From: Burkholderiales bacterium
GTDB lineage: Bacteria > Pseudomonadota > Gammaproteobacteria > Burkholderiales > SG8-41
Length of the DNA: 64,000 bases
Reading direction: 5' to 3'
Assembly: GCA_043743335.1 (NCBI GenBank)
Contig: JAYTWR010000004.1
Span: forward strand, 1,708 to 65,707
In this document: one piece after another, positions 1 through 64,000 of the stretch
Layout of the letters: each line of letters opens with the position of its first letter
How positions within the stretch are numbered: position 1 is the first letter of the stretch
Program-made: the position numbers and the translations under genes
Notes under the pieces: generated by a model
The model's database searches: none
Told to the model about the DNA's origin: nothing
The model's input: only the letters and a program-made list of their open reading frames with translations

Positions 1-166
1 CGCCGCCAGCAAACAGCATCACCCTGGCCTTGGCGTTCGCGGTGGGCAACAGCAGCACCCGTTGGGTGACGCCCGCTCGGGTAGGCACGTCCACCACCCG
101 CAGGGTTTGTGCGCTTACCAGCGAAGGAAATAAAATAAATAATAAAATCAAATAGTTACGCATCAT
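1..166 (-). CDS. secreted protein of unknown function, N-terminal part only (runs off left edge)
   Basis: ATGATG at 166-161 preceded by AAGGAA. It reads MMRNYLILLFILFPSLVSAQ/TLRVVDVP..., a typical signal peptide. It is too short for the ORF track. Codons 3-9 are a copy of the AT-rich motif. Confidence 0.4.
   Translation of the reverse strand, partial: MMRNYLILLFILFPSLVSAQTLRVVDVPTRAGVTQRVLLLPTANAKARVMLFAGG
141..159 (+). repeat. AT-rich IHF-consensus motif copy (AATAAAATCAAATAGTTAC)
   Basis: Exact WATCAANNNNTTR core (AATCAAATAGTTA) after an A-tract. It lies inside the signal-peptide codons of the minus-strand gene at 1-166. Confidence 0.7.
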
Positions 167-221
167 TCGGAGTTTCCTTCAGCGGCTGTTACAGGGCTTT
201 GGCAGCGACGCGCACGAATCG

Positions 222-1790
222 TCAGGCGCGCGCGGCGTTGGTACCGGCGATGCGGCCTGTCACAAAGCACTCGGCGATGTTGCCGCCGGACAAATACAAA
301 TGCCCGAATGCACTGCCGAGCTCGCCTGCGGCGTACAGGCGTGGTATCGGCGCGCCGTAGGCATCGATGATGCGCGATTGCGCGTCGTGTACCGGGCCGC
401 CTTGCGTGTTGGACAGCGTGGCCCACACCGGCGCGCCATAGAACGGCGGCTTGACGATGGGTGTCATGCTGGCAGGCGGGCGACCGAAGTCGGCGTCTTC
501 GCCTTTGGCGCACTGCGCGTTCCAGCGCGCGACGTTGGCTTCCAGTGCCTGCGGATCGAGACCGAGTTTTTGCGCGAGCTCGGTCAGCGTAGGGGCTTGC
601 GTCAGGATGCCATTGCCGACTTCTTGCAGATTGTCATCACTCCATTGGTAGCGCACACCTTCGTCGTTGGACGTGGCTTTGCCCAGCGGATACATACGCC
701 GGCCTTCGTCGTCACAAATCATCACGGCGGGATTGCGCGGCGCGGTTTGAGTTTCAGGGTCGAAATACTGCATCGAGCGCACGCCGGTGTCTTGCGTGTA
801 CGGCTGGTACTCGGACATAAATCGTTGCGCCCGCTGATCGAGCAGAATCCAAGCCATTTTGAGTTTGACCTGATGTTTTTCACCGGGGAACCAGTCGGGA
901 AAACGCTTCAGGCGAATCGCGTACGGGTAGCTGGGGTCGCTGTGGCGAAAGCCGTACGCGCCGTGGATCATCCACATATGCCAGAGCTGCGCGCCCAAAT
1001 CCTGCGCCATGCGAATGCCGTCGCCGGTGTTGGTGCGCGCAGCCGCATTGAGCACCGGATTGCCCTCAAGAAACTGCTGCTTAATTTCAGCGCTGCCTTC
1101 AAAGCCGCCGCAGGCGAGCACCACGCCGCGCCGCGCTTGAATATTGCGTTCGACGCCGTGGCTGCGCACGCGCACGCCCAACACCTCGCGCGTCACGGGG
1201 TCGGCAATCAGCCGCACCGCAGCGGTATTCAGGCGCACCTCGATACCGCGTCGATCCACGTTGTCGTGTACCACTTTAAACAGCTTGGGCCCGTTCGGTG
1301 CGCCGTTGGCCCACGGATACGTGTGGGCGGCATCGAAGCCGGGCACGCCGATCACCGAGGTGTGATAAAACGCCTCGGTGCCGGGCAGCGGGTAATTGGC
1401 GCTGATGCGCCGCCGGTGGTTGTCGCCGGTGGGATCAACGGCAGCCTCGCGTTGCTGGTTTTCTTCAATCGAGGTTTGCACTTGCGCGTGGTTGACTTTG
1501 GCCAACTCGCGCACATACGCCTCAAGCTCGCACATGCCGTGCGCCAGTGCGCGGTTCACGTCGTCCGGCGTGCGCCCGCCGTTGGTGGCTTTGAGATAGG
1601 CAAACGCGCCGTCGCGGTCACGCGCGCTGCGCACCGCGCCATACGAACAAATCGACAATCCGCCCGGCACGCTGGATTTTTCGAGTATCAGCGTTTTGGC
1701 CCCATGGTCGGTGGCGTTGATTGCGGCTATCGCCCCGCCATGGCCGAAGCCGGCCACGATGACATCGAAGGATTCGTCGAAGATTGGCAT
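222..1790 (-). CDS. FAD-dependent oxidoreductase (fumarate reductase/succinate dehydrogenase flavoprotein-like, FAD_binding_2)
   Basis: 522-aa ORF. N-terminal dinucleotide-binding motif DVIVAGFGHGGAIAA...LILEK; C-terminal LYAAGE..GG motif typical of this flavoprotein family. Confidence 0.85.
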   Translation of the reverse strand: MPIFDESFDVIVAGFGHGGAIAAINATDHGAKTLILEKSSVPGGLSICSYGAVRSARDRDGAFAYLKATNGGRTPDDVNRALAHGMCELEAYVRELAKVNHAQVQTSIEENQQREAAVDPTGDNHRRRISANYPLPGTEAFYHTSVIGVPGFDAAHTYPWANGAPNGPKLFKVVHDNVDRRGIEVRLNTAAVRLIADPVTREVLGVRVRSHGVERNIQARRGVVLACGGFEGSAEIKQQFLEGNPVLNAAARTNTGDGIRMAQDLGAQLWHMWMIHGAYGFRHSDPSYPYAIRLKRFPDWFPGEKHQVKLKMAWILLDQRAQRFMSEYQPYTQDTGVRSMQYFDPETQTAPRNPAVMICDDEGRRMYPLGKATSNDEGVRYQWSDDNLQEVGNGILTQAPTLTELAQKLGLDPQALEANVARWNAQCAKGEDADFGRPPASMTPIVKPPFYGAPVWATLSNTQGGPVHDAQSRIIDAYGAPIPRLYAAGELGSAFGHLYLSGGNIAECFVTGRIAGTNAARA

Positions 1791-1801
1791 ATTAAAAACA
1801 C

Positions 1802-1820
1802 TTTAAAATCAATTAGTTAT
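1802..1820 (+). repeat. AT-rich IHF-consensus motif copy (TTTAAAATCAATTAGTTAT)
   Basis: Exact AATCAATTAGTTA core. It sits in the 35-bp gap between two minus-strand genes, 11 nt upstream of ATG 1790. Confidence 0.7.
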
Positions 1821-1825
1821 AAAAA

Positions 1826-2722
1826 CTATCCGGGTGGACTCAGCGCTGCGCTGCCGGCCGCCTGAAAAATCAGTCTCCCGCCCAACGATGTCGGCAGCGT
1901 AACGCAAATGCGATCCCCCAGGGCTTGCCCGCCAACGATGGCGCGGGTGGCGGCCAAATCGCTGCTGTCGATGACGTAGCCGGCGATCCACGGTTGCGCA
2001 GGCGGGGTGGCACCCAACCACTGCTGTGAAACGGCTGGCGTGTAGAACAAGAGATAGCCACGGGCGGTATCGATGCGCCAGGCGTTGCCCGTGGGCTGTG
2101 CAGGGAGCCCGGTGAAGCGCGCGTAGCGTTGCGCGGCGGTGGCGGGGTCAGCTACGCAAATGAGCACGCCTGCCAGTGCGGTGGCGTGATTGGCGTGATG
2201 AATCCAACGGCTTTGCCATACCACTTCGGGCGTGTGGTGCTGGCAGTATTGGATACGGCCTTCGGCCATGGCGTCCGGCGGCACGCGCACGACGGTAAAG
2301 CGCGCGGTGGCCTCGCCGCTTGCAGTGCCCACTTGGCGCTGCAGCGCGACGGACGGCAGCGGGGCAAAGCCTTCACGGGTCAGGCGCGCATGATCGGCAG
2401 CGGGCGTTGCTGTGCCAAAAGCGATGAGGTGTACCCCGGTGTAGCGCGCAATGGCGTTGCGTAGCTGCTGTGCGTTGGGGGTGTCGTGCGTGGGCGTCAG
2501 AAATTCCAGATAGCCGTGTTGCAGCATGACACAGCGATTGGCCGTGCCCGCAGCCGTCAGCGGGCCGCCGGGCGTAAGCCGGTGCGACTGGGCGGACTGC
2601 GGCGTCAGGGTAAAGCCCAAATGCGTGAGTGCTGCGCTGGCGGCGCCGCTATCGGGCAGAAAGTGCGCGACATGGTCTACGGTGTGTTTGGTGGCAGTGG
2701 TGGTTTTGGGGCGGGTTGACAT
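1826..2722 (-). CDS. VOC/glyoxalase-like domain protein
   Basis: The ORF reads DHVAHFLPD...LGFTLTP...GTANRCVMLQHGYLEFL, a pattern typical of Glyoxalase_3-type proteins. I prefer ATG 2722 (MSTRPK..) over the TTG at 2743 used by the track. Confidence 0.6.
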   Translation of the reverse strand: MSTRPKTTTATKHTVDHVAHFLPDSGAASAALTHLGFTLTPQSAQSHRLTPGGPLTAAGTANRCVMLQHGYLEFLTPTHDTPNAQQLRNAIARYTGVHLIAFGTATPAADHARLTREGFAPLPSVALQRQVGTASGEATARFTVVRVPPDAMAEGRIQYCQHHTPEVVWQSRWIHHANHATALAGVLICVADPATAAQRYARFTGLPAQPTGNAWRIDTARGYLLFYTPAVSQQWLGATPPAQPWIAGYVIDSSDLAATRAIVGGQALGDRICVTLPTSLGGRLIFQAAGSAALSPPG

Positions 2723-2733
2723 GGTGCGGTGAG

Positions 2734-2752
2734 TATAAATCAATGACTTTAG
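2734..2752 (+). repeat. AT-rich motif copy, one mismatch to IHF core (TATAAATCAATGACTTTAG)
   Basis: AATCAATGACTTT. It lies in the divergent intergenic region, 11 nt upstream of the minus-strand ATG 2722. Confidence 0.5.
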
Positions 2753-2874
2753 GGGGATCGGTAACGCGTTTGTTTCTGTGGTGTAAAAGGTTTGTAAAAA
2801 GGCCTGTAACGCCGTTGCTTGTGTGTATGGGGGCGCGTTATCTTCGCACCCGCTTACACACGAGGACTTTTGCC

Positions 2875-3633
2875 ATGAACATCGCCGTGCTCGACAGTGA
2901 TACCTACGAAGCCCAATTGCTAGAGAAAGCCTTGCGTGCCGCCGGGCATGTGGTCAAGTGCTACACCGCCGACAGCGCGTTGCTCCGCGAATTTGCGCAT
3001 GCGCCGGTGGATATGATTATCGCCAGTCTGGGCATTGCCGAGGCCGGCGGTCGCAAAACCGTGGCCTTGCTGCGCGAGCAGTTGCCGTCGCAGGTGCTGC
3101 TGATCTGCCTGTTAAAGGTCAATATCGAAAGCGACATGGTGGCGGCGCTCAGCGCAGGCGCGGACGACTGCATGATCAAACCCGTGCGCTATCTGGAATT
3201 GCAGGCGCGTATCGAGGCCGTCGCGCGTCGCACGCGCACGCCAGTGGTGCCGGTGCAGCAAAAAATTGAAATAGGCGGCCTGCGCGTGGATTTGCGCAAT
3301 CGCATGATTTATCGCGACAACGAGCGGTTGACGCTGACACCCAAGACCTATGACCTTGCCGTGCTGATGCTGACGCACACCGGCCAACTGCTGTCGCGCG
3401 CACACCTGCTTGAACAGGTGTGGGGCCACGGACGCGCGACCTCCGCGCGCACGTTGGACACGCATGTCAGCCGTCTGCGCGCGGTACTCGGATTCACCGT
3501 TGAAAATGGCTGGAAATTGCAATCGGTTTACCAGCATGGTTACCGCTTGGATCGTTTGGAGCGTCTGGAAGGTGTAGCGGCGCTTTCCGGCAATGTCAGC
3601 CGAGAAGCGGGTGCGTTGGCCTGCGTGGCGTAA
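2875..3633 (+). CDS. OmpR/PhoB-family winged-helix response regulator with atypical (Asp-less) receiver
   Basis: Receiver domain plus C-terminal trans_reg_C pattern (LTPKTYDLAVLM..LLSRAHLLEQVWG...RTLDTHVSRLR..YRL). In-frame ATG at 2875 (MNIAVLDSD..). The phospho-acceptor position reads DMIIAS instead of D...D. Confidence 0.85.
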   Translation: MNIAVLDSDTYEAQLLEKALRAAGHVVKCYTADSALLREFAHAPVDMIIASLGIAEAGGRKTVALLREQLPSQVLLICLLKVNIESDMVAALSAGADDCMIKPVRYLELQARIEAVARRTRTPVVPVQQKIEIGGLRVDLRNRMIYRDNERLTLTPKTYDLAVLMLTHTGQLLSRAHLLEQVWGHGRATSARTLDTHVSRLRAVLGFTVENGWKLQSVYQHGYRLDRLERLEGVAALSGNVSREAGALACVA

Positions 3634-3646
3634 TGCCTGACGGACG

Positions 3647-4648
3647 TTAGTATCCCAGCTTGCGGTCGACGATATTGATGAGTTTTTTGCTGGCGAGAAA
3701 ACGTTCAAAGTTGCTGAACCAGAAGTCGAGCAGGCGCGCCATATAGCGTGGATCATCGCAACTGATGTGCGGCAGCACAAGCACGTTTGGGGTGGTCCAA
3801 AACGGCGAGTCTTGCGGCAGCGGCTCTTGGTCAAATACGTCGAGCACGGCACCCAGCAGATCGCCGCTTTGCAGCCGTTCGCGCAGCGCCGTGTAATCCA
3901 CAATCGGCGAACGCCCAATGTTAATAAAGCCCGCGCCGGGCTTTAATCGGTGAATGCGCTCGCGATGGATGAGGCCGCGAGTCTCTGGCGTAAGCGGCGC
4001 GGTGACAATCACAAAATCGGCTTTGGGCCATACGCTGTCGATACGCGCAGACGTCACCACGCGATCTGCTAGGCGGTGCGCCTTGCCGCTGCGGGTAACG
4101 GCAATCACGTTCATGCCCAGTTTTTTCGCGGCACGCCCTGCCCCTTGTCCCAGATCACCAAAGCCAATAATCACCGCCGTTTTGCCGGTGATGGGCGTCG
4201 TGAAAATGCTGCGCCAGACTTTGGCCGTCTGATTTTGCATCACTTCCGGCATACGCGCTTGCAGCATCAGCAGCGCCATCAGGCAGGATTCTTCAGCCTT
4301 GGGGCCGTGCGCGCCGCGATTATTGGTCAGCGCAATGGCTTTGGGCAGCCACGTTAGCGGCATGAGGAAATCGACGCCAGCGCTGGTGGTTTGTATCCAC
4401 TTGAGATGCGGCGCGCGGGTGCGCAAGTCGTCTCTGGGCGGTGCGGTATTGGTTAACAGAAAGTCGGCGGTTTTCAGCGCTTCGTCAAAAATGGCTTGGT
4501 CTTCGCCGGCCGTGATGCGCAGTTTTTTTGCCAGTGCGCGGTGGCGTAGCGCGGCGGCCTGCCAATCCACCAGCCGCGGCTGAAAAATCAGCGGGCGCTG
4601 CGTGGCGGATTCCAAGTGTAAATGGTAAGTAATTGATTTTATTGACAT
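3647..4648 (-). CDS. D-isomer-specific 2-hydroxyacid dehydrogenase family protein
   Basis: 333-aa ORF. NAD-binding GxGxxG motif (IIGFGDLGQGAGRAAKKLGMNV), then LPHIS.. catalytic His region. It lies 6 nt after the UbiD stop, so it is probably in the same operon. Confidence 0.85.
   Translation of the reverse strand: MSIKSITYHLHLESATQRPLIFQPRLVDWQAAALRHRALAKKLRITAGEDQAIFDEALKTADFLLTNTAPPRDDLRTRAPHLKWIQTTSAGVDFLMPLTWLPKAIALTNNRGAHGPKAEESCLMALLMLQARMPEVMQNQTAKVWRSIFTTPITGKTAVIIGFGDLGQGAGRAAKKLGMNVIAVTRSGKAHRLADRVVTSARIDSVWPKADFVIVTAPLTPETRGLIHRERIHRLKPGAGFINIGRSPIVDYTALRERLQSGDLLGAVLDVFDQEPLPQDSPFWTTPNVLVLPHISCDDPRYMARLLDFWFSNFERFLASKKLINIVDRKLGY
4625..4645 (-). repeat. AT-rich IHF-consensus motif copy (TCAATAAAATCAATTACTTAC on minus strand)
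   Basis: It follows ATG 4648 immediately and encodes residues 2-8 (SIKSITY) of the dehydrogenase. Exact AATCAATTACTTA core. Confidence 0.7.
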
Positions 4649-4654
4649 TTTATT

Positions 4655-6268
4655 TCACCCTCTGACCGGCACTTTTGCTGCGTGGGATGAGCCACGCACG
4701 CACAGCCTGCCGCGCGGGTCTTGCCACAGTTTTTCATCGGTGTGCAGTTTGCCCAGCGCACGCGCCACTGCTTGGAAGGTGTAGTCGGCAAAGCGCTCGG
4801 CGACGGCGGAGTAATACAGCGGCTCTTGCTCGATGACCGCGAGGATGGCATCTGCGAGCACGTTGACGCTGGCGTCAGCCATGTCGTCATTGGCGGGCGC
4901 AGGGTCAGGCTTGCCGTTAGCGTAATCGGCGATTTTCGCGCGGTCGGCATAGGCATAGGCGATGCGCTCGAAGCGCTCGCGCGGGATGCCTTCGCCGATG
5001 GTGGCGTCGATGCCGACCTTTGCACCGGTGGGCACCACGCCGTGCGGCATCACGGCTAGGCTGGGGTCGAGCGGCTTGGCGCGCGCGCCGGGAATGACAA
5101 TCACGTCGCGGTCGCCCTGCACGCGCGTGGCGATGGCCCATTCCACGTCAGTGGCGTTGTGTACGTCGATGTCGTCATCCACCACCACTACGTGTTTGAG
5201 ATCGAGCACCGAGAGCGCCGCCAGCAGCGCATTTTTGCCTTCGCCCGCCTGCTTGTGAATGGAAATGACCGCGTGCCAGAACGCGCAGCCGCCGATGGTG
5301 ACGTTAATGTCTTTGACCTGCACGCCGGCGTTTTTGAGCGCCGCACGTATGGCGGTGTAGCGCGAGGGCGCGGCGAGCCAGGTGTTTTCCCAGGGCATGT
5401 GCAGCGCGTAGTAAATCGGGTCGCGGCGCATGGTCACGGCTTTGATGCGCACCAGTGGATTCCAGTGTAGGCCGCCCATCAGCCGGGTGAATTCACCGAA
5501 GCGGCCTTCGGGGTGGGTCCAGCCGGTCGGCAGGATTTCGCCTTCGAGCACCATTTCAGCGTGCGCGACACAAGGCAGGTCGATGGTTTCGCATTGCGCG
5601 AGTTCAACTGGCGCGCCACGGATGCCGCCGGTGATGCCCATTTCGTCCACGCCGATGGGCGCACGGAAATTCGCGCCCATGATTTCCATGGGATGCGTGC
5701 CGATGGATATTGAAATCGGGCACGTGCGGCCCGCCTCGTACGCGCGCTGCGCATACAAGCGCATATTGTTGGGCGTCACGATGTCGATGCCGGTGAGGTT
5801 TTTTTCTTTCACCATGAAGCGGTAGCAGCCGGAATTCAGCCCGTGCTCCGGGTCGCGCGCCATCACCACGCCGGCGGTGATCATCGGGCCGCCGTCGTAA
5901 ATCGACGACATGGGAATCGGCAATTTGAACAGATCCACGGCGTCGCCCTGCATGATGACTTGCTTGTGTGCGGGGGTTTCGCTGTAACGCGGCGACACCG
6001 GGTGATCGATGCCCTGACGTAGGCGTTGTTCGATCTGGCCGTATTCGGTGCAGCCCATGGCCATGATGGTGCGTTCGCGTGTGCGAATAATGCCCGACAC
6101 CACCGGCATGTCGTAGCCGATGACGTTGTGAAAAAACAGCGCCTTGTCGGATTGATCGACCAGCGTGGCGATGTGGCGGATATCGACCGGCTGCTGCATG
6201 TCGAGCATTTGCCCAGCGCTGCGCAGGCGGTCGAGAAATTCGCGGAAATTTTCGGTGAAAGGCTGCAT
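4655..6268 (-). CDS. UbiD-family (prenylated-FMN dependent) decarboxylase
   Basis: 537-aa ORF with UbiD blocks (DLFKLPIP, DGGPMIT, CYRFMV, EGRFGEFT, VVVVDDDIDVHN..VEWAIATR). It has a ~50-aa C-terminal extension beyond what I recall as the usual end. Confidence 0.85.
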   Translation of the reverse strand: MQPFTENFREFLDRLRSAGQMLDMQQPVDIRHIATLVDQSDKALFFHNVIGYDMPVVSGIIRTRERTIMAMGCTEYGQIEQRLRQGIDHPVSPRYSETPAHKQVIMQGDAVDLFKLPIPMSSIYDGGPMITAGVVMARDPEHGLNSGCYRFMVKEKNLTGIDIVTPNNMRLYAQRAYEAGRTCPISISIGTHPMEIMGANFRAPIGVDEMGITGGIRGAPVELAQCETIDLPCVAHAEMVLEGEILPTGWTHPEGRFGEFTRLMGGLHWNPLVRIKAVTMRRDPIYYALHMPWENTWLAAPSRYTAIRAALKNAGVQVKDINVTIGGCAFWHAVISIHKQAGEGKNALLAALSVLDLKHVVVVDDDIDVHNATDVEWAIATRVQGDRDVIVIPGARAKPLDPSLAVMPHGVVPTGAKVGIDATIGEGIPRERFERIAYAYADRAKIADYANGKPDPAPANDDMADASVNVLADAILAVIEQEPLYYSAVAERFADYTFQAVARALGKLHTDEKLWQDPRGRLCVRGSSHAAKVPVRG

Positions 6269-6271
6269 GAT

Positions 6272-7378
6272 TTATTCCGATTCCAGCAGTTCGGCGACAT
6301 GATCTGCAATCGCCAGCGACGAAGTAAGACCCGGTGACTCAATGCCGTACAGCGCGACCAACCCTTTAACACCATGTACGGTGTGGTTGTGAAAGGTGAA
6401 ATCCTGCACAGGCTCGCCCGGCCCAGTGATGCGCGGACGTATGCCGGTGTAGCCCGGTTGCAGCGTGCCGTCTTGTAGGCCGGGATAATAGTGGCGGATG
6501 GCCTGGTAAAACGAGGCTTCGCGGGTTTGATCGAACTGGTAATCCACTTGATTGATCCATGCAAAATCGGGGCCGAATTTGACACGACCACCCAGATCGA
6601 TGGTGACATGCACGCCCAGCCAATCGGGCCGCGCCACCGGGTAAATCAGCCGGTTGAAGGGCGATTTTGTGGTGAGCGTGTAGTAATGGCCGATGGCATA
6701 GAACGTGGGCGGTATGGTGGCCGCCGGAATGCCGGTGATGCTGCGTGCGACCTCCGGCGCTTTGAGGCCGGCGCTGATGATGACGCTTTTGCACTTGAGC
6801 GTCATCGGGTCAGCACCGCCAACTTCCAGCACGATGCCGTCGCTTTCCACTTGCCCGCGCAACACGGGGCTCGATAGCGCCAGCATCGCGCCGCGTTCTT
6901 CGGCCTCGCCCAGATACGACAGCATCAAACCGTGGCTGTCGATAATGCCGGTAGACGGCGACAAAAACCCGGCAACGCAGCGCACGTTGGGTTCCATCTC
7001 CTTTAGTTCGGCAGGTGCGAGCATGCGCAAATCATCCACGCCGTTGGCCTCGGCCTGTGCCTTGTATTTTCTTAAGCCCGCCACTTCAGTCTCATCGCAG
7101 GCGACGATGACTTTGCCGATGCGTTGGTGATTCACGTTGTGTTCAGCGCAATACGGATACAGCGCCTTGCGGCCCGCTAAGCACAGTCGCGCTTTCATCG
7201 AGCCCGAGGCGTAATAAATGCCCGCGTGCATCACCTCGGAGTTGCGCGCGCTGGTGTGCGTGCCGAAGGCGTCTTCGGCTTCCAGGATAACCACATCGCG
7301 CCCGCTTTGCGCGAGCTTGCGCGCAATGGCGAGGCCCACCACACCGGCGCCGATGACGGCGCAATCCAAAGTTTCCAT
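6272..7378 (-). CDS. FAD-dependent oxidoreductase (DAO family, L-2-hydroxyglutarate oxidase-like)
   Basis: 368-aa ORF. N-terminal CAVIGAGVVGLAIARKL...ILEA...SARNSEVMHAGIYY motif. The stop is 3 nt before the UbiD start. Confidence 0.8.
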   Translation of the reverse strand: METLDCAVIGAGVVGLAIARKLAQSGRDVVILEAEDAFGTHTSARNSEVMHAGIYYASGSMKARLCLAGRKALYPYCAEHNVNHQRIGKVIVACDETEVAGLRKYKAQAEANGVDDLRMLAPAELKEMEPNVRCVAGFLSPSTGIIDSHGLMLSYLGEAEERGAMLALSSPVLRGQVESDGIVLEVGGADPMTLKCKSVIISAGLKAPEVARSITGIPAATIPPTFYAIGHYYTLTTKSPFNRLIYPVARPDWLGVHVTIDLGGRVKFGPDFAWINQVDYQFDQTREASFYQAIRHYYPGLQDGTLQPGYTGIRPRITGPGEPVQDFTFHNHTVHGVKGLVALYGIESPGLTSSLAIADHVAELLESE

Positions 7379-7445
7379 GATTGTCAGTTTGAAGCGAAGC
7401 GCGTGATTTTACCGGTTTAGCTAGTCTCTGGCGTACACTGCGCGG

Positions 7446-8249
7446 ATGGATATTTGGGATCAACACTTTGTAGCGCGTTCGCCGATGTTCGAGCCGCTGC
7501 GTCCGTTGAGCGCTGCGTGGGCGGGCGCTTGGCCTGCGCCGGATGCGTTAAGCGAAATGGCACGCAACAAAGGCATCGTTTCCGGCGGCAGGCAACCCTT
7601 GTGCTTTGAAAGCCTGGCGGCAGGTGTGGCACCGACCGCAGCGGATTATGAATGGCGTTGCTACACCGAAGGCAGGGTCGCGCTGCGCGAGGGGTGTTGG
7701 CATGATTTTTTTAATGCAGCGTCGTGGATGACGTTTCCGCGCGTGAAGGCCGCGCTCAATCGCGCGCACATTGATGCTTTGCGTGTGCAGGCTGAAAGCA
7801 CGCGCAGTCGCAAGCGCGATGCCATGACGCTGTTCGACGAAAGCGGGGTGCTGGTGTTGAGCCGCAGCCGCGCCGTGCTGGACGCCATACGCGGTTTTGA
7901 CTGGCAGCGGGTGTTTTGGGATGACCGCGAAACGTTGGCGGCCAGCACGCGCTTTGTGATGGTGGGGCACGCGCTGTATGAAAAAGCGCTGTCGCCGTAT
8001 GTCGGTATGACCGGCCATGCGCTGCTGCTGGAGTGGCCAAACGCTGATGGATGGCCGGATGAGGCGGTAGGATTGGCGCAGGCGGACACGCTGGCCGCAA
8101 ACGCATTGGCGGGCATTTCACAACCGACGGATTTGTCGCCGTTGCCGGTGCTGGGTGTGCCGGGCTGGTGGGCAGACAATCGCGCGAAAGCGTTTTATGC
8201 CAACACGACGTATTTCAGGCCTGGGCGGCTACGCGCGCGCGCAGCCTGA
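7446..8249 (+). CDS. DUF3025-like protein
   Basis: 267-aa ORF with coding-like composition. WHDFFNAASWMTFPRVKAALN resembles the DUF3025 signature as I remember it. Confidence 0.55.
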   Translation: MDIWDQHFVARSPMFEPLRPLSAAWAGAWPAPDALSEMARNKGIVSGGRQPLCFESLAAGVAPTAADYEWRCYTEGRVALREGCWHDFFNAASWMTFPRVKAALNRAHIDALRVQAESTRSRKRDAMTLFDESGVLVLSRSRAVLDAIRGFDWQRVFWDDRETLAASTRFVMVGHALYEKALSPYVGMTGHALLLEWPNADGWPDEAVGLAQADTLAANALAGISQPTDLSPLPVLGVPGWWADNRAKAFYANTTYFRPGRLRARAA

Positions 8250-9359
8250 TTACGGTGCGCGAGGGGTAGTCGGGGGTTGCGCCAGCGAGACGCGATTTTT
8301 GCCTTGCGATTTACTGACATAAAGCGCGTTGTCAGCCGCTTCAAGTACGTGGTCGTAGTCTTTGCCGTGCTCGGGGTAGGTGGCCACGCCCATACTGACG
8401 GTGGTGATAACTTGCTTGCCGTGTATGGTCAATGGCATTGCGGCTATGCGTGCACGAATGCGGTCTGCGATCAGGCATGCGCCGTCGGCGTTGGTGTCGG
8501 GCAGCAGCAGCACGAATTCATCGCCGCCATAGCGCGCCAGCAAATCCACCTTGCGCAATTCGAGTTGCGCCGTGGTGGCCATGGATTTCAGCAGTTCATC
8601 GCCGGCGTCGTGGCCATGGGCATCGTTCATGGCTTTCAGACTGTCAGAATCCATCATGATGACGCTGAAGTGGCGTCCGAAACGCTGCGACATATTCAGC
8701 GTATGCGCACTAAGCGAGGCGAAGGCGCGCCGGTTCAGTATGCCGGTCAGTTCATCGGTTTCCGCCAAGGCTTTGACCTTGGCCATGGCAACGCGCGTGT
8801 CCGACGACAGCATGGTGGTGATATAGGCCACCAGCGCCAACGGTGCGAAGCGCGTCAGGCATTCTGCGCCAAACGATTGAAACGGTGAGGCGTGGCCGGC
8901 GGGGTAGCCCAGCCATACAAAACACGCAGCGATAATGAGCATGACCACTACAGTGGAGGCACGACCCAAGGTCAACGAACTGGTGATGACCACCAGCAAA
9001 TACAGATTTTGCAGCGGGCTGGTGAGGCGGCCCGTGTAGACCAGTACCCACGTGATGAATACGATCATCATGCCGGTTTCTATCGCGAGCTTCCAGTAGG
9101 CCTCGCGACGATAGAAATTGACGTAGCGAAACAGCAGCACGAAGGCCGTGTAAAAAAACATCGCCATGCTGAGGGCGGTAGCGGAGAATTGATCCGGCAC
9201 GAGAACTAGCTGATACAGCAAGACGAGTATCAGCAGCAGCCACTCGATTTCGGCAATCGTGCGTGCGAATCCTCTCAGCTCCTCGTCTGAGAGTTCGGGA
9301 TCGAAAATGAATTTGCTGCTCATGCGTGTAAAGTATGGCTCGGGGAGCCCAAGTCTCAT
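8250..9359 (-). CDS. membrane-anchored diguanylate cyclase (GGDEF domain)
   Basis: 369-aa ORF with about five N-terminal hydrophobic helices. C-terminal GGDEF domain with GGDEF and an RKVD (RxxD) I-site five residues upstream. Confidence 0.85.
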   Translation of the reverse strand: MRLGLPEPYFTRMSSKFIFDPELSDEELRGFARTIAEIEWLLLILVLLYQLVLVPDQFSATALSMAMFFYTAFVLLFRYVNFYRREAYWKLAIETGMMIVFITWVLVYTGRLTSPLQNLYLLVVITSSLTLGRASTVVVMLIIAACFVWLGYPAGHASPFQSFGAECLTRFAPLALVAYITTMLSSDTRVAMAKVKALAETDELTGILNRRAFASLSAHTLNMSQRFGRHFSVIMMDSDSLKAMNDAHGHDAGDELLKSMATTAQLELRKVDLLARYGGDEFVLLLPDTNADGACLIADRIRARIAAMPLTIHGKQVITTVSMGVATYPEHGKDYDHVLEAADNALYVSKSQGKNRVSLAQPPTTPRAP

Positions 9360-9534
9360 TCTTATAATTGTGGGTTGATTTTAAAGTAACTTGTTGAAAT
9401 AAATCCAGTGAAATCAGATATTTAGCTAAGATTACTCAACTTGTCGTGGAAAAATTGTCAAATCCGGGCGAAAGCGCCCTGCACGGGCGTTACCGGTTTA
9501 CCCGGCACAGGGTGAGTGTGACATTGAATAATAT

Positions 9535-9552
9535 AATAAAAACAATTACTTA
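9535..9552 (+). repeat. AT-rich motif copy, one mismatch (AATAAAAACAATTACTTA)
   Basis: AAACAATTACTTA core, 21 nt upstream of ATG 9574. Confidence 0.5.
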
Positions 9553-9573
9553 TGGTAATACCCGGAGACGGGC

Positions 9574-10998
9574 ATGAGTGCCAGTGTGAGTGTGCCGCTG
9601 TGGTTGGCCGTGCCGTTGGCGTTGCTGTCGGTGGCGGCGGTGGTGCAGTTTTTTCTGCTGCCGGGCGTGCGCTGGTACTTTCGTCGCAAAATGAACCGGG
9701 TGATTGATGAGGTTAACAGTCGCTTTAACATCGAAATTCCCGAGTTCAAGCTGACGCGCCGTCAGGTGCTGATTGACCGGCTGTTTCACGACGAAAAGGT
9801 GCAGGCGGCCGTGACACAATATTGCGCGGCGCACCACGTGCCGCGCGCCGCAGTGATGGCGCGGATAGATACCTACGCGCGTGAAATTGTGCCGTCGTTT
9901 AATGCCTATGCGTATTTTCGCTGGGGTTACCGCATTGCCCGGTTTTACGCACGCTGGCTGTATCGCGTGCGGCTGGGCTATAGCGATGGCGTGGCGCTGA
10001 CATCGATCAACCCGCGGTCCTCGTTGGTGTTTGTGATGAACCACCGCAGCAATATGGATTATGTGTTGGTGGCGTTTCTGGCCGCAGAGCGCGTGGCGTT
10101 GTCGTATGCGGTGGGTGAATGGGCGCGGATCTGGCCGTTGCAAAGTCTGATACGTTCGCTGGGCGCTTATTTTGTGCGACGCAATTCCGGCGACGCGCTG
10201 TATCGCATAGTGCTGCAACGCTATGTGCAAATGGCCACCGAGGGTGGTGTGCCGCAGGCGGTGTATCCCGAAGGGGGGCTGTCGGCAGACGGCAAACTGC
10301 GCGCGCCGAAGCTGGGGTTGCTGGATTACATGCTGAAGTCGTTTGATCCGCACGCGGAGCGCGACCTCATTTTTATTCCGGTAGGTATTAACTACGACCG
10401 CGTGCTGGAAGATCGCACGCTACTGCGCAAGCTCGATACCACGTTGCCGCGCCGCGGGTTTTTCGGTGCGCTGGCCACCATGATCACTTTTTTTGCGCAC
10501 AATGTGTGGTTAATGGTGCGCGGCGGCTGGTATCGCTATGGCTACGCCTGCGTCAATTTCGGCAGGCCTATTTCTATGCGTGAATACGTTGCGCGCACGC
10601 ACGTGGATTTTCGTGCGCTAGATGAGGATGCGCGTCACCAGGCCGTGGCGCAGCTTGGCGGCACGCTGATGGGCGCGATAGGTGATGTGATTCCCGTATT
10701 GCCGGTTTCGCTGGTGGCGACGGTGTTGGCGCGCGAGCCGGAAGCCGTCAGCGGCATGGCGGAAATTGATTTAAAAACAAAGACTTATGAATTGGCGCGG
10801 CGGCTCGAAGCGGCGGGGGCGCATGTCTATGTACCGCGCAGCGATCTCGATTACGCTATCGGCGTCGGCTTGCGCATGCTGACGTTGCGCCATATTGTTG
10901 ACGAGCGCGATGGTTTGTTTTTTGTCGATGAACGTGAGCGGCCCTTGCTGGAATATTACGCCAACGCGATTGCGCCGCTGGTGGATGCGTTACGGTAG
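9574..10998 (+). CDS. glycerolipid acyltransferase (PlsB/PlsC-like, LPLAT superfamily)
   Basis: 474-aa ORF with an N-terminal TM segment, an HX4D motif (NHRSNMD) and a downstream YPEGG block. Confidence 0.75.
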   Translation: MSASVSVPLWLAVPLALLSVAAVVQFFLLPGVRWYFRRKMNRVIDEVNSRFNIEIPEFKLTRRQVLIDRLFHDEKVQAAVTQYCAAHHVPRAAVMARIDTYAREIVPSFNAYAYFRWGYRIARFYARWLYRVRLGYSDGVALTSINPRSSLVFVMNHRSNMDYVLVAFLAAERVALSYAVGEWARIWPLQSLIRSLGAYFVRRNSGDALYRIVLQRYVQMATEGGVPQAVYPEGGLSADGKLRAPKLGLLDYMLKSFDPHAERDLIFIPVGINYDRVLEDRTLLRKLDTTLPRRGFFGALATMITFFAHNVWLMVRGGWYRYGYACVNFGRPISMREYVARTHVDFRALDEDARHQAVAQLGGTLMGAIGDVIPVLPVSLVATVLAREPEAVSGMAEIDLKTKTYELARRLEAAGAHVYVPRSDLDYAIGVGLRMLTLRHIVDERDGLFFVDERERPLLEYYANAIAPLVDALR

Positions 10999-11041
10999 AA
11001 TTATTTGCTACAGAGATGCAGGGATAACACGGAGAACCAGT

Positions 11042-11890
11042 ATGCCCAGCGCAATGATTGATGGACTGAAAGTGAATTACCATGTGCAGGGCAGCGGTCC
11101 GCACTTGCTGATGCTGGCACCTGGCGGCTTTAATTCCACCATTGAAAGCTGGACGCGCGGCGGTGTGTGGAAAGAAATGGATTCCATCAACACGCTGTCG
11201 AAATCGTTCACTTGCATTGCCTATGACCGGCGTGAAGCCGGCACGTCCGGTGGTCGCGTGGAGAAATTGACGTGGGAGACTTTCGCCCGGCAAGGCCACG
11301 CGATCCTCGATCATTTAGGGGTGAAACAGGCATGGATCGTGGGCGGCTGCATGGGGGTTTCGGTGGCGGCGGCCATGGCGGTGTTGCGCCCGGCGCGTTG
11401 CACCGGTCTGTTGCTGCATTGGCCGGTGGGCGGCTATTTGTGGATGCAAAAAGGGCGCGGCTTTTATAACCGTCACATCGAATTTGTGCGCGCCAACGGC
11501 TTGGCTGCGGCTGCGGCGCGTGGTGTAACAGGAAAAAATTTCTGGCTAGACCCCGAAGCCGGCCCGTGGGCATCGCAGAACGCGACTGATCCGGCGTTTG
11601 CCGCCGACTATGTGAAGCACGACGTGACGAAGTACCTCGATCTGTGCGCGCACAGCCGCGATGCCCTCTACGGCGACACCCTGCCGTCGGGTGCTACCGG
11701 CGAGCAATTGCAGAACATCAAAACGCCGTCGCTGATCTTGCCCGGCGCGGACGCCTCGCATTCAACGTCGTCGGCTTGGGCGATGAAAGAACTGATGCCC
11801 AACGCGGAATTCTGGAACGTGCTGCCGCCCCATCAAAATGGGGCCAATGTGCTGGCGGCACTATTAGATTTTGCCAAGCGGAAATCATGA
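11042..11890 (+). CDS. alpha/beta-fold hydrolase
   Basis: ATG 11042 is preceded by GGAGA. Reads HLLMLAPGG...; the nucleophile-elbow-like GGCMG replaces the usual GxSxG, so the nucleophile is uncertain. Confidence 0.7.
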   Translation: MPSAMIDGLKVNYHVQGSGPHLLMLAPGGFNSTIESWTRGGVWKEMDSINTLSKSFTCIAYDRREAGTSGGRVEKLTWETFARQGHAILDHLGVKQAWIVGGCMGVSVAAAMAVLRPARCTGLLLHWPVGGYLWMQKGRGFYNRHIEFVRANGLAAAAARGVTGKNFWLDPEAGPWASQNATDPAFAADYVKHDVTKYLDLCAHSRDALYGDTLPSGATGEQLQNIKTPSLILPGADASHSTSSAWAMKELMPNAEFWNVLPPHQNGANVLAALLDFAKRKS

Positions 11891-11900
11891 TTTAAAAAAG

Positions 11901-11920
11901 TCAATAAAATCAATTACTTA
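11901..11920 (+). repeat. AT-rich IHF-consensus motif copy (TCAATAAAATCAATTACTTA)
   Basis: Exact core, 11 nt after the hydrolase stop and upstream of the htpX promoter region. Confidence 0.7.
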
Positions 11921-11947
11921 AGGTCGTTTGGCAAAGGCGCGGCACTA

Positions 11948-11974
11948 TTGAACTCCCGTGCTGCGCCCCCATCT
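11948..11974 (+). promoter_or_regulatory. putative sigma-32 (RpoH) heat-shock promoter of htpX
   Basis: TTGAAC (11948-11953), 13 nt, then CCCCATCT (11967-11974). This matches CTTGAAA-N13-15-CCCCATNT and lies ~100 nt upstream of htpX, a heat-shock gene in E. coli. Confidence 0.45.
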
Positions 11975-11996
11975 AATGCCACGTACCAAGCATTTA

Positions 11997-12024
11997 TTGC
12001 ATAGTTGCATAGTTGCCTAGTTGA
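11997..12024 (+). repeat. 8-bp tandem repeat TTGCATAG x3 (third copy TTGCCTAG)
   Basis: Read directly: ttgcatag ttgcatag ttgcctag ttga. It lies between the putative promoter and the htpX ATG. Confidence 0.8.
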
Positions 12025-12072
12025 ACACGCTGATTAAAACCAAAAAATCATAACCAGACGAGGACTTATTTT

Positions 12073-12945
12073 ATGAAACGCATCTTCCTGTTTTTGATGA
12101 CCAACTTGGCCATTCTGTTGGTGATCAGCTTCACGCTGCGTTTGTTAGGCGTGGACAAAGTGGTTGGGCAAAATGGCATTAATTTCAATGCCCTGCTGAT
12201 CATGTCGCTGGTGGTGGGTTTTTCGGGCTCGCTGATTTCGCTGTTTTTGTCGAAGTGGATGGCCAAACGCTCGGTGGGCGCGCAGGTTATTGAAACGCCG
12301 TCCAACGCCACCGAGCAATGGTTGGTTAGCACCGTCAAGCGGCAGGCGGAGCAGGCGGGCATCGGCATGCCGGAAGTGGCGATTTACGATTCGCCGGAAA
12401 TCAACGCCTTCGCCACCGGCTGGAACAAAAACAACGCGCTGGTCGCCGTCAGCACCGGCCTCATGAACAACATGAGCGCCGACGAAGCCGAAGCCGTGCT
12501 CGGCCATGAAATCAGCCACGTCGCCAACGGCGACATGGTGACGCTCACCCTGATACAGGGCGTGGTCAACACCTTTGTGATCTTCCTGTCGCGGCTGGTC
12601 GGTTACTTTGTCGATCGCGTGATTCTCAAAAACGATCGCGGCGAAGGCATCGGATTTTTTGTGGCGTCCATGGTGGCGCAACTGGTGCTCGGCGTTTTCG
12701 CCAGCATGATCGTCATGTGGTTTAGCCGCTATCGCGAATTTCACGCGGATACCGGCGGTGCTAATCTGGCCGGCAAACAGAAGATGATTGCGGCGCTGGA
12801 GCGGCTGAAATTGAATCAGGAGCAAGCCGCATTGCCCGCAGGCGTGGCAGCATTCGGCATCTCGGGCGGCGGCGCGTTCAGCAAGCTGTTCATGACCCAC
12901 CCGCCGCTGGAAGAGCGCATCGAGGCGCTGCGGCGGTCGGTTTAA
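12073..12945 (+). CDS. htpX: zinc metalloprotease HtpX
   Basis: 290-aa ORF starting [27 protein letters not shown] zinc motif, four TM segments and a GAGGA SD upstream. Confidence 0.95.
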
Positions 12946-12971
12946 TTCCGCTGGCTTACCGGTTACGCATC

Positions 12972-13002
12972 ACCGCTGCGGCGCGAAGACGCAGCGGTTT
13001 TG
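12972..13002 (+). terminator. hairpin after htpX
   Basis: ACCGCTGCG-loop-CGCAGCGGT followed by TTT. Confidence 0.45.
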
Positions 13003-13016
13003 CAGGGACGGGCCAT

Positions 13017-13054
13017 AAAAACGGCGATTTGCCTTTACGGTAAATCGCCGTTTT
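13017..13054. terminator. bidirectional rho-independent terminator between htpX and the convergent 1133-aa gene
   Basis: AAAACGGCGATTTGCC / GGTAAATCGCCGTTTT stem, flanked by an A-run on the left and a T-run on the right. Confidence 0.65.
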
Positions 13055-13117
13055 GCTTTTGTTCGCGTTTCTTTCAGGTCTCTGCGATGAAGCCTTAGAC
13101 TTTGACCTCTGCTACCG

Positions 13118-16100
13118 CTACTTCAGTACCGGGTCGCGCAAAGTCCCACTGGTAGCCAGCACGCCGCGCGCGACCACCACGCCTTTGCTGCCCAATTCAG
13201 CATTGATGCTGCCCGACAAAGCGCCGTTGTTGACATCTACCGCGCCCGACGCGTTCATCGGGCCCGAGCTCAACTGTAGCTGCCGGTAGCTGTATCGGGT
13301 GCCGGCGACCTGCACGGTGCCGCTGAGGTTATCGAAGCGTGTCTTGCCGCCGCGTTGACCGCCAGCGCGCGCGGTTTGCAAAGCGCGTACGACATCGACA
13401 TTGTTGAGTTCGCCGCCAGCCAGCGTAAAGCTGCCTTCGACGCGTGTGTCGTCGAACAGTGTTTTAACCGTGGTGCCCGCGAGCGCATAGTTGGCGTTGA
13501 GACTCAGGGTGCCAGTTGAAGAGAAATTTGTGGTGAAAGCGGGCATAAGCTGGTTCAGGCGGCTGTTTTCGAGCTTCAAATCACCGTCCGCCTGAAGGGT
13601 GCTGCCCCAGGTGGCTTTCAATTGACCCGTGAGTGCGCCGCCGCCGACGCGTCCCTTGAAGCTGGAGACGGTAGCACCGTTGCCATCGACGATGGCTGTC
13701 GCTTCAAGTTCGTCAAATTCCACTGCGGGGCCGATCAACGGTTTCCAGCCGCTGGCCGTGAGCGTGACCTGCCACACCTTATCCTTGGGGGTGACTTCGA
13801 AGCGCGCCTTCTCCACATTGAAGATTGCCTTGCGCAACTCGCCGCGGTTACCGAGTGTGGCCTCCACCTCAAACGGCGGAATTTCCACGTCTCGGGTGGC
13901 AAGCTTTACCCCACGAAACTTAACGCGCGCCACTTGCAAATCCGGATCATTCGCCTGCGCGCCTACCCAACCGGCCACCGCACCCGCCGCATCGGCATCG
14001 AGCGTCACGCTTTTGACATCAATCGAGTCAAAGTTGCGCGTGCCGCTGATGAGCCCCAGCGGGCCGATGGCGACATACACCGCATCGGCTTTCACCTCCT
14101 GTAGTTTGCCGATACTGACTTTTTCCAGCGTGAGCTTGGGTGACGGAAACAATTCGTAGCGCATGGTGGAGATCGACACCGGTTGTCCTAGGCGCTTGCT
14201 CATGAGATCTTGCACGGCGGGCACATAACCCGACAGCGGAATCATAGGCAGCAGGGCGAGTGATGCACCGCCTGCGACCACGGCACCTATGGCACCCTTC
14301 GCCAGCCAGTTTTTCTTGCGGCCTGCTGGCGCCGGCGCAGTAGCTTTGGCACCGGCATCGCGCGCTTGTCGCTCGGTGGCGGATTTTTTGGCGCGCTCTT
14401 CCGCGTCGGCGCGATATTGGGCTTCCTCGGCGCGCTCGGCTTCGTCGCGCGCTTTAAGCTCACGCGCCACGCGCGCGGCGATATCCGTCTCCGCGCGCGC
14501 GCGCGACTGCTGTTCCTGCAAGACGCGCTGCACGGCCTCGGCCTTGGCGCGGTCTTCGGCGGCAGCGCGAGCGGCTTGCTCGGTTTTGACTTTGGCTTCC
14601 GCTTCGGTCTTGGCCTTGGTTGCCGCTTCGGCCATAGCCGTCGCGCGTGCTACCGCTTCTTCGGCAGCGCGGGCCGCTACTTGCACTTGCTCGTTGGCTT
14701 TGCGGATTTGTTCCGGATCGCCAGCCGCCGTGGTGAGCAGGCGTTTTTCTGCTTCCTCGCGTGCCTGCTTTGCAACCGCCGCTTGCTGTTCGGCCTGTTC
14801 GCGCGCCTTGCGTTCAGCGGCAATTGTTTGCGCCAATTCCTGCATGGCCGTGCGTTCAGCCTGTTGGCGTTGTGCGCGCTCAGCTTCGGCTTGGGCGTCG
14901 GCTTCTGCGCGCACTTTTTTCTCGGCCGCCATCAGCGCTTCAACTTCCGTGCGGGCTTTTAGCTCAGCCTCGGCGCGAGCCTGATTCACCGCCGCTTCGC
15001 GCAGACTGCGTTCGTTGTCGGCGCGCGCTTCGGCCTCTAGGCGCGCCTTGCGTTCGGTTTCCGTTTGCGCGGCGCTTTCTGCTTGAACGCGTGCGCTTTG
15101 CGCTTGCGCCTCGCGTATCTGCGCATTGGCACGCGCTTCGATTTCCTCGCGCGCTTCGCGTTCAGCCGCCGCCTGAAGCTCAGCCTCGACCTTGGCCATG
15201 CGCGCCTGATCTTTCAGTTCGCGCACCAGTTCACGCGTGTTCGCGTCGGCTTCCTCACGCGCTTTGGCGATCTCAGTTTCGCGGGTTGCGCGCTCGGCTT
15301 CCTGTAATTTGCGCAGCTCAGATTCCATCTGGGCGCGGGCTTCTGCCTTGGCTTTGCCCTCGGCCTCGGCGACTGCGCGCCCTTTGGCTTCTTCGAGCGC
15401 CTTCATGGCTTGCTGTACGCGGGCCTGTGCCTCGGCGTCACGGGTGCGATCACGCACCTGTGATTCGGCGTCGGCTTTGGCGCGAGCGGCTTCTTCGGCC
15501 ATGGCGCGCGCCTCGGCGGTGGCTTTTTCGGCACCACGGCTACGCATTTCGGCTTCTTCGAGCGCCTTGTGTTCGGCTTCGCTGCGTGCGCGGATTTCCG
15601 CTTCGAATTGCTCGCGTTTGGCGGACTCATCGGCGGCGAGTTTTTCCGCGCGTGCCAGCGCTTCGGACATCACCTTCATTTGCGCTTCAAGGGCTTCGCG
15701 GGCCTTGGCCTCGGCGGCGGCGCGCGCGAGGGCCTCGGCTTCGGCGCGCTGCGCGGTGTCGGCGCTGGCTTTGGCTTCCGCCTCGGCACGTTCGTTGGCC
15801 TGCGCCTGACGCCGTGCCTGCGCTTCGGCTTCGCCCCGCGCGCGGGCCTCAGCCTCGGCTCTGAGTTTGGCTTCCATCGCGGTGCGCAAGCGCGCTTCGG
15901 CTTCTGCACGTACTTTGGTGTCCGCTGCGGACTTGGCATCCGCAGACGCTCGCATGGCGGCTTCGGCACGGGCCTTGGCCTCCGCTTCGGCGCGTTGGCG
16001 GGCCTCGGCTTCGGCCTTGATGCGGGCTTCTGCAATCACGCGCGCGCGCTTTTCGGCTTCTTGACGGACTTTGGCTCTGGCGGACTCAGCAGCGGCGGCT

Positions 16101-16519
16101 TCGGCGCGCGCCTTGGCTTCGGTTTCGGCTTTGCCGTGTTCGCTGACTTCAGACTGCACTTTGGCCACGCCTGCGGCCGAGGTGAAGTCGAGTCCGTCAC
16201 CTACGCCTTCATCATCAGAATCGTCGAAGGGGTTGATGTCAACGGCGCCGATTCTTATCGGCTGTGTGACATTGAGCCGGTTATTGGGATCGAGATCCGG
16301 TCCGGAGAAAACGCGGATATAGCCCTCGGTGACCAGTTGCTCCAGCGCGAGGTGGCAGTGACCTTCGGGTACGCCGGATTTTCCGACGAGCTCGGCGACG
16401 GCGCATTTGCCGTCTACGGCAGCAAATATGCGGCTAAGCTCCCGCGGCAGTTTGGTGCTGCGCGCTTCGCGTATGCCTTTGGTGGTACGCGTGAAGACCG
16501 TTTCGCCGTGGTAGATCAT
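13118..16519 (-). CDS. large membrane protein: N-terminal globular domain, ~600-aa A/E/R/K-rich helical repeat region, TM helix, AsmA-like C-terminal domain
   Basis: 1133-aa ORF. Residues ~130-760 are almost entirely EAEAKARAEAE-type repeats. They are followed by RKKNWLAKGAIGAVVAGGASLALLPMIPL (TM), then a ~365-aa Gly/Ser/Thr/Val-rich domain resembling AsmA-family proteins. Confidence 0.75.
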   Translation of the reverse strand: MIYHGETVFTRTTKGIREARSTKLPRELSRIFAAVDGKCAVAELVGKSGVPEGHCHLALEQLVTEGYIRVFSGPDLDPNNRLNVTQPIRIGAVDINPFDDSDDEGVGDGLDFTSAAGVAKVQSEVSEHGKAETEAKARAEAAAAESARAKVRQEAEKRARVIAEARIKAEAEARQRAEAEAKARAEAAMRASADAKSAADTKVRAEAEARLRTAMEAKLRAEAEARARGEAEAQARRQAQANERAEAEAKASADTAQRAEAEALARAAAEAKAREALEAQMKVMSEALARAEKLAADESAKREQFEAEIRARSEAEHKALEEAEMRSRGAEKATAEARAMAEEAARAKADAESQVRDRTRDAEAQARVQQAMKALEEAKGRAVAEAEGKAKAEARAQMESELRKLQEAERATRETEIAKAREEADANTRELVRELKDQARMAKVEAELQAAAEREAREEIEARANAQIREAQAQSARVQAESAAQTETERKARLEAEARADNERSLREAAVNQARAEAELKARTEVEALMAAEKKVRAEADAQAEAERAQRQQAERTAMQELAQTIAAERKAREQAEQQAAVAKQAREEAEKRLLTTAAGDPEQIRKANEQVQVAARAAEEAVARATAMAEAATKAKTEAEAKVKTEQAARAAAEDRAKAEAVQRVLQEQQSRARAETDIAARVARELKARDEAERAEEAQYRADAEERAKKSATERQARDAGAKATAPAPAGRKKNWLAKGAIGAVVAGGASLALLPMIPLSGYVPAVQDLMSKRLGQPVSISTMRYELFPSPKLTLEKVSIGKLQEVKADAVYVAIGPLGLISGTRNFDSIDVKSVTLDADAAGAVAGWVGAQANDPDLQVARVKFRGVKLATRDVEIPPFEVEATLGNRGELRKAIFNVEKARFEVTPKDKVWQVTLTASGWKPLIGPAVEFDELEATAIVDGNGATVSSFKGRVGGGALTGQLKATWGSTLQADGDLKLENSRLNQLMPAFTTNFSSTGTLSLNANYALAGTTVKTLFDDTRVEGSFTLAGGELNNVDVVRALQTARAGGQRGGKTRFDNLSGTVQVAGTRYSYRQLQLSSGPMNASGAVDVNNGALSGSINAELGSKGVVVARGVLATSGTLRDPVLK

Positions 16520-16679
16520 CGGGTCTTGGGGGTAAGGATGGACACTACTGCCAGCAGGGAAACCGCTTCCCTACGCTCAATACTGCGATTGTTCGTCACA
16601 AATCGTTCAACTATTATAGTTATATTTCAAAAACTTACTAGCGATGCGGTGTTCGCTGCCGCGTTCGCTGCCGTGTTCA

Positions 16680-17657
16680 CTATGAGCCTTCTACCGCCAG
16701 CAGAATTTTGCCGGTGTGGCCTGCCGATTCCATCAACGCGTGGGCTTCCGCCGCGGCAGATAACGGGAACGTGCGCCCGGTGACAACGCGGATTTTTCCG
16801 GCTTCGATCAGCGGCCAGACTTGGGCTTCCAGCGCTTGGGCGATGCGGGTTTTGTAGGCGACGGGGCGTGTGCGCAGTGTTGAGCCGGTGTAACTTAAGC
16901 GCTTTAGCATGATGGGCATTAAATTGATTTCCACCTTGGAGCCCGCGGCGAACGCGAGTTGGATGATGCGCGCGTCGGGTGAGGCGGCTTTGATGTTTTT
17001 TTCGATATTGGCACCGCCGACAATATCAAGAATCACGTTAGCGCCGCCCTCGGTGCGCACGACTTCCACAAAGTCTTCGGTCTTGTAGTCGATGACGCGA
17101 TCGGCACCCAAGTCGCGGCACAACTGGCAGCGCGCATCGGGGCTGTCGGTGGCGATGACTTTCGCGCCGAACGCCTTGCCCAGTTGTATGCACGTGGAGC
17201 CGATGCCGCCTGCGCCGCCGTGCACCAAGAAGGTTTCGCCCGCTTTTAACTGCGCGCCGGCGAAGACGTTGCTCCAAACGGTGAAAAACGTTTCGGGCAA
17301 ACCGGCGGCGTCGACCAGCGATACACCCTTGGGGATCGGCAGGCAATGATTGGCGTCAATCACGCAATACTCGGCATAACCGCCGCCGTTGGTGAGACCG
17401 CACAGCGCGTCACCTATTTTCCAGCGCGTGACGCCCGCACCTACGGCAGTGACCACGCCGGAGATTTCCAGTCCCAACAAATCCGAGGCACCGGGGGGCG
17501 CAGGGTAGAGCCCTTTGCGCTGCATCATGTCTGGACCGTTGACGCCGGTGGCGGCGACTTTGACCAACACTTCGCCGGCTTTGGGCGCGGGCAGGGGGCG
17601 CTCGGCGAGCGTCAGTACCTCGGGGCCGCCGGGCTTGCTGATGGCGATGACTTTCAT
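16680..17657 (-). CDS. NAD(P)H:quinone oxidoreductase (zeta-crystallin/MDR family)
   Basis: 325-aa ORF. VLVKVAATGVNGPDMMQRKGLYP.. and the HGGAGGIGS nucleotide-binding motif. Confidence 0.85.
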   Translation of the reverse strand: MKVIAISKPGGPEVLTLAERPLPAPKAGEVLVKVAATGVNGPDMMQRKGLYPAPPGASDLLGLEISGVVTAVGAGVTRWKIGDALCGLTNGGGYAEYCVIDANHCLPIPKGVSLVDAAGLPETFFTVWSNVFAGAQLKAGETFLVHGGAGGIGSTCIQLGKAFGAKVIATDSPDARCQLCRDLGADRVIDYKTEDFVEVVRTEGGANVILDIVGGANIEKNIKAASPDARIIQLAFAAGSKVEINLMPIMLKRLSYTGSTLRTRPVAYKTRIAQALEAQVWPLIEAGKIRVVTGRTFPLSAAAEAHALMESAGHTGKILLAVEGS

Positions 17658-17775
17658 AGATTTCTCGAAGGGGCGTTGCGAATGGGTGAATGAAAGCTCA
17701 TGTTAGCATGCGCTGCAACAGTACCAATTGCGATGCGCTTGCCGCCATGACAATGATTGGGATGCGAAGCCTTCC

Positions 17776-17952
17776 AGCTTGAATACCGAGTTGCGTAAAG
17801 TGGTGGCGCAGCCCGAACTGCAGCGCCAACTGGCGGAGCAGGGTTACGAGCCGTTGAGCGGCACTGCGGAATCATTCGACGCCTACATTCGTTCTGAAAT
17901 TGCCCAATGGACGCGCGTGGTTAAGGCCGCGAGAATTAACGTATCTAATTGA
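17776..17952 (+). pseudogene. C-terminal fragment (~55 aa) of a Bug/TctC-family binding protein
   Basis: SLNTELRKVVAQPELQRQLAEQGYEPLSGTAESFDAYIRSEIAQWTRVVKAARI aligns with the last ~55 residues of the intact Bug paralogs in this window. No N-terminal part is present upstream. Confidence 0.6.
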
Positions 17953-17961
17953 TTTTATTGA
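17941..17961 (-). repeat. AT-rich motif copy, one mismatch (minus strand TCAATAAAATCAATTAGATAC)
   Basis: It overlaps the stop of the Bug fragment and lies 42 nt downstream of the kinase stop. Confidence 0.55.
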
Positions 17962-18002
17962 GAGTTACGGTTATTTCGCCGTTCGCGGCAGCGCGATGCC
18001 GC

Positions 18003-21000
18003 TCACACGGATTTGTTTTTAATTGACCAGCGCTGAACAATCGCAGCCAATTTCTCACTGGTGAAAGGCTTGGAAATATAGTCGTCCATGCCGGCGGCGA
18101 GACAGCTCTCACGGTCGCCTTCCATGGCATTGGCGGTTTGGGCGACGATGATATGGCGCGCCTGACCTTCCTTTTCGAGGGTGCGTATGGCTTGGGTGGC
18201 GGCGAATCCGTCCATCTCGGGCATGTGGCAATCCATCATGATCAAGTCAAAATGCTGCCGCTGCGTGGCTTCGACGGCTTCGCGTCCGTCGCGCGCCAGC
18301 GTGACAATGCAGTCGAGCTTTTTCAGCATCGCCGTCGCCACCATCTGATTCACGGTATTGTCTTCGGCGAGCAGCACCGCAACACCCTTCGTCGGCGCGT
18401 CGTCAAATAACAGTCGTTGCGTTTTTGCCAGCCAGGCGTCCGCTTCTTCTAGCTCGGCAGCCTCGGGCCCTTTTACGGTAAAGCTGAAACTGCTGCCGGC
18501 ACCCGCCGTGCTCTCCACGGTCAAGGTGCCGCCCATCAGTTGCGCCAGTTGACGCGAAATGGTCAGGCCCAAGCCAGTGCCACCAAAGCGGCGCGTGGTG
18601 CCAACGTCGGCTTGGGAAAACGGATCAAATATGCGCTCAATCGCGGCTTGTGGAATGCCGATGCCGGTATCGCGTACATCAAAACGCAGGGTGATCTCAC
18701 CTTGCTCTCGGGCAGCCACGCTGACGTGCAAGCTCACCGCACCATGTCGGGTGAATTTGATGGCGTTACCGGCTAGGTTGGACAATGCTTGCGTGACCCG
18801 CACCGGATCGCCGCGTACGATGGGCGGGACGTCGGGTTCAATGTGGTAAGTCAGCGCGAGATTTTTCTCGCGCGCCGACGCGGTAAACATCTGCACCAGC
18901 CCGCTCACGCGCGAGCGCAAATCGTAGGTGATGTTTTCGATGTCGACTTTGCCGGCTTCAATTTTGGAAAAGTCGAGTATGTCGTTGATGATCTTGAGCA
19001 GACCCTCACCGGACAGCTTGACGGCATCAAGATAGCCGCGCTGATCGGCGTCGAGCGTTGTGCCGGCGAGGATGCTGGTCATGCCCAGCACGCCGTTCAT
19101 CGGCGTGCGGATTTCGTGGCTCATGTTGGCGAGGAATTGCGAGCGCGCGCGCATCGCTGCCTCGGCCTCTTCGCGTGCGCGGATCAGATTCTGCTCGGTA
19201 CGTTTCAGATCCGAGATGTCCGTGATGGCGGTGATAATGCCGCTGACTTCGCCGGCCTGATTCGAATAGGTCGATTTCGTCACAATGCAGATGGCCTTGC
19301 GTCCGTTGCCGACCGTCATTTCGCGCTCGATTTGATGGATGCCCGGCTGCTCATACAGCGCCCGTTCGATGCGTTCGATGTCCGACGCAATCTCGGGACG
19401 CCGCTGCGTGACTGTCATGGCGAGCGCATGCTCGCGCTTGATCGCAAACATTTGCTCATACGCGGTGTTTACCAAGGTAATTTGCGAATCACGATTCTTC
19501 ACCACGATGGGCATAGGCGTGGCATCCAGCAAAATGGTGGTCAGCCGCAATTGTTCTTCGGCGGCGCGCTCGGCCTGGCGTAATTGGGTGATGTCGGAAT
19601 AGGTGGTGATAATGCCCGCCACTGCCCCGGCAACGTCCCGATAGCTGGATTTCGTGATCATGCAACGCACTTTGCGCCCGGTGCCGCCGGTCAGTTCACT
19701 CTCAAACTGCCGGGTGCTTGGCGTTTGCAGCAACTCAGCGTCGACGCTTTCGATTTCACTGACGGTGGCGTCTTCCTGGCCGGGGCGTATTTGCCGGTTT
19801 AGCACGGCATCACGGTGCACATTAAAGAGTTTTTCGTAAGCCGTGTTGATATAAATAATGCGGCGCTGCGCGTTCTTAATCATGGTTGGTGCAGGAGAGG
19901 CATCGAGCAGGATATTGGTCATCTGCAGGCGATGTGCCGCCAGTTCCCCGGCATTTTTGAGATCGGTGACATCGGCGTGCATGGTCATGAAGCCCGTGAT
20001 TTTGCCGGTCGCGTCGGTCAGCGCCGCCTTGGTTGTGCTGTAGTGGCGTGTTGTGCCATCGGGCAACACGCGCGTGCGCGCGAAGTTGCGCACGCCGGGG
20101 CTTGCGCGCAAGGCTTCTTCGATTGGGCTGCCGGATTGATCCGGCGTGAACACGTTGGCTTCCAGTGTTTTCTTTCCAACTAGGGTTTCACGCCGCACGC
20201 CGAATTCCCGCTCGTACGCCGCATTGATGCGGGTAAAACGCTGCTGCCCGTCCTTGATGGAAATCGCCATCGGTGCTGATTCAAGCAGCGTTTCTGTGAC
20301 GTGCAATTGCGCAGACAAGCGTTCCTGCGCCTGCTTCAGCTCGGTAATGTCGTTGTAGGTGGTCACCAAACCGATAACCTTCCCCTCGGTATCCAGCACC
20401 GGGCCCTTGGCGACCATGAGTTGAACCACATGGCCCGAAGGTAACGTTCTGCTGGTTTCGTACTGCACAATGCGCGGGTTGGCCAGTATAGAGCGTTCTA
20501 TCGCCGCGCCCTGGTCGGCAATATCGCCGTGCGTTGCGCGCAATGTTTGCCCCAGCAGTTGCGCACGGGATCGTTCCAGCAGCCGCTCATACGGCGCGTT
20601 CATGTGCGTGAAGCGCTGATGTTCGTCTTTGATCGATAACGGCGTGGGCGTGGCTTCGAGTAGCGCTTCGGTCATGCGCAACGAGGCGCTGAGTTTGCGC
20701 TGCGCCAGCACGTTCTCCGTGTTGTCGCGCGCGATGCCGCGGTAACCGGTAAACACGCCGTGCGCATCGAATATCGGCTCGCCGTTGGCGCTGAAATGGC
20801 GGAGCCCGTTTGCCGGGGTATTCACGGGGAAAGCAAAGTTCTCAAACGGCTGGTGCGCATTCAGTGTGGCGTGGTGCGCCTGCCAATGCGGATCGTCCAG
20901 CGCGCCGCCGACGTACTCCCATCGCGTCTTGCCAATAATGTCCGAGGCATCGCTGCCTAACAACGCGGCGCCGTTAGACGACACTAGGGTGAAGCGGAAT

Positions 21001-21338
21001 TGGTCGTCTTGCTCCCAATACCAATCCGAGGAAATCCGCCGCAAGGTCTCAAAGCGGTCTTCGATCTGGCTCGCGTGACGCGCTGTTTCCAGCAGTTGCT
21101 TTTTTGCCGCCGCCAATTCAGCCGCAGTCGTGGACAGGCTTTGCAGGCGCAATTCCTGCTCGCGATCAAATTGCTGATAACTGGCGTCTACTGACTGTAG
21201 CAGCGCCTGCAAACCCTGCGCGAGTGTGGCACCCTGGGGCAGTGTGTCGACGGCAGGTGCCGCCAGCCATACAGACAGCGCCTCATCCGTGGAAAAGCGC
21301 AAGGCATCGCGGAGTTGGCGTAGGAGTTGTGCGTGCAT
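18003..21338 (-). CDS. soluble hybrid sensor histidine kinase (5 PAS, HisKA, HATPase_c, receiver)
   Basis: ~1111-aa ORF with no TM segment. It has repeated PAS modules (INxAYExxF.. x4 plus one), the H-box SHEIRTPMNGVLGM, N/G boxes, and a C-terminal receiver DLIMMDCHMPEMDG. I took ATG 21338; a TTG at 21344 is an alternative. Confidence 0.9.
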   Translation of the reverse strand: MHAQLLRQLRDALRFSTDEALSVWLAAPAVDTLPQGATLAQGLQALLQSVDASYQQFDREQELRLQSLSTTAAELAAAKKQLLETARHASQIEDRFETLRRISSDWYWEQDDQFRFTLVSSNGAALLGSDASDIIGKTRWEYVGGALDDPHWQAHHATLNAHQPFENFAFPVNTPANGLRHFSANGEPIFDAHGVFTGYRGIARDNTENVLAQRKLSASLRMTEALLEATPTPLSIKDEHQRFTHMNAPYERLLERSRAQLLGQTLRATHGDIADQGAAIERSILANPRIVQYETSRTLPSGHVVQLMVAKGPVLDTEGKVIGLVTTYNDITELKQAQERLSAQLHVTETLLESAPMAISIKDGQQRFTRINAAYEREFGVRRETLVGKKTLEANVFTPDQSGSPIEEALRASPGVRNFARTRVLPDGTTRHYSTTKAALTDATGKITGFMTMHADVTDLKNAGELAAHRLQMTNILLDASPAPTMIKNAQRRIIYINTAYEKLFNVHRDAVLNRQIRPGQEDATVSEIESVDAELLQTPSTRQFESELTGGTGRKVRCMITKSSYRDVAGAVAGIITTYSDITQLRQAERAAEEQLRLTTILLDATPMPIVVKNRDSQITLVNTAYEQMFAIKREHALAMTVTQRRPEIASDIERIERALYEQPGIHQIEREMTVGNGRKAICIVTKSTYSNQAGEVSGIITAITDISDLKRTEQNLIRAREEAEAAMRARSQFLANMSHEIRTPMNGVLGMTSILAGTTLDADQRGYLDAVKLSGEGLLKIINDILDFSKIEAGKVDIENITYDLRSRVSGLVQMFTASAREKNLALTYHIEPDVPPIVRGDPVRVTQALSNLAGNAIKFTRHGAVSLHVSVAAREQGEITLRFDVRDTGIGIPQAAIERIFDPFSQADVGTTRRFGGTGLGLTISRQLAQLMGGTLTVESTAGAGSSFSFTVKGPEAAELEEADAWLAKTQRLLFDDAPTKGVAVLLAEDNTVNQMVATAMLKKLDCIVTLARDGREAVEATQRQHFDLIMMDCHMPEMDGFAATQAIRTLEKEGQARHIIVAQTANAMEGDRESCLAAGMDDYISKPFTSEKLAAIVQRWSIKNKSV

Positions 21339-21569
21339 AGGCAAGTGGCAATCGCTGGGCTGGCGTTAGACTGTGGCAGGGCGCACTGCGGTGACGCACT
21401 GCGGTGAATGTCGATGGTGTAGTTCTATCATGGCATGGGCGCACGGGTTCTGCTGAAAACGACCGGCACAGAACGACCGGTAGAGCGACCTATTTGTTGC
21501 GTTGTAACACAAAGCCACCGCCGGCACTGGCACGCCGGTGGAACAATCGGCGAGATCATTAACCGAGGG

Positions 21570-21731
21570 CAACTATTCAGCTAAACCGTATGTCGGTGAC
21601 GAAGGAACCGCATCAGCCGTGGTGCTGACATCGAGCTGACATCGAGATATGGCCTTGCGTACGCCCGTCACGCGAACGATGCGGTTCGCTACGCTCACCG
21701 GCATCCTACGACGAAGCTGAACAGTGACAAC
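21570..21731. mobile_element. MITE/REP-like hairpin repeat, copy 1 (162 bp)
   Basis: It shares the flanks GGCAACTATTCAGC...GAAGCTGAACAGTGACAA and a long imperfect palindromic core (CGGTGACGAAGGAACCGCATC ... GATGCGGTTCGCTACGCTCACCGGCATCCTAC) with 29158-29310 and 36273-36351. Confidence 0.7.
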
Positions 21732-21756
21732 TGGGGATAGGTGGCTTATAAAAAAA

Positions 21757-21777
21757 TCAATAAAATCAATTAGTTAC
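21757..21777 (+). repeat. AT-rich IHF-consensus motif copy (TCAATAAAATCAATTAGTTAC, consensus)
   Basis: Exact consensus, 25 bp from MITE copy 1 and 38 bp downstream of the cupin stop. Confidence 0.75.
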
Positions 21778-21814
21778 AGAAATTCCGCAGATTGCAGAAT
21801 ATCTACCGTCTTGT

Positions 21815-22249
21815 TTAGTGTGTGCGACCGCCTTCAATCGATTCATAGCCCGCAGCCTCCAGCGACCCGGCACCGCTCCAGCCCCACGCCAACACCACGT
21901 CTGTGTCGGAATTATTCTTGAAGCCATGCCAGTGCCCGCGCGGGGTGAACACGACATCGCCTTTACTGGACGGAATTTCTTCGCCGTTTTCGCCGTACAT
22001 CACACCGCTGCCTTCGATCACGATCCAGAATTCATCGCAATTGAAATGCCGGTGCTGATCGTGTTGCGCGCCGGGCGGCAGCACGGTCCAGCCCACCAGC
22101 AGCTTGTCGGAATTGCAGGTTTTCTGGTTAATCAGGAATTGCACTTGCATGTTGACCCAACCGTCTTTGGCCTTGAGACCGCCGACTTTGGGTACATCGT
22201 TCAGGCTGGTTTTGTAGGGCTTTAGCGTGGTGTATTCATCCGGCTTCAT
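21815..22249 (-). CDS. cupin domain protein
   Basis: 144-aa ORF with cupin motifs HRHFNCDEFWIVIEGSG and GDVVFTPRGHWHGF. Its ATG overlaps the stop of the upstream gene (ATGA). Confidence 0.75.
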   Translation of the reverse strand: MKPDEYTTLKPYKTSLNDVPKVGGLKAKDGWVNMQVQFLINQKTCNSDKLLVGWTVLPPGAQHDQHRHFNCDEFWIVIEGSGVMYGENGEEIPSSKGDVVFTPRGHWHGFKNNSDTDVVLAWGWSGAGSLEAAGYESIEGGRTH

Positions 22250-23127
22250 GCTTGTCCTCCGAGTATGCGATAGGCTTGATGGGCGACCACAAAATCGTGG
22301 TGATCTATTTTCAGTCCGCGGCAGGCGTTCATCATTTCATTGGCCGCTGCCGCGAGCGGCGTCGGCGAGCCCAACTTGCGGCCTTGCTCCAGCACCAGCA
22401 GCATGTCTTTCTGTTGCAGGGTGACGTCGGCCAGCGGCACGGCGGGCATTTTACCGTCAAGTATGAACGGCCCGCGATAGCCCAGCACCGGTGAAGCAGC
22501 CACGCTCTTTAAAATAGCGTCCACCGCGATCTCGCGCGACACGCCACCTTTTTCCGCCAATGCCACTGCTTCGCCAAAGGCGATTACTTCGATCATTAAC
22601 AGCGCATTCACCGAGAGCTTCATCTGCACCGCCAGCCCATTGCCCCCGATGTACGTGGATTTGGGGCCGATGGCCAGCAGCACCGGTAACACTTTTTCAT
22701 ACGCCGCTTTGTTGCCACCCACCATGGTGGAGGCATTGCCCTGCACCAGCGTCACCGGGCTGCCGGAGATGGGCGCGTCGAGCATGGTCAATCCGGCCTG
22801 AGCAAATGTCGCCGCCACTTCACGGCTGGGTTCCGGCGCAATGGTGCTCATGTCAAGATAAATGCCGCCCTTTTTCAGGCCACTGATAATGCCATCCGGC
22901 CCCAGTGCGACGGATTTCACGGCGTCAGCGTCAGTGACGATGGAGAACACGATTTCCGATTGCGCCGCGACGTCGCGCGGCGTGTCGCCCCAGCGCATGC
23001 CGGCTTTGATAAGCGCTTGCGCTTTGTCGCGCGAGCGGTTCCAGCCGGTCACCGTGTGTCCAGCCGCCATGAGCCGCGCTACGATAATGGCACCCATGGC
23101 ACCGAGGCCGACGAATCCGAGTTGCAT
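22246..23127 (-). CDS. NAD(P)-dependent beta-hydroxyacid dehydrogenase (3-hydroxyisobutyrate dehydrogenase family)
   Basis: 293-aa ORF. MQLGFVGLGAMGAIIVARL Rossmann start and a 6PGD-like NAD-binding architecture. Confidence 0.85.
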   Translation of the reverse strand: MQLGFVGLGAMGAIIVARLMAAGHTVTGWNRSRDKAQALIKAGMRWGDTPRDVAAQSEIVFSIVTDADAVKSVALGPDGIISGLKKGGIYLDMSTIAPEPSREVAATFAQAGLTMLDAPISGSPVTLVQGNASTMVGGNKAAYEKVLPVLLAIGPKSTYIGGNGLAVQMKLSVNALLMIEVIAFGEAVALAEKGGVSREIAVDAILKSVAASPVLGYRGPFILDGKMPAVPLADVTLQQKDMLLVLEQGRKLGSPTPLAAAANEMMNACRGLKIDHHDFVVAHQAYRILGGQA

Positions 23128-23146
23128 GGTGTATCCCTGTAAAAAA

Positions 23147-24115
23147 TCAGTAGCCGAAGGTTACTGTGACCGGCAGGTGATCTGAACCGAGATCGGGGCC
23201 GATTTCGCGTTTCACCAGCGGCAGTGACGGATGGGCAAAGCTGTGGTCGATGGCCAGCCCCAGATTGGCGTTGTCGAAGGTCACCGGCCAAGTGTGCGCA
23301 AAGCGGCGCGGCGTGCGGGCATCGCGCAGGCCGCTGTCGGCCACGAATTTGTCGAAATGGGGCGACCATGGCGTCAGGTTAAAGTCACCCACGACGACCG
23401 GTGTTGCCTGCGGTTGCCGAGCCACCCTTTGCGCGATGTAATCCAGTTTGGTGTTGCGATCCCGCGCCATGTTCCCGGAGACCGGCGGCGGCGCGTGCAG
23501 CGCGTAGAGCGCCAGCGGTTCGCTGCGGTTCGGCAGCTTGATGAGCGCTTCAATGTGTGGATACAGCCGTAGCGGTTTGAACGACGCTTCTCCGCCCGCC
23601 AGCGGAAACCGGCTGGCCAGCGCTATGCCGAACGGGGAATCTTCTAAGTATTTGATTTGATGGGGAAAAATATCTTTTATCTCGTCGAGTATGGGGTCGA
23701 ATTGCGTCGAGGCTTCGAGTAGCACCACCACGTCGATGAGCTTGGCGCGGCGGCGTAAATACGAACTGACGCGGCCCGGCTGTTCGTGGTGCAAGCCCAC
23801 GTTAAAATGAAACACCGTGATGGGGTGTGACACGGCAGCGGCGGGTGGCTGTTCCTGCAGCCACATCTGCGCGACGGGATACCCGTTCCATAACGCCAGC
23901 GCACTGGCCAACGCGGCCCAGCGCCATACGCGCAACGCCGCCAAGCCCAACACACACAGCAGCGCGAAGACGGTGTAATGCGGCCTGAAGTGGCTGAACA
24001 GTTCAGCGAACCAATGCAGCGAAGCCAGCGCCGCGCAGCCGGTGACGAGCGCCACCAGCAGGGTCAACGCGATGAAGCGCTTGGCGATACGTTGTTTGTA
24101 TTCTCTTGGGGCCAC
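23147..24115 (-). CDS. membrane-anchored endonuclease/exonuclease/phosphatase (EEP) family protein
   Basis: The C-terminal 320 aa of the 567-aa track ORF carry TM helices plus EEP motifs (GDFNLTPWSP, GSDHLPV). I propose the GTG start at 24115. The upstream 245 'residues' overlap pcp antisense and do not look coding. Confidence 0.7.
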   Translation of the reverse strand: MAPREYKQRIAKRFIALTLLVALVTGCAALASLHWFAELFSHFRPHYTVFALLCVLGLAALRVWRWAALASALALWNGYPVAQMWLQEQPPAAAVSHPITVFHFNVGLHHEQPGRVSSYLRRRAKLIDVVVLLEASTQFDPILDEIKDIFPHQIKYLEDSPFGIALASRFPLAGGEASFKPLRLYPHIEALIKLPNRSEPLALYALHAPPPVSGNMARDRNTKLDYIAQRVARQPQATPVVVGDFNLTPWSPHFDKFVADSGLRDARTPRRFAHTWPVTFDNANLGLAIDHSFAHPSLPLVKREIGPDLGSDHLPVTVTFGY

Positions 24116-24224
24116 GGCTGCGCATTTTATCGGTAAACACCGTGCAGTGGCCGGCGAGCGGTGGTTTAAAATGTTGGTGAAACAAACCGTTACGGATGCT
24201 GATCCGTGAAAGTGTAGGTGACAC

Positions 24225-24818
24225 ATGAAAGCGCTGGTCACGGGTTTTGATCCGTTTGGCGGCGACCCGAGTAATCCGTCGTACGAGGCCGTGCGGCGCT
24301 TGCCCGCGTGGTTGGGCCGCTTGCAGGTGGTGACGGCGGAACTGCCGACGTCATTTGCGCGTGCGCCGCGCCGCTTGCGGACGTTGATCGCGCGTGAGCA
24401 GCCGCAGATCGTGTTGTGTGTGGGATTGGCGGCGGATCGCGCGGCAATCAGCATTGAGCGCCTGGCAGTGAATCTCAGCGACGCGCGCATCGCGGACAAC
24501 GACGGCGCGCAGCCGTGCAACAAAGCGGTGACGGCGCGCGCACCGGCGGCGTACTTTGCGACTCTGCCGGTGGTGAAAATTGCCGCGTCACTGAACCGTG
24601 CCGGATTGCCGGCTACGCTGTCGATGAGCGCAGGCACGTTTGTGTGTAACCACGTGTTTTTCGGGCTGATGCACGCCGTGGCGCATTCGGCCCATGTGCG
24701 GCGGGCAGGGTTTGTGCACGTACCGGCATTGCCGCAAGTCGGTGCCGATGCCGCCTTGGCGGATTTGGTGCGCGCGCTCGAAATCGTGCTGCGCACGACC
24801 CATGTCGTGGGCCGTTGA
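24225..24818 (+). CDS. pcp: pyroglutamyl-peptidase I
   Basis: MKALVTGFDPFGGDPSNPS.., catalytic Cys context SAGTFVCN and His context FVHVP. Confidence 0.9.
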   Translation: MKALVTGFDPFGGDPSNPSYEAVRRLPAWLGRLQVVTAELPTSFARAPRRLRTLIAREQPQIVLCVGLAADRAAISIERLAVNLSDARIADNDGAQPCNKAVTARAPAAYFATLPVVKIAASLNRAGLPATLSMSAGTFVCNHVFFGLMHAVAHSAHVRRAGFVHVPALPQVGADAALADLVRALEIVLRTTHVVGR

Positions 24819-24858
24819 TTGCAGACCGTTGATCTATGATACGTTTGCAAACTGTAGA

Positions 24859-24885
24859 CTAATCTAATCTAATCTAATCTAATCT
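24859..24885. repeat. pentanucleotide microsatellite (CTAAT)x5 +CT
   Basis: Read directly. It ends 13 nt before the acnX-large ATG (24899). Confidence 0.9.
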
Positions 24886-24898
24886 TTTCGCTAGGCTT

Positions 24899-26131
24899 AT
24901 GAAACTCAACGAAGAAGAACAAGACATTCTGGCTGGCAAGCAAGGCCCTGTGCCTAGGCTCGCGCTAGAACATCAAATCAAAGTGGGGACTTTTTTCGAT
25001 GCGGCAGATTTTGTGCCCGTCGCCCAAGCGCATATCATGGCGGATACCGAAAGTCTGGGCGAGGCGGGTGTGCGTTGGCTGGAAACGCTCGCGGCAGAAA
25101 AATCCGGCCGGCGGCGCGTGCGCATCCCCACGATCACCGATCCGCGCGGCACCGATTTCGCCAACGCCGCGTTTCTGGGCCATACGCGCGCGATGCTGAC
25201 ACTCGAAGAGCGCACCATCGCGGCGTTCGTGAAGCTGGGCGTGCTGATGACCAACACCTGCATCAATTATCAGACCGTGCAGCCCGCCACGCGCAACGAG
25301 CACGTGGCCTACGGCGACACCGGCGTGGTGATTTACGCCAACTCGGTGTGCGGGGCGCGCTCAAACTTCGAAGGCGGGCCGTCGGCGTTGTCGGCGGGCA
25401 TTACCGGCCGTACCCCGCGCTACGGTTTTCATTTGCCGCAGTGCCGACAAGCGACGCTGCATGTGCGTGTCGATTTCACGCCAGCGTCGCTCAACGAATG
25501 GGGCGCGCTCGGCGGGGTGATCGGGCGCATCGCGGGGAATTACTGGGCAGTGCCGGTGATCGAGGGCATCGAAGGCGCGCCGGGTTCGGATGCGCTCAAG
25601 CATTTTGGCGCCGCGATGGCGAGCTTTGGTTCTATCGCGCTCTATCACTTGGTGGGTCTCACGCCGGAAGCGTCGCGCCTGAGCGATGTGGCACCGGGCG
25701 ATTTGCCGTCGCATCGCGTCACGCGCGCGGACATTGGCGCGCTCGAACAATCTTATCGTGTAACAGATGCGGTGGATGTGGTGGTGTTTTCGGCACCGCA
25801 ATTGAGTCTGCTGGAACTGCGCGATCTGGCGGCGCTTTGCGAAGATCAGCACTTTAAGGTGCCGTTGCTCGCAGTCACCAGCCCGCAGGTCAAACCGGAC
25901 TGCGATCGCATGGGCTACACGGCCACCATCGAAAACGCGGGCGGCAACGTGCTGTCGGGCATGTGTTTTTATCAGTCGTACGCGCGTGAGATGGCCGATG
26001 CCAAGGGCTGGAAGCGGCTGGCCACCAACAGCGCCAAGCTGGTCAATATACTGGGCGGTTATGGCTATCAGCCGATGCTGGGCTCGATGCAATCGTGTGT
26101 GACGGCGGCGGTGACCGGGAGACTCACATGA
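24899..26131 (+). CDS. aconitase X catalytic (large) subunit, DUF521 family
   Basis: 410-aa ORF. EEQDILAGKQGP...AQAHIMADTES and overall DUF521/AcnX_large resemblance. Translationally coupled to the next ORF (ATGA overlap). Confidence 0.8.
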   Translation: MKLNEEEQDILAGKQGPVPRLALEHQIKVGTFFDAADFVPVAQAHIMADTESLGEAGVRWLETLAAEKSGRRRVRIPTITDPRGTDFANAAFLGHTRAMLTLEERTIAAFVKLGVLMTNTCINYQTVQPATRNEHVAYGDTGVVIYANSVCGARSNFEGGPSALSAGITGRTPRYGFHLPQCRQATLHVRVDFTPASLNEWGALGGVIGRIAGNYWAVPVIEGIEGAPGSDALKHFGAAMASFGSIALYHLVGLTPEASRLSDVAPGDLPSHRVTRADIGALEQSYRVTDAVDVVVFSAPQLSLLELRDLAALCEDQHFKVPLLAVTSPQVKPDCDRMGYTATIENAGGNVLSGMCFYQSYAREMADAKGWKRLATNSAKLVNILGGYGYQPMLGSMQSCVTAAVTGRLT

Positions 26132-26541
26132 GCGTCGGCAAGGTATTTCGCGCGCACCACGCCATGGGGCGCACGGTGCGCGGTACGGCGCTGGTGGCCG
26201 CGGACGGATTTTCTGCGCGCTATGATCTCGACCGGATTGCGGGCGTATTCGCGCGCGCGGCGCACAAACTGGTGGGGCAATCGTATTCCGGGAAAATTCT
26301 GATTCTCGACACCGCCAAAGGTGGCGTGGCGACAGCTTGGATGCTGCACGAAATGCAGGCGCGCGGCGTGGTGCCGTTGGCGATTGTGCTGAACTCGGTG
26401 AATCCGATTATCGCGCAGGGCGCTGCGCTGGGCGATGTGCCTCTGCTGGCAGGCTTTGACGAAGACATCACCACGGCTATCGCACACGGCGCGACCGTGG
26501 AGGTTAATCCTGAACAAAAAACCGTGACGGTGATGGGCTGA
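26128..26541 (+). CDS. aconitase X swivel-domain (small) subunit, DUF126 family
   Basis: 137-aa ORF from ATG 26128. G.ALV....FS....D......GKILILDTAKGG.. is the DUF126 pattern. Confidence 0.75.
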   Translation: MSVGKVFRAHHAMGRTVRGTALVAADGFSARYDLDRIAGVFARAAHKLVGQSYSGKILILDTAKGGVATAWMLHEMQARGVVPLAIVLNSVNPIIAQGAALGDVPLLAGFDEDITTAIAHGATVEVNPEQKTVTVMG

Positions 26542-26579
26542 CAGCGGATAGGCGTCGCCGTTCGCGTGGGTAACGCGCG

Positions 26580-26696
26580 TTAGTGTTCGAGGCCTTGCGC
26601 GATCAGCCATTCGCGCACGATGCTTGCGATCTCGTCACTGTTTTTGTCCATCATCACCCTGTGGCTGTTGCCGGGAATGCGGATATACTGTTTGGG
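26580..26696 (-). pseudogene. remnant of an alpha/beta-hydrolase C-terminus (38 codons, no start)
   Basis: The minus-strand frame reads PKQYIRIPGNSHRVMMDKNSDEIASIVREWLIAQGLEH*, which resembles the catalytic-His end of alpha/beta hydrolases. It is bounded upstream by an in-frame TGA. Confidence 0.35.
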
Positions 26697-26734
26697 TCAT
26701 GTTTTGGGTATCCAAGCGAATCGCAGGGTTGGGC

Positions 26735-27397
26735 ATGGCGCGCAGCGCGTGGCTGCTGATGGCGTTGGTGTGTCCCACCGTTTTGCTGGCGCAAAGCCCG
26801 CCCATGCCGGGCTTGCCCGAGGCGCACAATGCGTTGCGCGGCGATGTGCTGATGCACGCGTTGCGAGGCGGCGGTTATACCTTGTATTTCCGTCACGCCG
26901 TGCGCGACACACGCATCACGGACAGCGCATCGCTGACCATCGCTGACTGCAGCACGCAGGCACCGTTGGCGGATGTGGGGCGCGGCCAATCGCGCGCGAT
27001 CGGTCTGGCGATTGCGCGGCTGGGTATCCCGGTGGGCGAAGTGCTCGCGAGCCCTTATTGCCGGACGATGGATACCGCGCGTCTGTTGGCGAGTGGCATG
27101 CTCAGGCCCGGCAGTGTCGAGGTGATTCAAAGTGCCGACGCTATGCAGCCGCCGCAGTTGGCGCAACGGCTTGCCGCGCCAGTAGCGTGGTTTGGTGTGC
27201 GCGTGATCGTGGGTGACGGCGAGGCGTTCAGCGCGGTGGCGGGAAGCCCGGCGCTCGAAGCTGGCGAGGCCGTCGTACTGCGCCCTGGCGACGCGGGTGC
27301 TTGGGTAGTTGTGGCTCGCCTGCGCGCGGCAGACTGGGATGGTTTGGCAGCAGCGGCTACGGCGGACGCCGTTGGGCCGGGCTTGCTTAAGCCATAG
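26735..27397 (+). CDS. secreted histidine-phosphatase superfamily protein
   Basis: Signal peptide MARSAWLLMALVCPTVLLAQ, an RHA motif (LYFRHAVRD) and SPYCRTMDTARL. The start is uncertain (26624, 26699 and 26735 are in-frame options). Confidence 0.55.
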   Translation: MARSAWLLMALVCPTVLLAQSPPMPGLPEAHNALRGDVLMHALRGGGYTLYFRHAVRDTRITDSASLTIADCSTQAPLADVGRGQSRAIGLAIARLGIPVGEVLASPYCRTMDTARLLASGMLRPGSVEVIQSADAMQPPQLAQRLAAPVAWFGVRVIVGDGEAFSAVAGSPALEAGEAVVLRPGDAGAWVVVARLRAADWDGLAAAATADAVGPGLLKP

Positions 27398-27466
27398 GCT
27401 AAATCAATGGGTGACGCATTTTCGGCTGGGCGGCACGGGTGGCGATCCTGCCACCGCCCAAGCGTG

Positions 27467-28498
27467 TTACCGAAACCCCGCCCGATCAAACACTTTTTGC
27501 GCGGCGGGCTGGTTTTTGCCCAAGACGCCGACGTTTAAGGTGTCTGCTTTAAAGGTGCCCATGGCCTCTAGCGTGCGGTTATTGAGCGGGGCGTTAGTGA
27601 CGGCGGGCCATTCGTTGTTGCCGCTGGCGAAGTAGCTTTGTGCGGCGTCGCTGGCGAGATACTCAAGGTAACGAATGGCAGCGTCTTTATGCGGCGCGTT
27701 TTTAAGCACACCCGCACCGGAGATGTTTAAGTGCGTGCCGGTGCTTTTTTGGTTGGGCCACACCAGACCGACGTTTTGCATCAGGGCGCGATCAGCGGGT
27801 TTGTCTGATGCCAACAAGCGTGCGTAGTAGTAGGTGTTGGCCAGCGCCACCGCGCATTCGCCGGAACCCACACCCGTGATCTGATCGGTGTCACCGCCCT
27901 TGGGCGCACGGGCGAAATTGGCTACCACGCCGCGCGCCCATTCCTCGGCGCGCGCCTCGCCCCAATGCTCGATCAAGGCGCTCATCAGCGACAGGTTGTA
28001 AATGTGGCCGCCGGAACGCACGCAAACCTTGCCCTTCAATTTGGGGTTGGCGAGGTCTTCGTAGTTTTGCACGTCGGCGGCGTTGACCAGCGTTTTGTTG
28101 TAAATGATGACGCGCGCGCGAGTGGAAAAGCCGAACCACTGGTTGCCGGCGGCGTGCAGATGAGCTGGCACGCGGGTGTCGAGCACTTTGGACGTGATGG
28201 GCTGAAACAGCCCCAACTGCTCGGCGCGCCACAGGCGGCCGGCGTCCACCGTTACCAGCACGTCGGCGGGGCTGGCAGCACCCTCGTTGCGTATGCGTTC
28301 GATGAGCGGGTCTTCGCCCGCTTCGATGCGATTTAACTTGATGCCGGTTTGTTTGGTAAAGCCGCTGTAGAGAGACTCATCCGTCTGGTAGTGGCGCGAC
28401 GAATACAGGTTCAAAATGTTGGTTTGTGCGTACGCGTTCGCGCCCAGCCCGAGGCTGGCGGCCATCAGGTATCGAGAGAAAAAGGTGTTTAATTTCAT
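27467..28498 (-). CDS. Fe(3+) ABC-transporter periplasmic binding protein (FbpA/AfuA-like)
   Basis: MKLNTFFSRYLMAASLGLGANAYAQ signal peptide, then LNLYSSRHYQTDE...VLVTVDAGRLWRAEQ. No permease or ATPase gene is adjacent. Confidence 0.85.
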   Translation of the reverse strand: MKLNTFFSRYLMAASLGLGANAYAQTNILNLYSSRHYQTDESLYSGFTKQTGIKLNRIEAGEDPLIERIRNEGAASPADVLVTVDAGRLWRAEQLGLFQPITSKVLDTRVPAHLHAAGNQWFGFSTRARVIIYNKTLVNAADVQNYEDLANPKLKGKVCVRSGGHIYNLSLMSALIEHWGEARAEEWARGVVANFARAPKGGDTDQITGVGSGECAVALANTYYYARLLASDKPADRALMQNVGLVWPNQKSTGTHLNISGAGVLKNAPHKDAAIRYLEYLASDAAQSYFASGNNEWPAVTNAPLNNRTLEAMGTFKADTLNVGVLGKNQPAAQKVFDRAGFR

Positions 28499-28518
28499 AG
28501 GGTTACTCAATTATCAGG

Positions 28519-28549
28519 GTGAAGTTAAGTCGTGAAGTTAAGTCGTGAA
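28519..28549. repeat. 13-bp tandem repeat GTGAAGTTAAGTC x2.4 in the fbpA-like leader
   Basis: Read directly, between the putative promoter and ATG 28498. Confidence 0.85.
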
Positions 28550-28601
28550 TGACCGGTTTAAGCGGGTAACGGACGGGACGAAAGTCTCGCTTAATGAATT
28601 T

Positions 28602-28630
28602 ATAGTAACAAGAATCATTCTCATTCGCAA
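28602..28630 (-). promoter_or_regulatory. putative sigma-70 promoter with overlapping Fur box
   Basis: Minus strand: TTGCGA - 17 nt (ATGAGAATGATTCTTGT) - TACTAT. The spacer and flank (AATGAGAATGATTCTT) match about 13/19 positions of GATAATGATAATCATTATC. It lies upstream of an iron-binding-protein gene. Confidence 0.45.
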
Positions 28631-28829
28631 GTAAATAATTGACCCAGCGATGCAGTACCACCACACGACACCACGCCACGTGAATTTTTGCGCGAGCTGC
28701 TGGGTGAGTTGTCGTGGCGAAGCGCTCAGGGTAGGCTCCCCGCCATGTCAAAACATCTGCTTGCACAAGTCGGCCTGTCGTTTCTGACCCTCAATGCGCT
28801 TTGTGGCGCGCCGCGTGCCTTTGCCGCCA

Positions 28830-28922
28830 ACCCCGCCGGATGTATTTCGCGACGTAGTGGCGCGCGACGTGGCTAAATGGATCAAAGTGGTGAAGGCGGC
28901 GAATATCAAGCAAATTCAATAG
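28830..28922 (+). pseudogene. C-terminal remnant (~30 aa) of a Bug/TctC-family gene
   Basis: The frame reads TPPDVFRDVVARDVAKWIKVVKAANIKQIQ*, matching the ..TP.EF...I..E..KW..VIK.AGIK.. ends of the intact paralogs. Nothing Bug-like lies upstream. Confidence 0.5.
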
Positions 28923-29157
28923 CTTGCGGCGGTCATCATTGAAGGCTACGGTGTCCTCTGTGGCGAATTGCGTTTTTTAGGATTAAAGCATTCTGCGCAT
29001 CCTGGCCGCACAGAGACGCGACAATAATCATCGTCGTCGAATGCCGCGATGCTTGTCTCGGAATGCACGTGCGCTTACGCGCCGTCCGGGCGACGCGTGC
29101 TTGCCGATTGACCGGCGGGTTCGCGGGGCATACAGTGCGGTTACGCAAAAACGGAGG

Positions 29158-29310
29158 CAACTATTCAGCGCCAATGTAGGATGCCGGTGAGCGTAGCGAA
29201 CCGCATCGTTCGCGTGATGGGTGTAGGCAAGGCCATGTCACGATGTCAGCGCTACGCCCGATGCGGTTCCTTCGTCACCGGCATCCTACATTGAAGCTGA
29301 ACAGTCACAA
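29158..29310. mobile_element. MITE/REP-like hairpin repeat, copy 2 (153 bp)
   Basis: Same flanks as copy 1. Arms TGTAGGATGCCGGTGA / TCACCGGCATCCTACA (16 bp, perfect) and AACCGCATCG / CGATGCGGTT. It ends at the AAGGAG SD of the next gene. Confidence 0.7.
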
Positions 29311-29317
29311 AAGGAGA

Positions 29318-30343
29318 ATGGTTTTGAAAAATTGGCATAGTTCGGTGATTGCACTCGTGGGTCCGGTATTCATACTCGCAGGGACGGCAGTAAATCTGGC
29401 CATGGCGCAAGATCAAGCCAAAGCCGCGCCTGCAGCGCAACCCTTCGTCGCGGGCAAGCCGCTGGGCGTAACCCTGCAGGGTGCCTACACACCCATGTCG
29501 AAGAACGTGAAAGTCTACGGCGCAGTGGTGAACGCGGAGAGTTGCTCGTACGACCCCGTGCGTGACCTGATCGTGGTGCCTAATCGCGGTGTCAATCAAA
29601 ATGAAATCCCAAACGACGCATTTGTCTCCCTGCTCAACCACGATGGCTCAGTACACACCGTCAAGTGGATAGGTGAAACCCGCGATGGGCTGATGCTCAA
29701 TCATCCCAATGGCAGCGACATCGTCAATGGCCTGCTCTACGTGGCCGATATCGACGGCGGCAGAACTGCGAAAGAGCCTACGACGGCCGTGATCCGAAAA
29801 TTCAATATGACCACAGGCGCGCCCGCCGGCGAACTGCCCGTGCCGCAGTCGCCCGGCATCAACGACATTGCGGTGGCCGCCGATGGCACCGTCTACGGCA
29901 CGCAAACCCGTGTCCCCGGGCCGACTGCTGAGCCGGGGCATTCCAAGGTGTTCAAGATTACCGCCCAAGGCGTGGTATCCGAACTGATTGTTGGCCCGCC
30001 GCTGCGGGCGCCCAACGGCATTGCACTCGACAATGACGGTAACTTGGTGGTGGTCAACATCGACAACAACGAGGTGCTGACCTTTGCGCTCGACGGCAAG
30101 TTGCTCAAGACCGAGCACGCCGTGCAGCCCGGCAATGACGGCTTGGTCATCATGAAAGATGGCACCAAATACGTGAGCAGCGTGCGGCAAGGTGGCGTCT
30201 CACGCATACGCCCCGGCCAGCCTGCTGATCTGATCGCCAGTGGCATCCCGAGCGCGGCGTCCATGTGCTACGACGCGGGGGCTAACCAGCTTGTGATTCC
30301 GATGAACCCTAACAATGGCGTGGCGATAATTCCGCTGCGATAA
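29318..30343 (+). CDS. secreted beta-propeller protein (SMP-30/gluconolactonase/LRE- or NHL-like)
   Basis: ATG 29318 after AAGGAG. Signal peptide, then repeated ...PNG(I/S)..D..GNL(Y/V)V.. blades. Confidence 0.6.
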   Translation: MVLKNWHSSVIALVGPVFILAGTAVNLAMAQDQAKAAPAAQPFVAGKPLGVTLQGAYTPMSKNVKVYGAVVNAESCSYDPVRDLIVVPNRGVNQNEIPNDAFVSLLNHDGSVHTVKWIGETRDGLMLNHPNGSDIVNGLLYVADIDGGRTAKEPTTAVIRKFNMTTGAPAGELPVPQSPGINDIAVAADGTVYGTQTRVPGPTAEPGHSKVFKITAQGVVSELIVGPPLRAPNGIALDNDGNLVVVNIDNNEVLTFALDGKLLKTEHAVQPGNDGLVIMKDGTKYVSSVRQGGVSRIRPGQPADLIASGIPSAASMCYDAGANQLVIPMNPNNGVAIIPLR

Positions 30344-30500
30344 AAGTTTGAGTAAAGTGTGCATTAGTGCACCGATTTATCTAAATTAGTCCGAACGGAC
30401 TATAGCCCACGAGCCGCTGGCACGATACCCTCGGCCTTGTCCCCGCTTCTAATCCCGTTTCTCGTCGAAAGAGCAGCGATGGTTGTTCGTAGTTCGCGAG

Positions 30501-30514
30501 AATAAAATTTTATT
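30501..30514. promoter_or_regulatory. perfect 14-bp AT palindrome AATAAAATTTTATT upstream of the PEP-CTERM gene
   Basis: Read directly, 20 nt upstream of ATG 30534. Possible operator or bend site. Confidence 0.3.
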
Positions 30515-30533
30515 TTATCTTGGAGAATGGCTC

Positions 30534-31253
30534 ATGAATTCAGTCCTTTGCAAATCACTGGCGACGGCGGTATTGGCGCTCGGGGCATCCGCGTCATTGG
30601 CGCAAACGCATCAATATCAACTCAACGGCTCGCTGGCAGACGATTTTGGCGGACCGTCGATTGTCAGTAATGGCGGCGCGTTGGGCCCCACCGGTTATAC
30701 CTTTGGCCTAAATCAAGGTTTGAATACGTCCGGGCTCGGTTTGTCCAATGTCTACACGATCGATCTGAAATACCATTTTGATACCCATGGCGTCTGGCAA
30801 AAGATTATCGACTTCAGCAATTTGTCTTTGGACCGTGGGATGTACACGCTGGGTAGTCAATATAACTTTTACCCCGTTCTTTCCTTAGGTGCGGCACCGG
30901 CAGATGGGGTTGACGGTACGCTGACGCTGACGCGCGATGCTGCAAATGTGGTTAACGTTTATTCGAATGGTTCGCTGTCTGGCAGCTTCCTTGATTCTGC
31001 TGGCTATGCGAATTTTGCCGGCAACAATGCCAGCTTCTTTATTGATGACTTCGCAACGGGTCAAGGAGAGGCCGCGTCCGGCTACGTGGACTACATTCGT
31101 TTTTGGGATACCGCATTGAGCGGTGCCCAAGTCGAAAGCCTAGGCGCGCCGACCGTGAGCGCCGTTCCGGAACCCGAAACCTACGCCATGATGTTGGCAG
31201 GCTTGGGCTTGCTGGGTTTCGCAGCGCGCCGCAGAAAGCAAAACTCGGCCTGA
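30534..31253 (+). CDS. PEP-CTERM sorting-domain protein (LamG/lectin-like N-terminal domain)
   Basis: Signal peptide MNSVLCKSLATAVLALGASASLAQ. C-terminus VPEPETYAMMLAGLGLLGFAARRRK is the PEP motif, a TM helix and a basic tail. Confidence 0.85.
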   Translation: MNSVLCKSLATAVLALGASASLAQTHQYQLNGSLADDFGGPSIVSNGGALGPTGYTFGLNQGLNTSGLGLSNVYTIDLKYHFDTHGVWQKIIDFSNLSLDRGMYTLGSQYNFYPVLSLGAAPADGVDGTLTLTRDAANVVNVYSNGSLSGSFLDSAGYANFAGNNASFFIDDFATGQGEAASGYVDYIRFWDTALSGAQVESLGAPTVSAVPEPETYAMMLAGLGLLGFAARRRKQNSA

Positions 31254-31275
31254 TAGCGCCTTGTTTCGGCAAACA

Positions 31276-31303
31276 AAAACCCCCGCTTTGGCGGGGTTTT
31301 TTT
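31276..31303 (+). terminator. rho-independent terminator
   Basis: AAAACCCCCGC-TTTG-GCGGGG followed by TTTTTTT. Confidence 0.75.
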
Positions 31304-31471
31304 ATCGGCTGCTGACGCTGGATGCGAGCCGGTATGCGACAGATTTTCCAAAGCTGACGTTGTTACCGGCGTCACAGCGTTTTGCGTTCTGTGCGAATCA
31401 CCTGTCCAGAAATCACGCGAGATCGCGTGGGCGTGCTGTGTGATAAGCAGGCGGTGACTTTTCATAACCAT

Positions 31472-32446
31472 ATGATTTTAAACAGTTATTTGTTAATCCT
31501 CAGCATGGGCTTTGGCTTTGGATTTAGTATTGCCGTCAGCCACGCCCAAAGCTATCCCACCAAACCCATCCGCTTCGTCTCGCCGTACCCGCCCGGCGGC
31601 TCTAACGATGTGGTGGCGCGCATGATTGCAGCGCGCATGTCGCCGGTGTTCGGGCAGCAATGGATCGTCGAAAATCGTTCGGGGCGCGGCGGCAATATTG
31701 GCGTTGAGCTGGTGGCGAAGTCGCCGGCGGACGGCTATACGGTGGTGCATGGCGGCATGGGCAGCCTGACGCTGGCACCGTTTTTGTCGAAGCTGCCCTA
31801 TGACGCGCTGCGCGATTTTGCGCCCGTTACGTTGACGGCGCGTGCGCCGAATGTGATTGCGGTGCATCCCACGCTGCCGGTGAAATCGGCGGCTGACCTG
31901 ATTGCGCTGGCGCGGGCGCGGCCCGGGCAATTGGATTATGGCAGCAGCGGGGTGGGCAGCACGCCGCATTTGACGGCGGCGCTGTTGGCATCGCTGGCGG
32001 GCATCAAGATGATGCACGTGCCGTATAAAGGCAGCACGCCAGCAACCATCGATTTGGTGGCGGGGCAGATTCCGCTGTTGTTCGCGCCGATATCTGCGCT
32101 GCTGCCGCAGATTGAATCGGGCAAGGTGCGCGCGATTGGTGTCAGCAGTTTGCAGCGCTCGCGTTTGTTGCCGGGCGTGGCGACGATAGCCGAATCGGGC
32201 ATCGCGGGTTTTGAGATGAACCCGTGGTTTGCGATGTTGGCACCGGCGGGCACGCCGCGTGACGTGGTGACGCGCTTGAATGCAGAAGTCACGCGCTACC
32301 TGCGCACGCCCGAAGCCGCCAAACTGTTCGCGGCGCAAGGGGCCGATGTGGCGTTCAGCACGGCGGACGAACTGACGGCATTGATGAAGGCTGATCTGGC
32401 ACAGTGGGGCAAGGTGATACGCGATAACCAGATTCAGGGCGAATGA
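31472..32446 (+). CDS. Bug/TctC-family tripartite tricarboxylate transporter substrate-binding protein
   Basis: MILNSYLLILSMGFGF..AQSYPTKPIRFVSPYPPGGSNDVVAR... is the canonical Bug architecture. I prefer the start at 31472 over the track's 31382. Confidence 0.9.
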   Translation: MILNSYLLILSMGFGFGFSIAVSHAQSYPTKPIRFVSPYPPGGSNDVVARMIAARMSPVFGQQWIVENRSGRGGNIGVELVAKSPADGYTVVHGGMGSLTLAPFLSKLPYDALRDFAPVTLTARAPNVIAVHPTLPVKSAADLIALARARPGQLDYGSSGVGSTPHLTAALLASLAGIKMMHVPYKGSTPATIDLVAGQIPLLFAPISALLPQIESGKVRAIGVSSLQRSRLLPGVATIAESGIAGFEMNPWFAMLAPAGTPRDVVTRLNAEVTRYLRTPEAAKLFAAQGADVAFSTADELTALMKADLAQWGKVIRDNQIQGE

Positions 32447-32455
32447 GGTTCTGCC

Positions 32456-32483
32456 TAAATAGTTGTTTAAAAACAACATATTA
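32456..32483 (+). repeat. AT-rich motif-related palindromic copy (TAAATAGTTGTTTAAAAACAACATATTA)
   Basis: Homologous to 61465-61498 (CTAAATAATTGTTTAAAATCAATTAGTTA). It contains the GTTGTTT/AAACAAC inverted repeat and starts 10 nt after the Bug stop. Confidence 0.45.
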
Positions 32484-32751
32484 GAGTGAACGTCCTGCAA
32501 TGTTTGCCGTAGACCGCTTCGCTGTCCGCTGTCAGCCCTCAACTCGTGTATGATTCATGCACAGGACATCAGCACCGCTTCATCCGGTTTGCGGTTGCGT
32601 CCTGTTCGAGGCGAATATCTGCTGTGGCACTCAGGGCTTAATCATAAAAGCCCAGCCCGGCGTTCCCCGAATCTTAAACCCCACGTGGTATCGGCCTGAA
32701 CCGGTTCTTGCGGCGTTTGCCGCAGCAGGTTGATCGCAGGGAGAATTTTTT

Positions 32752-35100
32752 TTGAGTCAGTTGTTTGCTGATCTTGGGCTGATGCCCGAATTGTCGCGTG
32801 CTGCCGGTGATTCCGGCTATACGCAACCCACGCCGGTGCAGGTGCAGGCGATCCCCGTTATTCTTGAAGGTTGTGATGTGTTGGCCGGTGCGCAAACCGG
32901 CACCGGCAAGACCGCCGGCTTCACGCTGCCGCTGTTGCAGCGGCTCATGGAAAACCCGCCCGAGCCGGGCACGTATCCGGTGCGCGCGTTGATCGTGACG
33001 CCCACACGCGAGCTGGCCGCGCAAATCGAAGAAAGCGTACACGAATACGGCAAGTATTTGCCGCTGCGCTCGACGGTGATATTCGGCGGCGTCGGCATGG
33101 GGCCGCAGCTTGAGGCGCTGAAAGCCGGCGTGGACATTCTGGTGGCGACACCGGGGCGCTTGCTCGATCACGCCAACGAACAGACGGTGGATCTGTCGCA
33201 AGTCGAAATTCTCGTGCTCGACGAAGCCGACCGCATGCTCGACATGGGCTTCATCCATGACGTTAAACGCATCCTCGCACTGCTGCCTGAGCAGCGGCAA
33301 AACCTGTTGTTTTCGGCGACGTTTTCCGACGACATTCGGGCATTGGCGGATGGCCTGCTGCGTAATCCAGTGATGGTGGAAGTGGCGCGGCGCAATGCTG
33401 AATCGGAACTGGTGGCGCAGCGCGTGCATCCGGTCGGGCAGGAGCGCAAGCGCGCCTTGCTCGCGCATTTGGTGAAAACCGGCGACTGGAAGCAAGTGCT
33501 GGTGTTTACGCGTACCAAGCATGGTGCCAACCGACTGGCGCATCAATTGGGGCGTTCGGGTATTTCTGCCACGGCGATTCACGGCAACAAAGGGCAGGGC
33601 GCGCGTACCAAGGCGCTGGCGGATTTCAAGGCAGGGCTGGTGCGCGTGTTGGTGGCGACGGATATTGCGGCGCGCGGTTTGGATATTGAAGAATTACCGC
33701 ATGTCGTGAATTACGATTTGCCGCATGTGGCGGAAGACTACGTGCATCGCATCGGACGCACCGGGCGCGCAGGCAGCACGGGTGAGGCCATTTCGCTGGT
33801 TGCGCCGGAAGAACTGCCGTTGCTGGCAGAAATTGAAAAGCTCATGAAGCGCACCGTGGAGCAAACGGTGATTCCCGGTTTTGAACCCGGCAGTGAACCG
33901 CCGCCGCAGCACGGGCGAGGGCCGGAGCAACTAGGGCAAGCGCCCCGGCAACAGGGGCCTGCTGAGGCCCAGCCATCAGCGCTGCCGCAGCCGCCCCGGG
34001 AACCCCGGCAACCGCAGGACAGCACGGCGGGCGAGCGGACGCCTAAGAGGGAAGGCGAGGGACGGGAAGGCCGGGGGCGTCGTCGAGGGCGCGGACGGAA
34101 CCGCCAAAATGGCGAAAACCGGGGCGAACCCCGTGACCCTGCCGTGCAGGGTGCTACTGCGGCACCGGGTGTGGCTGCCGTGGACGGCGGTGCGGGGCAG
34201 ATACCGACCCCGCGTGAGATGCGTGAGCCGCGCGCACCGAGAGTGCAGGGGGAGCCGCGTGGGAATCGTGGTGAGCGTGGTGAGCGTAGTGAGCGCGGCG
34301 AGCCGAACCCGAATCGCAATTTGCATCAAAGCCGTCAGGAAGCGCAGCGTGAGGATCGCGACAATCGCGGCAACCGCGATACCGGCAAGAATCATCGCGC
34401 GGTGGTACTGGATGACGATTTTGGCAATCGCATCCAGCCGGCGAAGCAGCCGCGCGGCATACGCGCGCGCATCGCCGCCGGTGATATCGACGAAGCACTC
34501 GACAACATCGGCAACCGCATGCCGCAGCCGCCGAAAAACCAGCGCAATCTGGATACGGAAGAAGAAATCAATTTCAATGTCGCTGTCGCCGCACCGCAGA
34601 CCGTATACGATGATGATGATGGACAGCAACCACCGTCCAATGCCGGACAGTTGTTTCCGTCATCCGCCGGTTTCATGGGCGCGGGCCGGCCGGCACGCGC
34701 TCATCGCGGCAAAGGACGGAGTGGCCGCAATACCGGCAAGTCAAACTTTTCCGCTAACGCTAACGCTAACGCTAACGCTAACGCTGCCCGCGACGCCAAT
34801 GGTAACCACGGCGGCGAGCGGGGCAATCGTGACGCCGCTGGTAACGGGGCAAGTGGTAGCAATGGCAATAACGGCAACGCACGCAATCGCGGTAACAACA
34901 AGCGCCGTCGCGGGCAACCGCAGCGCGCACAGTCCGGTCAGCCGGGGCAGCCAGGTCAGCCGCAGCGTCAACAGCAAGGTCAGCGACAGCGCCCGCAGCA
35001 GGGGCAATCTGGCCAGCCTGGCCAACCGGGCCAGCAGCGGCAACAGCAACGGCGTCGTAATGCCGGCGGCGGCGGGCGGCGTCCGGAAGGCGTGGTTTAG
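32752..35100 (+). CDS. rhlE: ATP-dependent DEAD-box RNA helicase (RhlE-like) with ~400-aa low-complexity C-terminal tail
   Basis: Q-motif, [12 protein letters not shown] ([13 protein letters not shown]), [16 protein letters not shown] start at 32752. The tail is rich in R/G/E/N/Q/P and carries internal tandem repeats. Confidence 0.9.
34753..34785 (+). repeat. hexanucleotide repeat (GCTAAC)x5 inside the helicase tail (encodes ANANANANAN)
   Basis: Read directly. Confidence 0.9.
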
Positions 35101-35272
35101 CGCGTGTTACCGCGAAAAAGGGCGCTTGCCGTAGCGAATACTGAGAAAGTCCGCGCGTTACGGTGATTCGGTTATCACCCGCTTGATACGCGGGCGTTCC
35201 CAGTCGAGGCACCGCTGTTCCTCGGTGCCCACCGTGCCCCCTGCGGCTAAAAGTTTGTGACGGGCATGCCGA

Positions 35273-36202
35273 CTAAGCGGCTTTTTTCTCGCGGAGCGGT
35301 TTTTCGCTGCCTGCTTTTTCGCCGCCCAATGCCTCAACCAAATCCGCCAGCATGGCGGCGAGTTCTCCACTCATTAGGGCGAAGTCGATGTCGAACTGCT
35401 CTTCGGCATCTTCGGCCTGATCCTGCGTTTCGTCTTTGAGAATGTCGAGAAAGACTACGCGTTTGATTTGTAGTTGGTCAGTCAGCACGAACGACACGCG
35501 GTTTTTCCAAGTCATGCCCAGCCGCGTGGCAGATTTGCCGCCGCGTATGTGCTCGCGGATTTCCTTGCCTTCCAGCGGATGGTTGACGTAGCGCACCGTG
35601 GCACGGCTGTCACCGGATGCTTTTAACTCAAGGTCTTGGTCAATGGTAAACGGCGCGGGCACTTGGCCGGCGCTTAGCCATAGCGTCATTTGTGCGGCGG
35701 GCGACTGGTGACATTCCAGACGTTTTACTTCCAAGTCAATGTCTGCCCCGAGTAACGATTCGAGCAGCTCATCGGCTTTTTTGTCCGCAGCAGTGTCGAT
35801 CACCAGCCAGTGGTTGACTGGGTCTATCCAGGTGCGCAGCGTGCGGCGGCGGCTGAGCGCCTTGGGCATCAATTCTTCGAGTACTCGCTCGCGGATGTCG
35901 CGCATTTGCTTGCGGCCCACCGGGTGTTCCTGTTTTTCTGCGAGTTTTGCCGCGCGTTCCTGCGCGACTTGCGTGATGATCGAACCGGGCAGCAGTTTCT
36001 GATTGACGCCAAAAGCGATCAGCCACTGGCGTTGCAGGCTGTGCAAAAATTGATCGTTAGCGCGCGGCGCAACCCAGCCGCGCGACTCCATCTCAAAGCT
36101 GCCACAGGGCTGCAGGGCGTTGTCTTTGAGTTTGGCTTCGAGATCGTCCGCCGCAAGATTGTTGTCGGCCAAGCGGTATACGAGCAGATTTTTGAACCAC
36201 AT
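35273..36202 (-). CDS. rdgC: recombination-associated protein RdgC
   Basis: 309-aa ORF starting MWFKNLLVYRL, the characteristic RdgC N-terminus, with the expected length. Confidence 0.9.
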   Translation of the reverse strand: MWFKNLLVYRLADNNLAADDLEAKLKDNALQPCGSFEMESRGWVAPRANDQFLHSLQRQWLIAFGVNQKLLPGSIITQVAQERAAKLAEKQEHPVGRKQMRDIRERVLEELMPKALSRRRTLRTWIDPVNHWLVIDTAADKKADELLESLLGADIDLEVKRLECHQSPAAQMTLWLSAGQVPAPFTIDQDLELKASGDSRATVRYVNHPLEGKEIREHIRGGKSATRLGMTWKNRVSFVLTDQLQIKRVVFLDILKDETQDQAEDAEEQFDIDFALMSGELAAMLADLVEALGGEKAGSEKPLREKKAA

Positions 36203-36272
36203 GATGGGTTGCCAAAAAAACGTGGATTATACCGGCACGGTGCTGCGGCAATGCGGTAATCTTTTGTTGGGA

Positions 36273-36351
36273 GTAACTGTTCCGCTTCACTGTAGGATGC
36301 CGGTGACGAAGGAACCGCATCGGTCGTGCGACGGACAAGCTGAATCGTTAC
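36273..36351. mobile_element. MITE/REP-like repeat, copy 3 (short, one arm, 79 bp)
   Basis: GTAACTGTTCCGCTTCAC-TGTAGGATGCCGGTGACGAAGGAACCGCATCGG-...-AAGCTGAATCGTTAC. It matches one arm plus both flank types of copies 1 and 2 and lies in the rdgC/CMD divergent region. Confidence 0.6.
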
Positions 36352-36397
36352 TGTCTGGATGCGAATGAGCGCGCATGAATTTGAGCAAGGAGCCTGC

Positions 36398-37246
36398 ATG
36401 TCCCATAGCAACGAACCCGACGCGGCGGATTTAAGTCCCGAAGCGGTACTGGCGCGCGCCACTGCCGCGCGCGGCGACATTTTCCCCGAATGGAAAACGC
36501 TGGTGTATGCGTCGCCGAAAACGTATCACCTGATCAATCAAACCGTGAGCTATTTGCATCAGTATGACGGGCAGCAGGCGGCAGCCGGGCAATTGTCGGT
36601 GCCCATGCGCGAGCTGATTGCGATACCGGCGTTGTGCAGCAAAGGCGATCTGCGTCACGCGCCGAATCACATCCGCCGCATGTATCGTGAGGGCTTGACG
36701 AATAAGGCGCTGTTCGAAGGCGCAGCGGCGTTTGCGTCGGTGGTGGGTTGGGCGAGTTTGACGTACGTTTCGCTGGCCATAGCACAAGCGAACAGCGCGG
36801 ATTATCCGTTCGGCAAATTGCCGCCGGGCGGCGAACCCAAAGCCCTGACGCCATTCCCAGAAATGCAGCTCGGACGAATGCGTGTTCGTGCGGGCAGTGA
36901 CAGCCTAGCGCACCGTGACGAATGGCGCTATGCGGCTGAAATCGATCCTGAACTCGTGCGTCGCGCGTCAGCGTTTGTGGATCACTGCACGGGCGCAGAC
37001 AGCGCGGATGAAGACCCACAAAATGCCCTACTGGGCCCGGGGCCACGCGCGCTGATTGTGATCGCGGCGCTCTGCACGCGCGGCGAGGTGGACATGGCGG
37101 CTGAGCAAATGCGTCGCGCCTACGACTACGGCATGACGCGCCGTCAGGTGCTGGAAGCGATTTGCTGCGTGGTGCCGATGACCGGCATGGTGTCCGCCAC
37201 GCTGGGTTTGCGGGCGATGCGGTTGGTGGATAAAAATACCAATTAA
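36398..37246 (+). CDS. carboxymuconolactone decarboxylase (AhpD-like) family protein, two CMD repeats
   Basis: ATG 36398 after AAGGAG. Two CMD-like segments (ELIAIPALCSKGDL.HAPNHIRR and LIVIAALCTRGEVDMAAEQMRR). Confidence 0.7.
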   Translation: MSHSNEPDAADLSPEAVLARATAARGDIFPEWKTLVYASPKTYHLINQTVSYLHQYDGQQAAAGQLSVPMRELIAIPALCSKGDLRHAPNHIRRMYREGLTNKALFEGAAAFASVVGWASLTYVSLAIAQANSADYPFGKLPPGGEPKALTPFPEMQLGRMRVRAGSDSLAHRDEWRYAAEIDPELVRRASAFVDHCTGADSADEDPQNALLGPGPRALIVIAALCTRGEVDMAAEQMRRAYDYGMTRRQVLEAICCVVPMTGMVSATLGLRAMRLVDKNTN

Positions 37247-37259
37247 AACAAATAGTTAC
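37241..37259 (+). repeat. AT-rich motif copy, one mismatch (AATTAAAACAAATAGTTAC)
   Basis: It contains the TAA stop (37244-37246) of the CMD gene and ends 1 nt before ATG 37261 of the Bug gene. Confidence 0.55.
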
Positions 37260-37260
37260 G

Positions 37261-38313
37261 ATGAGGTTACTAGTGGAAAAGCCGGTACACATGGATAGCG
37301 CACTACAGACGGCCCGATGGATTCCCGCGTGGCCCGCAACCGCGGCAATCGTCAGTGCTGTCCTCCTGACAGGCATGCCGCCTGCACCGCACGCGTATGC
37401 CGCTGACGCCTACCCGGTGAAAACCATACGCATCGTCATCGGCTTTACCGCCGGTGGCAACAGCGATGCCATGGCGCGGCCGATGGCGCGGCGGTTGTCT
37501 GAGGCCACCGGCCAGCAGGTCATTATCGACAATCGGCCCGGTGCATCTGGCAATATCGGTATGGAGCTGGTGGCGCGCGCTGCGCCCGACGGCTACACCA
37601 TTTTTAGCGGCCCGGCGTCGAGTTTGACAGTCAATCCGCACATCGCAGAGCGCATGCCGATAGACACACTGCGCGATCTCGCGCCGGTGGTGTCGCTGGG
37701 GCAGTTTACTTCGGTGCTGGTTTCGCACCCGTCGTTACCGGCAAAAACCGTGGCCGAGTTAATTGCGCTGGCCAAGCAGCGACCGGGGCAGATCACGTTT
37801 AGTTCACCGGGCAACGGCACCGGCTTTCATCTCGCTGGCGAACTCTTCAAGCTGCATGCTGGCATCAAGGCGCTGCACGTGCCCTATGCGCAAATCAGCC
37901 CCATGCTGGCCGATTTGATGGGCGGGCGTGTGGACATGATGTTTTTCTCTGTGGCGGTGGTTGCGCCGCACGTGAAATCCGGCAAGCTGCGCGCGATTGC
38001 AACCACCGGCAGAGAGCGCTCGCCAGCGATGCCTGAGGCGCCGACGTTTCGTGAGTTGGGATTACCGAGCTATGAATACAGCGCCTGGCACGGCATCTTC
38101 GCGCCGGCAGCCATGCCCAAAGACCTCGTGGAGCGCTTGAACGAGCTCATTACCAAGGTGCTGGCGCTGCCGGACGTGCGCGACTTTTACATTGCGCAAA
38201 ACGTCTACCCGATGCCCCTCACCCCCGCAGCCCTTGCCGAGCGCGTGCGCACTGAGCACGATAAATGGCGCAAGGTGATTCGCGATGCCGGGATCAAGCC
38301 GGGGTTGGGTTAA
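37261..38313 (+). CDS. Bug/TctC-family substrate-binding protein
   Basis: ..YPVKTIRIVIGFTAGGNSDAMARPMARRL.. and a Bug-type C-terminus. An alternative start is ATG 37291. Confidence 0.9.
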   Translation: MRLLVEKPVHMDSALQTARWIPAWPATAAIVSAVLLTGMPPAPHAYAADAYPVKTIRIVIGFTAGGNSDAMARPMARRLSEATGQQVIIDNRPGASGNIGMELVARAAPDGYTIFSGPASSLTVNPHIAERMPIDTLRDLAPVVSLGQFTSVLVSHPSLPAKTVAELIALAKQRPGQITFSSPGNGTGFHLAGELFKLHAGIKALHVPYAQISPMLADLMGGRVDMMFFSVAVVAPHVKSGKLRAIATTGRERSPAMPEAPTFRELGLPSYEYSAWHGIFAPAAMPKDLVERLNELITKVLALPDVRDFYIAQNVYPMPLTPAALAERVRTEHDKWRKVIRDAGIKPGLG

Positions 38314-38333
38314 AGGGGGGGGCACTACCAAGG

Positions 38334-39515
38334 CTACGCGGGGCGGATATTCAGTAGATGCCGCGCTGCATCTATCGTTTCACTCGCCGTCAGCCCCACA
38401 GGCCCCAAGCCATCGGCGACGCACTGATTCGCCGCCGCACCATGCAGCCCTACGGCAGCGTCCAACGCGTGCGGCGCCTCGACACCTTGCGCCAATAACG
38501 CAGCGATGATGCCCGTCAGCACATCTCCCATGCCTGCACTGGCCATGCCCGGATTGCCGGACGTGTTGATGCGCCACGGTTGGCCGGGCGACGCGCATAC
38601 GCTGCCTGCGCCTTTGAGCACGACGTGTGCGTTGAATTGATGCGCCAATTTTTCGGTGGCGGCGATGCGGTTGGCCTGCACTTCGCCCGTGGTGCAGCCG
38701 AGCAGGCGTGCCGCTTCGGCAGGATGGGGCGTCAGCAGTTTTTCTGTAACTATTTGATTTAATAGGGTTTTTAGTTTTTCGGACACGGCGATAAGATTTA
38801 AGGCATCCGCATCGATCACTAAAGGCCGCGTGGACGCAAGCGCCGCTTCAAGGCAAGCCATAGCTTCCGGCGATTGGCCTAGGCCGGGACCGATGGCGAG
38901 GCAACTGAGGTGATCCAGCATCAATACGTCGCCGGCCGTGCGCAGCATTAATTCGGGTTGCGCAACATCCAGCAGCGGCGCATCGCGTGCCAGCAAGCCC
39001 ACGTAAACACGGCCTGCCCCCAGTTTTAACGCTGCGCGTCCCGCAAGCAAAGCGGCACCCACCATGCCGTCGGCACCGCCAATGATGCCGACACTGCCGT
39101 GACTGCCTTTGTGTGAGTTGCGCGGGCGCTGCGCGAGGGGTTGTGTGGCACCGAGCACGCGGCCCGGTGCGGCCTCGTTGCCGCTATTAAGCGCGAGATC
39201 CGCCACAACGATCTCGCCGCAGCAATCCGGCCCGTCCAGCGTCAACAGGCCCGGTTTCGCGGCGATGAAAGTGATGGTGTGTGTGGCGCGTACGCAGCAG
39301 CCGTGACCTTGGCCGGTGTCGGCGTTGAGGCCGCTGGGGATGTCGATGGCGAGCACGGGCGTGCGGCCGGTGCTTCGGTTATTGATAGCGGCGATCCATT
39401 CCGCGTAGCGACCCGTAATGTCGCGGGTGAGGCCGATACCGAAGAGTCCGTCGATGATCAGACACCCATCATTTTTGTCCGGCACGGTAGCGATAGTGGT
39501 GCCGCCGATGTCCAA
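38334..39515 (-). CDS. nnr: NAD(P)H-hydrate repair enzyme Nnr: intact ADP-dependent dehydratase domain, truncated epimerase domain
   Basis: The C-terminal domain has HKGSHGSVGIIGG..., LTPHPAEAARLLG, KGAGS and GMASAGMGDVLTG. Only the last ~70 aa of the YjeF_N epimerase domain (IIDGLFGIGL..AIDIPSGL) are present. The TTG start at 39515 is doubtful. Confidence 0.75.
   Translation of the reverse strand: MDIGGTTIATVPDKNDGCLIIDGLFGIGLTRDITGRYAEWIAAINNRSTGRTPVLAIDIPSGLNADTGQGHGCCVRATHTITFIAAKPGLLTLDGPDCCGEIVVADLALNSGNEAAPGRVLGATQPLAQRPRNSHKGSHGSVGIIGGADGMVGAALLAGRAALKLGAGRVYVGLLARDAPLLDVAQPELMLRTAGDVLMLDHLSCLAIGPGLGQSPEAMACLEAALASTRPLVIDADALNLIAVSEKLKTLLNQIVTEKLLTPHPAEAARLLGCTTGEVQANRIAATEKLAHQFNAHVVLKGAGSVCASPGQPWRINTSGNPGMASAGMGDVLTGIIAALLAQGVEAPHALDAAVGLHGAAANQCVADGLGPVGLTASETIDAARHLLNIRPA
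38746..38765 (-). repeat. AT-rich IHF-consensus motif copy inside nnr coding sequence
   Basis: The minus strand reads CTATTAAATCAAATAGTTAC and is translated LLNQIVT. Exact AATCAAATAGTTA core. Confidence 0.65.
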
Positions 39516-39638
39516 CCATTTTGCGTATGCCAGCAGTCAAATACAGCGGCGTGCCATGCGTCATTTTGGCGAGCATCATGCGTATTAGTTTAGCGGAAAA
39601 GCGGTGGTACAATATGGCTTTACAGAGTCTGAAAACCG

Positions 39639-42600
39639 ATGATTCTGCGTCTCCGGGGGCGGCGAGCCCTCTCTGATTTTCGCCTTGCCAAACTTTCCCA
39701 GTCGCTACCGGCGTCGTTTGCTGGGCTGACATTGCATGCTGAGTTTTGGCATTTTGTTGAACTCACGAGTGCCGTGTCTGCCCTGTCCGCCGCCGAGCTT
39801 GAGCGGCTCGAACGCATTCTGACCTATGGTCCGGTTGGCCCGGTCGGCGCTGTGGATACCGCGCAAGGCGAAGTGCTGCTGGTGACACCGCGGCCCGGTA
39901 CGATTTCACCGTGGTCTTCCAAGGCAACCGACATCGCGCGGCATTGCGGGCTGGAAGCCGTGCGCCGCATTGAGCGCGGCACGGTGTTCCGGGTGAGCGG
40001 CGTTGATTTCGGTGAAGCACGCCCGGCATTGTTGCCGCTGATACACGACCGCATGACCGAGGTGGTGTTCGCGTCGCTGGAAGATGCCGACAAGCTGTTT
40101 CAACGCTTCGAACCCAAGCCGCTGGCGACCGTGGATATTCTCGGCGGCGGTGTGCAAGCCTTGGCGCGAGCGAATCGTGACATGGGCCTAGCGTTGTCGG
40201 AAGACGAAATCAGCTATCTCGTTGAGCACTTCACGCGCATGGCGCGCAATCCCACCGACGTTGAGCTGATGATGTTCGCACAGGCCAATTCGGAACATTG
40301 CCGCCACAAGATTTTCAACGCCGATTGGGTGATCGACGGGCAGATCAAAGACATTTCCTTGTTCGGCATGATACGCACTACGCACGCCAAGCATCCGCAA
40401 GGCACGGTGGTGGCGTATTCGGACAATTCGTCGATTATCGAGGGCGCGCGTGTCGCGCGGTTTTATCCCGGCACGGATGGCGCGTATCGATTCGTTGAGG
40501 ACGACACACACATTTTGATGAAGGTGGAAACCCACAATCACCCGACGGCGATTGCGCCCTATCCGGGCGCGGCCACCGGCTCCGGCGGTGAAATTCGTGA
40601 CGAAGGTGCGACCGGGCGCGGCTCCAAACCCAAGGCCGGGCTGACAGGGTTTAGTGTGTCGAATCTGCGCATCCCCGGCGCGCTGCAACCGTGGGAGCGC
40701 GCATCCGAGTCATACGGCAAGCCCGGACGCATCGCGTCGGCCTTGCAAATCATGCTCGACGGACCCATCGGCGGCGCGGCGTTTAACAACGAATTCGGGC
40801 GTCCCAATCTCACCGGTTACTTTCGCACGTATGAGCAGTCGGTGGCCGGCGAAATGCGTGGCTATCACAAGCCGATCATGATGGCGGGCGGCGTTGGCAA
40901 CATCGCCGCACGCCATGCCTTCAAAGCCGAGCCGCAGGCGGGCGCGTTGCTGATTCAGTTGGGCGGGCCGGGCATGTTGATTGGCCTGGGCGGCGGTGCT
41001 GCGTCGAGCATGGATACCGGTGCGAATCAAGAAGATTTAGATTTTGATTCCGTGCAGCGCGGCAATGCGGAAATTCAGCGTCGCGCGCAGGAAGTGATCG
41101 ATCGGTGCTGCGCGCTGGCCGACGCCAATCCGATTTTGTCGATACACGATGTCGGCGCAGGCGGTATTTCAAATGCGTTGCCGGAAATGGTGCATCAGGC
41201 CGGACGTGGCGGACGGTTTAATTTGCGTAAAGTGCCCAGTGAAGAGCCGGGTATGTCGCCGTTGCAAATCTGGTGCAACGAGTCGCAGGAGCGCTACGTG
41301 ATGGCGATAGCGCCGGATTCGCTGGCGGCCTTTGATGCGATTTGCGCGCGTGAACGTTGCCCGTACGCGGTGGTGGGCGAGGCGACGGACGACGGGCGCT
41401 TGACCGTGCACGATTCCGTGTTCAACAACAACGCGGTGGACATGGATTTGTCGGTGCTGCTTGGCAAGCCGCCGAAAATGACGCGGCGCGTGGCGCGTAT
41501 CGCAAGTGTTATTCAAGTATTTGATTTTAAAGGAATAAATTTACGCGAAGCCGCATACCGCGTGTTGCGCATACCGTCGGTGGCGGACAAAACCTTTTTG
41601 ATCAGCATCGGGGACCGCAGCGTCGGCGGCATGACGGCGCGTGACCAGATGGTTGGTCCGTGGCAGGTGCCGGTGGCGGATGTGGCGGTGACGCTGATGG
41701 GTTTTAACACCGTGCGCGGCGAAGCCTTTGCAATGGGCGAGCGCACGCCGCTGGCGGTGATTAACGCGGTAGCGTCGGGCCGCATGGCGGTGGGCGAGGC
41801 GATTACCAATATCGCTGCGGCACCGATTGCGAAAATCGGCGACATCAAACTCTCGGCCAACTGGATGGCGGCAGCGGGCCACGGCGGTGAAGATGCGGCC
41901 TTGTTCGACACCGTGCACGCGGTGGCGATGGCATTGTGCCCGCAGTTGGGCATTAGCATCCCGGTGGGCAAAGATTCGTTGTCCATGAAAACCGCGTGGT
42001 CGGATGGCGGGCAGAAAAAAGAAGTGATCGCGCCGCTGTCGCTGATTGTGTCGGCGTTTGCCCCGGTGTTAGACGCTCGTAACACCCTGACGCCACAACT
42101 GCGCACCGATTGCGGCGAAACGGTGTTGCTGTTAATCGACTTGGCCGTCGGCAAACAGCGTTTGGGTGGTTCGGCCTTGGCGCAGGCTTTTAGCGCGACG
42201 GGCGCGGTGACGCCCGATGTGGAGTCGCCTGCAGCCATAGTTGAATTTATTCAACAAAAACAATTGGTTACAGATGCCGGCCAAATTTTGGCTTACCACG
42301 ACCGCTCAGATGGCGGCTTGTTTGCCACTGCGTGTGAAATGATGTTCGCGGGGCGTACCGGCGTGACTTTACAGTTGCCCGCAGGCGCAGCGCTAATCGA
42401 GACTTTGTTTAACGAAGAGTTGGGCGTGGTGCTGCAAGTGCGCGCAGGCGACGAGGCGGCGGTGTGTGGCGCGTTCGGCATGGCTTGCCGTCGCATCGGC
42501 GTGTTGAATGCCGATGCAATGTTGCGCATTGAAGCAGGCGGCCACGAAGTATTTTGTGAATCGCGTGTCGAGCTGCACCGCGCTTGGTCCGACACCACTT

Positions 42601-43514
42601 GGCGCATGCAGACGCTGCGCGACAACCCGCAATGTGCGCAGGAAGAATTTGATCGCATTCTCGATGTTGCCGATCCGGGTATGACGCCGGTGCTGACGTT
42701 TGACCCCGTGCAAAATGTTGCCACGCCGTTCATCAATAAGGGCGCGCGGCCGCGCATGGCCATCCTGCGCGAGCAAGGCGTCAACGGGCAAATCGAAATG
42801 GCCGCAGCGTTTGATCGCGCAGGTTTTGCGGCGGTGGACGTGCACATGAGCGACATTATCGTGGGGCGTGTGAGTCTGGCTGACTTCAAAGGCTTTGCGG
42901 CGTGCGGCGGATTTTCCTATGGCGACGTGCTGGGGGCGGGCGAGGGCTGGGCTAAATCAATTCTGTTCAACGCACGCGCGCGCGACGAATTCGAGGCGTT
43001 TTTCAAACGCGACGGTGCCTTCGCGCTGGGTGTGTGCAACGGTTGTCAGATGATGAGCAACTTGCGCACGCTGATTCCCGGTGCCGGCATCTGGCCGCAT
43101 TTTGTGAAGAACAAATCCGAGCAGTTCGAAGCGCGTGTGGCGATGCTGGAAATTCAGTCTTCGCCTTCGCTGTTTTTTGACGGCATGGCCGGTAGTCGTT
43201 TGCCGGTGGCGGTGGCGCATGGCGAGGGCTATGCGGAATTCACCGACGCAGCCGCACTGACGCAGGCGCAGCCGCTGGTTGCGCTGCGCTTTGTGGATAA
43301 CGCAGGGCAGGTGACAGAGCGCTACCCGCTCAATCCCAATGGCTCAACGCAAGGTATCACCGGACTCACCACGGCCGATGGTCGTTTCACCATTTTGATG
43401 CCGCACCCGGAACGCGTGTTCAGAACGGTGCAGCATTCGTGGCACCCCGATGGCTGGGGCGAGAACGGGCCGTGGCTACGCATGTTCGGCAATGCGCGCA
43501 AGTGGCTGGGTTGA
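39639..43514 (+). CDS. purL: phosphoribosylformylglycinamide synthase (single-chain, large PurL)
   Basis: 1291-aa ORF starting [19 protein letters not shown]. Contains [17 protein letters not shown], and a C-terminal glutaminase domain with GVCNGCQMM. Confidence 0.97.
41514..41533 (-). repeat. AT-rich IHF-consensus motif copy inside purL (reverse orientation)
   Basis: Plus strand CAAGTATTTGATTTTAAAGG is translated QVFDFKG. Minus-strand core AATCAAATACTTG. Confidence 0.6.
42251..42271 (+). repeat. AT-rich motif copy inside purL, one mismatch (TCAACAAAAACAATTGGTTAC)
   Basis: Translated QQKQLVT. It differs from the consensus at the positions that would create TAA. Confidence 0.6.
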
Positions 43515-43577
43515 TCGTGAGCGGGCCGGGTATCGATCCCGCATGGCGCAATTAAGTTAAAAACGACGCTTGCCACA

Positions 43578-43610
43578 GAGGACACCGAGGACACCGAGGA
43601 CACCGAGGAC
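43578..43610. repeat. 9-bp tandem repeat GAGGACACC x3.7 enclosed by inverted GCCACAG/CTGTGGC
   Basis: Read directly, 64 nt downstream of the purL stop. Confidence 0.85.
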
Positions 43611-43633
43611 TGTGGCTAACGGCTTTTTCCAAT

Positions 43634-43664
43634 AAAAAACGGCGGAACAAATACGCCGTTTTTA
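43634..43664. terminator. bidirectional rho-independent terminator (purL / ppiC convergent)
   Basis: AAAAACGGCG-GAACAAATA-CGCCGTTTTT. Confidence 0.75.
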
Positions 43665-43667
43665 TTG

Positions 43668-43686
43668 TTAAAAATCAATGACTTAC
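43668..43686 (+). repeat. AT-rich IHF-consensus motif copy (TTAAAAATCAATGACTTAC)
   Basis: Exact core AATCAATGACTTA. It overlaps the stop codon (43683-43685) of the minus-strand PPIase gene. Confidence 0.6.
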
Positions 43687-44489
43687 TCTATTTTTGCCTT
43701 AGCCCGCATATCCGCCAGCATTTTCTGGATTTGCTGGCCTTGCAGCATTTGCTGAATCTGCGGCTTGGCTTCTTCCAGCGTCGGCACTTTGGTCGCGCGC
43801 TCGTCGTCCAGCCGTATCACGTGAAAGCCGAACTCGGATTGCACCGGGGTATCGGTCAGTTGGCCTTTTTTGAGTTTGCCTAAGGCCTCGCTGAAGGGCT
43901 TGACGTAGCGGCCCGCGGGAGCCCAATCGAGATCGCCGCCGCGTGTTTTGGAGCCGGTGTCTTTGGATTTATCCGCCGCCAGCTTGTCGAAGCTGCCCCC
44001 CTTTTTGAGTTGCGCAATGATGTCTTTGGCTTCGTCTTCTTTTTCTACCAAGATGTGCCGTGCCTTGTATTCCTTGGCGGGAATGGTGGGCTTGACGCGT
44101 TCGTATTCCTTTTTGACGGCGTCATCGTTCACCGGGTTGGCCTTCATGTAGTCCTGAACAAAGGCGTTGACCAGGGTTTCCTGACGTTGCAAGTCGAGCT
44201 GCGCAGCGACTTCCGGGGTTTTTTGCATGCCTTTTTTCACCGCTTCCTGCGCGACCACTTCCTGATTGATCAGGGTCTCACGCAGTTGATTGCGCACTTC
44301 GGGCGTATCCGGCTGTTTGCTGGCGGCGCGCATTTTGAGAATGGTGTCGAGCCGCGCCTGCGGGATTTCCACGCCGTTGACCTTGGCGACTTGGGCGTGG
44401 GCCGGAGCGGCCAGCAAGCCGGCAGTCGTCAAAACCACTGCGGCCACCGAAGCGGCGATGTTGTTGGGTGAAAAACGGGGGGCGTGCAT
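43683..44489 (-). CDS. periplasmic parvulin-type peptidyl-prolyl cis-trans isomerase (PpiC/SurA-like)
   Basis: ATG 44489 after AAGGAA. Signal peptide ..LLAAPAHAQ. Rotamase block YKARHILV...GGDLDW....F...A......G.....PV.SEFGFHVIRL. Confidence 0.85.
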   Translation of the reverse strand: MHAPRFSPNNIAASVAAVVLTTAGLLAAPAHAQVAKVNGVEIPQARLDTILKMRAASKQPDTPEVRNQLRETLINQEVVAQEAVKKGMQKTPEVAAQLDLQRQETLVNAFVQDYMKANPVNDDAVKKEYERVKPTIPAKEYKARHILVEKEDEAKDIIAQLKKGGSFDKLAADKSKDTGSKTRGGDLDWAPAGRYVKPFSEALGKLKKGQLTDTPVQSEFGFHVIRLDDERATKVPTLEEAKPQIQQMLQGQQIQKMLADMRAKAKIE

Positions 44490-44517
44490 AAATGAATTCC
44501 TTGGTGGTTGTGTGTCT

Positions 44518-44781
44518 TCAGATTTCTTCGGGTGCAAATGCTTTTATGGACAAGGCATGAATAGCGGTTTGCATCATTGGGCCGAGCGCATCGTAAACCA
44601 AGCGATGTCGCGCAGGCAACGTCAAACCGTGAAATTGTGCCGAAACCAGCAACAATTGGTAGTGCCCGCCGCCAGCTTTGGCGCCTTCGTGCCCGACGTG
44701 GCGACCGGAATCATCGAGGATCTCGATGGATTCAGGCGTTAGCGCAGCGAGGCGTTGCTGCATGTGTTCAATAGTATTCAA
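44518..44781 (-). CDS. BolA-family protein
   Basis: 87-aa ORF. ..DDSGRHVGHEG...GGHYQLLLVSAQFHGLTLPARHRLVYDAL....IHALSIKAF is the BolA fold signature. Confidence 0.85.
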   Translation of the reverse strand: MNTIEHMQQRLAALTPESIEILDDSGRHVGHEGAKAGGGHYQLLLVSAQFHGLTLPARHRLVYDALGPMMQTAIHALSIKAFAPEEI

Positions 44782-44844
44782 TGCGTCGCGCTTTTTTAAA
44801 TGACTGCTGTCAGAGACCCGCCGACCGGGAAAGGGTTCCCGTAG

Positions 44845-45411
44845 TCAGTCGGACTTGACCGGCGGCTGCGCTTGATCGGGCTGATCCGGTAACAGGTGTT
44901 TGCTGATCAACAAAGCCTGACCGATCATGAACACCAGCATCAGGCCCATGCCGCCAAACATCTTGAAATTCACCCAAGTATCGGTTGAATAGTTGAAGGC
45001 GACATACAGGTTCAACACGCCCATCAAAATGAAAAACACGATCCAGCTCACCAGCAGTTTGCCCCAAATGGCGTCAGGTAACGCCACGGATTTTTCCATC
45101 ATGGCGCGGATGAGATTTTTCTTGAACAACAAGGCTGCGCCCCCCAGTGCAGCGGAAAACAGCCAGTACAGCACCGTGGGCTTCCACTTGATGAAGGTTT
45201 CATTTTGCAATATTAGTGTCGCGCCGCCGAACACCGTGATTACGCCCAAGCTCACCCACAGCATGGGTTCAATCTTGCGATGCCTGAACCATACCCAGCC
45301 GATTTGTGCGAACGAGGCCGCGATGGCCACCGCCGTGGCCGTATAAATGCCGTAAAACTTAAACGCCGCGAAGAACAGAATCACGGGGAACATGTCGAAC
45401 AAAAACTTCAT
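44845..45411 (-). CDS. yciB: intracellular septation protein A (YciB/IspZ)
   Basis: [30 protein letters not shown].., five TM segments and about 188 aa. Confidence 0.9.
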
Positions 45412-45441
45412 GGCGTCAAACCTTTGTGGTCTTAACTAGTC

Positions 45442-45837
45442 TTAAGTTTTTTCAAACTTCAGCGAAGCGGAATTGATGCAATAACGCAGCCCGGTGGGCT
45501 TGGGGCCGTCTTCAAACACATGGCCCAAGTGCGCATCGCAGCGGCTGCACAGCGCCTCAGTGCGGCGCATGAAAAAGCTGTTGTCTGATTCCGACGCCAC
45601 ATTTTCCGCAACGGCAGGTTGCCAAAAGCTGGGCCAGCCGGTACCGGATTCAAATTTGTGCTCGGACTTGAATAATTCTGTGTCGCAGCAGATGCAGCGA
45701 TATACGCCGTGTTCATGGTTATCCCAATACGCGCCGGTGAATGCGCGCTCGGTGCCTTTTTTGCGCGCGACATCGAATTGCTCGTTGTTGAGCATTTGTT
45801 TCCATTCGGCGTCGGTTTTTTTCACTTTGTCAGTCAT
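45442..45837 (-). CDS. msrB: peptide-methionine (R)-S-oxide reductase
   Basis: 131-aa ORF with two CxxC pairs ([21 protein letters not shown]) and RYCINS. Confidence 0.95.
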
Positions 45838-45888
45838 GGCGTCTCGTAAAAATGTGGTGCTGATTCAGTCGCGTTCAAGACGCGCAAC

Positions 45889-47313
45889 TTACAGCACTTT
45901 GCCCGGATTCATGATGCCCTGCGGATCGAGCGCGCGCTTTACGGTGCGCATGAGATCGATTTCCACCGGGTCTTTGTAGCGCACCAGTTCTTCGACCTTG
46001 GCGATGCCGATGCCGTGTTCAGCGCTGAAGCTGCCTTTGTATTGCTTGACGATATCGTAAATCACCGTGGTGACATCGTTGGCCGCGCGCGCGGCGGCAT
46101 CCGTGCGCAGTCGGCCTTCGACGTAAGCGTTGTAGTGCAGATTGCCGTCACCCAAATGACCGAAGCAAATAATTTTGCTGTCCTTGAAACGTTTTTCCAG
46201 CGCGGCCTGGCCATCGCGAATAAAGGCGGGAATCTCCCCGACGGCCACTGCGATATCGTGCCGATAGAGCATGCCGCTTTCGTTGCGCGCGGCTTCGGGT
46301 ATGGATTCACGGATGCGCCACAGCGCCTGTGATTGGGCGTGGCTTTCCGCCAACGTTGCATCGATAACTAATTGATTATCAATGGCTTTTTCTAGGACGC
46401 CTTCGAGTGTGTCGCGCAGGGTGGTGCCGGGCGACGAATCACCCAACTCGGTCAGCACGTACCATTCGTAAGGCTTGTCCAGCGGATCGCGCGTGCCGGG
46501 GATGTGCTTCATCACCAGCTCAAGGCAAGCGCGCGAGATTAACTCAAACGCGCTGATGCGATCACCGAAATGCTGACGCAACAGCGAAAACAAACTTAGC
46601 GCGGCGTCAGGGGAGGGCACGGCCAGCCAAGTGGTCGCCGTGGCGCTCGGCTTGGGAAACAGCTTCAATACCGCGCCAGTGATAATGCCGAGCGTGCCCT
46701 CGGCACCGATGAACAAATGCTTCAGGTCGTAGCCGGTGTTGTCTTTGCGCAGCGCACGCAGGCCGTTCCAAATGCGGCCATCCGGCAGCACGGCTTCGAT
46801 GCCGAGCACCAGATCGCGCGTGTTGCCGTAACGCAGCACATTCACGCCGCCGGCGTTGGTCGATAAATTGCCGCCGATCTGGCAACTGCCTTCAGCGCCC
46901 AGCGACAGCGGAAACAGTCGATCGGCTGCCGCCGCCGCTTGTTGAATATTTGCCAGCACGCAGCCGGCCTCCACCGTCATGGTGTTATTGAGCGCATCGA
47001 CATGGCGAATGCGGTTCATGCGCCCCAACGCGATCACCACGGGATTCAGTTTCGGGTCGGGCACGGACGCGCCACACATGCCGGTGTTGCCGCCTTGCGG
47101 CACCAGCGGCGTTTGGGTTTCAGCGCAGATTTTGACAATGGCCGCAACTTGCTCGACGTTGGCCGGTCGCACCACCGCAGCGGCGGCACCCGCATAAATG
47201 CCGCGCCAGTCGTTGACGTAGGGCTCAAGTTCCGCAGGCTCCGTAAAAATACCTTGCGGGCCGACGGCTGCGCCGAGGCGACTGATAGTGGCGGTGCGGG
47301 AGACGGGAGGCAT
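45889..47313 (-). CDS. FAD-linked oxidase (GlcD / D-2-hydroxyacid dehydrogenase-like)
   Basis: 474-aa ORF. FAD_binding_4 (PQGGNTGMCGASVP) plus a C-terminal FAD-oxidase_C (SAEHGIG..K). Confidence 0.85.
   Translation of the reverse strand: MPPVSRTATISRLGAAVGPQGIFTEPAELEPYVNDWRGIYAGAAAAVVRPANVEQVAAIVKICAETQTPLVPQGGNTGMCGASVPDPKLNPVVIALGRMNRIRHVDALNNTMTVEAGCVLANIQQAAAAADRLFPLSLGAEGSCQIGGNLSTNAGGVNVLRYGNTRDLVLGIEAVLPDGRIWNGLRALRKDNTGYDLKHLFIGAEGTLGIITGAVLKLFPKPSATATTWLAVPSPDAALSLFSLLRQHFGDRISAFELISRACLELVMKHIPGTRDPLDKPYEWYVLTELGDSSPGTTLRDTLEGVLEKAIDNQLVIDATLAESHAQSQALWRIRESIPEAARNESGMLYRHDIAVAVGEIPAFIRDGQAALEKRFKDSKIICFGHLGDGNLHYNAYVEGRLRTDAAARAANDVTTVIYDIVKQYKGSFSAEHGIGIAKVEELVRYKDPVEIDLMRTVKRALDPQGIMNPGKVL
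46364..46385 (-). repeat. AT-rich IHF-consensus motif copy inside the GlcD-like gene
   Basis: The minus strand reads CCATTGATAATCAATTAGTTAT and is translated AIDNQLVI. Exact AATCAATTAGTTA core. Confidence 0.65.
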
Positions 47314-47485
47314 GATTGGAGATTGGAGATTGGATCGAGTTTGCGGGGGGGAAACGCCATTTTATCACCCCGTGCTGCGGCGCAGGCGCAGTGTCGCTCG
47401 CCACGGCAGCGTTCTATTGTAAGCTTTGCCGTCCGTGCATCGACAGCAGCACAGACAATTTGCCTCTCTTAAACAAGGCCTGAAT

Positions 47486-48535
47486 ATGAAGTGTACGATG
47501 CGCTTGAGCGTTTTGATGCTCATGCTGTTGTTGCCCGCGACCACCGTTGCGCTGGAATATCCCGCGCGCGTGGTAACGCTGGTGGTGCCCTATCCGTTGA
47601 GCGGCCCGACCGACATTCGCGGCGCGTCACGCATGACCAAAACCTACTAGCTGATGGCGGCGAATGCGCCGCCGGCGATCTCCGACACGCTGGGACGCAT
47701 TGTGCAGCAGGCAATCCGCTACGAATCCAAACACCCGGTGCTGCTGGAGCGTCAACCCGGCGGCGCGACCACACGTGGCGCGCAGCATGTGGCGCGCGCG
47801 GCGGCGGACGGGCATACCTTGTTGCTGGCGAGCAACGAAACCATGGTGCTGACGCCGCATTACGCCGCCGAAGTGGGCTACGACCCGACGCGCAATTTTG
47901 AACTCGTCGCACCGCTGGTCAACATGCCGTTCGTGTTGATGACCAGTACCGGCTTGCCGTTCAAGACGCTGGATCGGCTGATCGGGTACATCAAGGTGCG
48001 TCCCGGCGATATCAATTACGGCTCGTCGGGTGACGGCAGCACGGGCCATCTGGCGGGGGAGTTGATGCGCCGCGCATTGGGGCTGGACATGGTGCATGTG
48101 TCGTACAACGGTGGCTTGTCGGCCTTGAATGGCCTCGCCACCGGGCAAACGTCGCTGATGTTTGCGGCCCTGCCGCTGGCGTTACCGTATCTGAACAACG
48201 AAAACCTGCGCGCGCTGGCCATCGCCAGCCAGCAGCGCACGGAATTGCTGCCGCATCTGCCTACCTTGAATGAAGCCGGTATTGCGGGTGCGGATGTCTC
48301 TGCTTGGTTCGGCGTATTCGCACCGAATGGCGTGTCGCCGAGTGCGATTCGTTGGCTGAACGAGCGTATTTCAGAAGCGGTGAATGATCCTGCTACACGT
48401 AACGTCTTGGTGCTGCAAGGTTTGGAACCGATTCGCGGATCACTGTCGGCGTTCGCCTCGCGCATCTATGCTGAAGGCGAGCGCTGGGGGCCGGTGCTGA
48501 AAGCGGCGCGTATTCCGCTGCGAAACGCTTCTTGA
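47486..48535 (+). pseudogene. Bug/TctC-family gene interrupted by an in-frame TAG (47648-47650)
   Basis: Signal peptide plus VVPYPLSGPTD, then about 22 extra codons (IRGASRMTKTY*LMAANAPPAIS), then DTLGRIVQQ..., continuing in the same frame to a normal Bug C-terminus. Confidence 0.7.
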
Positions 48536-48556
48536 GCGCCCGCGCACGTAGCCACT

Positions 48557-49474
48557 TTAGGTTCTGCGCTTGCGCGTAGATACCGGATTGCGCAGCACGC
48601 CGATTTTTTCGATCGCACTCACGATTTCGTCACCGTTCTTCAACCACCACGAGCCTTCGCCCTTGTAGCCCGCCGCAACACCCGCTGGGGTACCGGTGGA
48701 AATAATATCGCCGGGGTAAAAGCCCGCGTGGGAGTACCAAGCCACCTGCACTGGAATATGAAAAATCTGCGTGCCGGTGTTGGCATTTTGCCGCAGCTCG
48801 CCGTTGATGTGCGTGGTGAGGCGCAGATTGTGCGGATCGGGAATTTCGTCTTTGGTGACGACCCACGGGCCCATGGGTGCTGCGGTCGGGAAATTTTTCC
48901 CGATCATGATGTTGCCTTCCTTGCGCTCGGCAAACTGCACATCGCGCGCGGAAATGTCGTTCAAAATGGTGTAGCCGAAAATATGCTCATAGGCTTCTTC
49001 AGCCGACACATCGGCGCACTCGTCGGCCATCACCACGGCCAGCTCGGTTTCGTAATCGAGTTTGTCTGTCCACGAAGGCTTGCGCACCGTGTCGCCATCG
49101 GCGATCAAGGTATCCACGTGTTTGATGAATCCTGCGGGTTGCGAATACGCCGCGCTACCGACTTCAGCAGCGTGATCAGAATAGTTTTTGCCGATGGCCA
49201 TGATTTTGCCGGGGCGCAGCGGCGGGCAGGCGCTCACCGCGTCCAGCGACACGATGTGCTCACGGCTACCGGCTTTCAGGCGTTGCTCGGCCTGAGCCAG
49301 CACATCGCGCACACGGGCCAGCGCATCCGCGCCGCCGCGTATGCAATCGATCAGTGTGTCGGGCAGGCCGCGCCCGCTTTTGGCTTCAGTGATGTCGAGA
49401 GCTTGCCCGTTGGACAGCAGCACGCCGAAATGATCGACACGGGCACGGGGCGGACGGAAACTGAGCAGCTTCAT
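48557..49474 (-). CDS. fumarylacetoacetate hydrolase (FAH) family protein
   Basis: 305-aa ORF. KIMAIGKNYSDHAAE, ..DYETELAVV.., ..NDISARD.. motifs. Confidence 0.85.
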   Translation of the reverse strand: MKLLSFRPPRARVDHFGVLLSNGQALDITEAKSGRGLPDTLIDCIRGGADALARVRDVLAQAEQRLKAGSREHIVSLDAVSACPPLRPGKIMAIGKNYSDHAAEVGSAAYSQPAGFIKHVDTLIADGDTVRKPSWTDKLDYETELAVVMADECADVSAEEAYEHIFGYTILNDISARDVQFAERKEGNIMIGKNFPTAAPMGPWVVTKDEIPDPHNLRLTTHINGELRQNANTGTQIFHIPVQVAWYSHAGFYPGDIISTGTPAGVAAGYKGEGSWWLKNGDEIVSAIEKIGVLRNPVSTRKRRT

Positions 49475-50712
49475 GGGTTCTCCTTTTCAGGGGATTCTTC
49501 AGGCGGTTTTACGTTCTGAAACATCCGCAGCAACGTGAGATCGTAAACAATCTTCAGCGCACCACATACTACCAGCGGCCAGCCAAAGCTGGAAAGCGTG
49601 AGCATATATCCAGCCAGCGCCGGACTCAAGGCGGAAGCCAAACTGCGCGGCACATTGGTCAGGCTGGCGGCGGCGGGGCGTTCGGGCGGGGACACCACCG
49701 CCATCACATACGACACCCGCGCTGGCACGTCCATCGACCCCAGCGCCGAGCGCAGAAACAGGCACGCAATGGCCAGTGGCAGCGTGGGCATAAACGGCAC
49801 TAGTATGCACAGAATATTGGCCGGCAAATGGGTAAACACCATGGTGTTGATGAGCCCAAAGCGCGCGGCGATTTTGCTGGCCGCCAGATGCGAAAACGCA
49901 CCCAGCAGATTAGTACACAAAAACAGCGTGGCCGCCTGGGTAACGGTCAGTCCGTGGCGCTGATATAGCCACAGCGCCAGCAGCGATTGCACGGCGAAAC
50001 CACCGCCCAAAGCGTCGATGCTGAACACGGCCGCCAATTTGTAGACCCGATGTTTCGACGGCCCCAGCGGCGTGCGCGGCGCATCCTCGTGCCGATCCAG
50101 CGTCGGCGACAAGCCGCGATACATCAGCAGCGTGCCCAACCCCGCCAAGCCATAAGCGAGAAACATGCATTGAATCGCGGTCTTTTCAGCGACACCGCCC
50201 AAGCTGCCGATCAACACAGGGAGTGCCGCCGCCTGCGCACCGGCGGCTGCGGCCAGTGCGGCGATCAGGCTGTAGCGCGCGAACAACGCGGTGCGCGATT
50301 GCGCTGGCGTGGTGTGCGTGAGTAGCGTTTGCTCCAGCGGCAAAAACACGCTGACATCACCACTGGATGGATTGATTGTGCCTACAAACGCCAATATCAG
50401 CAGCGGCCAAAAGTCGGTGATGGCGATGAAGCTCAAGCCCGTCAACATCATCAACAACGAGGCGCACGACAGCAGCGTGCGTCCGCGAAAACGATGCGCG
50501 ATCATGCCAGTGGTCAACGTCATCACGCCAGAACCCAGCAGCGTGGCGGTAATGACGAAGCCGATTTGCAGTGCGCTGTAGCCGAGCAGGGTCAGGTAAT
50601 ACGGCAGCAGCAGCGCAACGTAGCCATCACAAAATCCGCGCAGCGCGCGCGCAGCCAACAGACGCCTAGCGTCGGGCTGTGTGCCGGGCGGTAATAAGGT
50701 GAATCGGGGCAT
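49471..50712 (-). CDS. MFS transporter
   Basis: 413-aa ORF with about 12 hydrophobic segments. Its stop overlaps the FAH start (ATGA). Confidence 0.8.
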   Translation of the reverse strand: MPRFTLLPPGTQPDARRLLAARALRGFCDGYVALLLPYYLTLLGYSALQIGFVITATLLGSGVMTLTTGMIAHRFRGRTLLSCASLLMMLTGLSFIAITDFWPLLILAFVGTINPSSGDVSVFLPLEQTLLTHTTPAQSRTALFARYSLIAALAAAAGAQAAALPVLIGSLGGVAEKTAIQCMFLAYGLAGLGTLLMYRGLSPTLDRHEDAPRTPLGPSKHRVYKLAAVFSIDALGGGFAVQSLLALWLYQRHGLTVTQAATLFLCTNLLGAFSHLAASKIAARFGLINTMVFTHLPANILCILVPFMPTLPLAIACLFLRSALGSMDVPARVSYVMAVVSPPERPAAASLTNVPRSLASALSPALAGYMLTLSSFGWPLVVCGALKIVYDLTLLRMFQNVKPPEESPEKENP

Positions 50713-50812
50713 GCGGCAGCGTAGCAGAGAACGGCATTGCCGAGCTTGCGTGGCGGCGGCTATCCGTTGCGGATCATACGTTGCAGGGGATGTGGGTCGT
50801 CGAATAAAAGCC

Positions 50813-50832
50813 TTTTAAAATCAATTGCTTAT
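50813..50832 (+). repeat. AT-rich IHF-consensus motif copy (TTTTAAAATCAATTGCTTAT)
   Basis: Exact core AATCAATTGCTTA, 10 nt downstream of the stop of the Bug fragment. Confidence 0.65.
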
Positions 50833-50841
50833 ATTAAACGC

Positions 50842-51186
50842 CTACTGCTTGGGAATCTTCGCATCCTTGATCACCTGCGCCCAGCGCGCCGCTTCAGCGC
50901 GCATGAAACGGTCAAATTCCTCGCGCGTGGTGGGTGAGGGCGGCATCACCAGTTCGGTCAGGCGTTGTTCCATGTCGGGCGTACGCAGTACTGCGGTGAT
51001 GTCGGCATTCAGTTTGTCGAGCAGCGGTACCGGCACGGCTGCCGGTGCGCACACGCCGTACCAGGAATTGACTTCGTAGTCCGGCACGCCGGATTCCTGC
51101 ATCGTCGGCACGTTCGGCAATGGCGTTTGCCGCTGGGCGCTGGTGACGGCCAGCGCACGCAGACGACCGTTTTGCACAAATGGCAT
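50842..51186 (-). pseudogene. C-terminal half (~114 aa) of a Bug/TctC-family gene
   Basis: ..GRLRALAVTSAQRQTPLPNVPTMQESGVPDYEVNSWYGVCAPA...TREEFDRFMRAEAARWAQVIKDAKI aligns with the second half of the intact paralogs. The N-terminal half and signal peptide are absent. Confidence 0.7.
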
Positions 51187-51252
51187 GACAAAGGGAAGGT
51201 TCGTGATATGGACAGACTACGGCCAAGGCAGCTTGTCTGGATGACGCCGGAT

Positions 51253-52191
51253 TTACGCCACCGCGCGCTGCGCGTGCGCGACTGGTCCCACCGCGCACTG
51301 CACGTGCGCGACGGGTCCCACTGCGAGCCCCACGCCCTTGAGCGAGGTGCGCCGCAGATCGCGCCTTTCCTGCAAATCCTTGTAGCGGCGTGCGCGGTGC
51401 ATGACTGTGCGGTTGTCCCACATCACCAGATCATTGACGCGCCATTCGTGGGCATAGACGAACTGCCGCTGCGTGGCATGTTCCGCCAAATCACGGATAT
51501 AGGCGCGCGCTTCAGGCACTGGCCAGCCCTGAATGCCGCCAATGTGCGCTGACAAATACAATGACTTTCGGCCATTGACCGGATCGCTGATGACCAGCGG
51601 GTGCGACACGGGTTTCAGGCGCTCTGCGTGTTCGTCGTTCTTGATGTCAAGGCCGATTTGCGCGCGCGAATAAACAATGGAATGCTCCGCGATTAACGTT
51701 TCAGCTTCGGCTTGATCTTCTGGCGGCAAGGCGCTCCAGGCTGCACGCATGTCGGCGAATTCCGTGTTGCCGCCGGTGGCGGGCAGCACGCGTGCATGCA
51801 GCAGCGTGTAGCCAGCACCCACTGCACGAAACGACGCATCGGAATGCCACAAGCGGTTCGCAATGGCATACATGCGCCGCGCGTCGTCGCGGGCGCGCAG
51901 GCGCTCCCGCTCATCGAGATTGGAAATGTCGCCCAATTCAATTTGCTGAAAGCGGCGCTCCTCGGGCTTTTTCATCTGGCCGGCGAGGGTGACTTCCAGC
52001 TCGCCGAAGTTGCGCGTGAATTCAACCTGTTGTGCATCGGTGAACGGTTGATCGCGAAACACCAGCACGGCGTGCTCGTGCATGCCGGCTTCGATGGCAT
52101 CGGCCGCGCCGGGCTTCAGGGGCTGCGTAATGTCAATGCCGGATACTTCTCCGATAAAGCTGGGGTGCAGCCGGTTGATGCGTAGCGCCAT
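51253..52191 (-). CDS. TauD/TfdA-family Fe(II)/2-oxoglutarate-dependent dioxygenase
   Basis: 312-aa ORF. WHSDASF (HxD), MWDNRTVMHRA.. The last ~26 codons are encoded by a 30-bp tandem repeat. Confidence 0.85.
   Translation of the reverse strand: MALRINRLHPSFIGEVSGIDITQPLKPGAADAIEAGMHEHAVLVFRDQPFTDAQQVEFTRNFGELEVTLAGQMKKPEERRFQQIELGDISNLDERERLRARDDARRMYAIANRLWHSDASFRAVGAGYTLLHARVLPATGGNTEFADMRAAWSALPPEDQAEAETLIAEHSIVYSRAQIGLDIKNDEHAERLKPVSHPLVISDPVNGRKSLYLSAHIGGIQGWPVPEARAYIRDLAEHATQRQFVYAHEWRVNDLVMWDNRTVMHRARRYKDLQERRDLRRTSLKGVGLAVGPVAHVQCAVGPVAHAQRAVA
51258..51331. repeat. 30-bp tandem repeat x2.4 forming the 3' end of the TauD-family ORF
   Basis: CCACCGCGCGCTGCGCGTGCGCGACTGGTC / CCACCGCGCACTGCACGTGCGCGACGGGTC / CCACTGCGAGCCCC. 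It encodes AVGPVAHVQC/AVGPVAHAQR. Confidence 0.85.
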
Positions 52192-52240
52192 GATGCGTCT
52201 CCTCAGGTGATGACCTCAAAGGGGGCTGCCGGGCAGGGAA

Positions 52241-53212
52241 TTAATCGATCACCGCGCCCGACGCCTTGATCGTCGGCAGCCATTTTGCAATATCCGCCTT
52301 GGTCAATGCGGTGAATTCCGCCGGTCCGCGAAAGGTGGGCGGCGTGCCGATTTTCAGGTAACGCTCGCGCACGTCGGGCCGCTCCAGCCCGCGTTTGATG
52401 ACTTCGGCGAGGCGCGCCACGACCGGTTGGGGAATGTGAGCCGGGCCGCATACGCCTTGCCACAGCACGGATTCGATTTCTGGAAAGCCCGCCTCGCGCA
52501 TAGTCGGCAGGTTGGGCAACTCGGCCTGGCGGGCGGGGCCGGTGGTGGCGAGCAGCCGCAGCCTTGGCCCGATGTTGACCGTGGCGTGCAAGCCAAACAA
52601 AAGCTGGGTTTCGCCCGCGGCGAGTTCCGGCACACCCGAGCCTTTATACGGCACGTGCGTCATGCCGAGATTGGCGACCTGATTGAAGCGTTCGGCCAAC
52701 AAATGCGAACTGCCGCCGACGCCCGGTGAGGCGTAATACACCTTGCCGCTGTTGGCCTTGGCCCACGCCGCAAACTCCTTCATCGAGGTGGGCGGAATCT
52801 GCGCCGGTACGGCCGCGATCAAATAGCTCTCGACCACTTGCGCGATGGCCGTGAAGTCTTTGATGGGATCGTACGGCAACTGGCGCATCACAAACGGGCC
52901 GGTGACATGCGAACTGGTGGTGCACATGAACAGCGTATAGCCGTCGGCCGTGGCCTTGACCAAATCGCGCGCGGCCACAATGCTGGCGAGCCCCGGCCGG
53001 TTTTCAACCACCACCGGTTGGCCCAGTGCCTCAGACAAAAATTGCGCGACGATACGTCCGGAAACATCGACACCGCTGCCGGCGATGAAGCCCACCACGA
53101 TACGCAGCGGTTTGGTGGGAAATTTCTGCGCGACCGCAGGGCTGGTGGCGCAGGCCATTGCCGTTGCAACTGCAACTGCAACTGTGGCCAGTCGAACAAA
53201 GCGTGTCAGCAT
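52241..53212 (-). CDS. Bug/TctC-family substrate-binding protein
   Basis: Signal peptide, then KFPTKPLRIVVGFIAGSGVDVSGR.., with GAGGAG SD upstream. Confidence 0.9.
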   Translation of the reverse strand: MLTRFVRLATVAVAVATAMACATSPAVAQKFPTKPLRIVVGFIAGSGVDVSGRIVAQFLSEALGQPVVVENRPGLASIVAARDLVKATADGYTLFMCTTSSHVTGPFVMRQLPYDPIKDFTAIAQVVESYLIAAVPAQIPPTSMKEFAAWAKANSGKVYYASPGVGGSSHLLAERFNQVANLGMTHVPYKGSGVPELAAGETQLLFGLHATVNIGPRLRLLATTGPARQAELPNLPTMREAGFPEIESVLWQGVCGPAHIPQPVVARLAEVIKRGLERPDVRERYLKIGTPPTFRGPAEFTALTKADIAKWLPTIKASGAVID

Positions 53213-53378
53213 GGTTCTCCTCGGGTTGCGCCGTAATCCGCGCGCAGGTGTGTGGCTAAATGCTACGCGCGGTCAGGGAATTCGGCAAACTCACTGCGCA
53301 CCTCACTGCGCACCTCACCGAATCATGCAACGTGCGTGGCAGGTGCTGCTGATGGCCAGTGATGATGCTTAAAAATAC

Positions 53379-53399
53379 TCAATAAAATCAATTAGTTAC
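53379..53399 (+). repeat. AT-rich IHF-consensus motif copy (TCAATAAAATCAATTAGTTAC, consensus)
   Basis: Exact consensus between two minus-strand Bug genes. Confidence 0.75.
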
Positions 53400-53557
53400 A
53401 GTGATATAGCTGGGACGGCGCAAGCAACGGCTACTGGCACCTGAGCGGCGTTCAATGTTGTAGCGCCTTGTCTATACGCGGTTTAACTTCACCCATCATG
53501 AGCGCCAGCGAGCGCAGCGCGGCCTGTGTGCGTCGTGTCGCGCCGTAGCGCAGCGTG

Positions 53558-54523
53558 CTACTCGGCACGCATACCCGTAGCTTTGACCACGAGGCTCCAC
53601 TTCTTGATTTCGGCGCGCACATAGTCGGTGAAGCGCTCCGGCGTCATGAAAAAAATGTTCGCGCCCAGCGCATGAAAGCGCTCTTTAACCTCGGGCGAGT
53701 TCAGCACTTTGTCGATTTCACGGCTCAAGCGCGCGACGATGTCTTTCGGCGCGCCCGCTGGCATCACCATGCCGTACCAAATGGTGCTTTCATAACCGGG
53801 CAGGCCCGCCTCGGCGATGGTCGGCACGTCGGGCATGCTGGGGGAGCGCTCCGCCGATGTGACGCCCAAGGGGCGCAGTCTGCCGGCTTTCAGATGAGGA
53901 GACACCGAAACGATAGTGGCGAATATCAACGCGACTTGGCCGCTCGCCACATCTACCATGGCGGGGCCGCCGCCTTTGTAGGGGATATGGGTCATTTTTA
54001 TTTTGGCGAGGTAGCTGAACAGCTCGGCGGTGAAATGATTGGCGCTGCCGAGTCCGGCTGACGCATAGGTTAGTTTGCCGCCTTCACTGCCGGCCAGCGC
54101 AATCAGCTCGGTGACGGATTTCGCCGGCACGGCGGGATTCACCACCAGCACATTAGGCATCGACACAAAATTGGCGACATAGGTGAAATCGCGCATCGAG
54201 TCATACGGCAGATTCTTGTAGGTGCTGGGATTAACCGCCATGGTGCTGGTAGCCGCCAGCATCATGGTGTACCCGTCGGCTGGCGTGCGCGCGATCATGC
54301 CCGCAGCAGCCGAGCCGGACGCCGCCGGGCGATTGTCGATCACGATGGGTTGCTTCAGGGCTTCACTTAGGCGCGTGCAAACAATGCGCGACACCACATC
54401 CGACGCGCCGCCGGGGGCAAAGCCGAGCACAAAGCGTATGGGTTTGCTGGGGTATGCCTGGGCTGCGGCATGCCCGGTAACGCAGACCATGCACCCCATA
54501 AACAGTTTGCGTAGAAGTGTCAT
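53558..54523 (-). CDS. Bug/TctC-family substrate-binding protein
   Basis: MTLLRKLFMGCMVCVTGHAAAQAYPSKPIRFVLGFAPGGASDVVSR.. The ATG is formed by the last bases of a motif copy, and no SD is visible. Confidence 0.9.
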   Translation of the reverse strand: MTLLRKLFMGCMVCVTGHAAAQAYPSKPIRFVLGFAPGGASDVVSRIVCTRLSEALKQPIVIDNRPAASGSAAAGMIARTPADGYTMMLAATSTMAVNPSTYKNLPYDSMRDFTYVANFVSMPNVLVVNPAVPAKSVTELIALAGSEGGKLTYASAGLGSANHFTAELFSYLAKIKMTHIPYKGGGPAMVDVASGQVALIFATIVSVSPHLKAGRLRPLGVTSAERSPSMPDVPTIAEAGLPGYESTIWYGMVMPAGAPKDIVARLSREIDKVLNSPEVKERFHALGANIFFMTPERFTDYVRAEIKKWSLVVKATGMRAE

Positions 54524-54542
54524 AACTAATTGATTTTATTGA
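54521..54542 (-). repeat. AT-rich IHF-consensus motif copy fused to a start codon
   Basis: Minus strand TCAATAAAATCAATTAGTTATG, where the final ATG is the Bug start at 54523. Confidence 0.75.
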
Positions 54543-54979
54543 GTAATTTATGCATCACTTTGCCAGCCCCAAATCGCGCAACAGCTTGCCTGTGACTTCG
54601 CGCTCGGCATCCAGCTCGCGCTTGAGCTGCGCAGAATCTGCGTAGGCGTCTGCCCAGCCTTGTTGCGCCAGCACTTTTTTCCAAGCGGCGCGTGGAGTAC
54701 GCAGCGTGTGTGGTAGTCACCGCCAGAAGCAGCGCGATCACGGTGAACCATTGCAGACGTGGCATGCGTGAATCTCGCTTTCGAGGCACGGGTCGTTGGG
54801 GGCAGGGGTGGGGCGTCACCGGCATGCTACGCCAATTCCATTTAACCGTGCAGCGCGAGCTGCATCGTGCAGTAGTGCTGCTGGGTTCAAAGCAGTATAT
54901 TGGGTGCGTGCGTGCGGGCCTGCTGTCGGGGCGGCGTGCAGCGGCGGGTTTTCAATGGCAGGCTTATCGTGGGGATCGT

Positions 54980-56044
54980 ATGGCGGATCTGAAAGCATTG
55001 CGGCTGGCGGTGATCGGCGCTGGCGCGGTGGGCGGCTATGTCGGCGGCCAACTGGCGCGCGCGGGGTATCGGGTGGCATTGGTCGATGCGTGGGCCGCAC
55101 ACGTGGAGCAGATCCGGGCCCATGGCATACGCTTGACTGATCCGCTGGGTTCGGTGCTCATTCCAGCCGAAGCGATGCACTTGCATCAGGTGCAGTCGTT
55201 TATTCGCGATCCGGTGGATATCGCCTTTGTGTGCACCAAATCCTACGACACTGCTTGGAGCGCGCAGATGATCAAACCGTATCTGCGTGACAACGGCTGC
55301 GTGGTGTCTGTGCAAAACAGTTTGAACGAGCATGAAATCGCGGCAATTGTCGGGGCCGATCGCACACTGGGCTGCATTGCCAGCACCATCAGCGTCAGCG
55401 CCACCGGGCCGGGCGTTATTGAGCGGGCGCGTACGCCGGGCGGTGAGGCCTATACGGTGTTTCGCGTGGGCGAAATGCACGGACGGGTAACGCCGCGCGC
55501 TTTGCAGGTAGCGGAAATTCTCTCGGCGGTGGACAGCGCCAAAGTAACCACCAATCTGTGGGGCGAACGCTGGGCGAAGCTGGTCACCAACTCGATGCAT
55601 CACGGCATTCTGGGTGTTACCGGCATACACGATCATCAATTGATGCAGGGTACGCAGACGCGCTTGCTGGCGATCCGCTGTGCCGGCGAGGCCATTCGCG
55701 TGGCGCAAGCGCTGGGACACGATCTCGAACCCATATTGCGCATGCCGCCGCTGTTGTGGTGCGCCGCTGCGGATGGAAATGCCGCAGCGCTGAGCGAGAT
55801 TGAAGCGGGCTGGCGCAAGTGGATGGCGCGTTCGCACGAGCCGCACTACGGCTCGGTGGGACACGATTTAGTGAAGGGGCGTCGCACTGAAATTGATTAC
55901 ACCTGCGGCTATGTGGCGGCCATGGGCGAGCAAACCGGGCAACCGGCCCCCACGCAGGCACGCTTGACGGCCATGGTCAAGCAGGTGGAGCGCGGCGAGC
56001 TACAACGCACGCTGGCGAATCTCGCCGTTTTTGAAAGATCGTAG
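54980..56044 (+). CDS. 2-dehydropantoate 2-reductase (PanE/ApbA) family oxidoreductase, paralog 1
   Basis: ATG 54980 (MADLKALRLAVIGAGAVGGYVGGQLARAG). The ApbA N- and C-domain pattern is colinear with the next gene. Confidence 0.85.
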   Translation: MADLKALRLAVIGAGAVGGYVGGQLARAGYRVALVDAWAAHVEQIRAHGIRLTDPLGSVLIPAEAMHLHQVQSFIRDPVDIAFVCTKSYDTAWSAQMIKPYLRDNGCVVSVQNSLNEHEIAAIVGADRTLGCIASTISVSATGPGVIERARTPGGEAYTVFRVGEMHGRVTPRALQVAEILSAVDSAKVTTNLWGERWAKLVTNSMHHGILGVTGIHDHQLMQGTQTRLLAIRCAGEAIRVAQALGHDLEPILRMPPLLWCAAADGNAAALSEIEAGWRKWMARSHEPHYGSVGHDLVKGRRTEIDYTCGYVAAMGEQTGQPAPTQARLTAMVKQVERGELQRTLANLAVFERS

Positions 56045-56046
56045 CC

Positions 56047-57111
56047 ATGGGCAAACAGGGTAAACACATTGTATTCGTGGGCGCAGGCGCGGTGGGCGGC
56101 TATGTGGGCGCGCATCTGGCGCGCGCGGGTGAGGATATTGCGCTGGTTGATCCGTGGGCGGAGCACGTAGACGCCATCAACCGTGACGGCATGCGCCTCG
56201 GCGGTTCGCAAGGCGAACATGTGGTGCGCGTCAAAGCCCTGCATGTGCATGAAGTGCAAAGCTTTGTGCGCAAGCCGATTGATATCGCCATCATCAGTAC
56301 CAAGTCGTACGACACCGAATGGGCCGCGCGCATGATCCGGCAATACCTGACGCCGCAGGGATACCTTGTGTCCATGCAAAACGGCGTGAACGAGGAGCGC
56401 ATCGCGAGCGTGGCAGGCTGGGGCAAGACAGTGGGCTGCATTGTCAGCACCATCAGCGTGAATTGCTTCAAGCCGGGACACATCAGTCGCTACCAAGAGG
56501 CGGGCGGTGCCAAACGCACGGTGTTTGGTGTGGGCGAAGTGCATGGCAGAGTGACAGCGCGCGCCACAGAATTGGCGGCGATACTTGGCGCTGTGGATAC
56601 CGCCAAGGTCACCGCAAACCTGTGGGGCGAGCGCTGGACCAAGCTCACGGCCAACACCATCACCCACGGCGTGCTCGGCGCAACGGGTCTGGATAACCGT
56701 GCGGTGTACGTGGAGCGCGGCCAAGTGCATCGCATCGGTGTGCAGTTGGCTGCCGAAGCCATTGCTGTCGGGCGCGCGCAAGGCTACCAATTGGGCACAG
56801 TGCTCGGCATTGCGCCGGACGCATGGCTAGCGGCGGCGCTGCGCGAACCCGCTGCGCTGAAAACGGTGCAGGACGGATTGACGGCGTGGATGGCTACGTT
56901 GCTGGAACCTTCGCATTCGTCGGTGGGGCGTGATGTCGCGCGAGGACGACGCTCGGAAATTGATTTCACCAATGGGCTGGTGGCGCAGAAGGGCGCAGAA
57001 ACTGGCGTGCCTGCGCCCACACACGCAGCGCTGACCGCGCTGGTACGACGCATTGATCGCGGCGAACTGAAGCCGGATCCGCAGCATATTGACGGCTTGA
57101 TGCCGACGTGA
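56047..57111 (+). CDS. 2-dehydropantoate 2-reductase (PanE/ApbA) family oxidoreductase, paralog 2
   Basis: 354 aa, the same length as paralog 1. IVFVGAGAVGGYVGAHLARAG, with shared blocks (STKSYDT.W, NLWGERW.KL..N). Confidence 0.85.
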   Translation: MGKQGKHIVFVGAGAVGGYVGAHLARAGEDIALVDPWAEHVDAINRDGMRLGGSQGEHVVRVKALHVHEVQSFVRKPIDIAIISTKSYDTEWAARMIRQYLTPQGYLVSMQNGVNEERIASVAGWGKTVGCIVSTISVNCFKPGHISRYQEAGGAKRTVFGVGEVHGRVTARATELAAILGAVDTAKVTANLWGERWTKLTANTITHGVLGATGLDNRAVYVERGQVHRIGVQLAAEAIAVGRAQGYQLGTVLGIAPDAWLAAALREPAALKTVQDGLTAWMATLLEPSHSSVGRDVARGRRSEIDFTNGLVAQKGAETGVPAPTHAALTALVRRIDRGELKPDPQHIDGLMPT

Positions 57112-57131
57112 AAACCGTAAAAGGATAAAAA

Positions 57132-58277
57132 ATGAAAGGCTGTCTCGATGGCATACGGGTGTTGGAGCTGGCGCGCTTTCAGGCGGGGCCGCGCGCGGGA
57201 ATGATTTTGTCAGACCTTGGCGCAGAGGTGATCAAAATCGAAAAATTCGGCGGTGAAGAAACGCGTCAATCCGCACCCATCGTGCGCGGACACAGCGTGT
57301 ATTTCAGCGTCTACAATCGCGGCAAAAAAAGCCTGTGCTTGGATTTGCGCAAGGCCGAAGGCAAGGCGGTTTTCTGCGATCTGTTGAAGACGGCGGATTT
57401 TGTGATTGAGAATTTTCGTCCCGGCACGATTGAGGCCATGGGCCTTGGCTACGACGAACTGATTAAGGTTAAGCCGGACATTATTCTCGTGCGCTGCAGC
57501 GGCTTTGGCCAGACGGGGCCGTATAAAGACCGGCCGTCGTTTGATCCGCTGGGGCAGGCCATGAGCGGGCTGATGTCGCTCACCGGCAAGCCGCTCGGTC
57601 GGCCTGTGGGTACGGCGTTTTCACTGGTGGATCGCACCACGGCGCTGCACGCCACCATCGGCGCGCTGGGCGCGTTGCGGCATCGCGATCAAACGGGCGA
57701 GGGGCAGATTATCGACGTGTGCCTGCTTGATTCGGCGATGACCATGGTGGAAATCCCCGCGTGCTACTACCTCGACAGCGGCGAAGAAGGCGGCGAGTCG
57801 GGCCGGCTGCCGTATCAGACCAACAACGGCTGGGTGGTGGTGACGGGCGGTGTGACGACCAAGCTGACGCAGCGCCTTGCGGCGGTGATCGGGCAGGATA
57901 CGTCGATGCCGCAAGGCGCAGGCGGCTCGCTGTTCGGCCACAACAATCCCGTGCTCACTGCATGGTGCCTCAAGCACAGCACAGCGGATATCTGCGAAAA
58001 GCTGCTGGAAATCGGCATACCGGTGGCACCGGTGTTGTCGATCCCCGACGTGGTAAAAGACCCGCACCTGTGGGCGCGCGAGATGCTGGTGAAAGTGCAG
58101 GACGCGCAAGCTGGCGAAATCCATGTGCCGGGTTTGAGCATCAAGCTCTCCAAAACGCCGGGGCGCTTGGGGCCGGTGCCGACAGCGGGGCAGCATACGG
58201 CAGCGTTGCTGGCGGCGTTGCCGGGCTACGATGCGGCGAAGGTGGCGCAATTGCGAGCGGCTGGGGTGGTTGAATAA
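57132..58277 (+). CDS. class III (CaiB/BaiF family) CoA-transferase
   Basis: LDGIRVLELARFQAGPRAGMILSDLGAEVIKIE.. N-terminus; 381 aa. Confidence 0.9.
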   Translation: MKGCLDGIRVLELARFQAGPRAGMILSDLGAEVIKIEKFGGEETRQSAPIVRGHSVYFSVYNRGKKSLCLDLRKAEGKAVFCDLLKTADFVIENFRPGTIEAMGLGYDELIKVKPDIILVRCSGFGQTGPYKDRPSFDPLGQAMSGLMSLTGKPLGRPVGTAFSLVDRTTALHATIGALGALRHRDQTGEGQIIDVCLLDSAMTMVEIPACYYLDSGEEGGESGRLPYQTNNGWVVVTGGVTTKLTQRLAAVIGQDTSMPQGAGGSLFGHNNPVLTAWCLKHSTADICEKLLEIGIPVAPVLSIPDVVKDPHLWAREMLVKVQDAQAGEIHVPGLSIKLSKTPGRLGPVPTAGQHTAALLAALPGYDAAKVAQLRAAGVVE

Positions 58278-58292
58278 TAGTTACTAAAATAT

Positions 58293-58313
58293 TCAATAAA
58301 ATCAATTAGTTAC
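58293..58313 (+). repeat. AT-rich IHF-consensus motif copy (consensus) 3 nt before a Bug start
   Basis: TCAATAAAATCAATTAGTTAC-ATC-ATG(58317), preceded by a half copy AATAATAGTTAC (58273-58284). Confidence 0.75.
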
Positions 58314-58316
58314 ATC

Positions 58317-59315
58317 ATGTTTAGCCAACAGAAATTGCGTTGCGACGTGCTCGTCATCGCCATCGCCATCGCCATCATTATCGTACTCGCTATGGCCATG
58401 CCCGCCGCAGCGCAAGGTTTTCCCCGCGGCCCCATGCGCATCATCTCGCCGTTCCCACCGGGCGGCGGCACCGACACGCTGGCGCGGGTGGTTGCGCAAC
58501 GCCTGAGCGAGCGCCACGGTCAGCCGGCGGTGGTGGATAACCGCGTGGGCGGCAACGGTACTATCGGCACGGCGTATGCGGCCAAAGCGGCGGGCGATGG
58601 GCTGACGATGGTGATTGTGCCGGCGGGCCACGCGGCGAATCCGGCGTTGTATAAAAACTTGCCGTACGATCAGGCGCGTGATCTCGCGCCGGTGAGCTTG
58701 CTGGCGTCGGGCGCGCTGGTGCTGGTGATTAACCCTGCACTGCCGGTGGTTAGCGTGAAGGAACTGATTGCGCTCGCACGCCAACGCCCAGGCGAACTCA
58801 ACTTCGGCACGCCGGGCAGCGGCGCGTTGCCGCATTTGTCGGCGGAATTGTTTACGCATATGGCCGGTATACGCATGACGCACGTGCCGTACAAAGGCCC
58901 GGCTGCTGCAGTGGTGGATTTAATCAGCGGGCAAGTGCCGGTTTACTTTATGAACGTCACCGGGGCGATTCCGCTGGTGGCGCATAAAAAGCTGCGCGCG
59001 CTGGGCGTCACCACACCGCGCCGCACTGAGGTTGCGCCGGACATACCGTCAATCGCGGAAAGTGGGTTGGCCGGTTTTGACATGACCAACTGGTACGGCA
59101 TGCTTGTGCCCGGCACCACACCGCCGGAGGTCATTGCCGCACTCAACGCCGAGATGGTGCGAATACTGGCCTTGCCCGACACGCGCAAAGGGCTGGCCGC
59201 AACGGGCATGGTGGTCGAAGGCGGCAGCGCGCAACAGTTCGACGCTTTTTTGAAGACCGAGACGGCGAAATTCGCGCGGATTATTCAGGCGGCAGGCGTC
59301 AAAGCTGCGCTGTAG
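58317..59315 (+). CDS. Bug/TctC-family substrate-binding protein
   Basis: Signal peptide, then GFPRGPMRIISPFPPGGGTDTLARVVAQRL.., with a Bug C-terminus. Confidence 0.9.
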   Translation: MFSQQKLRCDVLVIAIAIAIIIVLAMAMPAAAQGFPRGPMRIISPFPPGGGTDTLARVVAQRLSERHGQPAVVDNRVGGNGTIGTAYAAKAAGDGLTMVIVPAGHAANPALYKNLPYDQARDLAPVSLLASGALVLVINPALPVVSVKELIALARQRPGELNFGTPGSGALPHLSAELFTHMAGIRMTHVPYKGPAAAVVDLISGQVPVYFMNVTGAIPLVAHKKLRALGVTTPRRTEVAPDIPSIAESGLAGFDMTNWYGMLVPGTTPPEVIAALNAEMVRILALPDTRKGLAATGMVVEGGSAQQFDAFLKTETAKFARIIQAAGVKAAL

Positions 59316-59440
59316 TTTTGCAGCGGCGACCGACACACGGTGTGGTCGTCTGGTGACGGTCAGGGCGTGTTTCCAGTATAGTAAACGCCGAACTTCAACT
59401 TGCCTGTCACACACGCAATCCAAACCATCAGGAGCATCGC

Positions 59441-59848
59441 ATGGCCCGAATTCAACATCTTGCTATCGCCAGCCAAAACCCCGAAAAACAGGCGGAGTTT
59501 TACAAACAGGTTTTTGGTTTTGAAGAAGTGCGCCGCCTCGACAACCCGCGTGCGCGCGGCGTGGTGTTAACCGACGGCGCGATCAATATTTCCGTGCTGT
59601 ATTTCAAGCAAGATCAAATCGACCAGGGCCTCGAATTCACCGGGCCGCATCACTTTGGCGTGTACGTTGAAGACCTCGAAGGCACGGCGCAAAAGTGCCT
59701 GGCGGCGGGCTGCGTGGCCTACGACGAGCTGCCGGAAGACGCCAAAGAAGTGAACTACCGCGCCAAGCGCTCCGACAAATTCAAAGGGCCGGAAGGCTGC
59801 TTGTTTGATATCGCCGATGAGCCTTGGATCGGGGCGACGCGCAAGTAA
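59441..59848 (+). CDS. VOC (glyoxalase/bleomycin-resistance/dioxygenase) family protein
   Basis: MARIQHLAIASQNPEKQAEFYKQVFGFEEV..HHFGVYVEDLE; GGAG SD upstream. Confidence 0.8.
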   Translation: MARIQHLAIASQNPEKQAEFYKQVFGFEEVRRLDNPRARGVVLTDGAINISVLYFKQDQIDQGLEFTGPHHFGVYVEDLEGTAQKCLAAGCVAYDELPEDAKEVNYRAKRSDKFKGPEGCLFDIADEPWIGATRK

Positions 59849-59899
59849 GTGCGTGGCATGCCCCTAGCGTGCGGGTCACGGGTGCCGACGCGCCAGCCC

Positions 59900-60061
59900 T
59901 TAATGACTGCGCAAGTGCTGGCGCAGTAGCTCGCGGGCGTTATCCATTTTGGCCTGTTGGCCAGTGCTCGCGGGTGCATCGTGTTGATGGTCATGCGACC
60001 TGTGGTGAAAATATTCCACCGCAGCGAGGCCGACTAAAACCAGAAACAGCAGCACTTTCAT
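59900..60061 (-). CDS. hypothetical small membrane/secreted His-rich protein (53 aa)
   Basis: Not in the ORF track (<60 aa). MKVLLFLVLVGLAAVEYFHHRSHDHQHDAPASTGQQAKMDNARELLRQHLRSH has a hydrophobic N-terminus and GC-rich third positions. Confidence 0.3.
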   Translation of the reverse strand: MKVLLFLVLVGLAAVEYFHHRSHDHQHDAPASTGQQAKMDNARELLRQHLRSH

Positions 60062-60220
60062 GGTGGCGTTGTTGAGTGCTTAGCAGCGGTGTAGATGCGC
60101 GTCAGTGACATGGCGGTGTTCGCATTGTTCGCATAAGTTCCACGAAGTTGAATGCTACTATAGCGCGGATACGGTGAACCTTTTTCGCCAACCGAGTAAC
60201 GCCCAAAAATCATTCGCATT

Positions 60221-61468
60221 GTGGCGCACCTGAATAAATACAAACTGCACTACGCGTGGATCGTTCTCGGTGCGGCTTGCATGCTCAATATTGTCAGCCG
60301 CGCGGATTCGGCGTCGTTCGGCGTGTTTATCGATCCGCTGGTGGAGCGCTTTGGCTGGAAGCGCGGCGATATTTCGTTTGCCTATTCGCTGGCGTTTATT
60401 GTGGGGCTGCCAGCGGTGATGATTATGGGCTGGCTGGGCGACCGCTTTGGCGCGCGGATTTTGATGCTGGTGGCGTCGGCGCTGATCGGCGGCGGCACGG
60501 TGCTGCTCGGCACGATTACCGAACTGTGGCACTTTTATCTGTTTTACGGCTTTTTCGTCGGCTCGCTGGGGCACGCGGCGTTCAGTGTGCTCTTGCCGGT
60601 CATCATGACGCGCTGGTTCTACCGCCACATGGGCATTGCACTGGGCATTTACTGGGCGGCGCAGGGCTTGGGGCCGGTGATTTTTGCGCCGCTGTTTCGC
60701 TGGCTGTTGGAGACGCGCGGCTGGGAAAATACCTTTACGGTGGTCGGCTTGGTGGTGGGCGGTATCTTGGCGTTTTTCTCGCTGTTCATTTACAACCGGC
60801 CTTCCGATAAGGGACTGACGGCCTACGGCTCTGAGGACGCGCCGCCCGCGCCGCAAAACGGCACGGCTGCCGCCAAGGCACCCGCCAAACTGCGCGACAT
60901 TTTGCGTGAGCGTACGGTGTGGAAGCTGATGAGCATTCATCACATAGGCTGCGTGGCGCATGCGGTGATTCTCGCGCATGTGGTGTCGATGGCCACGTTT
61001 AAGGGCATACCTGGGCTTGAAGCTGCGGGCGTGCTGGCGACGATTGCGGGCACGTCGGTGGTGAGCCGCTTTACGTTCTCGGTGCTGGCTGAGCGACTGG
61101 GCGGGCGCACGGTGCTGACGATTTCACTGCTGGGGCAGAGCTTGCCGGTGATTATTTTGTTTTTTGCCACCGAGGCTTGGGCGTTTTATGTGTTCGCCTT
61201 TATTTTTGGCCTGTGCTACGGCGGCGAGATGGTGGGCTTCCCGATTATCAACCGGCAGTTGTTCGGGGCGAAAGCGCCGCTGGGTTCGATCTACTCGTTC
61301 GAGATGGTGGGGGCCAGCCTCGGCATGGCGCTGGGCGGTTGGCTCGGCGGCGGGCTGTTTGATTTGTCCGGCAGCTATACGTGGTCGCTGTGGGCGTCGC
61401 TGCTGATCGGCTTGGCGGGGTTGCCGCTGGCGCTGGCTTTGCCGCGCCATACCAAACCGGCGGATTAA
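60221..61468 (+). CDS. MFS transporter (oxalate/formate antiporter-like)
   Basis: 415-aa ORF (GTG start) with 12 predicted TM segments and DRFGAR in loop 2-3. Confidence 0.85.
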   Translation: MAHLNKYKLHYAWIVLGAACMLNIVSRADSASFGVFIDPLVERFGWKRGDISFAYSLAFIVGLPAVMIMGWLGDRFGARILMLVASALIGGGTVLLGTITELWHFYLFYGFFVGSLGHAAFSVLLPVIMTRWFYRHMGIALGIYWAAQGLGPVIFAPLFRWLLETRGWENTFTVVGLVVGGILAFFSLFIYNRPSDKGLTAYGSEDAPPAPQNGTAAAKAPAKLRDILRERTVWKLMSIHHIGCVAHAVILAHVVSMATFKGIPGLEAAGVLATIAGTSVVSRFTFSVLAERLGGRTVLTISLLGQSLPVIILFFATEAWAFYVFAFIFGLCYGGEMVGFPIINRQLFGAKAPLGSIYSFEMVGASLGMALGGWLGGGLFDLSGSYTWSLWASLLIGLAGLPLALALPRHTKPAD

Positions 61469-61479
61469 CTAAATAATTG

Positions 61480-61498
61480 TTTAAAATCAATTAGTTAT
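61480..61498 (+). repeat. AT-rich IHF-consensus motif copy (TTTAAAATCAATTAGTTAT) within a larger imperfect palindrome
   Basis: TAACTAAATAATTG-TTTAAAAT-CAATTAGTTA spans 61466-61497 between convergent stop codons. Confidence 0.7.
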
Positions 61499-61510
61499 GT
61501 AATTATCTGA

Positions 61511-62473
61511 TTAGTCTTCGCGCAACCCGGCGCTGGCGATGACTTTACTGAGGCTGCCCATCTCAGCGTTCACCACGGCGGCAAAGCGCGCGGGCGTGCT
61601 GCCGACCGCTTCCATGCCTGCCGCGAGAAATTTTTCTTTCACCTGCGGTTTGTTCAGCGCGCGCACGGCGTCTTGATTCAGTTTCGTGACCAGCGCGGCA
61701 GGTGTTTTGACCGGCGCGAACACGCCAAACAGTATGGTCGATTCGTAGCCGGGCACGCCGGACGCGGCCACAGTGGGCAAGCCCGGCAGCAGTACCGAAG
61801 GCTCGGCGCTGGTGACGGCAATTGCACGCAGGCGACCGGTTTTGACATGCGGCAGCACGGGTGCGGGTGCCGCGAACATCACCTGCGCTTGCCCGCCGAT
61901 GAGTGCGGTGACCGCTGGCCCGACGCCACGATACGTCACCCGCACTAGATTCACCTTGGCCATGGATTTGAACAACTCCGCCGCCACGTGGGTGGAGCCA
62001 CCGGTGGCGGACGACGCGTAATTGAGTTCGCCCGGCCGGGCGCGCGCCAGCGCAATGAGTTCAGGCACGCTCTTCACCGGCAGCGAAGGATGCACCAGCA
62101 CCACGTCGGGCGAGCTGGCGGCCAGCGTCACCGGCGCAAAATCTTTCACCGGATCGTACGGCACGTTTTTACGAAACAGCGGCAGCAGCCACATCGGGTT
62201 GCCATACAAAATCAGCGTGTAGCCATCGGGCGTGGCGCGCGCCACCAACTCTGAAGCAATGGCACCGCTGGCTCCGCCACGGTTATCCACGATCACTTGT
62301 TGCCCCCAGTCGGCAGTCAACTCTTGCGCCAGCAGGCGCGCGACAAAATCACTGCCGCTACCGGCCTCGGTGGTCACCAAGCGCACCGGGCGCGAGGGAA
62401 AATTTTGGCTGTGCGCGGGCAGGGTGCTTGTCAGCGTAAGGGCGAGCAGGCAGTGCGTGGCGGTGAAATTCAT
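61511..62473 (-). CDS. Bug/TctC-family substrate-binding protein
   Basis: I chose ATG 62473 (MNFTATHCLLALTLTSTLPAHSQNFPSRPVRLV..). The 80-aa extension in the track is non-coding-like. Confidence 0.9.
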   Translation of the reverse strand: MNFTATHCLLALTLTSTLPAHSQNFPSRPVRLVTTEAGSGSDFVARLLAQELTADWGQQVIVDNRGGASGAIASELVARATPDGYTLILYGNPMWLLPLFRKNVPYDPVKDFAPVTLAASSPDVVLVHPSLPVKSVPELIALARARPGELNYASSATGGSTHVAAELFKSMAKVNLVRVTYRGVGPAVTALIGGQAQVMFAAPAPVLPHVKTGRLRAIAVTSAEPSVLLPGLPTVAASGVPGYESTILFGVFAPVKTPAALVTKLNQDAVRALNKPQVKEKFLAAGMEAVGSTPARFAAVVNAEMGSLSKVIASAGLRED

Positions 62474-62595
62474 GATGAGCTGGAAGTGTCGGGGCGTGGG
62501 GTGCAGCGTGGGGTGCAGCGTATGGTAGTCTAAATGTGACGCAGCCCACATCAAACCGGCTGCCGGGCATCGATCACAACAAGGGTAAAAACGGC

Positions 62596-63576
62596 ATGAG
62601 CACTCGTTGGCAAAAGTGGTTCGCGACAGTGGCGTTGAGCGTGTGCGCCATGCCACTGGGTTGGGCGCAAGGCGACAAATATCCCTCGCGCCCGGTGCGC
62701 GTGGTCGTGCCATCGACGCCAGGCGGTGGGCTGGATGTGATGGCGCGTATTCTCACGCCCCGTTTAACCGAGAAATGGGGCGCGCAAGTGGTGATCGATA
62801 ATCGCGCTGGGGCGGGTGGGATTATCGGCACGGAAATCGTGGCGAAGGCCGTGCCAGACGCCCACACGCTGCTGCTGGTGACCACGGGCTTTGTCACAAA
62901 TCCTTATTTAATCAACAAGTTACCGTACAAAACGCCGCAGGATTTTGAACCCATCACCATCGTCGGCATGACCCCGGTGGTGCTGGTTGCGCATTCGTCT
63001 GTGAACGTTCGCAACATCAAAGACATGCTCGCGCTCGCCAAAGAGCGGCCCGGGCAACTGACGTTTGGTTCGTCCGGCACCGGCAGCAGCGGGCATTTGT
63101 CGATGATGTTGATGCAGCGCGTGGCGGGCATCCAATTTGTTCACGTGCCGTATAAGGGGGCGGGCGCGTCGACGGCGGCGATTGTTGGCGGCGAAGTGCA
63201 ACTGCTGTTCACCGCGCCGGGCTCAGCGAACGCGCATGTGAAGGCTGGACGCTTGCGCGCACTGGCGGTCACCAGCATCAAGCGCGTGGGCATCATGCCC
63301 GACGTGCCCAGTGTGGTTGAGGTCGGCTTGACGGATTGCGCGGTGGACGGCTGGTACGGCTTGCTCGCGCCAGCGGGCACGTCCAAAGCGCTGATAGACC
63401 GCATCTATGCGGATGTGTCGGCGATCATCAAACAGCCCGAAACCGCAGCGCGGCTGCAAGGTGCGGGCTTTGAAATTGATGGGCGGTCACCAGCACAGTT
63501 CAAACAATATCTGGCGGATGAAATGAAAAAGTGGAGTGGGGTGATTAAAGAGGCCGGTATACGGATGGAGCCGTGA
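62596..63576 (+). CDS. Bug/TctC-family substrate-binding protein
   Basis: I chose ATG 62596 (MSTRWQKWFATVALSVCAMPLGWAQGDKYPSRPVRVVVP..). Confidence 0.9.
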   Translation: MSTRWQKWFATVALSVCAMPLGWAQGDKYPSRPVRVVVPSTPGGGLDVMARILTPRLTEKWGAQVVIDNRAGAGGIIGTEIVAKAVPDAHTLLLVTTGFVTNPYLINKLPYKTPQDFEPITIVGMTPVVLVAHSSVNVRNIKDMLALAKERPGQLTFGSSGTGSSGHLSMMLMQRVAGIQFVHVPYKGAGASTAAIVGGEVQLLFTAPGSANAHVKAGRLRALAVTSIKRVGIMPDVPSVVEVGLTDCAVDGWYGLLAPAGTSKALIDRIYADVSAIIKQPETAARLQGAGFEIDGRSPAQFKQYLADEMKKWSGVIKEAGIRMEP

Positions 63577-63657
63577 TGTGGCGGTAGATTCGACCGCCAC
63601 CCATCGCATTTTCCGCGCGTCGCCCAAGGCCGAGAATTTCACTATAAGAGAAATCCA

Positions 63658-63676
63658 TTTAAAATCAATTAGTTAT
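63658..63676 (+). repeat. AT-rich IHF-consensus motif copy (TTTAAAATCAATTAGTTAT)
   Basis: Exact core, between convergent Bug and cytochrome c gene ends. Confidence 0.7.
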
Positions 63677-63700
63677 GGAATTTATTCCCCGACCGACGCG

Positions 63701-64000
63701 TTATTTCTCGTCGGCGATTTCTGGCAATTTGCGTAAATAGGCAATCAGGGTGGCCAAGTCGCCGGCGGTGAGGTGAGCGGTGGTGTTGCGTATGACTTCG
63801 CCCATGGCTTCTGCGGGCACGTCGCCGTCGGGCGTGGTGCCGCTGTAGAGAAAATCGGTCAGGTCTTTGTCGCCCCACTTTTTGAGTTTGACCGGCGTCA
63901 GGTTGGGGATGTCTTTACCTTCCGGGCCTTTGCCGCCGGCGAGAAAGCGGTCTTTGCGCGGGCCGCCGAGTTTGTTGCGCGGGGTGTGGCATTCGCCGCA
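63701..64000 (-). CDS. c-type cytochrome, C-terminal part (runs off right edge)
   Basis: The minus frame reads CGECHTPRNKLGGPRKDRFLAGG...EAMGEVIRNTT...LIAYLRKLPEIADEK*, with a CxxCH haem motif and a distal Met. It is not in the track because there is no in-window start. Confidence 0.7.
   Translation of the reverse strand, partial: CGECHTPRNKLGGPRKDRFLAGGKGPEGKDIPNLTPVKLKKWGDKDLTDFLYSGTTPDGDVPAEAMGEVIRNTTAHLTAGDLATLIAYLRKLPEIADEK

Follow-up and report, generated by a model that had tools for sequence, protein, structure and literature searches.

An AT-rich word recurring at gene borders of a Burkholderiales genome as a candidate array of IHF-type architectural sites

What is the short AT-rich word that recurs throughout the 64-kb window analysed here (the whole stretch of contig DNA), and what keeps it there? 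Its copies stand out as AT-rich islands within a background of 60% GC, and their recurrence, first reported by a sequence-only reading of this DNA, is real, with observed counts far above those of shuffled sequences. The word AATCAATTAGTTA is matched 13 times with at most one mismatch versus 0.00 times in shuffles, the IHF consensus WATCAANNNNTTR has 17 exact matches versus 0.91 expected (shuffle maximum, 4), and a 40-nt PWM finds 20 copies at a threshold of at least 25 bits, with zero matches on three shuffles even at a laxer threshold of 12 bits. All 15 perfect-core copies listed in the sequence-only reading carry WATCAANNNNTTR exactly where they were placed, the three identical 21-mers (21757, 53379 and 58293) were recovered, and so were the six copies described as having one core mismatch, with cores at 2738 (AATCAATGACTTT), 9540 (AAACAATTACTTA), 17942 on the minus strand (AATCAATTAGATA), 32471 (AAACAACATATTA), 37246 (AAACAAATAGTTA) and 42258 (AAACAATTGGTTA). 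Two further exact matches to WATCAANNNNTTR (23645-23657 on the minus and 62910-62922 on the plus strand) are weak, intragenic and devoid of an A-tract. Tested against a proper null, the copies in the window show no significant evenness of spacing (P=0.08).

Copies and weaker matches of the recurrent word in the 64-kb window
Coordinates	Strand	PWM score (bits)	Type or core	Context and relatives
130..159	+	49.8	core AATCAAATAGTTA (146)	overlaps signal-peptide-like first codons (MMRNYLILLFILFP) of a minus-strand ORF running past the left edge of the window
1791..1820	+	53.8	TT-step version	occupies 35-bp spacer of two minus-strand genes (FAD-binding protein, glyoxalase-like protein)
2722..2751	+	<12	doubtful, AATCAATGACTTT, listed earlier	3 mismatches; TTR unmet, no A-tract
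4625..4654	-	48.5	copy (4626)	UbiD-like gene stop on one side; on the other 2-hydroxyacid dehydrogenase gene, whose likely first codons (MSIKSITY) it overlaps
9524..9553	+	45.8	AAACAATTACTTA	divergent spacer, 21 bp 5' of acyltransferase gene
11892..11921	+	47.3	copy	directly past hydrolase gene stop
17941..17970	-	43.4	AATCAATTAGATA	past histidine-kinase gene stop
21748..21777	+	56.8	identical 21-mer	
23644..23673	-	23.9	weak consensus match, possibly chance	in Exo_endo_phos gene; no clear A-tract
31464..31493	-	38.6	AATCATATGGTTA	~20 bp 5' of probable TctC gene start
32455..32484	+	15.1	degenerate, AAACAACATATTA	5' of DEAD-box helicase gene; positional orthologs L296:2523, L297:4042
37230..37259	+	43.7	AAACAAATAGTTA	holds CMD-family gene stop codon, ends 2 bp 5' of TctC start codon; L296 and L297 lack this TctC gene
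38746..38775	-		in-gene	nnrD, codons ..CTA TTA AAT CAA ATA GTT ACA..; kept in L296, L297, L298, absent from L299
41513..41542	-		in-gene	purL, this genome only; no other 10-codon stretch of the gene is as AT3-rich (P=0.005); protein as long as orthologs
42242..42271	+		in-gene, AAACAATTGGTTAC	purL; orthologous to AAACAAATACTTAC in L296, L297, L299, L300 (encoded peptide FIQxKQILT, clade-specific)
43657..43686	+		AATCAATGACTTA, found by PWM	between convergent purL and PpiC-type genes, directly past terminator-like hairpin; ortholog L297:13929
46364..46393	-		in-gene, perfect 13-mer	FAD-linked oxidase, codons AAT CAA TTA GTT; kept in L296, L298, L300, absent from L299
50803..50832	+	41.3	copy	past stop of TctC gene fragment
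53370..53399	+	50.3	identical 21-mer	flanked by two TctC genes; positional ortholog L080:3496
54522..54551	-	53.1	copy	last base is A of TctC start codon; directly upstream lies the end of a C-terminal TctC remnant
58284..58313	+	56.6	identical 21-mer	occupies 39-bp spacer of CoA-transferase and TctC genes; ortholog L080:12123
61469..61498	+	53.5	copy	occupies 42-bp spacer of convergent MFS and TctC genes; ortholog L080:19881; a weaker inverted copy overlaps
62894..62923	+	19.7	weak consensus match, probably chance	in TctC gene; no A-tract
63647..63676	+	42.8	copy	convergent genes on both sides

The reading that we favour, at a probability of roughly 0.6, is that the word constitutes a selected array of predicted IHF-type architectural sites, each copy being a complete and near-optimal predicted site for an IHF-type (DNABII) heterodimer. 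The conserved unit exceeds the ~20 bp first assigned to it: the site is ~34-38 bp long, with a conserved block that, counted from the core start, extends from about -17 to +21. Within this block, all four canonical IHF-site elements are present and spaced as in lambda H', namely an A-tract at -14..-9, an AA/TT step at -5/-4 (exactly 9 bp 5' of the core AA step), a WATCAA core (AAWCAA in relatives) and a TTA that follows the core after four unconstrained spacer bases (NNNN). Canonical IHF sites comprise the same four elements over an extent of 34 bp (PMC1874591), and the IHF consensus is also quoted in PMC8942017. The 9-bp offset holds AA or TT in 20 of 21 window copies and in 29 of 34 copies of relatives, versus a share of 0-33% at neighbouring offsets. 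The A-tract, the step 9 bp upstream and the footprint-sized block thus lend further weight to the proposed kinship with IHF sites. Moreover, two apparent sub-families of the word, TCAATAAAATCAA and TTTAAAATCAA, are the AA and TT versions of one kink step rather than lineages of a copied element, so that the common descent of the copies considered earlier is not supported. Since the kink carries either AA or TT and NNNN is free, a structural step, not a word, would be what is conserved.

These features also bear on the possibility that the TCAATAAAAT half serves as a nucleation site for H-NS-like silencers. This half agrees with TCGATAAATT at 8 of 10 positions, a comparison drawn in the sequence-only reading, and the copies are AT-rich islands in GC-rich DNA. 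However, relatives have not kept the left half TCAATAAA as a word but only the AA/TT step and a general A/T richness, the sites are located in housekeeping operons and within purL instead of foreign AT-rich islands, and an AT-rich block of only ~38 bp is too short for spreading. Nucleation by H-NS is hence barely credible, and the resemblance first noted is not supported as a reading of the site.

A search of related genomes for the word, suggested beforehand, yielded eight positional orthologs in genomes ~75-80% identical at the nucleotide level. Identity in non-coding orthologous pairs, a comparison biased by a PWM that was built from the window copies, amounts to 0.89 for AAWCAA plus TTA, 0.62 for the A-tract, 0.43 for NNNN and 0.30 for the outer flanks; constraint between orthologous copies thus appears limited to predicted IHF-contact positions. 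Copies located well inside Pfam-supported genes (38747, 41514, 42258 and 46365, in nnrD, purL twice and a FAD-linked oxidase) have the highest AT3 content of any stretch in their own genes (P=0.005, 0.036 and 0.022), an enrichment that was not significant for the two weak matches at 23644..23673 and 62894..62923. Since protein length is unaltered, they arose by substitution and not by insertion, and L299 has GC-rich codons where the nnrD and oxidase copies would be. Synonymous-codon identity reaches 0.79 versus 0.55 for the purL copy (p=4e-7), 0.76 versus 0.49 for nnrD (p=4e-6) and 0.71 versus 0.54 for the oxidase (p=0.003). Together, conserved positions and synonymous-site conservation support the strong selection that had been listed among several explanations.

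Alternatively, the word might be a selfish micro-element or gene-conversion repeat, short and non-autonomous, with IHF as host factor for its mobility. Three identical 21-mers among many near-identical copies would fit such an element, Logan contigs of two runs stop exactly at copy edges (58314 and 53372), and gene-content differences, in the form of extra TctC genes, adjoin copies. Against this, a transposase is absent, no inverted or direct repeats were found flanking the conserved block, in agreement with the initial observation that TIR and TSD are lacking, in-gene copies are equal-length substitutions, positions are conserved across genomes of 75-80% identity with NNNN free, and the apparent sub-families are merely step versions. 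Mobility of this kind is therefore very unlikely, and the earlier view that the word is not an ordinary MITE is upheld. Judged by its orthologous positions, free NNNN and equal-length in-gene substitutions, the site is not mobile.

The claimed preference for gene boundaries is borne out by about 16 of 22 copies; five or six lie inside real genes. The orientation of the copies goes in both directions independently of transcription, and tandem, convergent and divergent spacers are all represented. In several cases (37246, 54523 and 58300), the start codon follows 0-5 nt after the copy end, with the copy in place of a Shine-Dalgarno sequence, which might point to an RNA-level role, i.e. an AU-rich translation leader lacking a Shine-Dalgarno sequence, a site for RNase E or a signal for intercistronic processing. 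Random orientation, the presence of copies within genes as well as between convergent ones, and the lack of any hairpin within the conserved block or Rfam match for the site speak against this role. In addition, the AA/TT alternation is strand-symmetric and therefore a DNA property. An action at the RNA level is accordingly highly improbable, and the mRNA-leader or translation element proposed among the candidate roles is not supported.

Density is a further aspect to be explained. The window and seven related loci hold about one site per 3-4 kb, versus roughly one per 120 kb in other betaproteobacteria, i.e. a roughly 30-fold lower density. This high density is clade-specific, belonging to freshwater Burkholderiales, and it is unusual; the excess calls for a clade-specific cause beyond ordinary IHF biology. 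The relatives' core is mostly AAACAA rather than canonical AATCAA, and the window copies are more uniform than binding should need (NNNN is TTAG in 8 of 17); like the excess in density, both observations count against the IHF reading. Density and core preference alike would suit another clade-specific DNA-binding protein of IHF-like specificity, such as an additional paralog of the DNABII family or a protein domesticated from a phage or transposon, which, instead of housekeeping IHF, would account for the clade-limited amplification. Yet no candidate protein was seen, canonical IHF fully accounts for the motif geometry, and the exact word occurs sporadically in many other Proteobacteria too, all of which makes this explanation improbable. 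The exact 20-mer is found at at least 77 loci from many proteobacterial classes with non-conserved flanks. The word also lies immediately 3' of tRNA genes (L002, L019, L069 and the viral contig L269) and in an HNH-terminase (cos-like) region of a phage-plasmid. Such tRNA-adjoining and cos-like occurrences are places where IHF sites are expected.

As an array of IHF-type sites, the word would thus be maintained genome-wide at about one copy per 3 kb by selection, not transposition, in the freshwater Burkholderiales clade. By analogy to the known IHF-H' complex, two beta-ribbon prolines would intercalate at both AA/TT steps, the protein body would clamp the narrow minor groove of the A-tract on one side and read WATCAA..TTR on the other, and the DNA would be bent into a U-turn. 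Sharp bends fixed at gene borders, and within long genes where required, could then act as architectural or boundary elements, possibly as supercoil-diffusion barriers, transcription roadblocks or nucleoid-folding points, and would be neither promoters nor terminators nor RNA signals. New sites would be born in place through point substitution, with old ones decaying. Neither ihfA nor ihfB is present within the 64-kb window.

Finally, the array may be compared with known systems of abundant short words. USS and DUS accumulate via biased uptake and recombination, and the same molecular drive could be proposed for a word favoured by the DNA-uptake machinery of this clade, the IHF likeness then reflecting a shared demand for sharply bendable DNA or coincidence. 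The in-gene copies here are created by substitution where the protein is variable and are conserved in related genomes, which is how USS behave in Pasteurellaceae; also the confinement of high density to one clade, the occurrence in both orientations and the unusual uniformity of the word within this genome would be in line with an uptake signal. We nevertheless regard it as unlikely, because the presence of all four IHF elements at exact H' spacing would be an improbable coincidence, the free NNNN and AA/TT alternation point to a conserved structural step instead of a word, and the same 20-mer is found in unrelated classes and beside tRNA-linked att-like sites. It is the IHF site H' of lambda whose element spacing the window copies match.

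The window consists of ordinary chromosomal DNA of ~60% GC with metabolic and housekeeping gene content, including purL, nnrD, rdgC, msrB and a DEAD-box helicase gene, and close protein relatives of its genes are found in MAGs of freshwater and other environmental Burkholderiales, whereas proteins identical to its own are encoded only on short Logan contigs. This DNA contains 17 exact matches to the IHF consensus WATCAANNNNTTR (0.91 expected), the 13-mer AATCAATTAGTTA is present 13 times at no more than one mismatch and is absent from every shuffle, and the 21-mer gives three exact copies and nine at up to three mismatches. Scoring was based on a 40-nt weight matrix trained on 15 intergenic window copies (the 38-mer version of the site reads GCTTAAAAATACTCAATAAAATCAATTAGTTACAGTG). 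This matrix returns 20 sites of at least 25 bits in the 64 kb, corresponding to one per 3.2 kb, and gave no hit in three shuffles even at the laxer threshold of 12 bits. All 21 coordinates proposed by the sequence-only reading were confirmed in the sequence. Its claim that the copies lie mostly on gene borders applies to about 16 of 22 copies, but not to copies 38747, 41514, 42258 and 46365, which are located deep within Pfam-supported genes. Copies occupy 15 of the 50 scored intergenic spacers, without preference for tandem, convergent or divergent ones, and copies 146 and 4626 additionally overlap gene starts. Copies are oriented at random with respect to the genes beside them, and a strand bias with replication (14 plus versus 8 minus) is not significant. 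Inter-copy spacing (CV 0.59) is regular when compared with uniform points (P=0.006), but not significantly so when intergenic spacers are picked at random (P=0.08), and regular spacing was hence rejected as a property of the array.

Conservation and AT enrichment are limited to positions -17 to +21, counted from the first A of the core AATCAA, i.e. to ~38 bp. This block comprises an A-tract at -14 to -9, visible as A-rich columns in the copies of the window as well as in those of its relatives, a dinucleotide at -5/-4, the core AAWCAA and, following four variable bases, TTA(Y), of which TTA is near-invariant. The dinucleotide precedes the core's own AA step by exactly 9 bp. In the window copies it is AA in 11/21 and TT in 9/21 cases (together 20/21), in the relatives' copies AA in 17/34 and TT in 12/34 (together 29/34), while AA and TT reach a share of only 0-33% at neighbouring offsets. 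As AA and TT alternate at this position, the conserved feature is a strand-symmetric base step and not a base; hence, the apparent sub-families TCAATAAAATCAA and TTTAAAATCAA represent the AA and TT versions of one step. The third core position differs between the window (AATCAA) and its relatives (mostly AAACAA), an A/T swap that a minor-groove reader should tolerate. Within the window the word is fairly uniform, with TTAG as NNNN spacer in 8/17 copies; in the relatives' copies NNNN is free and AA alternates with TT.

A canonical IHF site covers 34 bp and contains WATCAA, a TTR element four bp further 3', an A-tract four to six bases long in its 5' half and two base pairs, most commonly AA, located 9 bp apart at the points of proline intercalation (PMC1874591). 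All four elements are found in the window copies with correct spacing, and the extent of the block agrees with ~34 bp. The H' site of lambda attP, GGCCAAAAAAGCATTGCTTATCAATTTGTTGCACC in the IHF-H' crystal structure, carries its A-tract at -14 to -9 and a TT step at -5/-4; A-tract and kink step occupy identical positions in H' and in the window site. The sequence-only reading had also considered an H-NS nucleation motif (TCGATAAATT) and an element acting at the RNA level. The former is not supported, as relatives preserve nothing of the left half but its AA/TT step and a richness in A/T, and neither is the latter, since the window contains no Rfam match and the site folds no better than shuffled sequences. 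On sequence and evolutionary evidence only, computation strongly supports the copies as candidate IHF-type binding sites.

The evolutionary part of this evidence comes from seven related loci (L080, L085 and L296-L300), which were picked by protein similarity and not by motif, and which share 76-88% amino-acid and 75-81% nucleotide identity with the window in common genes. A search of related genomes, as suggested along with the initial description of the word, revealed the site to be dense there as well, with 34 sites of at least 25 bits in 151 kb, or one per 4.4 kb. In contrast, 80 purL-neighbourhood loci of other betaproteobacteria contain only 8 such sites in 975 kb (one per 122 kb), and locus L083 has none in 21 kb. 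Eight window copies have positional orthologs in the relatives: upstream of the DEAD-box helicase gene, in nnrD, both in and after purL, in the FAD-linked oxidase gene, after the MFS gene, and before as well as after a TctC gene. Among non-coding orthologous pairs, which were located with the window-trained matrix so that identities have to be read with this in mind, identity amounts to 0.89 for AAWCAA plus TTA, 0.62 for the A-tract, 0.43 for the NNNN spacer and 0.30 for the outer flanks. Identity differs sharply by position class, and constraint thus tracks the IHF contact map.

The proteins encoded by genes with internal copies align to their orthologs without any change in length, meaning that these copies represent equal-length substitutions and not insertions, and the motif stretch forms the most AT3-rich 10 codons of the gene in purL (P=0.005), nnrD (P=0.036) and the oxidase gene (P=0.022). 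At positions encoding the same residue, synonymous-codon identity is 0.79 within the motif versus 0.55 in the rest of purL (p=4e-7), 0.76 versus 0.49 in nnrD (p=4e-6) and 0.71 versus 0.54 in the FAD-linked oxidase gene (p=0.003), the pairs behind these p values being phylogenetically non-independent. In purL copy 42258, the codons AAA CAA ATA CTT AC(G/A) following TTT ATT CAA are common to four relatives, and ATA and CTT are kept although both are expected to be rare in such GC-rich genomes. The codons of this motif, AAACAAATACTTAC, encode the clade-specific peptide FIQxKQILT, where outgroups have FFxxIQQLN. In locus L299 both the nnrD and the oxidase copy are missing, with GC-rich codons and different residues in their place, L298 lacks the purL copy, and copy 41514 is an extra one in the purL gene of the window that arose through ~15 substitutions over 36 nt. 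This pattern of presence and absence indicates that substitution both creates and removes sites where they stand. As a separate observation, the space available to the nnrD/nnrE (YjeF) gene limits its product to ~434 residues or fewer, compared with 488-521 in relatives, and only model positions 99-169 of its N-terminal YjeF_N epimerase domain are matched; this domain appears to be truncated in the window's genome.

The sites are functional in the sense of purifying selection and are not transposable. The absence of terminal inverted repeats and target-site duplications, already remarked on from the sequence, was confirmed by systematic scans of the copies, which gave chance-level matches at best; a TAGTTAC direct repeat flanking copy 58278 is not general among the copies. 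Together with the in-gene copies made by substitution and the conserved intergenic positions, this led to the rejection of a MITE or IS remnant, including the Correia type. A promoter was rejected likewise, because there is no steady -35/-10 spacing in or after the motif, a sigma-70 scan remained at chance level and copies also lie between convergent genes, and so was a terminator, as the site has no hairpin.

Several local features of the window deserve mention and are compiled in the table. Copies are enriched next to genes of the TctC/Bug family, being present in 9/16 adjacent spacers versus ~8/35 others (odds ratio ~4, hand count). The window has a different set of TctC genes from L080, L296 and L297, and a copy adjoins part of these indels. 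An integron-like cassette boundary was considered for TctC and rejected, since orientation to the gene is inconsistent and a copy is found at only 2/4 TctC indels relative to L080. Two TctC remnants suggest decay of duplicated Bug genes. Several genes, three TctC genes among them, begin 0-5 nt after a site and lack a Shine-Dalgarno sequence; the orthologous spacer of L080 between CoA-transferase and TctC genes has a normal GGAG and no site. The surroundings of copy 50797 look homologous to a stretch of L296 (AAAAGCCTT..AAAACAAT) on the opposite strand, just past the end of collinearity, and an inversion or rearrangement relative to L296 may have its endpoint at this site. Logan contigs from independent runs stop exactly at the outer edge of copies, while another one, L294, crosses three copies unbroken. 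Such contig ends could reflect site 30-mers repeated elsewhere in the genome or a strain-specific arrangement at the sites.

Coordinates of local features in the window (positions in other loci are marked as such)
Feature	Position	Strand	Observation
TctC/Bug family	31382-63576		Nine genes or fragments
Starts of TctC genes	37246-37263; 54521-54535; 58300-58319		Gene begins 0-5 nt after site
nnrD/nnrE (YjeF)	38334-39638		Contains copy 38747
FAD-linked oxidase gene			Contains copy 46365
Hairpin	43627-43656		Terminator-like (AAAAAACGGCG..CGCCGTTTTT), immediately upstream of copy 43673
Hairpin and copy in L297	~13905-13935 (L297)		Conserved together, as at copy 43673
TctC remnant	50842-51186	-	C-terminal fragment, Pfam positions 165-272 only
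Counterpart of copy 50797	21107 (L296)		Opposite strand
End of contig L295	53372		Outer edge of a copy
TctC remnant	~54549-54770	-	Short C-terminal tail (..ELDAEREVTGKLLRDLGLAK and stop), just upstream of next TctC gene
Ends of contigs L078 and L079	58314		Outer edge of a copy
Overlapping inverted copies	61461-61500		Two copies (TTAACTAAATAATTG..CAATTAGTTAT), weak palindrome filling 42-bp convergent-gene spacer

GTDB genomes contain the exact 20-mer TCAATAAAATCAATTAGTTA at no fewer than 77 loci. Among the matches listed, none of which is the source of the window, hosts comprise beta-, gamma-, alpha- and deltaproteobacteria plus a few others, and the flanks are not conserved except for the A-tract. 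Some Burkholderiales MAGs carry additional copies within 8 kb of the 20-mer. In two loci (L002, L019) the word lies directly 3' of a tRNA gene, and in L069 and viral contig L269 a sequence resembling a tRNA 3' end is located just 5' of it; tRNA 3' ends are the expected place of integrase arm-proximal IHF sites. A BLAST search of a 37-mer against plasmids and phages gave short, weak matches only, one of which is situated on a plasmid between HNH endonuclease and terminase genes (a cos-like region) and another beside a mobilization region. Viral contigs contain at least 120 occurrences of TCAATAAAATCAANNNNTTA, in which NNNN is free. In scaffold5 of Aliikangiella marina (L026, L065), the 20-mer is embedded in a longer repeat that is present twice, ~3 kb apart, its flanks being identical over >100 bp. 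Exact 20-mers also occupy orthologous intergenic positions with diverged flanks in two alphaproteobacterial (L015/L050) and two Burkholderiales loci (L038/L039). The matches in low-GC Ignavibacteria (L003, L071) are coding: they specify SIKSISY close to the beginning of a small ORF, the N-terminus of which may resemble a Phd/YefM-type antitoxin; they are chance matches outside the site family.

Concerning the function of the array, the best inference would be an architectural or boundary role, in which the sites impose fixed U-turns that separate transcription units and in some cases lie inside them. Such a role would parallel that of BIMEs, which have been suggested as barriers to supercoil diffusion (PMC6907758). 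The IHF reading, however, leaves the clade-restricted density and the uniformity of the window's word unexplained. One possible alternative is that a clade-specific DNABII-like protein stands behind the array. As to IHF itself, the 64-kb window contains no DNABII gene (ihfA/ihfB). For the wider reading, namely that this freshwater Burkholderiales clade maintains a selected, positionally conserved, genome-wide lattice of near-optimal candidate IHF sites, serving either as an architectural or insulator counterpart or as an uptake or recombination signal acting via IHF-type bending, we would tentatively assign a probability of roughly 0.3. With ~1 site per 3 kb, such a lattice would, provided that the window is typical, comprise on the order of a thousand sites in each genome. 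If true, selection on it overrides codon usage and even alters protein sequence (FFxxIQQLN to FIQxKQILT in purL), providing a clean case of a DNA-level signal that does so. The clade would then offer a natural experiment on what IHF sites do in the chromosome when they belong neither to promoters nor to recombination sites, the RIP elements of E. coli included. As the sites are near-consensus, recognisable in 60% GC, dense, conserved in position and constrained even inside essential genes, they would permit a direct test of fixed IHF bends as borders of supercoiling or transcription domains. Moreover, the sites would account for AT-rich islands at gene borders, gene starts without Shine-Dalgarno sequence and perhaps also for breaks in the assemblies of such genomes. 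Literature searches with the exact 13-mer and 10-mer words gave nothing relevant, and keyword searches did not turn up an account of a comparable array for Burkholderiales.

Compared with known systems, the window copies are, unlike sites of the lambda H' type, not tied to recombination, replication or a sigma-54 promoter complex. They further differ from canonical IHF sites in number (a typical window would imply hundreds to thousands in each genome), in their location at gene borders as well as in genes, and in the preference of the window's relatives for AAACAA. The RIP or BIME-1 elements of E. coli are dispersed IHF sites between REP palindromes, and the window density is roughly ten-fold above that of RIP. 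Common to both are scattered extragenic sites of IHF type, often at the 3' ends of transcription units, and a suspected topological role. Nevertheless, RIP/BIME-1 was rejected as an identity, because the window copies have neither flanking inverted REP palindromes nor a stable hairpin and are also present in coding sequence. The Correia repeat-enclosed elements of Neisseria are IHF-binding MITEs (PMC2649163) and resemble the window site as abundant intergenic repeats with an IHF site that sometimes abut start codons. Their length of 100-150 bp, inverted repeats, TA duplications and insertion polymorphism, however, have no counterpart here.

Uptake signal sequences of Pasteurellaceae (USS) and Neisseriaceae (DUS) occur at kb-scale spacing in both orientations, are clade-specific and include copies made by substitution in tolerant coding parts. 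The window site is likewise of kb-scale spacing, found in both orientations and clade-restricted, its coding copies are made by substitution and its positions are kept among relatives, all of which makes a drive resembling that of uptake signals a possible explanation of the array. In contrast to USS and DUS, the conserved parts of the window site appear to be structural (AA/TT step, free 4-bp spacer) instead of a fixed word, and the window's word is also present in many unrelated Proteobacteria; to our knowledge, it has no link to competence. For IHF occupancy in the 4.6 Mb of E. coli, ChIP-seq revealed ~1,000 bound regions; the motif occurs ~3,000 times, with <10% of motifs upstream of operons (PMC3333857). 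The density of the window sites is of the same order of magnitude, but unlike the degenerate E. coli sites they are near-consensus, form the main AT-rich islands in 60% GC and are conserved in position between species. While IHF sites themselves are known, what appears to be new is their putative occurrence as dispersed IHF-type sites without a REP or MITE scaffold, dense and embedded in genes.

Follow-up and report, generated by a model that had tools for sequence, protein, structure and literature searches.

How a DNA word closed by stop codons in five of its six reading frames comes to lie within conserved enzyme genes is the question raised by this locus, a window of 64,000 nucleotides (the whole stretch of DNA analysed) from an uncultured betaproteobacterium. 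The word is the commonest intergenic repeat in this bacterium, with the consensus aTAAAAAnnTCAATAAA-A(T/A)CAA-(T/A)TA(G/C)-TTA-C, and is AT-rich, asymmetric and about 30-39 nt long; its core WATCAANNNNTTR has 17 exact matches in the 64 kb, compared with 0.9 expected. Copies were scored with a 39-nt matrix (PWM) trained on 15 intergenic copies alone, the in-gene copies being left out, and the highest score reached in 50 shuffles of the window was 12 bits. The window holds 21 copies (~0.33 per kb), mostly in tiny spacers between genes and occasionally over coding sequence. Those between genes and at gene junctions are as follows.

124..162, plus strand: intergenic copy, 50.0 bits
1785..1823, plus strand: intergenic copy, 52.0 bits
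4622..4660, minus strand: gene-junction copy, 48.8 bits
9518..9556, plus strand: intergenic copy in a divergent spacer, 44.0 bits
11886..11924, plus strand: intergenic copy, 48.9 bits
17938..17976, minus strand: intergenic copy, 41.6 bits
21742..21780, plus strand: intergenic copy, the window's top match, 55.0 bits
31461..31499, minus strand: copy at the 5' end of a TctC gene, 36.8 bits
37224..37262, plus strand: intergenic copy filling the 14-nt spacer after a CMD-family gene, 44.6 bits
43651..43689, plus strand: intergenic copy between purL and ppiC, just past the purL terminator hairpin, 24.9 bits
50797..50835, plus strand: intergenic copy, 39.5 bits
53364..53402, plus strand: intergenic copy, 51.2 bits
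54519..54557, minus strand: copy abutting the ATG of a TctC gene, 51.3 bits
58278..58316, plus strand: intergenic copy 4 nt upstream of the ATG of a TctC gene, 54.8 bits
61463..61504, both strands: head-to-head double copy, 51.6 bits (plus) and 26.4 bits (minus)
63641..63679, plus strand: intergenic copy, 41.0 bits

Some of these copies reach into the neighbouring genes. The copy at 4622..4660 may provide the first codons of a 2-hydroxyacid dehydrogenase (MSIKSITY), read in the sole open frame of the word, the reverse complement of the copy at 31461..31499 likely contains the start MILNSYLLI of the TctC gene, and the TTA of the copy at 43651..43689 is the ppiC stop codon on the opposite strand. 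This last copy has an ortholog in the related locus L102, and the copy at 37224..37262 has one of 50.8 bits after the same CMD-family gene in L082. Many copies adjoin start codons that have no Shine-Dalgarno sequence, and many lie directly 5' of TctC genes, both in the window and in L107 and L108. No strand bias was seen (13 plus, 8 minus), and between co-directional genes the word was sense in five spacers and antisense in four. The spacing of the copies is uneven, with six within 10 kb around purL, and thus a simple need for one site every few kb fails to explain the two copies in purL. The repeat units measure 37-41 nt and are unstructured as single strands (minimum free energy ~0 kcal/mol); a hairpin, terminal inverted repeats and conserved flanks or a longer repeat around the word were looked for and none was found. 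The family was present in every locus of the clade examined, in the relatives mostly with AAACAA in place of ATCAA, and absent from the outgroup loci.

Five of the 21 copies (24%) lie within ORFs. The density is 0.086 per kb in coding and 2.86 per kb in non-coding sequence, a 33-fold depletion (P=1.6e-13) that a DNA site closed by stops in five of six frames would be expected to show. Among the eight AT-rich patches lying wholly inside ORFs of the window, five are the word and two more are weakly word-like. The genes and in-gene copies are listed below.

38334..39515, minus strand: nnr (NAD(P)HX repair) ORF, matching Pfam Carb_kinase and, of YjeF_N, profile positions 99-169 only
38743..38781, minus strand: word copy in nnr, sense, 40.4 bits, core AATCAAATAGTTA at 38747-38759, encoding ..EKLKTLLNQIVTE..
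39639..43514, plus strand: purL (large single-chain FGAM synthetase, 1291 aa), with homologs of 72-85% identity carrying purL Pfam domains
41510..41548, minus strand: word copy in purL, antisense, 29.9 bits, core AATCAAATACTTG at 41514-41526
42236..42274, plus strand: word copy in purL, sense, 32.1 bits, core AAACAATTGGTTA at 42258-42270
45889..47313, minus strand: GlcD-like FAD-linked oxidase gene (474 aa; Pfam FAD_binding_4 and FAD-oxidase_C)
46361..46399, minus strand: word copy in the GlcD-like gene, sense, 27.2 bits, core AATCAATTAGTTA at 46365-46377, encoding LEKAIDNQLVID
23641..23679, minus strand: nascent in-ORF copy in a YafD-like endonuclease/exonuclease/phosphatase gene, 22.1 bits

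The initial annotation had read four of these patches as copies of the word, and all four are real and belong to the repeat family by their scores, with the sequences and translations that it gave (its nnr coordinate was one base off, the patch occupying 38745-38765). They are CTA TTA AAT CAA ATA GTT ACA (LLNQIVT) in nnr, ATT GAT AAT CAA TTA GTT ATC (IDNQLVI) in the GlcD-like gene, and CAA CAA AAA CAA TTG GTT ACA (QQKQLVT) and, in reverse orientation, CAA GTA TTT GAT TTT AAA GGA (QVFDFKG) in purL. Under a null of synonymous recoding with the peptide and the codon usage of the window, all four gave P<=3e-4 (P<5e-5 for nnr, the GlcD-like gene and the reverse purL patch, and P=3e-4 for the forward purL patch), showing that their own peptides cannot explain them. 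Each patch is the lowest-GC 13-codon window of its gene (GC3 0.14 in nnr and 0.07 in the reverse purL patch), in agreement with the AT-rich codons pointed out earlier; however, third positions had also been described as otherwise almost all G/C, which overstated a GC3 of 0.69-0.71 in these genes. The codons TTA, CTA, ATA, GTT, ACA and GGA of the copies each make up 4-10% of their synonymous family (TTA 4%, CTA 4%, GTT 9%, ATA 10%).

The stop-avoiding edits were also borne out: the consensus is closed in five of six frames, the three forward copies share one frame in which TAA is edited to TTA, GAT or CAA, and in the reverse purL copy TAA is edited to CAA. The in-ORF copies retain CAA and TTR, one of them using TTG. 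However, these four copies in one frame pattern are not the whole set. The fifth, in the YafD-like gene (true extent 23147-24115; recoding P=1e-4), uses another frame, HQIKYLE, with the word's TAG read as TAC, and brings the sense-oriented copies to four of five.

Codons had been proposed to be replaced with nothing inserted, and this is what the ortholog alignments revealed, with zero length difference at all sites in comparisons with 20+ orthologs. No indel was found at the nnr site against 19 orthologs, at the GlcD-like site against eight, or at the two purL sites in comparison with 31 close relatives, 10 distant beta/gamma-proteobacterial orthologs and the structures of Salmonella PurL, which the purL product matches at E=2e-137. 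Two copies indicate how such replacement may proceed. The peptide PHQIK(H/Y)LED is conserved throughout the YafD-like family, and L109 encodes an identical 20-aa peptide with GC-ending codons that scores 2.2 bits; none of the five differences between the two sites changes an amino acid, and each brings the window sequence closer to the word, so that the YafD-like copy was built by synonymous substitution only. By contrast, no relative compared has the reverse purL copy, which is confined to the lineage of the window. At this site, scores are 0 to -9 bits in relatives with FDF (TTT GAT TTT, which is AAAATCAAA read as its reverse complement) and about -20 bits in those with FDT, and the copy grew out of the conserved FDF codon triplet via graded precursors.

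The nnr, GlcD-like and forward purL copies recur at identical positions in relatives whose PurL is 77-85% identical and whose sequences were fetched independently of codon usage. These three sites are thus old and common to relatives, not of recent origin, and of the four only the reverse purL copy is lineage-specific. The forward purL copy is present in L081, L082, L099, L100, L101 and L104 and absent from L102 and L103; its third-position identity is 0.80 compared with 0.53 gene-wide (top 0.2% of windows), and codons are identical at 85-100% of shared residues compared with ~50% gene-wide. In L082 the peptide is a different one, NIQLNQELR, with a perfect core nonetheless. The GlcD-like protein is 100% identical to P0121, encoded on a 76,923-bp NCBI contig, and its copy is present in L098, L100 and L103 and absent from L099, L101, L102, L104 and L083, with a third-position identity of 0.76 compared with 0.53 (top 5.6% of windows). 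The nnr copy is present in L082, L101, L102 and L103, decayed in L099 and L100 and absent from L104, and synonymous conservation at this site was not significant. Gain, decay and loss of the in-gene copies are scattered across the gene trees.

The view that the word occupies variable loops was right only in part. In nnr it took the place of an invariant Arg, which all 18 betaproteobacterial orthologs lacking the word possess and which corresponds to an Arg in the Thermotoga and Bacillus structures; the forward purL segment is moderately conserved, its conserved F, Q and L being retained under the word; and the GlcD-like copy is predicted to cover a helix end and a turn (AF2 model, local pLDDT above 90). 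The dehydratase domain of Nnr is intact, and its N-terminal epimerase domain is truncated and frameshifted, with ~85 codons lost by alignment to the 495-aa L082 Nnr. Taken together, the in-gene copies are very probably genuine products of substitution whose DNA sequence itself is maintained.

The layout of the word, A-tract-N9-(A/T)A(T/A)CAA-N4-TTR, is that of a high-affinity IHF site of the lambda H' type. The information of the PWM peaks at an AAAAAA ending 9 nt upstream of ATCAA, and the lambda attP P' arm (sequence verified at 100%) reads AAAAAA-GCATTGCTT-ATCAA-TTTG-TTG in the same register. Conservation extends to the 9-nt spacer TCAATAAA and the N4 (WTAS), making the word more stereotyped than IHF requires, and for this reason lambda H' scores only 10 bits in register on the family PWM, which is not significant (H2 scores 23.8 bits). 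No ihfA or ihfB gene lies within the 64-kb window. IHF binding inside genes has been observed by ChIP-seq in E. coli (PMC3333857). The sequence evidence suggests that the word probably constitutes candidate sites of an IHF-type nucleoid protein, overwritten on coding sequence and preserved as DNA sequence, and we lean slightly towards IHF or a close analogue as the binding protein. As the initial annotation supposed, we found no description in the literature of a stereotyped IHF-like word in ORFs.

In-gene copies lie where codons already matched in part (CAA for Q together with L in PurL, FDF at the reverse purL site, QIKHL in the YafD-like protein), and base substitutions alone built the word at unchanged length, sense codons taking the place of its stop codons and rare AT-ending codons being recruited. 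Over long times the DNA word itself is retained or made anew, and it decays once the pressure lapses. In the mechanism that we propose, this pressure would be selection for binding by a nucleoid protein that bends DNA and recognizes a specific sequence, most probably IHF, and the word would be the site of that protein chromosome-wide, overlaid on coding sequence where the encoded protein tolerates change.

Other explanations differ widely in how well they fit. Chance resemblance, or runs of AT-rich codons imposed by the peptides, could appeal to the YafD-like QIKHL, which itself favours part of the core, but it is refuted by scores of 27-40 bits against at most 12 in shuffled sequence and by the recoding P values, and orthologous sites carry the word despite a differing peptide, as in L082 purL; its probability is practically nil. 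In-frame insertion of a small mobile element, similar to Rickettsia palindromic elements or MITEs, has in its favour only that the word is a dispersed repeat. It is refuted by the unchanged length at every site, and the missing terminal inverted repeats, hairpin and longer conserved flanks, the graded precursors and the purely synonymous build-up also argue against it, leaving it a negligible chance; the contrast with Rickettsia palindromic elements drawn earlier stands. An RNA or translation role, as an AU-rich unstructured leader or standby site and, in genes, as a rare-codon cluster slowing ribosomes, is hinted at by the word standing in place of the Shine-Dalgarno region before several start codons, by its lack of structure, by the rare-codon runs and by the preponderance of sense copies in ORFs. 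However, sense and antisense are nearly balanced between co-directional genes, one purL copy is antisense, no Rfam model matched the word, and neither lack of structure nor slow codons needs a specific 30-nt sequence; we consider this role very improbable. As for transcription signals, no sigma-70 or sigma-54 promoter-like or terminator-like site overlaps the in-ORF copies, and the counts of such sites do not exceed chance.

The word could also be bound by another sequence-specific protein, such as an H-NS-like silencer at nucleation sites or a clade-specific regulator (e.g. of TctC/Bug transporter genes), the IHF-like core being incidental. The conservation of spacer and N4 beyond the needs of IHF and the many copies directly 5' of TctC genes are consistent with this, and TCAATAAAAT matches the E. 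coli H-NS high-affinity motif, tCGATAAATT, at 8/10 positions, a resemblance that serves as a lead only. Yet copies are also found downstream of, between and within genes unrelated to one another, in either orientation, and the A-tract-N9-ATCAA-N4-TTR layout is a specific IHF match, so that we regard this explanation as doubtful. Alternatively, the word could resemble an uptake signal, with biased uptake or recombination spreading better-matching variants, also in genes, without benefit to the cell. The genomes behind the known uptake-sequence densities are about 1.8 and 2.2 Mb in size. The in-ORF behaviour is that of USS (Pasteurellaceae) and DUS (Neisseriaceae), namely substitution only, lineage specificity, tolerant residues, orthologous positions and both orientations (PMC2817400), and in this respect the likeness first proposed (substitution only, stop-avoiding, tolerant positions) holds. 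Scattered gain and loss fit as well, the copy at 43651 is shared with L102 against the gene-tree grouping, as frequent recombination among clade members would produce, and a sharply bendable site could plausibly aid DNA uptake. On the other hand, ~0.33 copies per kb compare with ~0.8-0.9 per kb for USS/DUS (counts from PMC2817400, divided by these genome sizes), 24% of copies in ORFs with a 33-fold depletion compare with 34.5-65% (PMC2817400), rare codons are used where uptake sequences favour preferred ones (PMC2817400), the window revealed no competence genes, and the resemblance to the IHF layout would have to be coincidental. An uptake signal is thus unlikely, and still less so do we favour a self-propagating word (by uptake, recombination or gene-conversion drive) based on an IHF-like bendable site, arising anew time and again at identical codons in different lineages and overwriting conserved residues of housekeeping enzymes.

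Whichever protein or process is responsible, the word represents natural dual coding in bacteria, a 30-nt DNA signal laid over enzyme genes at a measurable cost (rare codons, changed residues and a lost invariant Arg), with all stages seen among relatives: seed codons, a nascent copy of synonymous changes only, a mature synonymously conserved copy and decayed copies. If IHF is the binder, as we favour, sites of a nucleoid protein would be selected strongly enough in this clade to shape proteins and most AT-rich islands of this 60% GC genome would be such sites. Should drive be at work instead, uptake-sequence biology would extend to a new group, the first such system outside Pasteurellaceae and Neisseriaceae, beyond which we know of no uptake sequences. 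Either way, the word provides a handle for work on binding, uptake and transcription, and calls for caution in codon-usage and dN/dS analyses of these genomes.

Among known systems, canonical IHF sites (consensus WATCAANNNNTTR, e.g. lambda attP H') have the identical core and A-tract spacing, A6-N9-ATCAA-N4-TTR; the present near-identical 30-mer differs in being enriched hundreds-fold with spacer and N4 conserved, and in the preference of its relatives for AAACAA. RIB and RIP are reportedly IHF sites within the REP/BIME repeats of E. coli, and are similarly repeated, mostly extragenic IHF-type sites at gene junctions, whereas the present word has no flanking REP palindromes or hairpin and some of its copies lie in ORFs. 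Rickettsia palindromic elements, Correia elements, which also contain an IHF site, and other MITEs are likewise dispersed short repeats found in frame within conserved genes; however, they lengthen the protein and have inverted-repeat ends, and the present word does neither. HIP1 of cyanobacteria (GCGATCGC) is another hyper-abundant short word under selection in coding sequence (PMC5861425), but is an 8-bp GC-rich palindrome abundant in genes, in contrast with a 30-nt asymmetric AT-rich word that is mainly intergenic. USS and DUS share with the word its lineage-specific over-representation in both orientations and its entry into ORFs by substitution without indels, in stop-avoiding frames, at tolerant residues and at orthologous positions common to relatives (PMC2817400). 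The present word is longer, AT-rich and of IHF-type layout, ~3-fold less dense and 33-fold depleted from ORFs; it uses rare codons, overrode an invariant Arg of Nnr and has no known link to competence.

The window (60% GC, gene GC3 about 0.70) contains one dominant short repeat, an AT-rich word whose core AATCAATTAGTTA agrees with the IHF consensus WATCAANNNNTTR; this consensus pattern had 17 matches in the window compared with 0.9 expected. Aligned copies gave a word consensus of ~30–39 nt, aTAAAAAnnTCAATAAA-A(T/A)CAA-(T/A)TA(G/C)-TTA-C, and a repeat search returned the word as the top-size repeat family of the window, with units of 37–41 nt and flanks that were not conserved. A 39-nt weight matrix, trained on 15 intergenic or junction copies only and thus on no in-gene patch, detected 21 sites scoring ≥22 bits in the window, the maximum over 50 window shuffles being 12 bits. 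The copies showed no strand bias (13 plus, 8 minus) and were depleted 33-fold in coding sequence (0.086 per kb vs 2.86 per kb in non-coding sequence; P=1.6e-13), with gene starts taken from a simple GC3-based ORF choice that was improved in places using Pfam and homologues. The word is asymmetric and as a single strand is without structure; searches revealed no hairpin within it, no longer repeat unit around it, no association with promoter-like, terminator-like or sigma-54 promoter sites, no match to an Rfam family, and no IHF/HU gene within the 64-kb window. At 61463–61504 two copies stand head to head as a near-palindrome, 2 nt separating their cores.

The initial annotation had described four copies written into the genes nnr, purL (one forward, one reverse) and a GlcD-like gene. 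All four patches were there with exactly the codons described, only the coordinates of the nnr patch being off by one base, and they scored 40.4 (nnr), 32.1 (purL forward), 29.9 (purL reverse) and 27.2 bits (glcD-like). When synonymous codons for each peptide were redrawn at the codon-usage frequencies of the window, the observed scores were seldom or never attained (P≤3e-4 at each site); together with the shuffles (≤12 bits), this excludes chance resemblance as the source of the in-gene copies. Regular spacing was likewise rejected as their cause, since six copies lie within 37–47 kb and the two in purL are 726 bp apart. A fifth copy was also found:

23641–23679, in a YafD-like phosphoesterase gene: 22.1 bits, in a different frame, with TAG read as TAC

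The patches have a GC3 of 0.07–0.29 and use codons that are rare within their synonymous families (TTA 4%, CTA 4%, GGA 5%, GTA 8%, GTT 9%, ACA 9% and ATA 10%). In agreement with the earlier remark on AT-rich codons, GC content over 13 codons reaches its gene-wide minimum at the patch in every case, with the purL patches ranking as the lowest two in that gene. The window has eight AT-rich stretches (GC≤0.30 over 39 nt) contained entirely within ORFs: five are the word, two are weakly word-like and one is unrelated. The two weak patches, in a PlsB-like acyltransferase gene (10753–10791, 15.6 bits) and a TctC gene (62888–62926, 17.9 bits), may be nascent or decaying copies. The word consensus is indeed blocked by stop codons in five of its six frames. 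As proposed, all three forward copies are read in a single frame (K/N-Q-I/L-V), whose TAA has been changed to TTA, GAT or CAA; the fifth copy uses another, so the shared frame is not a rule. In the purL reverse copy TAA became CAA, and consequently TTA became TTG, which is still permitted.

Ortholog alignments bore out the proposal that existing codons had been replaced: the length difference was zero at the nnr, both purL and the glcD sites, which excludes mobile insertion as the origin of the in-gene copies. In Nnr, the word is flanked by the conserved blocks DADALN and TPHPAEA, whose separation is the same as in 19 orthologs; both PurL sites were free of gaps against 31 relatives, ten distant beta- and gamma-proteobacterial orthologs and Salmonella PurL structures, and the GlcD-like site showed no length difference against eight orthologs. 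The idea that the word occupies variable loops was only partly right. At the Nnr site an Ile (ATA of the word) stands in place of an Arg that is invariant in 18 word-less betaproteobacterial orthologs and aligns with an Arg of Thermotoga TM0922 and Bacillus YxkO, and the PurL forward patch falls on the segment ..LKAFFAAIQxLN.. with the conserved F, Q and L kept. The GlcD-like patch forms a helix end and the next turn in an AlphaFold model (local pLDDT >90, whole-model mean only 62). The 5′ end of nnr (39400–39600) lacks ~85 codons of the YjeF_N epimerase domain, and its first ~20 codons lie in a frame other than that of the 393-aa ORF (495–521 aa in the Nnr of relatives); the gene may have become a pseudogene, may encode only the dehydratase, or may be misassembled here.

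Relatives were then compared at the orthologous positions. None of 80 purL loci from other proteobacteria contained the word; PurL identity was ≤72% in all of them, and the scan that gave them had been swamped by universal PurL motifs. Close relatives, all metagenome-assembled contigs, were chosen without codon-usage bias by a degenerate peptide scan of metagenomes (L081 and L082) or as contigs encoding GlcD or YafD homologues (L098–L104 and L106–L109). The word family was present in every retrieved close relative but L106, with intergenic copies of 38–51 bits that were mostly AAACAAATACTTA.

State of the word at orthologous in-gene sites of the window and its relatives (L numbers)
nnr site: present in the window, L082, L101, L102 and L103; decayed in L099 and L100; absent from L104 (ancestral Arg kept)
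purL forward site: present in the window, L081, L082, L099, L100, L101 and L104; decayed in none; absent from L102 and L103 (ancestral-type peptide)
glcD site: present in the window, L098, L100 and L103; decayed in none; absent from L099, L101, L102, L104 and L083
purL reverse site: present in the window only; decayed in none; absent from all relatives

Thus, as the initial annotation had suggested checking in sister lineages, the state of the word varies at the nnr, purL forward and glcD sites, and on single-gene neighbour-joining trees the pattern demands several gains and/or losses. A single recent spread of the in-gene copies was rejected because copies are common to orthologous positions. 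Intergenic copies are also patchy, two being at orthologous places (window 37224 and L082; window 43651 and L102). The window and L102 (13691–13729) have the word copy in common, and ppiC has a remodelled 3′ end in both; L103, the sister of L102 in gene trees, has neither feature, a pattern suggestive of ancestral polymorphism or of recombination within the clade.

Codon conservation argues that the pressure on the in-gene patches is acting on the DNA. Synonymous sites are near saturation across six purL lineages that have the word: gene-wide, identical residues share a codon in only ~50% of cases, with a third-position identity of 0.53. In the purL forward patch 85–100% of these codons are identical and third-position identity is 0.80 (top 0.2% of 11-codon windows); the value was 0.76 for the glcD patch (top 5.6%) and a non-significant 0.60 for the nnr patch, although the nnr site nevertheless scored 27–40 bits in five lineages. 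The purL of L082 encodes a differing peptide, NIQLNQELR, yet its DNA forms a perfect core, AATCAAGAACTTA, in which TTA stands in for TAA. Intermediate states were also seen. At the purL reverse site, relatives with FDT scored about −20 bits and those with FDF (TTT GAT TTT, the reverse complement of AAAATCAAA) 0 to −9 bits, compared with 29.9 in the window. The YafD-like peptide PHQIK(H/Y)LED is conserved family-wide, and L109 encodes the same 20 residues with GC-ending codons at 2.2 bits, compared with 22.1 bits in the window; the two differ by five synonymous changes, each toward the word.

Between genes, the copies at 4622–4660, 31461–31499, 37224–37262, 43651–43689, 54519–54557 and 58278–58316 occupy entire spacers and overlap or adjoin start and stop codons; the genes concerned are often TctC/Bug genes, and a Shine-Dalgarno sequence is not visible. 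Two junction copies may encode the first protein residues (MILNSYLLI and MSIKSITY), and one gives ppiC, on the opposite strand, its stop codon. The purL–ppiC spacer (window 43515–43682; L081–L104) is hypervariable, at 53–168 nt, and its short repeats, tandem or inverted, are lineage-specific (GAGGACACC ×3.5 inside CCACAG...CTGTGG in the window, GTGAAGG-type arms in L099). Only the window, L102 and L103 share a bidirectional terminator hairpin beside these repeats. Two long ORFs, 13118–16519 (minus strand) and 32752–35100 (plus strand), have internal low-complexity repeats and an extreme AT skew (−0.55 and +0.31); the repeats are GC-rich and appear to be Ala/Glu-rich coding sequence. The 64 kb hold at least six TctC/Bug periplasmic binding-protein paralogs:

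31382–32446
37261–38313, an insertion that separates the CMD gene from nnr, judging by gene order in relatives
47654–48535
53558–54523
58317–59315
62536–63576

The layout of the word (A6, nine bases, ATCAA, four bases, TTR) is matched in the same register by the lambda attP P′ arm, AAAAAA-GCATTGCTT-ATCAA-TTTG-TTG, a sequence that proved 100% identical in lambdoid phages. This stretch is the well-established H′ IHF site, reportedly described by Craig & Nash (1984) and Rice et al. (1996). In register, H′ scored only 10 bits on the family matrix, which is non-significant, because the spacer and N4 sequence, for which IHF has no requirement, are conserved in the family as well; the argument for IHF therefore rests on consensus and layout and not on matrix similarity. 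The lambda H2 region (TATCAATATATTA; 348–386 of the lambda-like attP sequence L105) scored 23.8 bits, the top match in 895 bp. With its conserved spacer and N4, the word is IHF-like in consensus and layout, yet more stereotyped than known IHF sites. All functional readings here are drawn from sequence, and the most likely reader, at a little better than an even chance, would be an IHF-type nucleoid protein; that some other DNA-binding protein reads this stereotyped word seems unlikely. A role in RNA or translation could account for copies that fill whole spacers and adjoin start codons lacking a Shine-Dalgarno sequence, but both orientations are used about equally between co-directional genes, and we consider it quite improbable.

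An uptake-sequence-like drive is slightly less probable than a different DNA-binding protein. The likeness to USS/DUS (PMC2817400) that had been claimed for the in-gene behaviour of the word did hold; compared with those sequences, however, the word is less frequent, far more strongly kept out of ORFs and encoded by rare codons, and it took over a conserved residue. IHF-binding regions inside genes are already known from E. coli ChIP-seq (PMC3333857), and our literature search found neither an earlier report of a stereotyped IHF-like word over coding sequence nor the exact word. In E. coli, extragenic repeats with IHF sites (RIB/RIP) resemble the family but have palindromes that it lacks. The contrast drawn earlier with Rickettsia palindromic elements was upheld, and it extends to Correia and MITE elements: all of these insert, whereas the word substitutes for sequence already in place.
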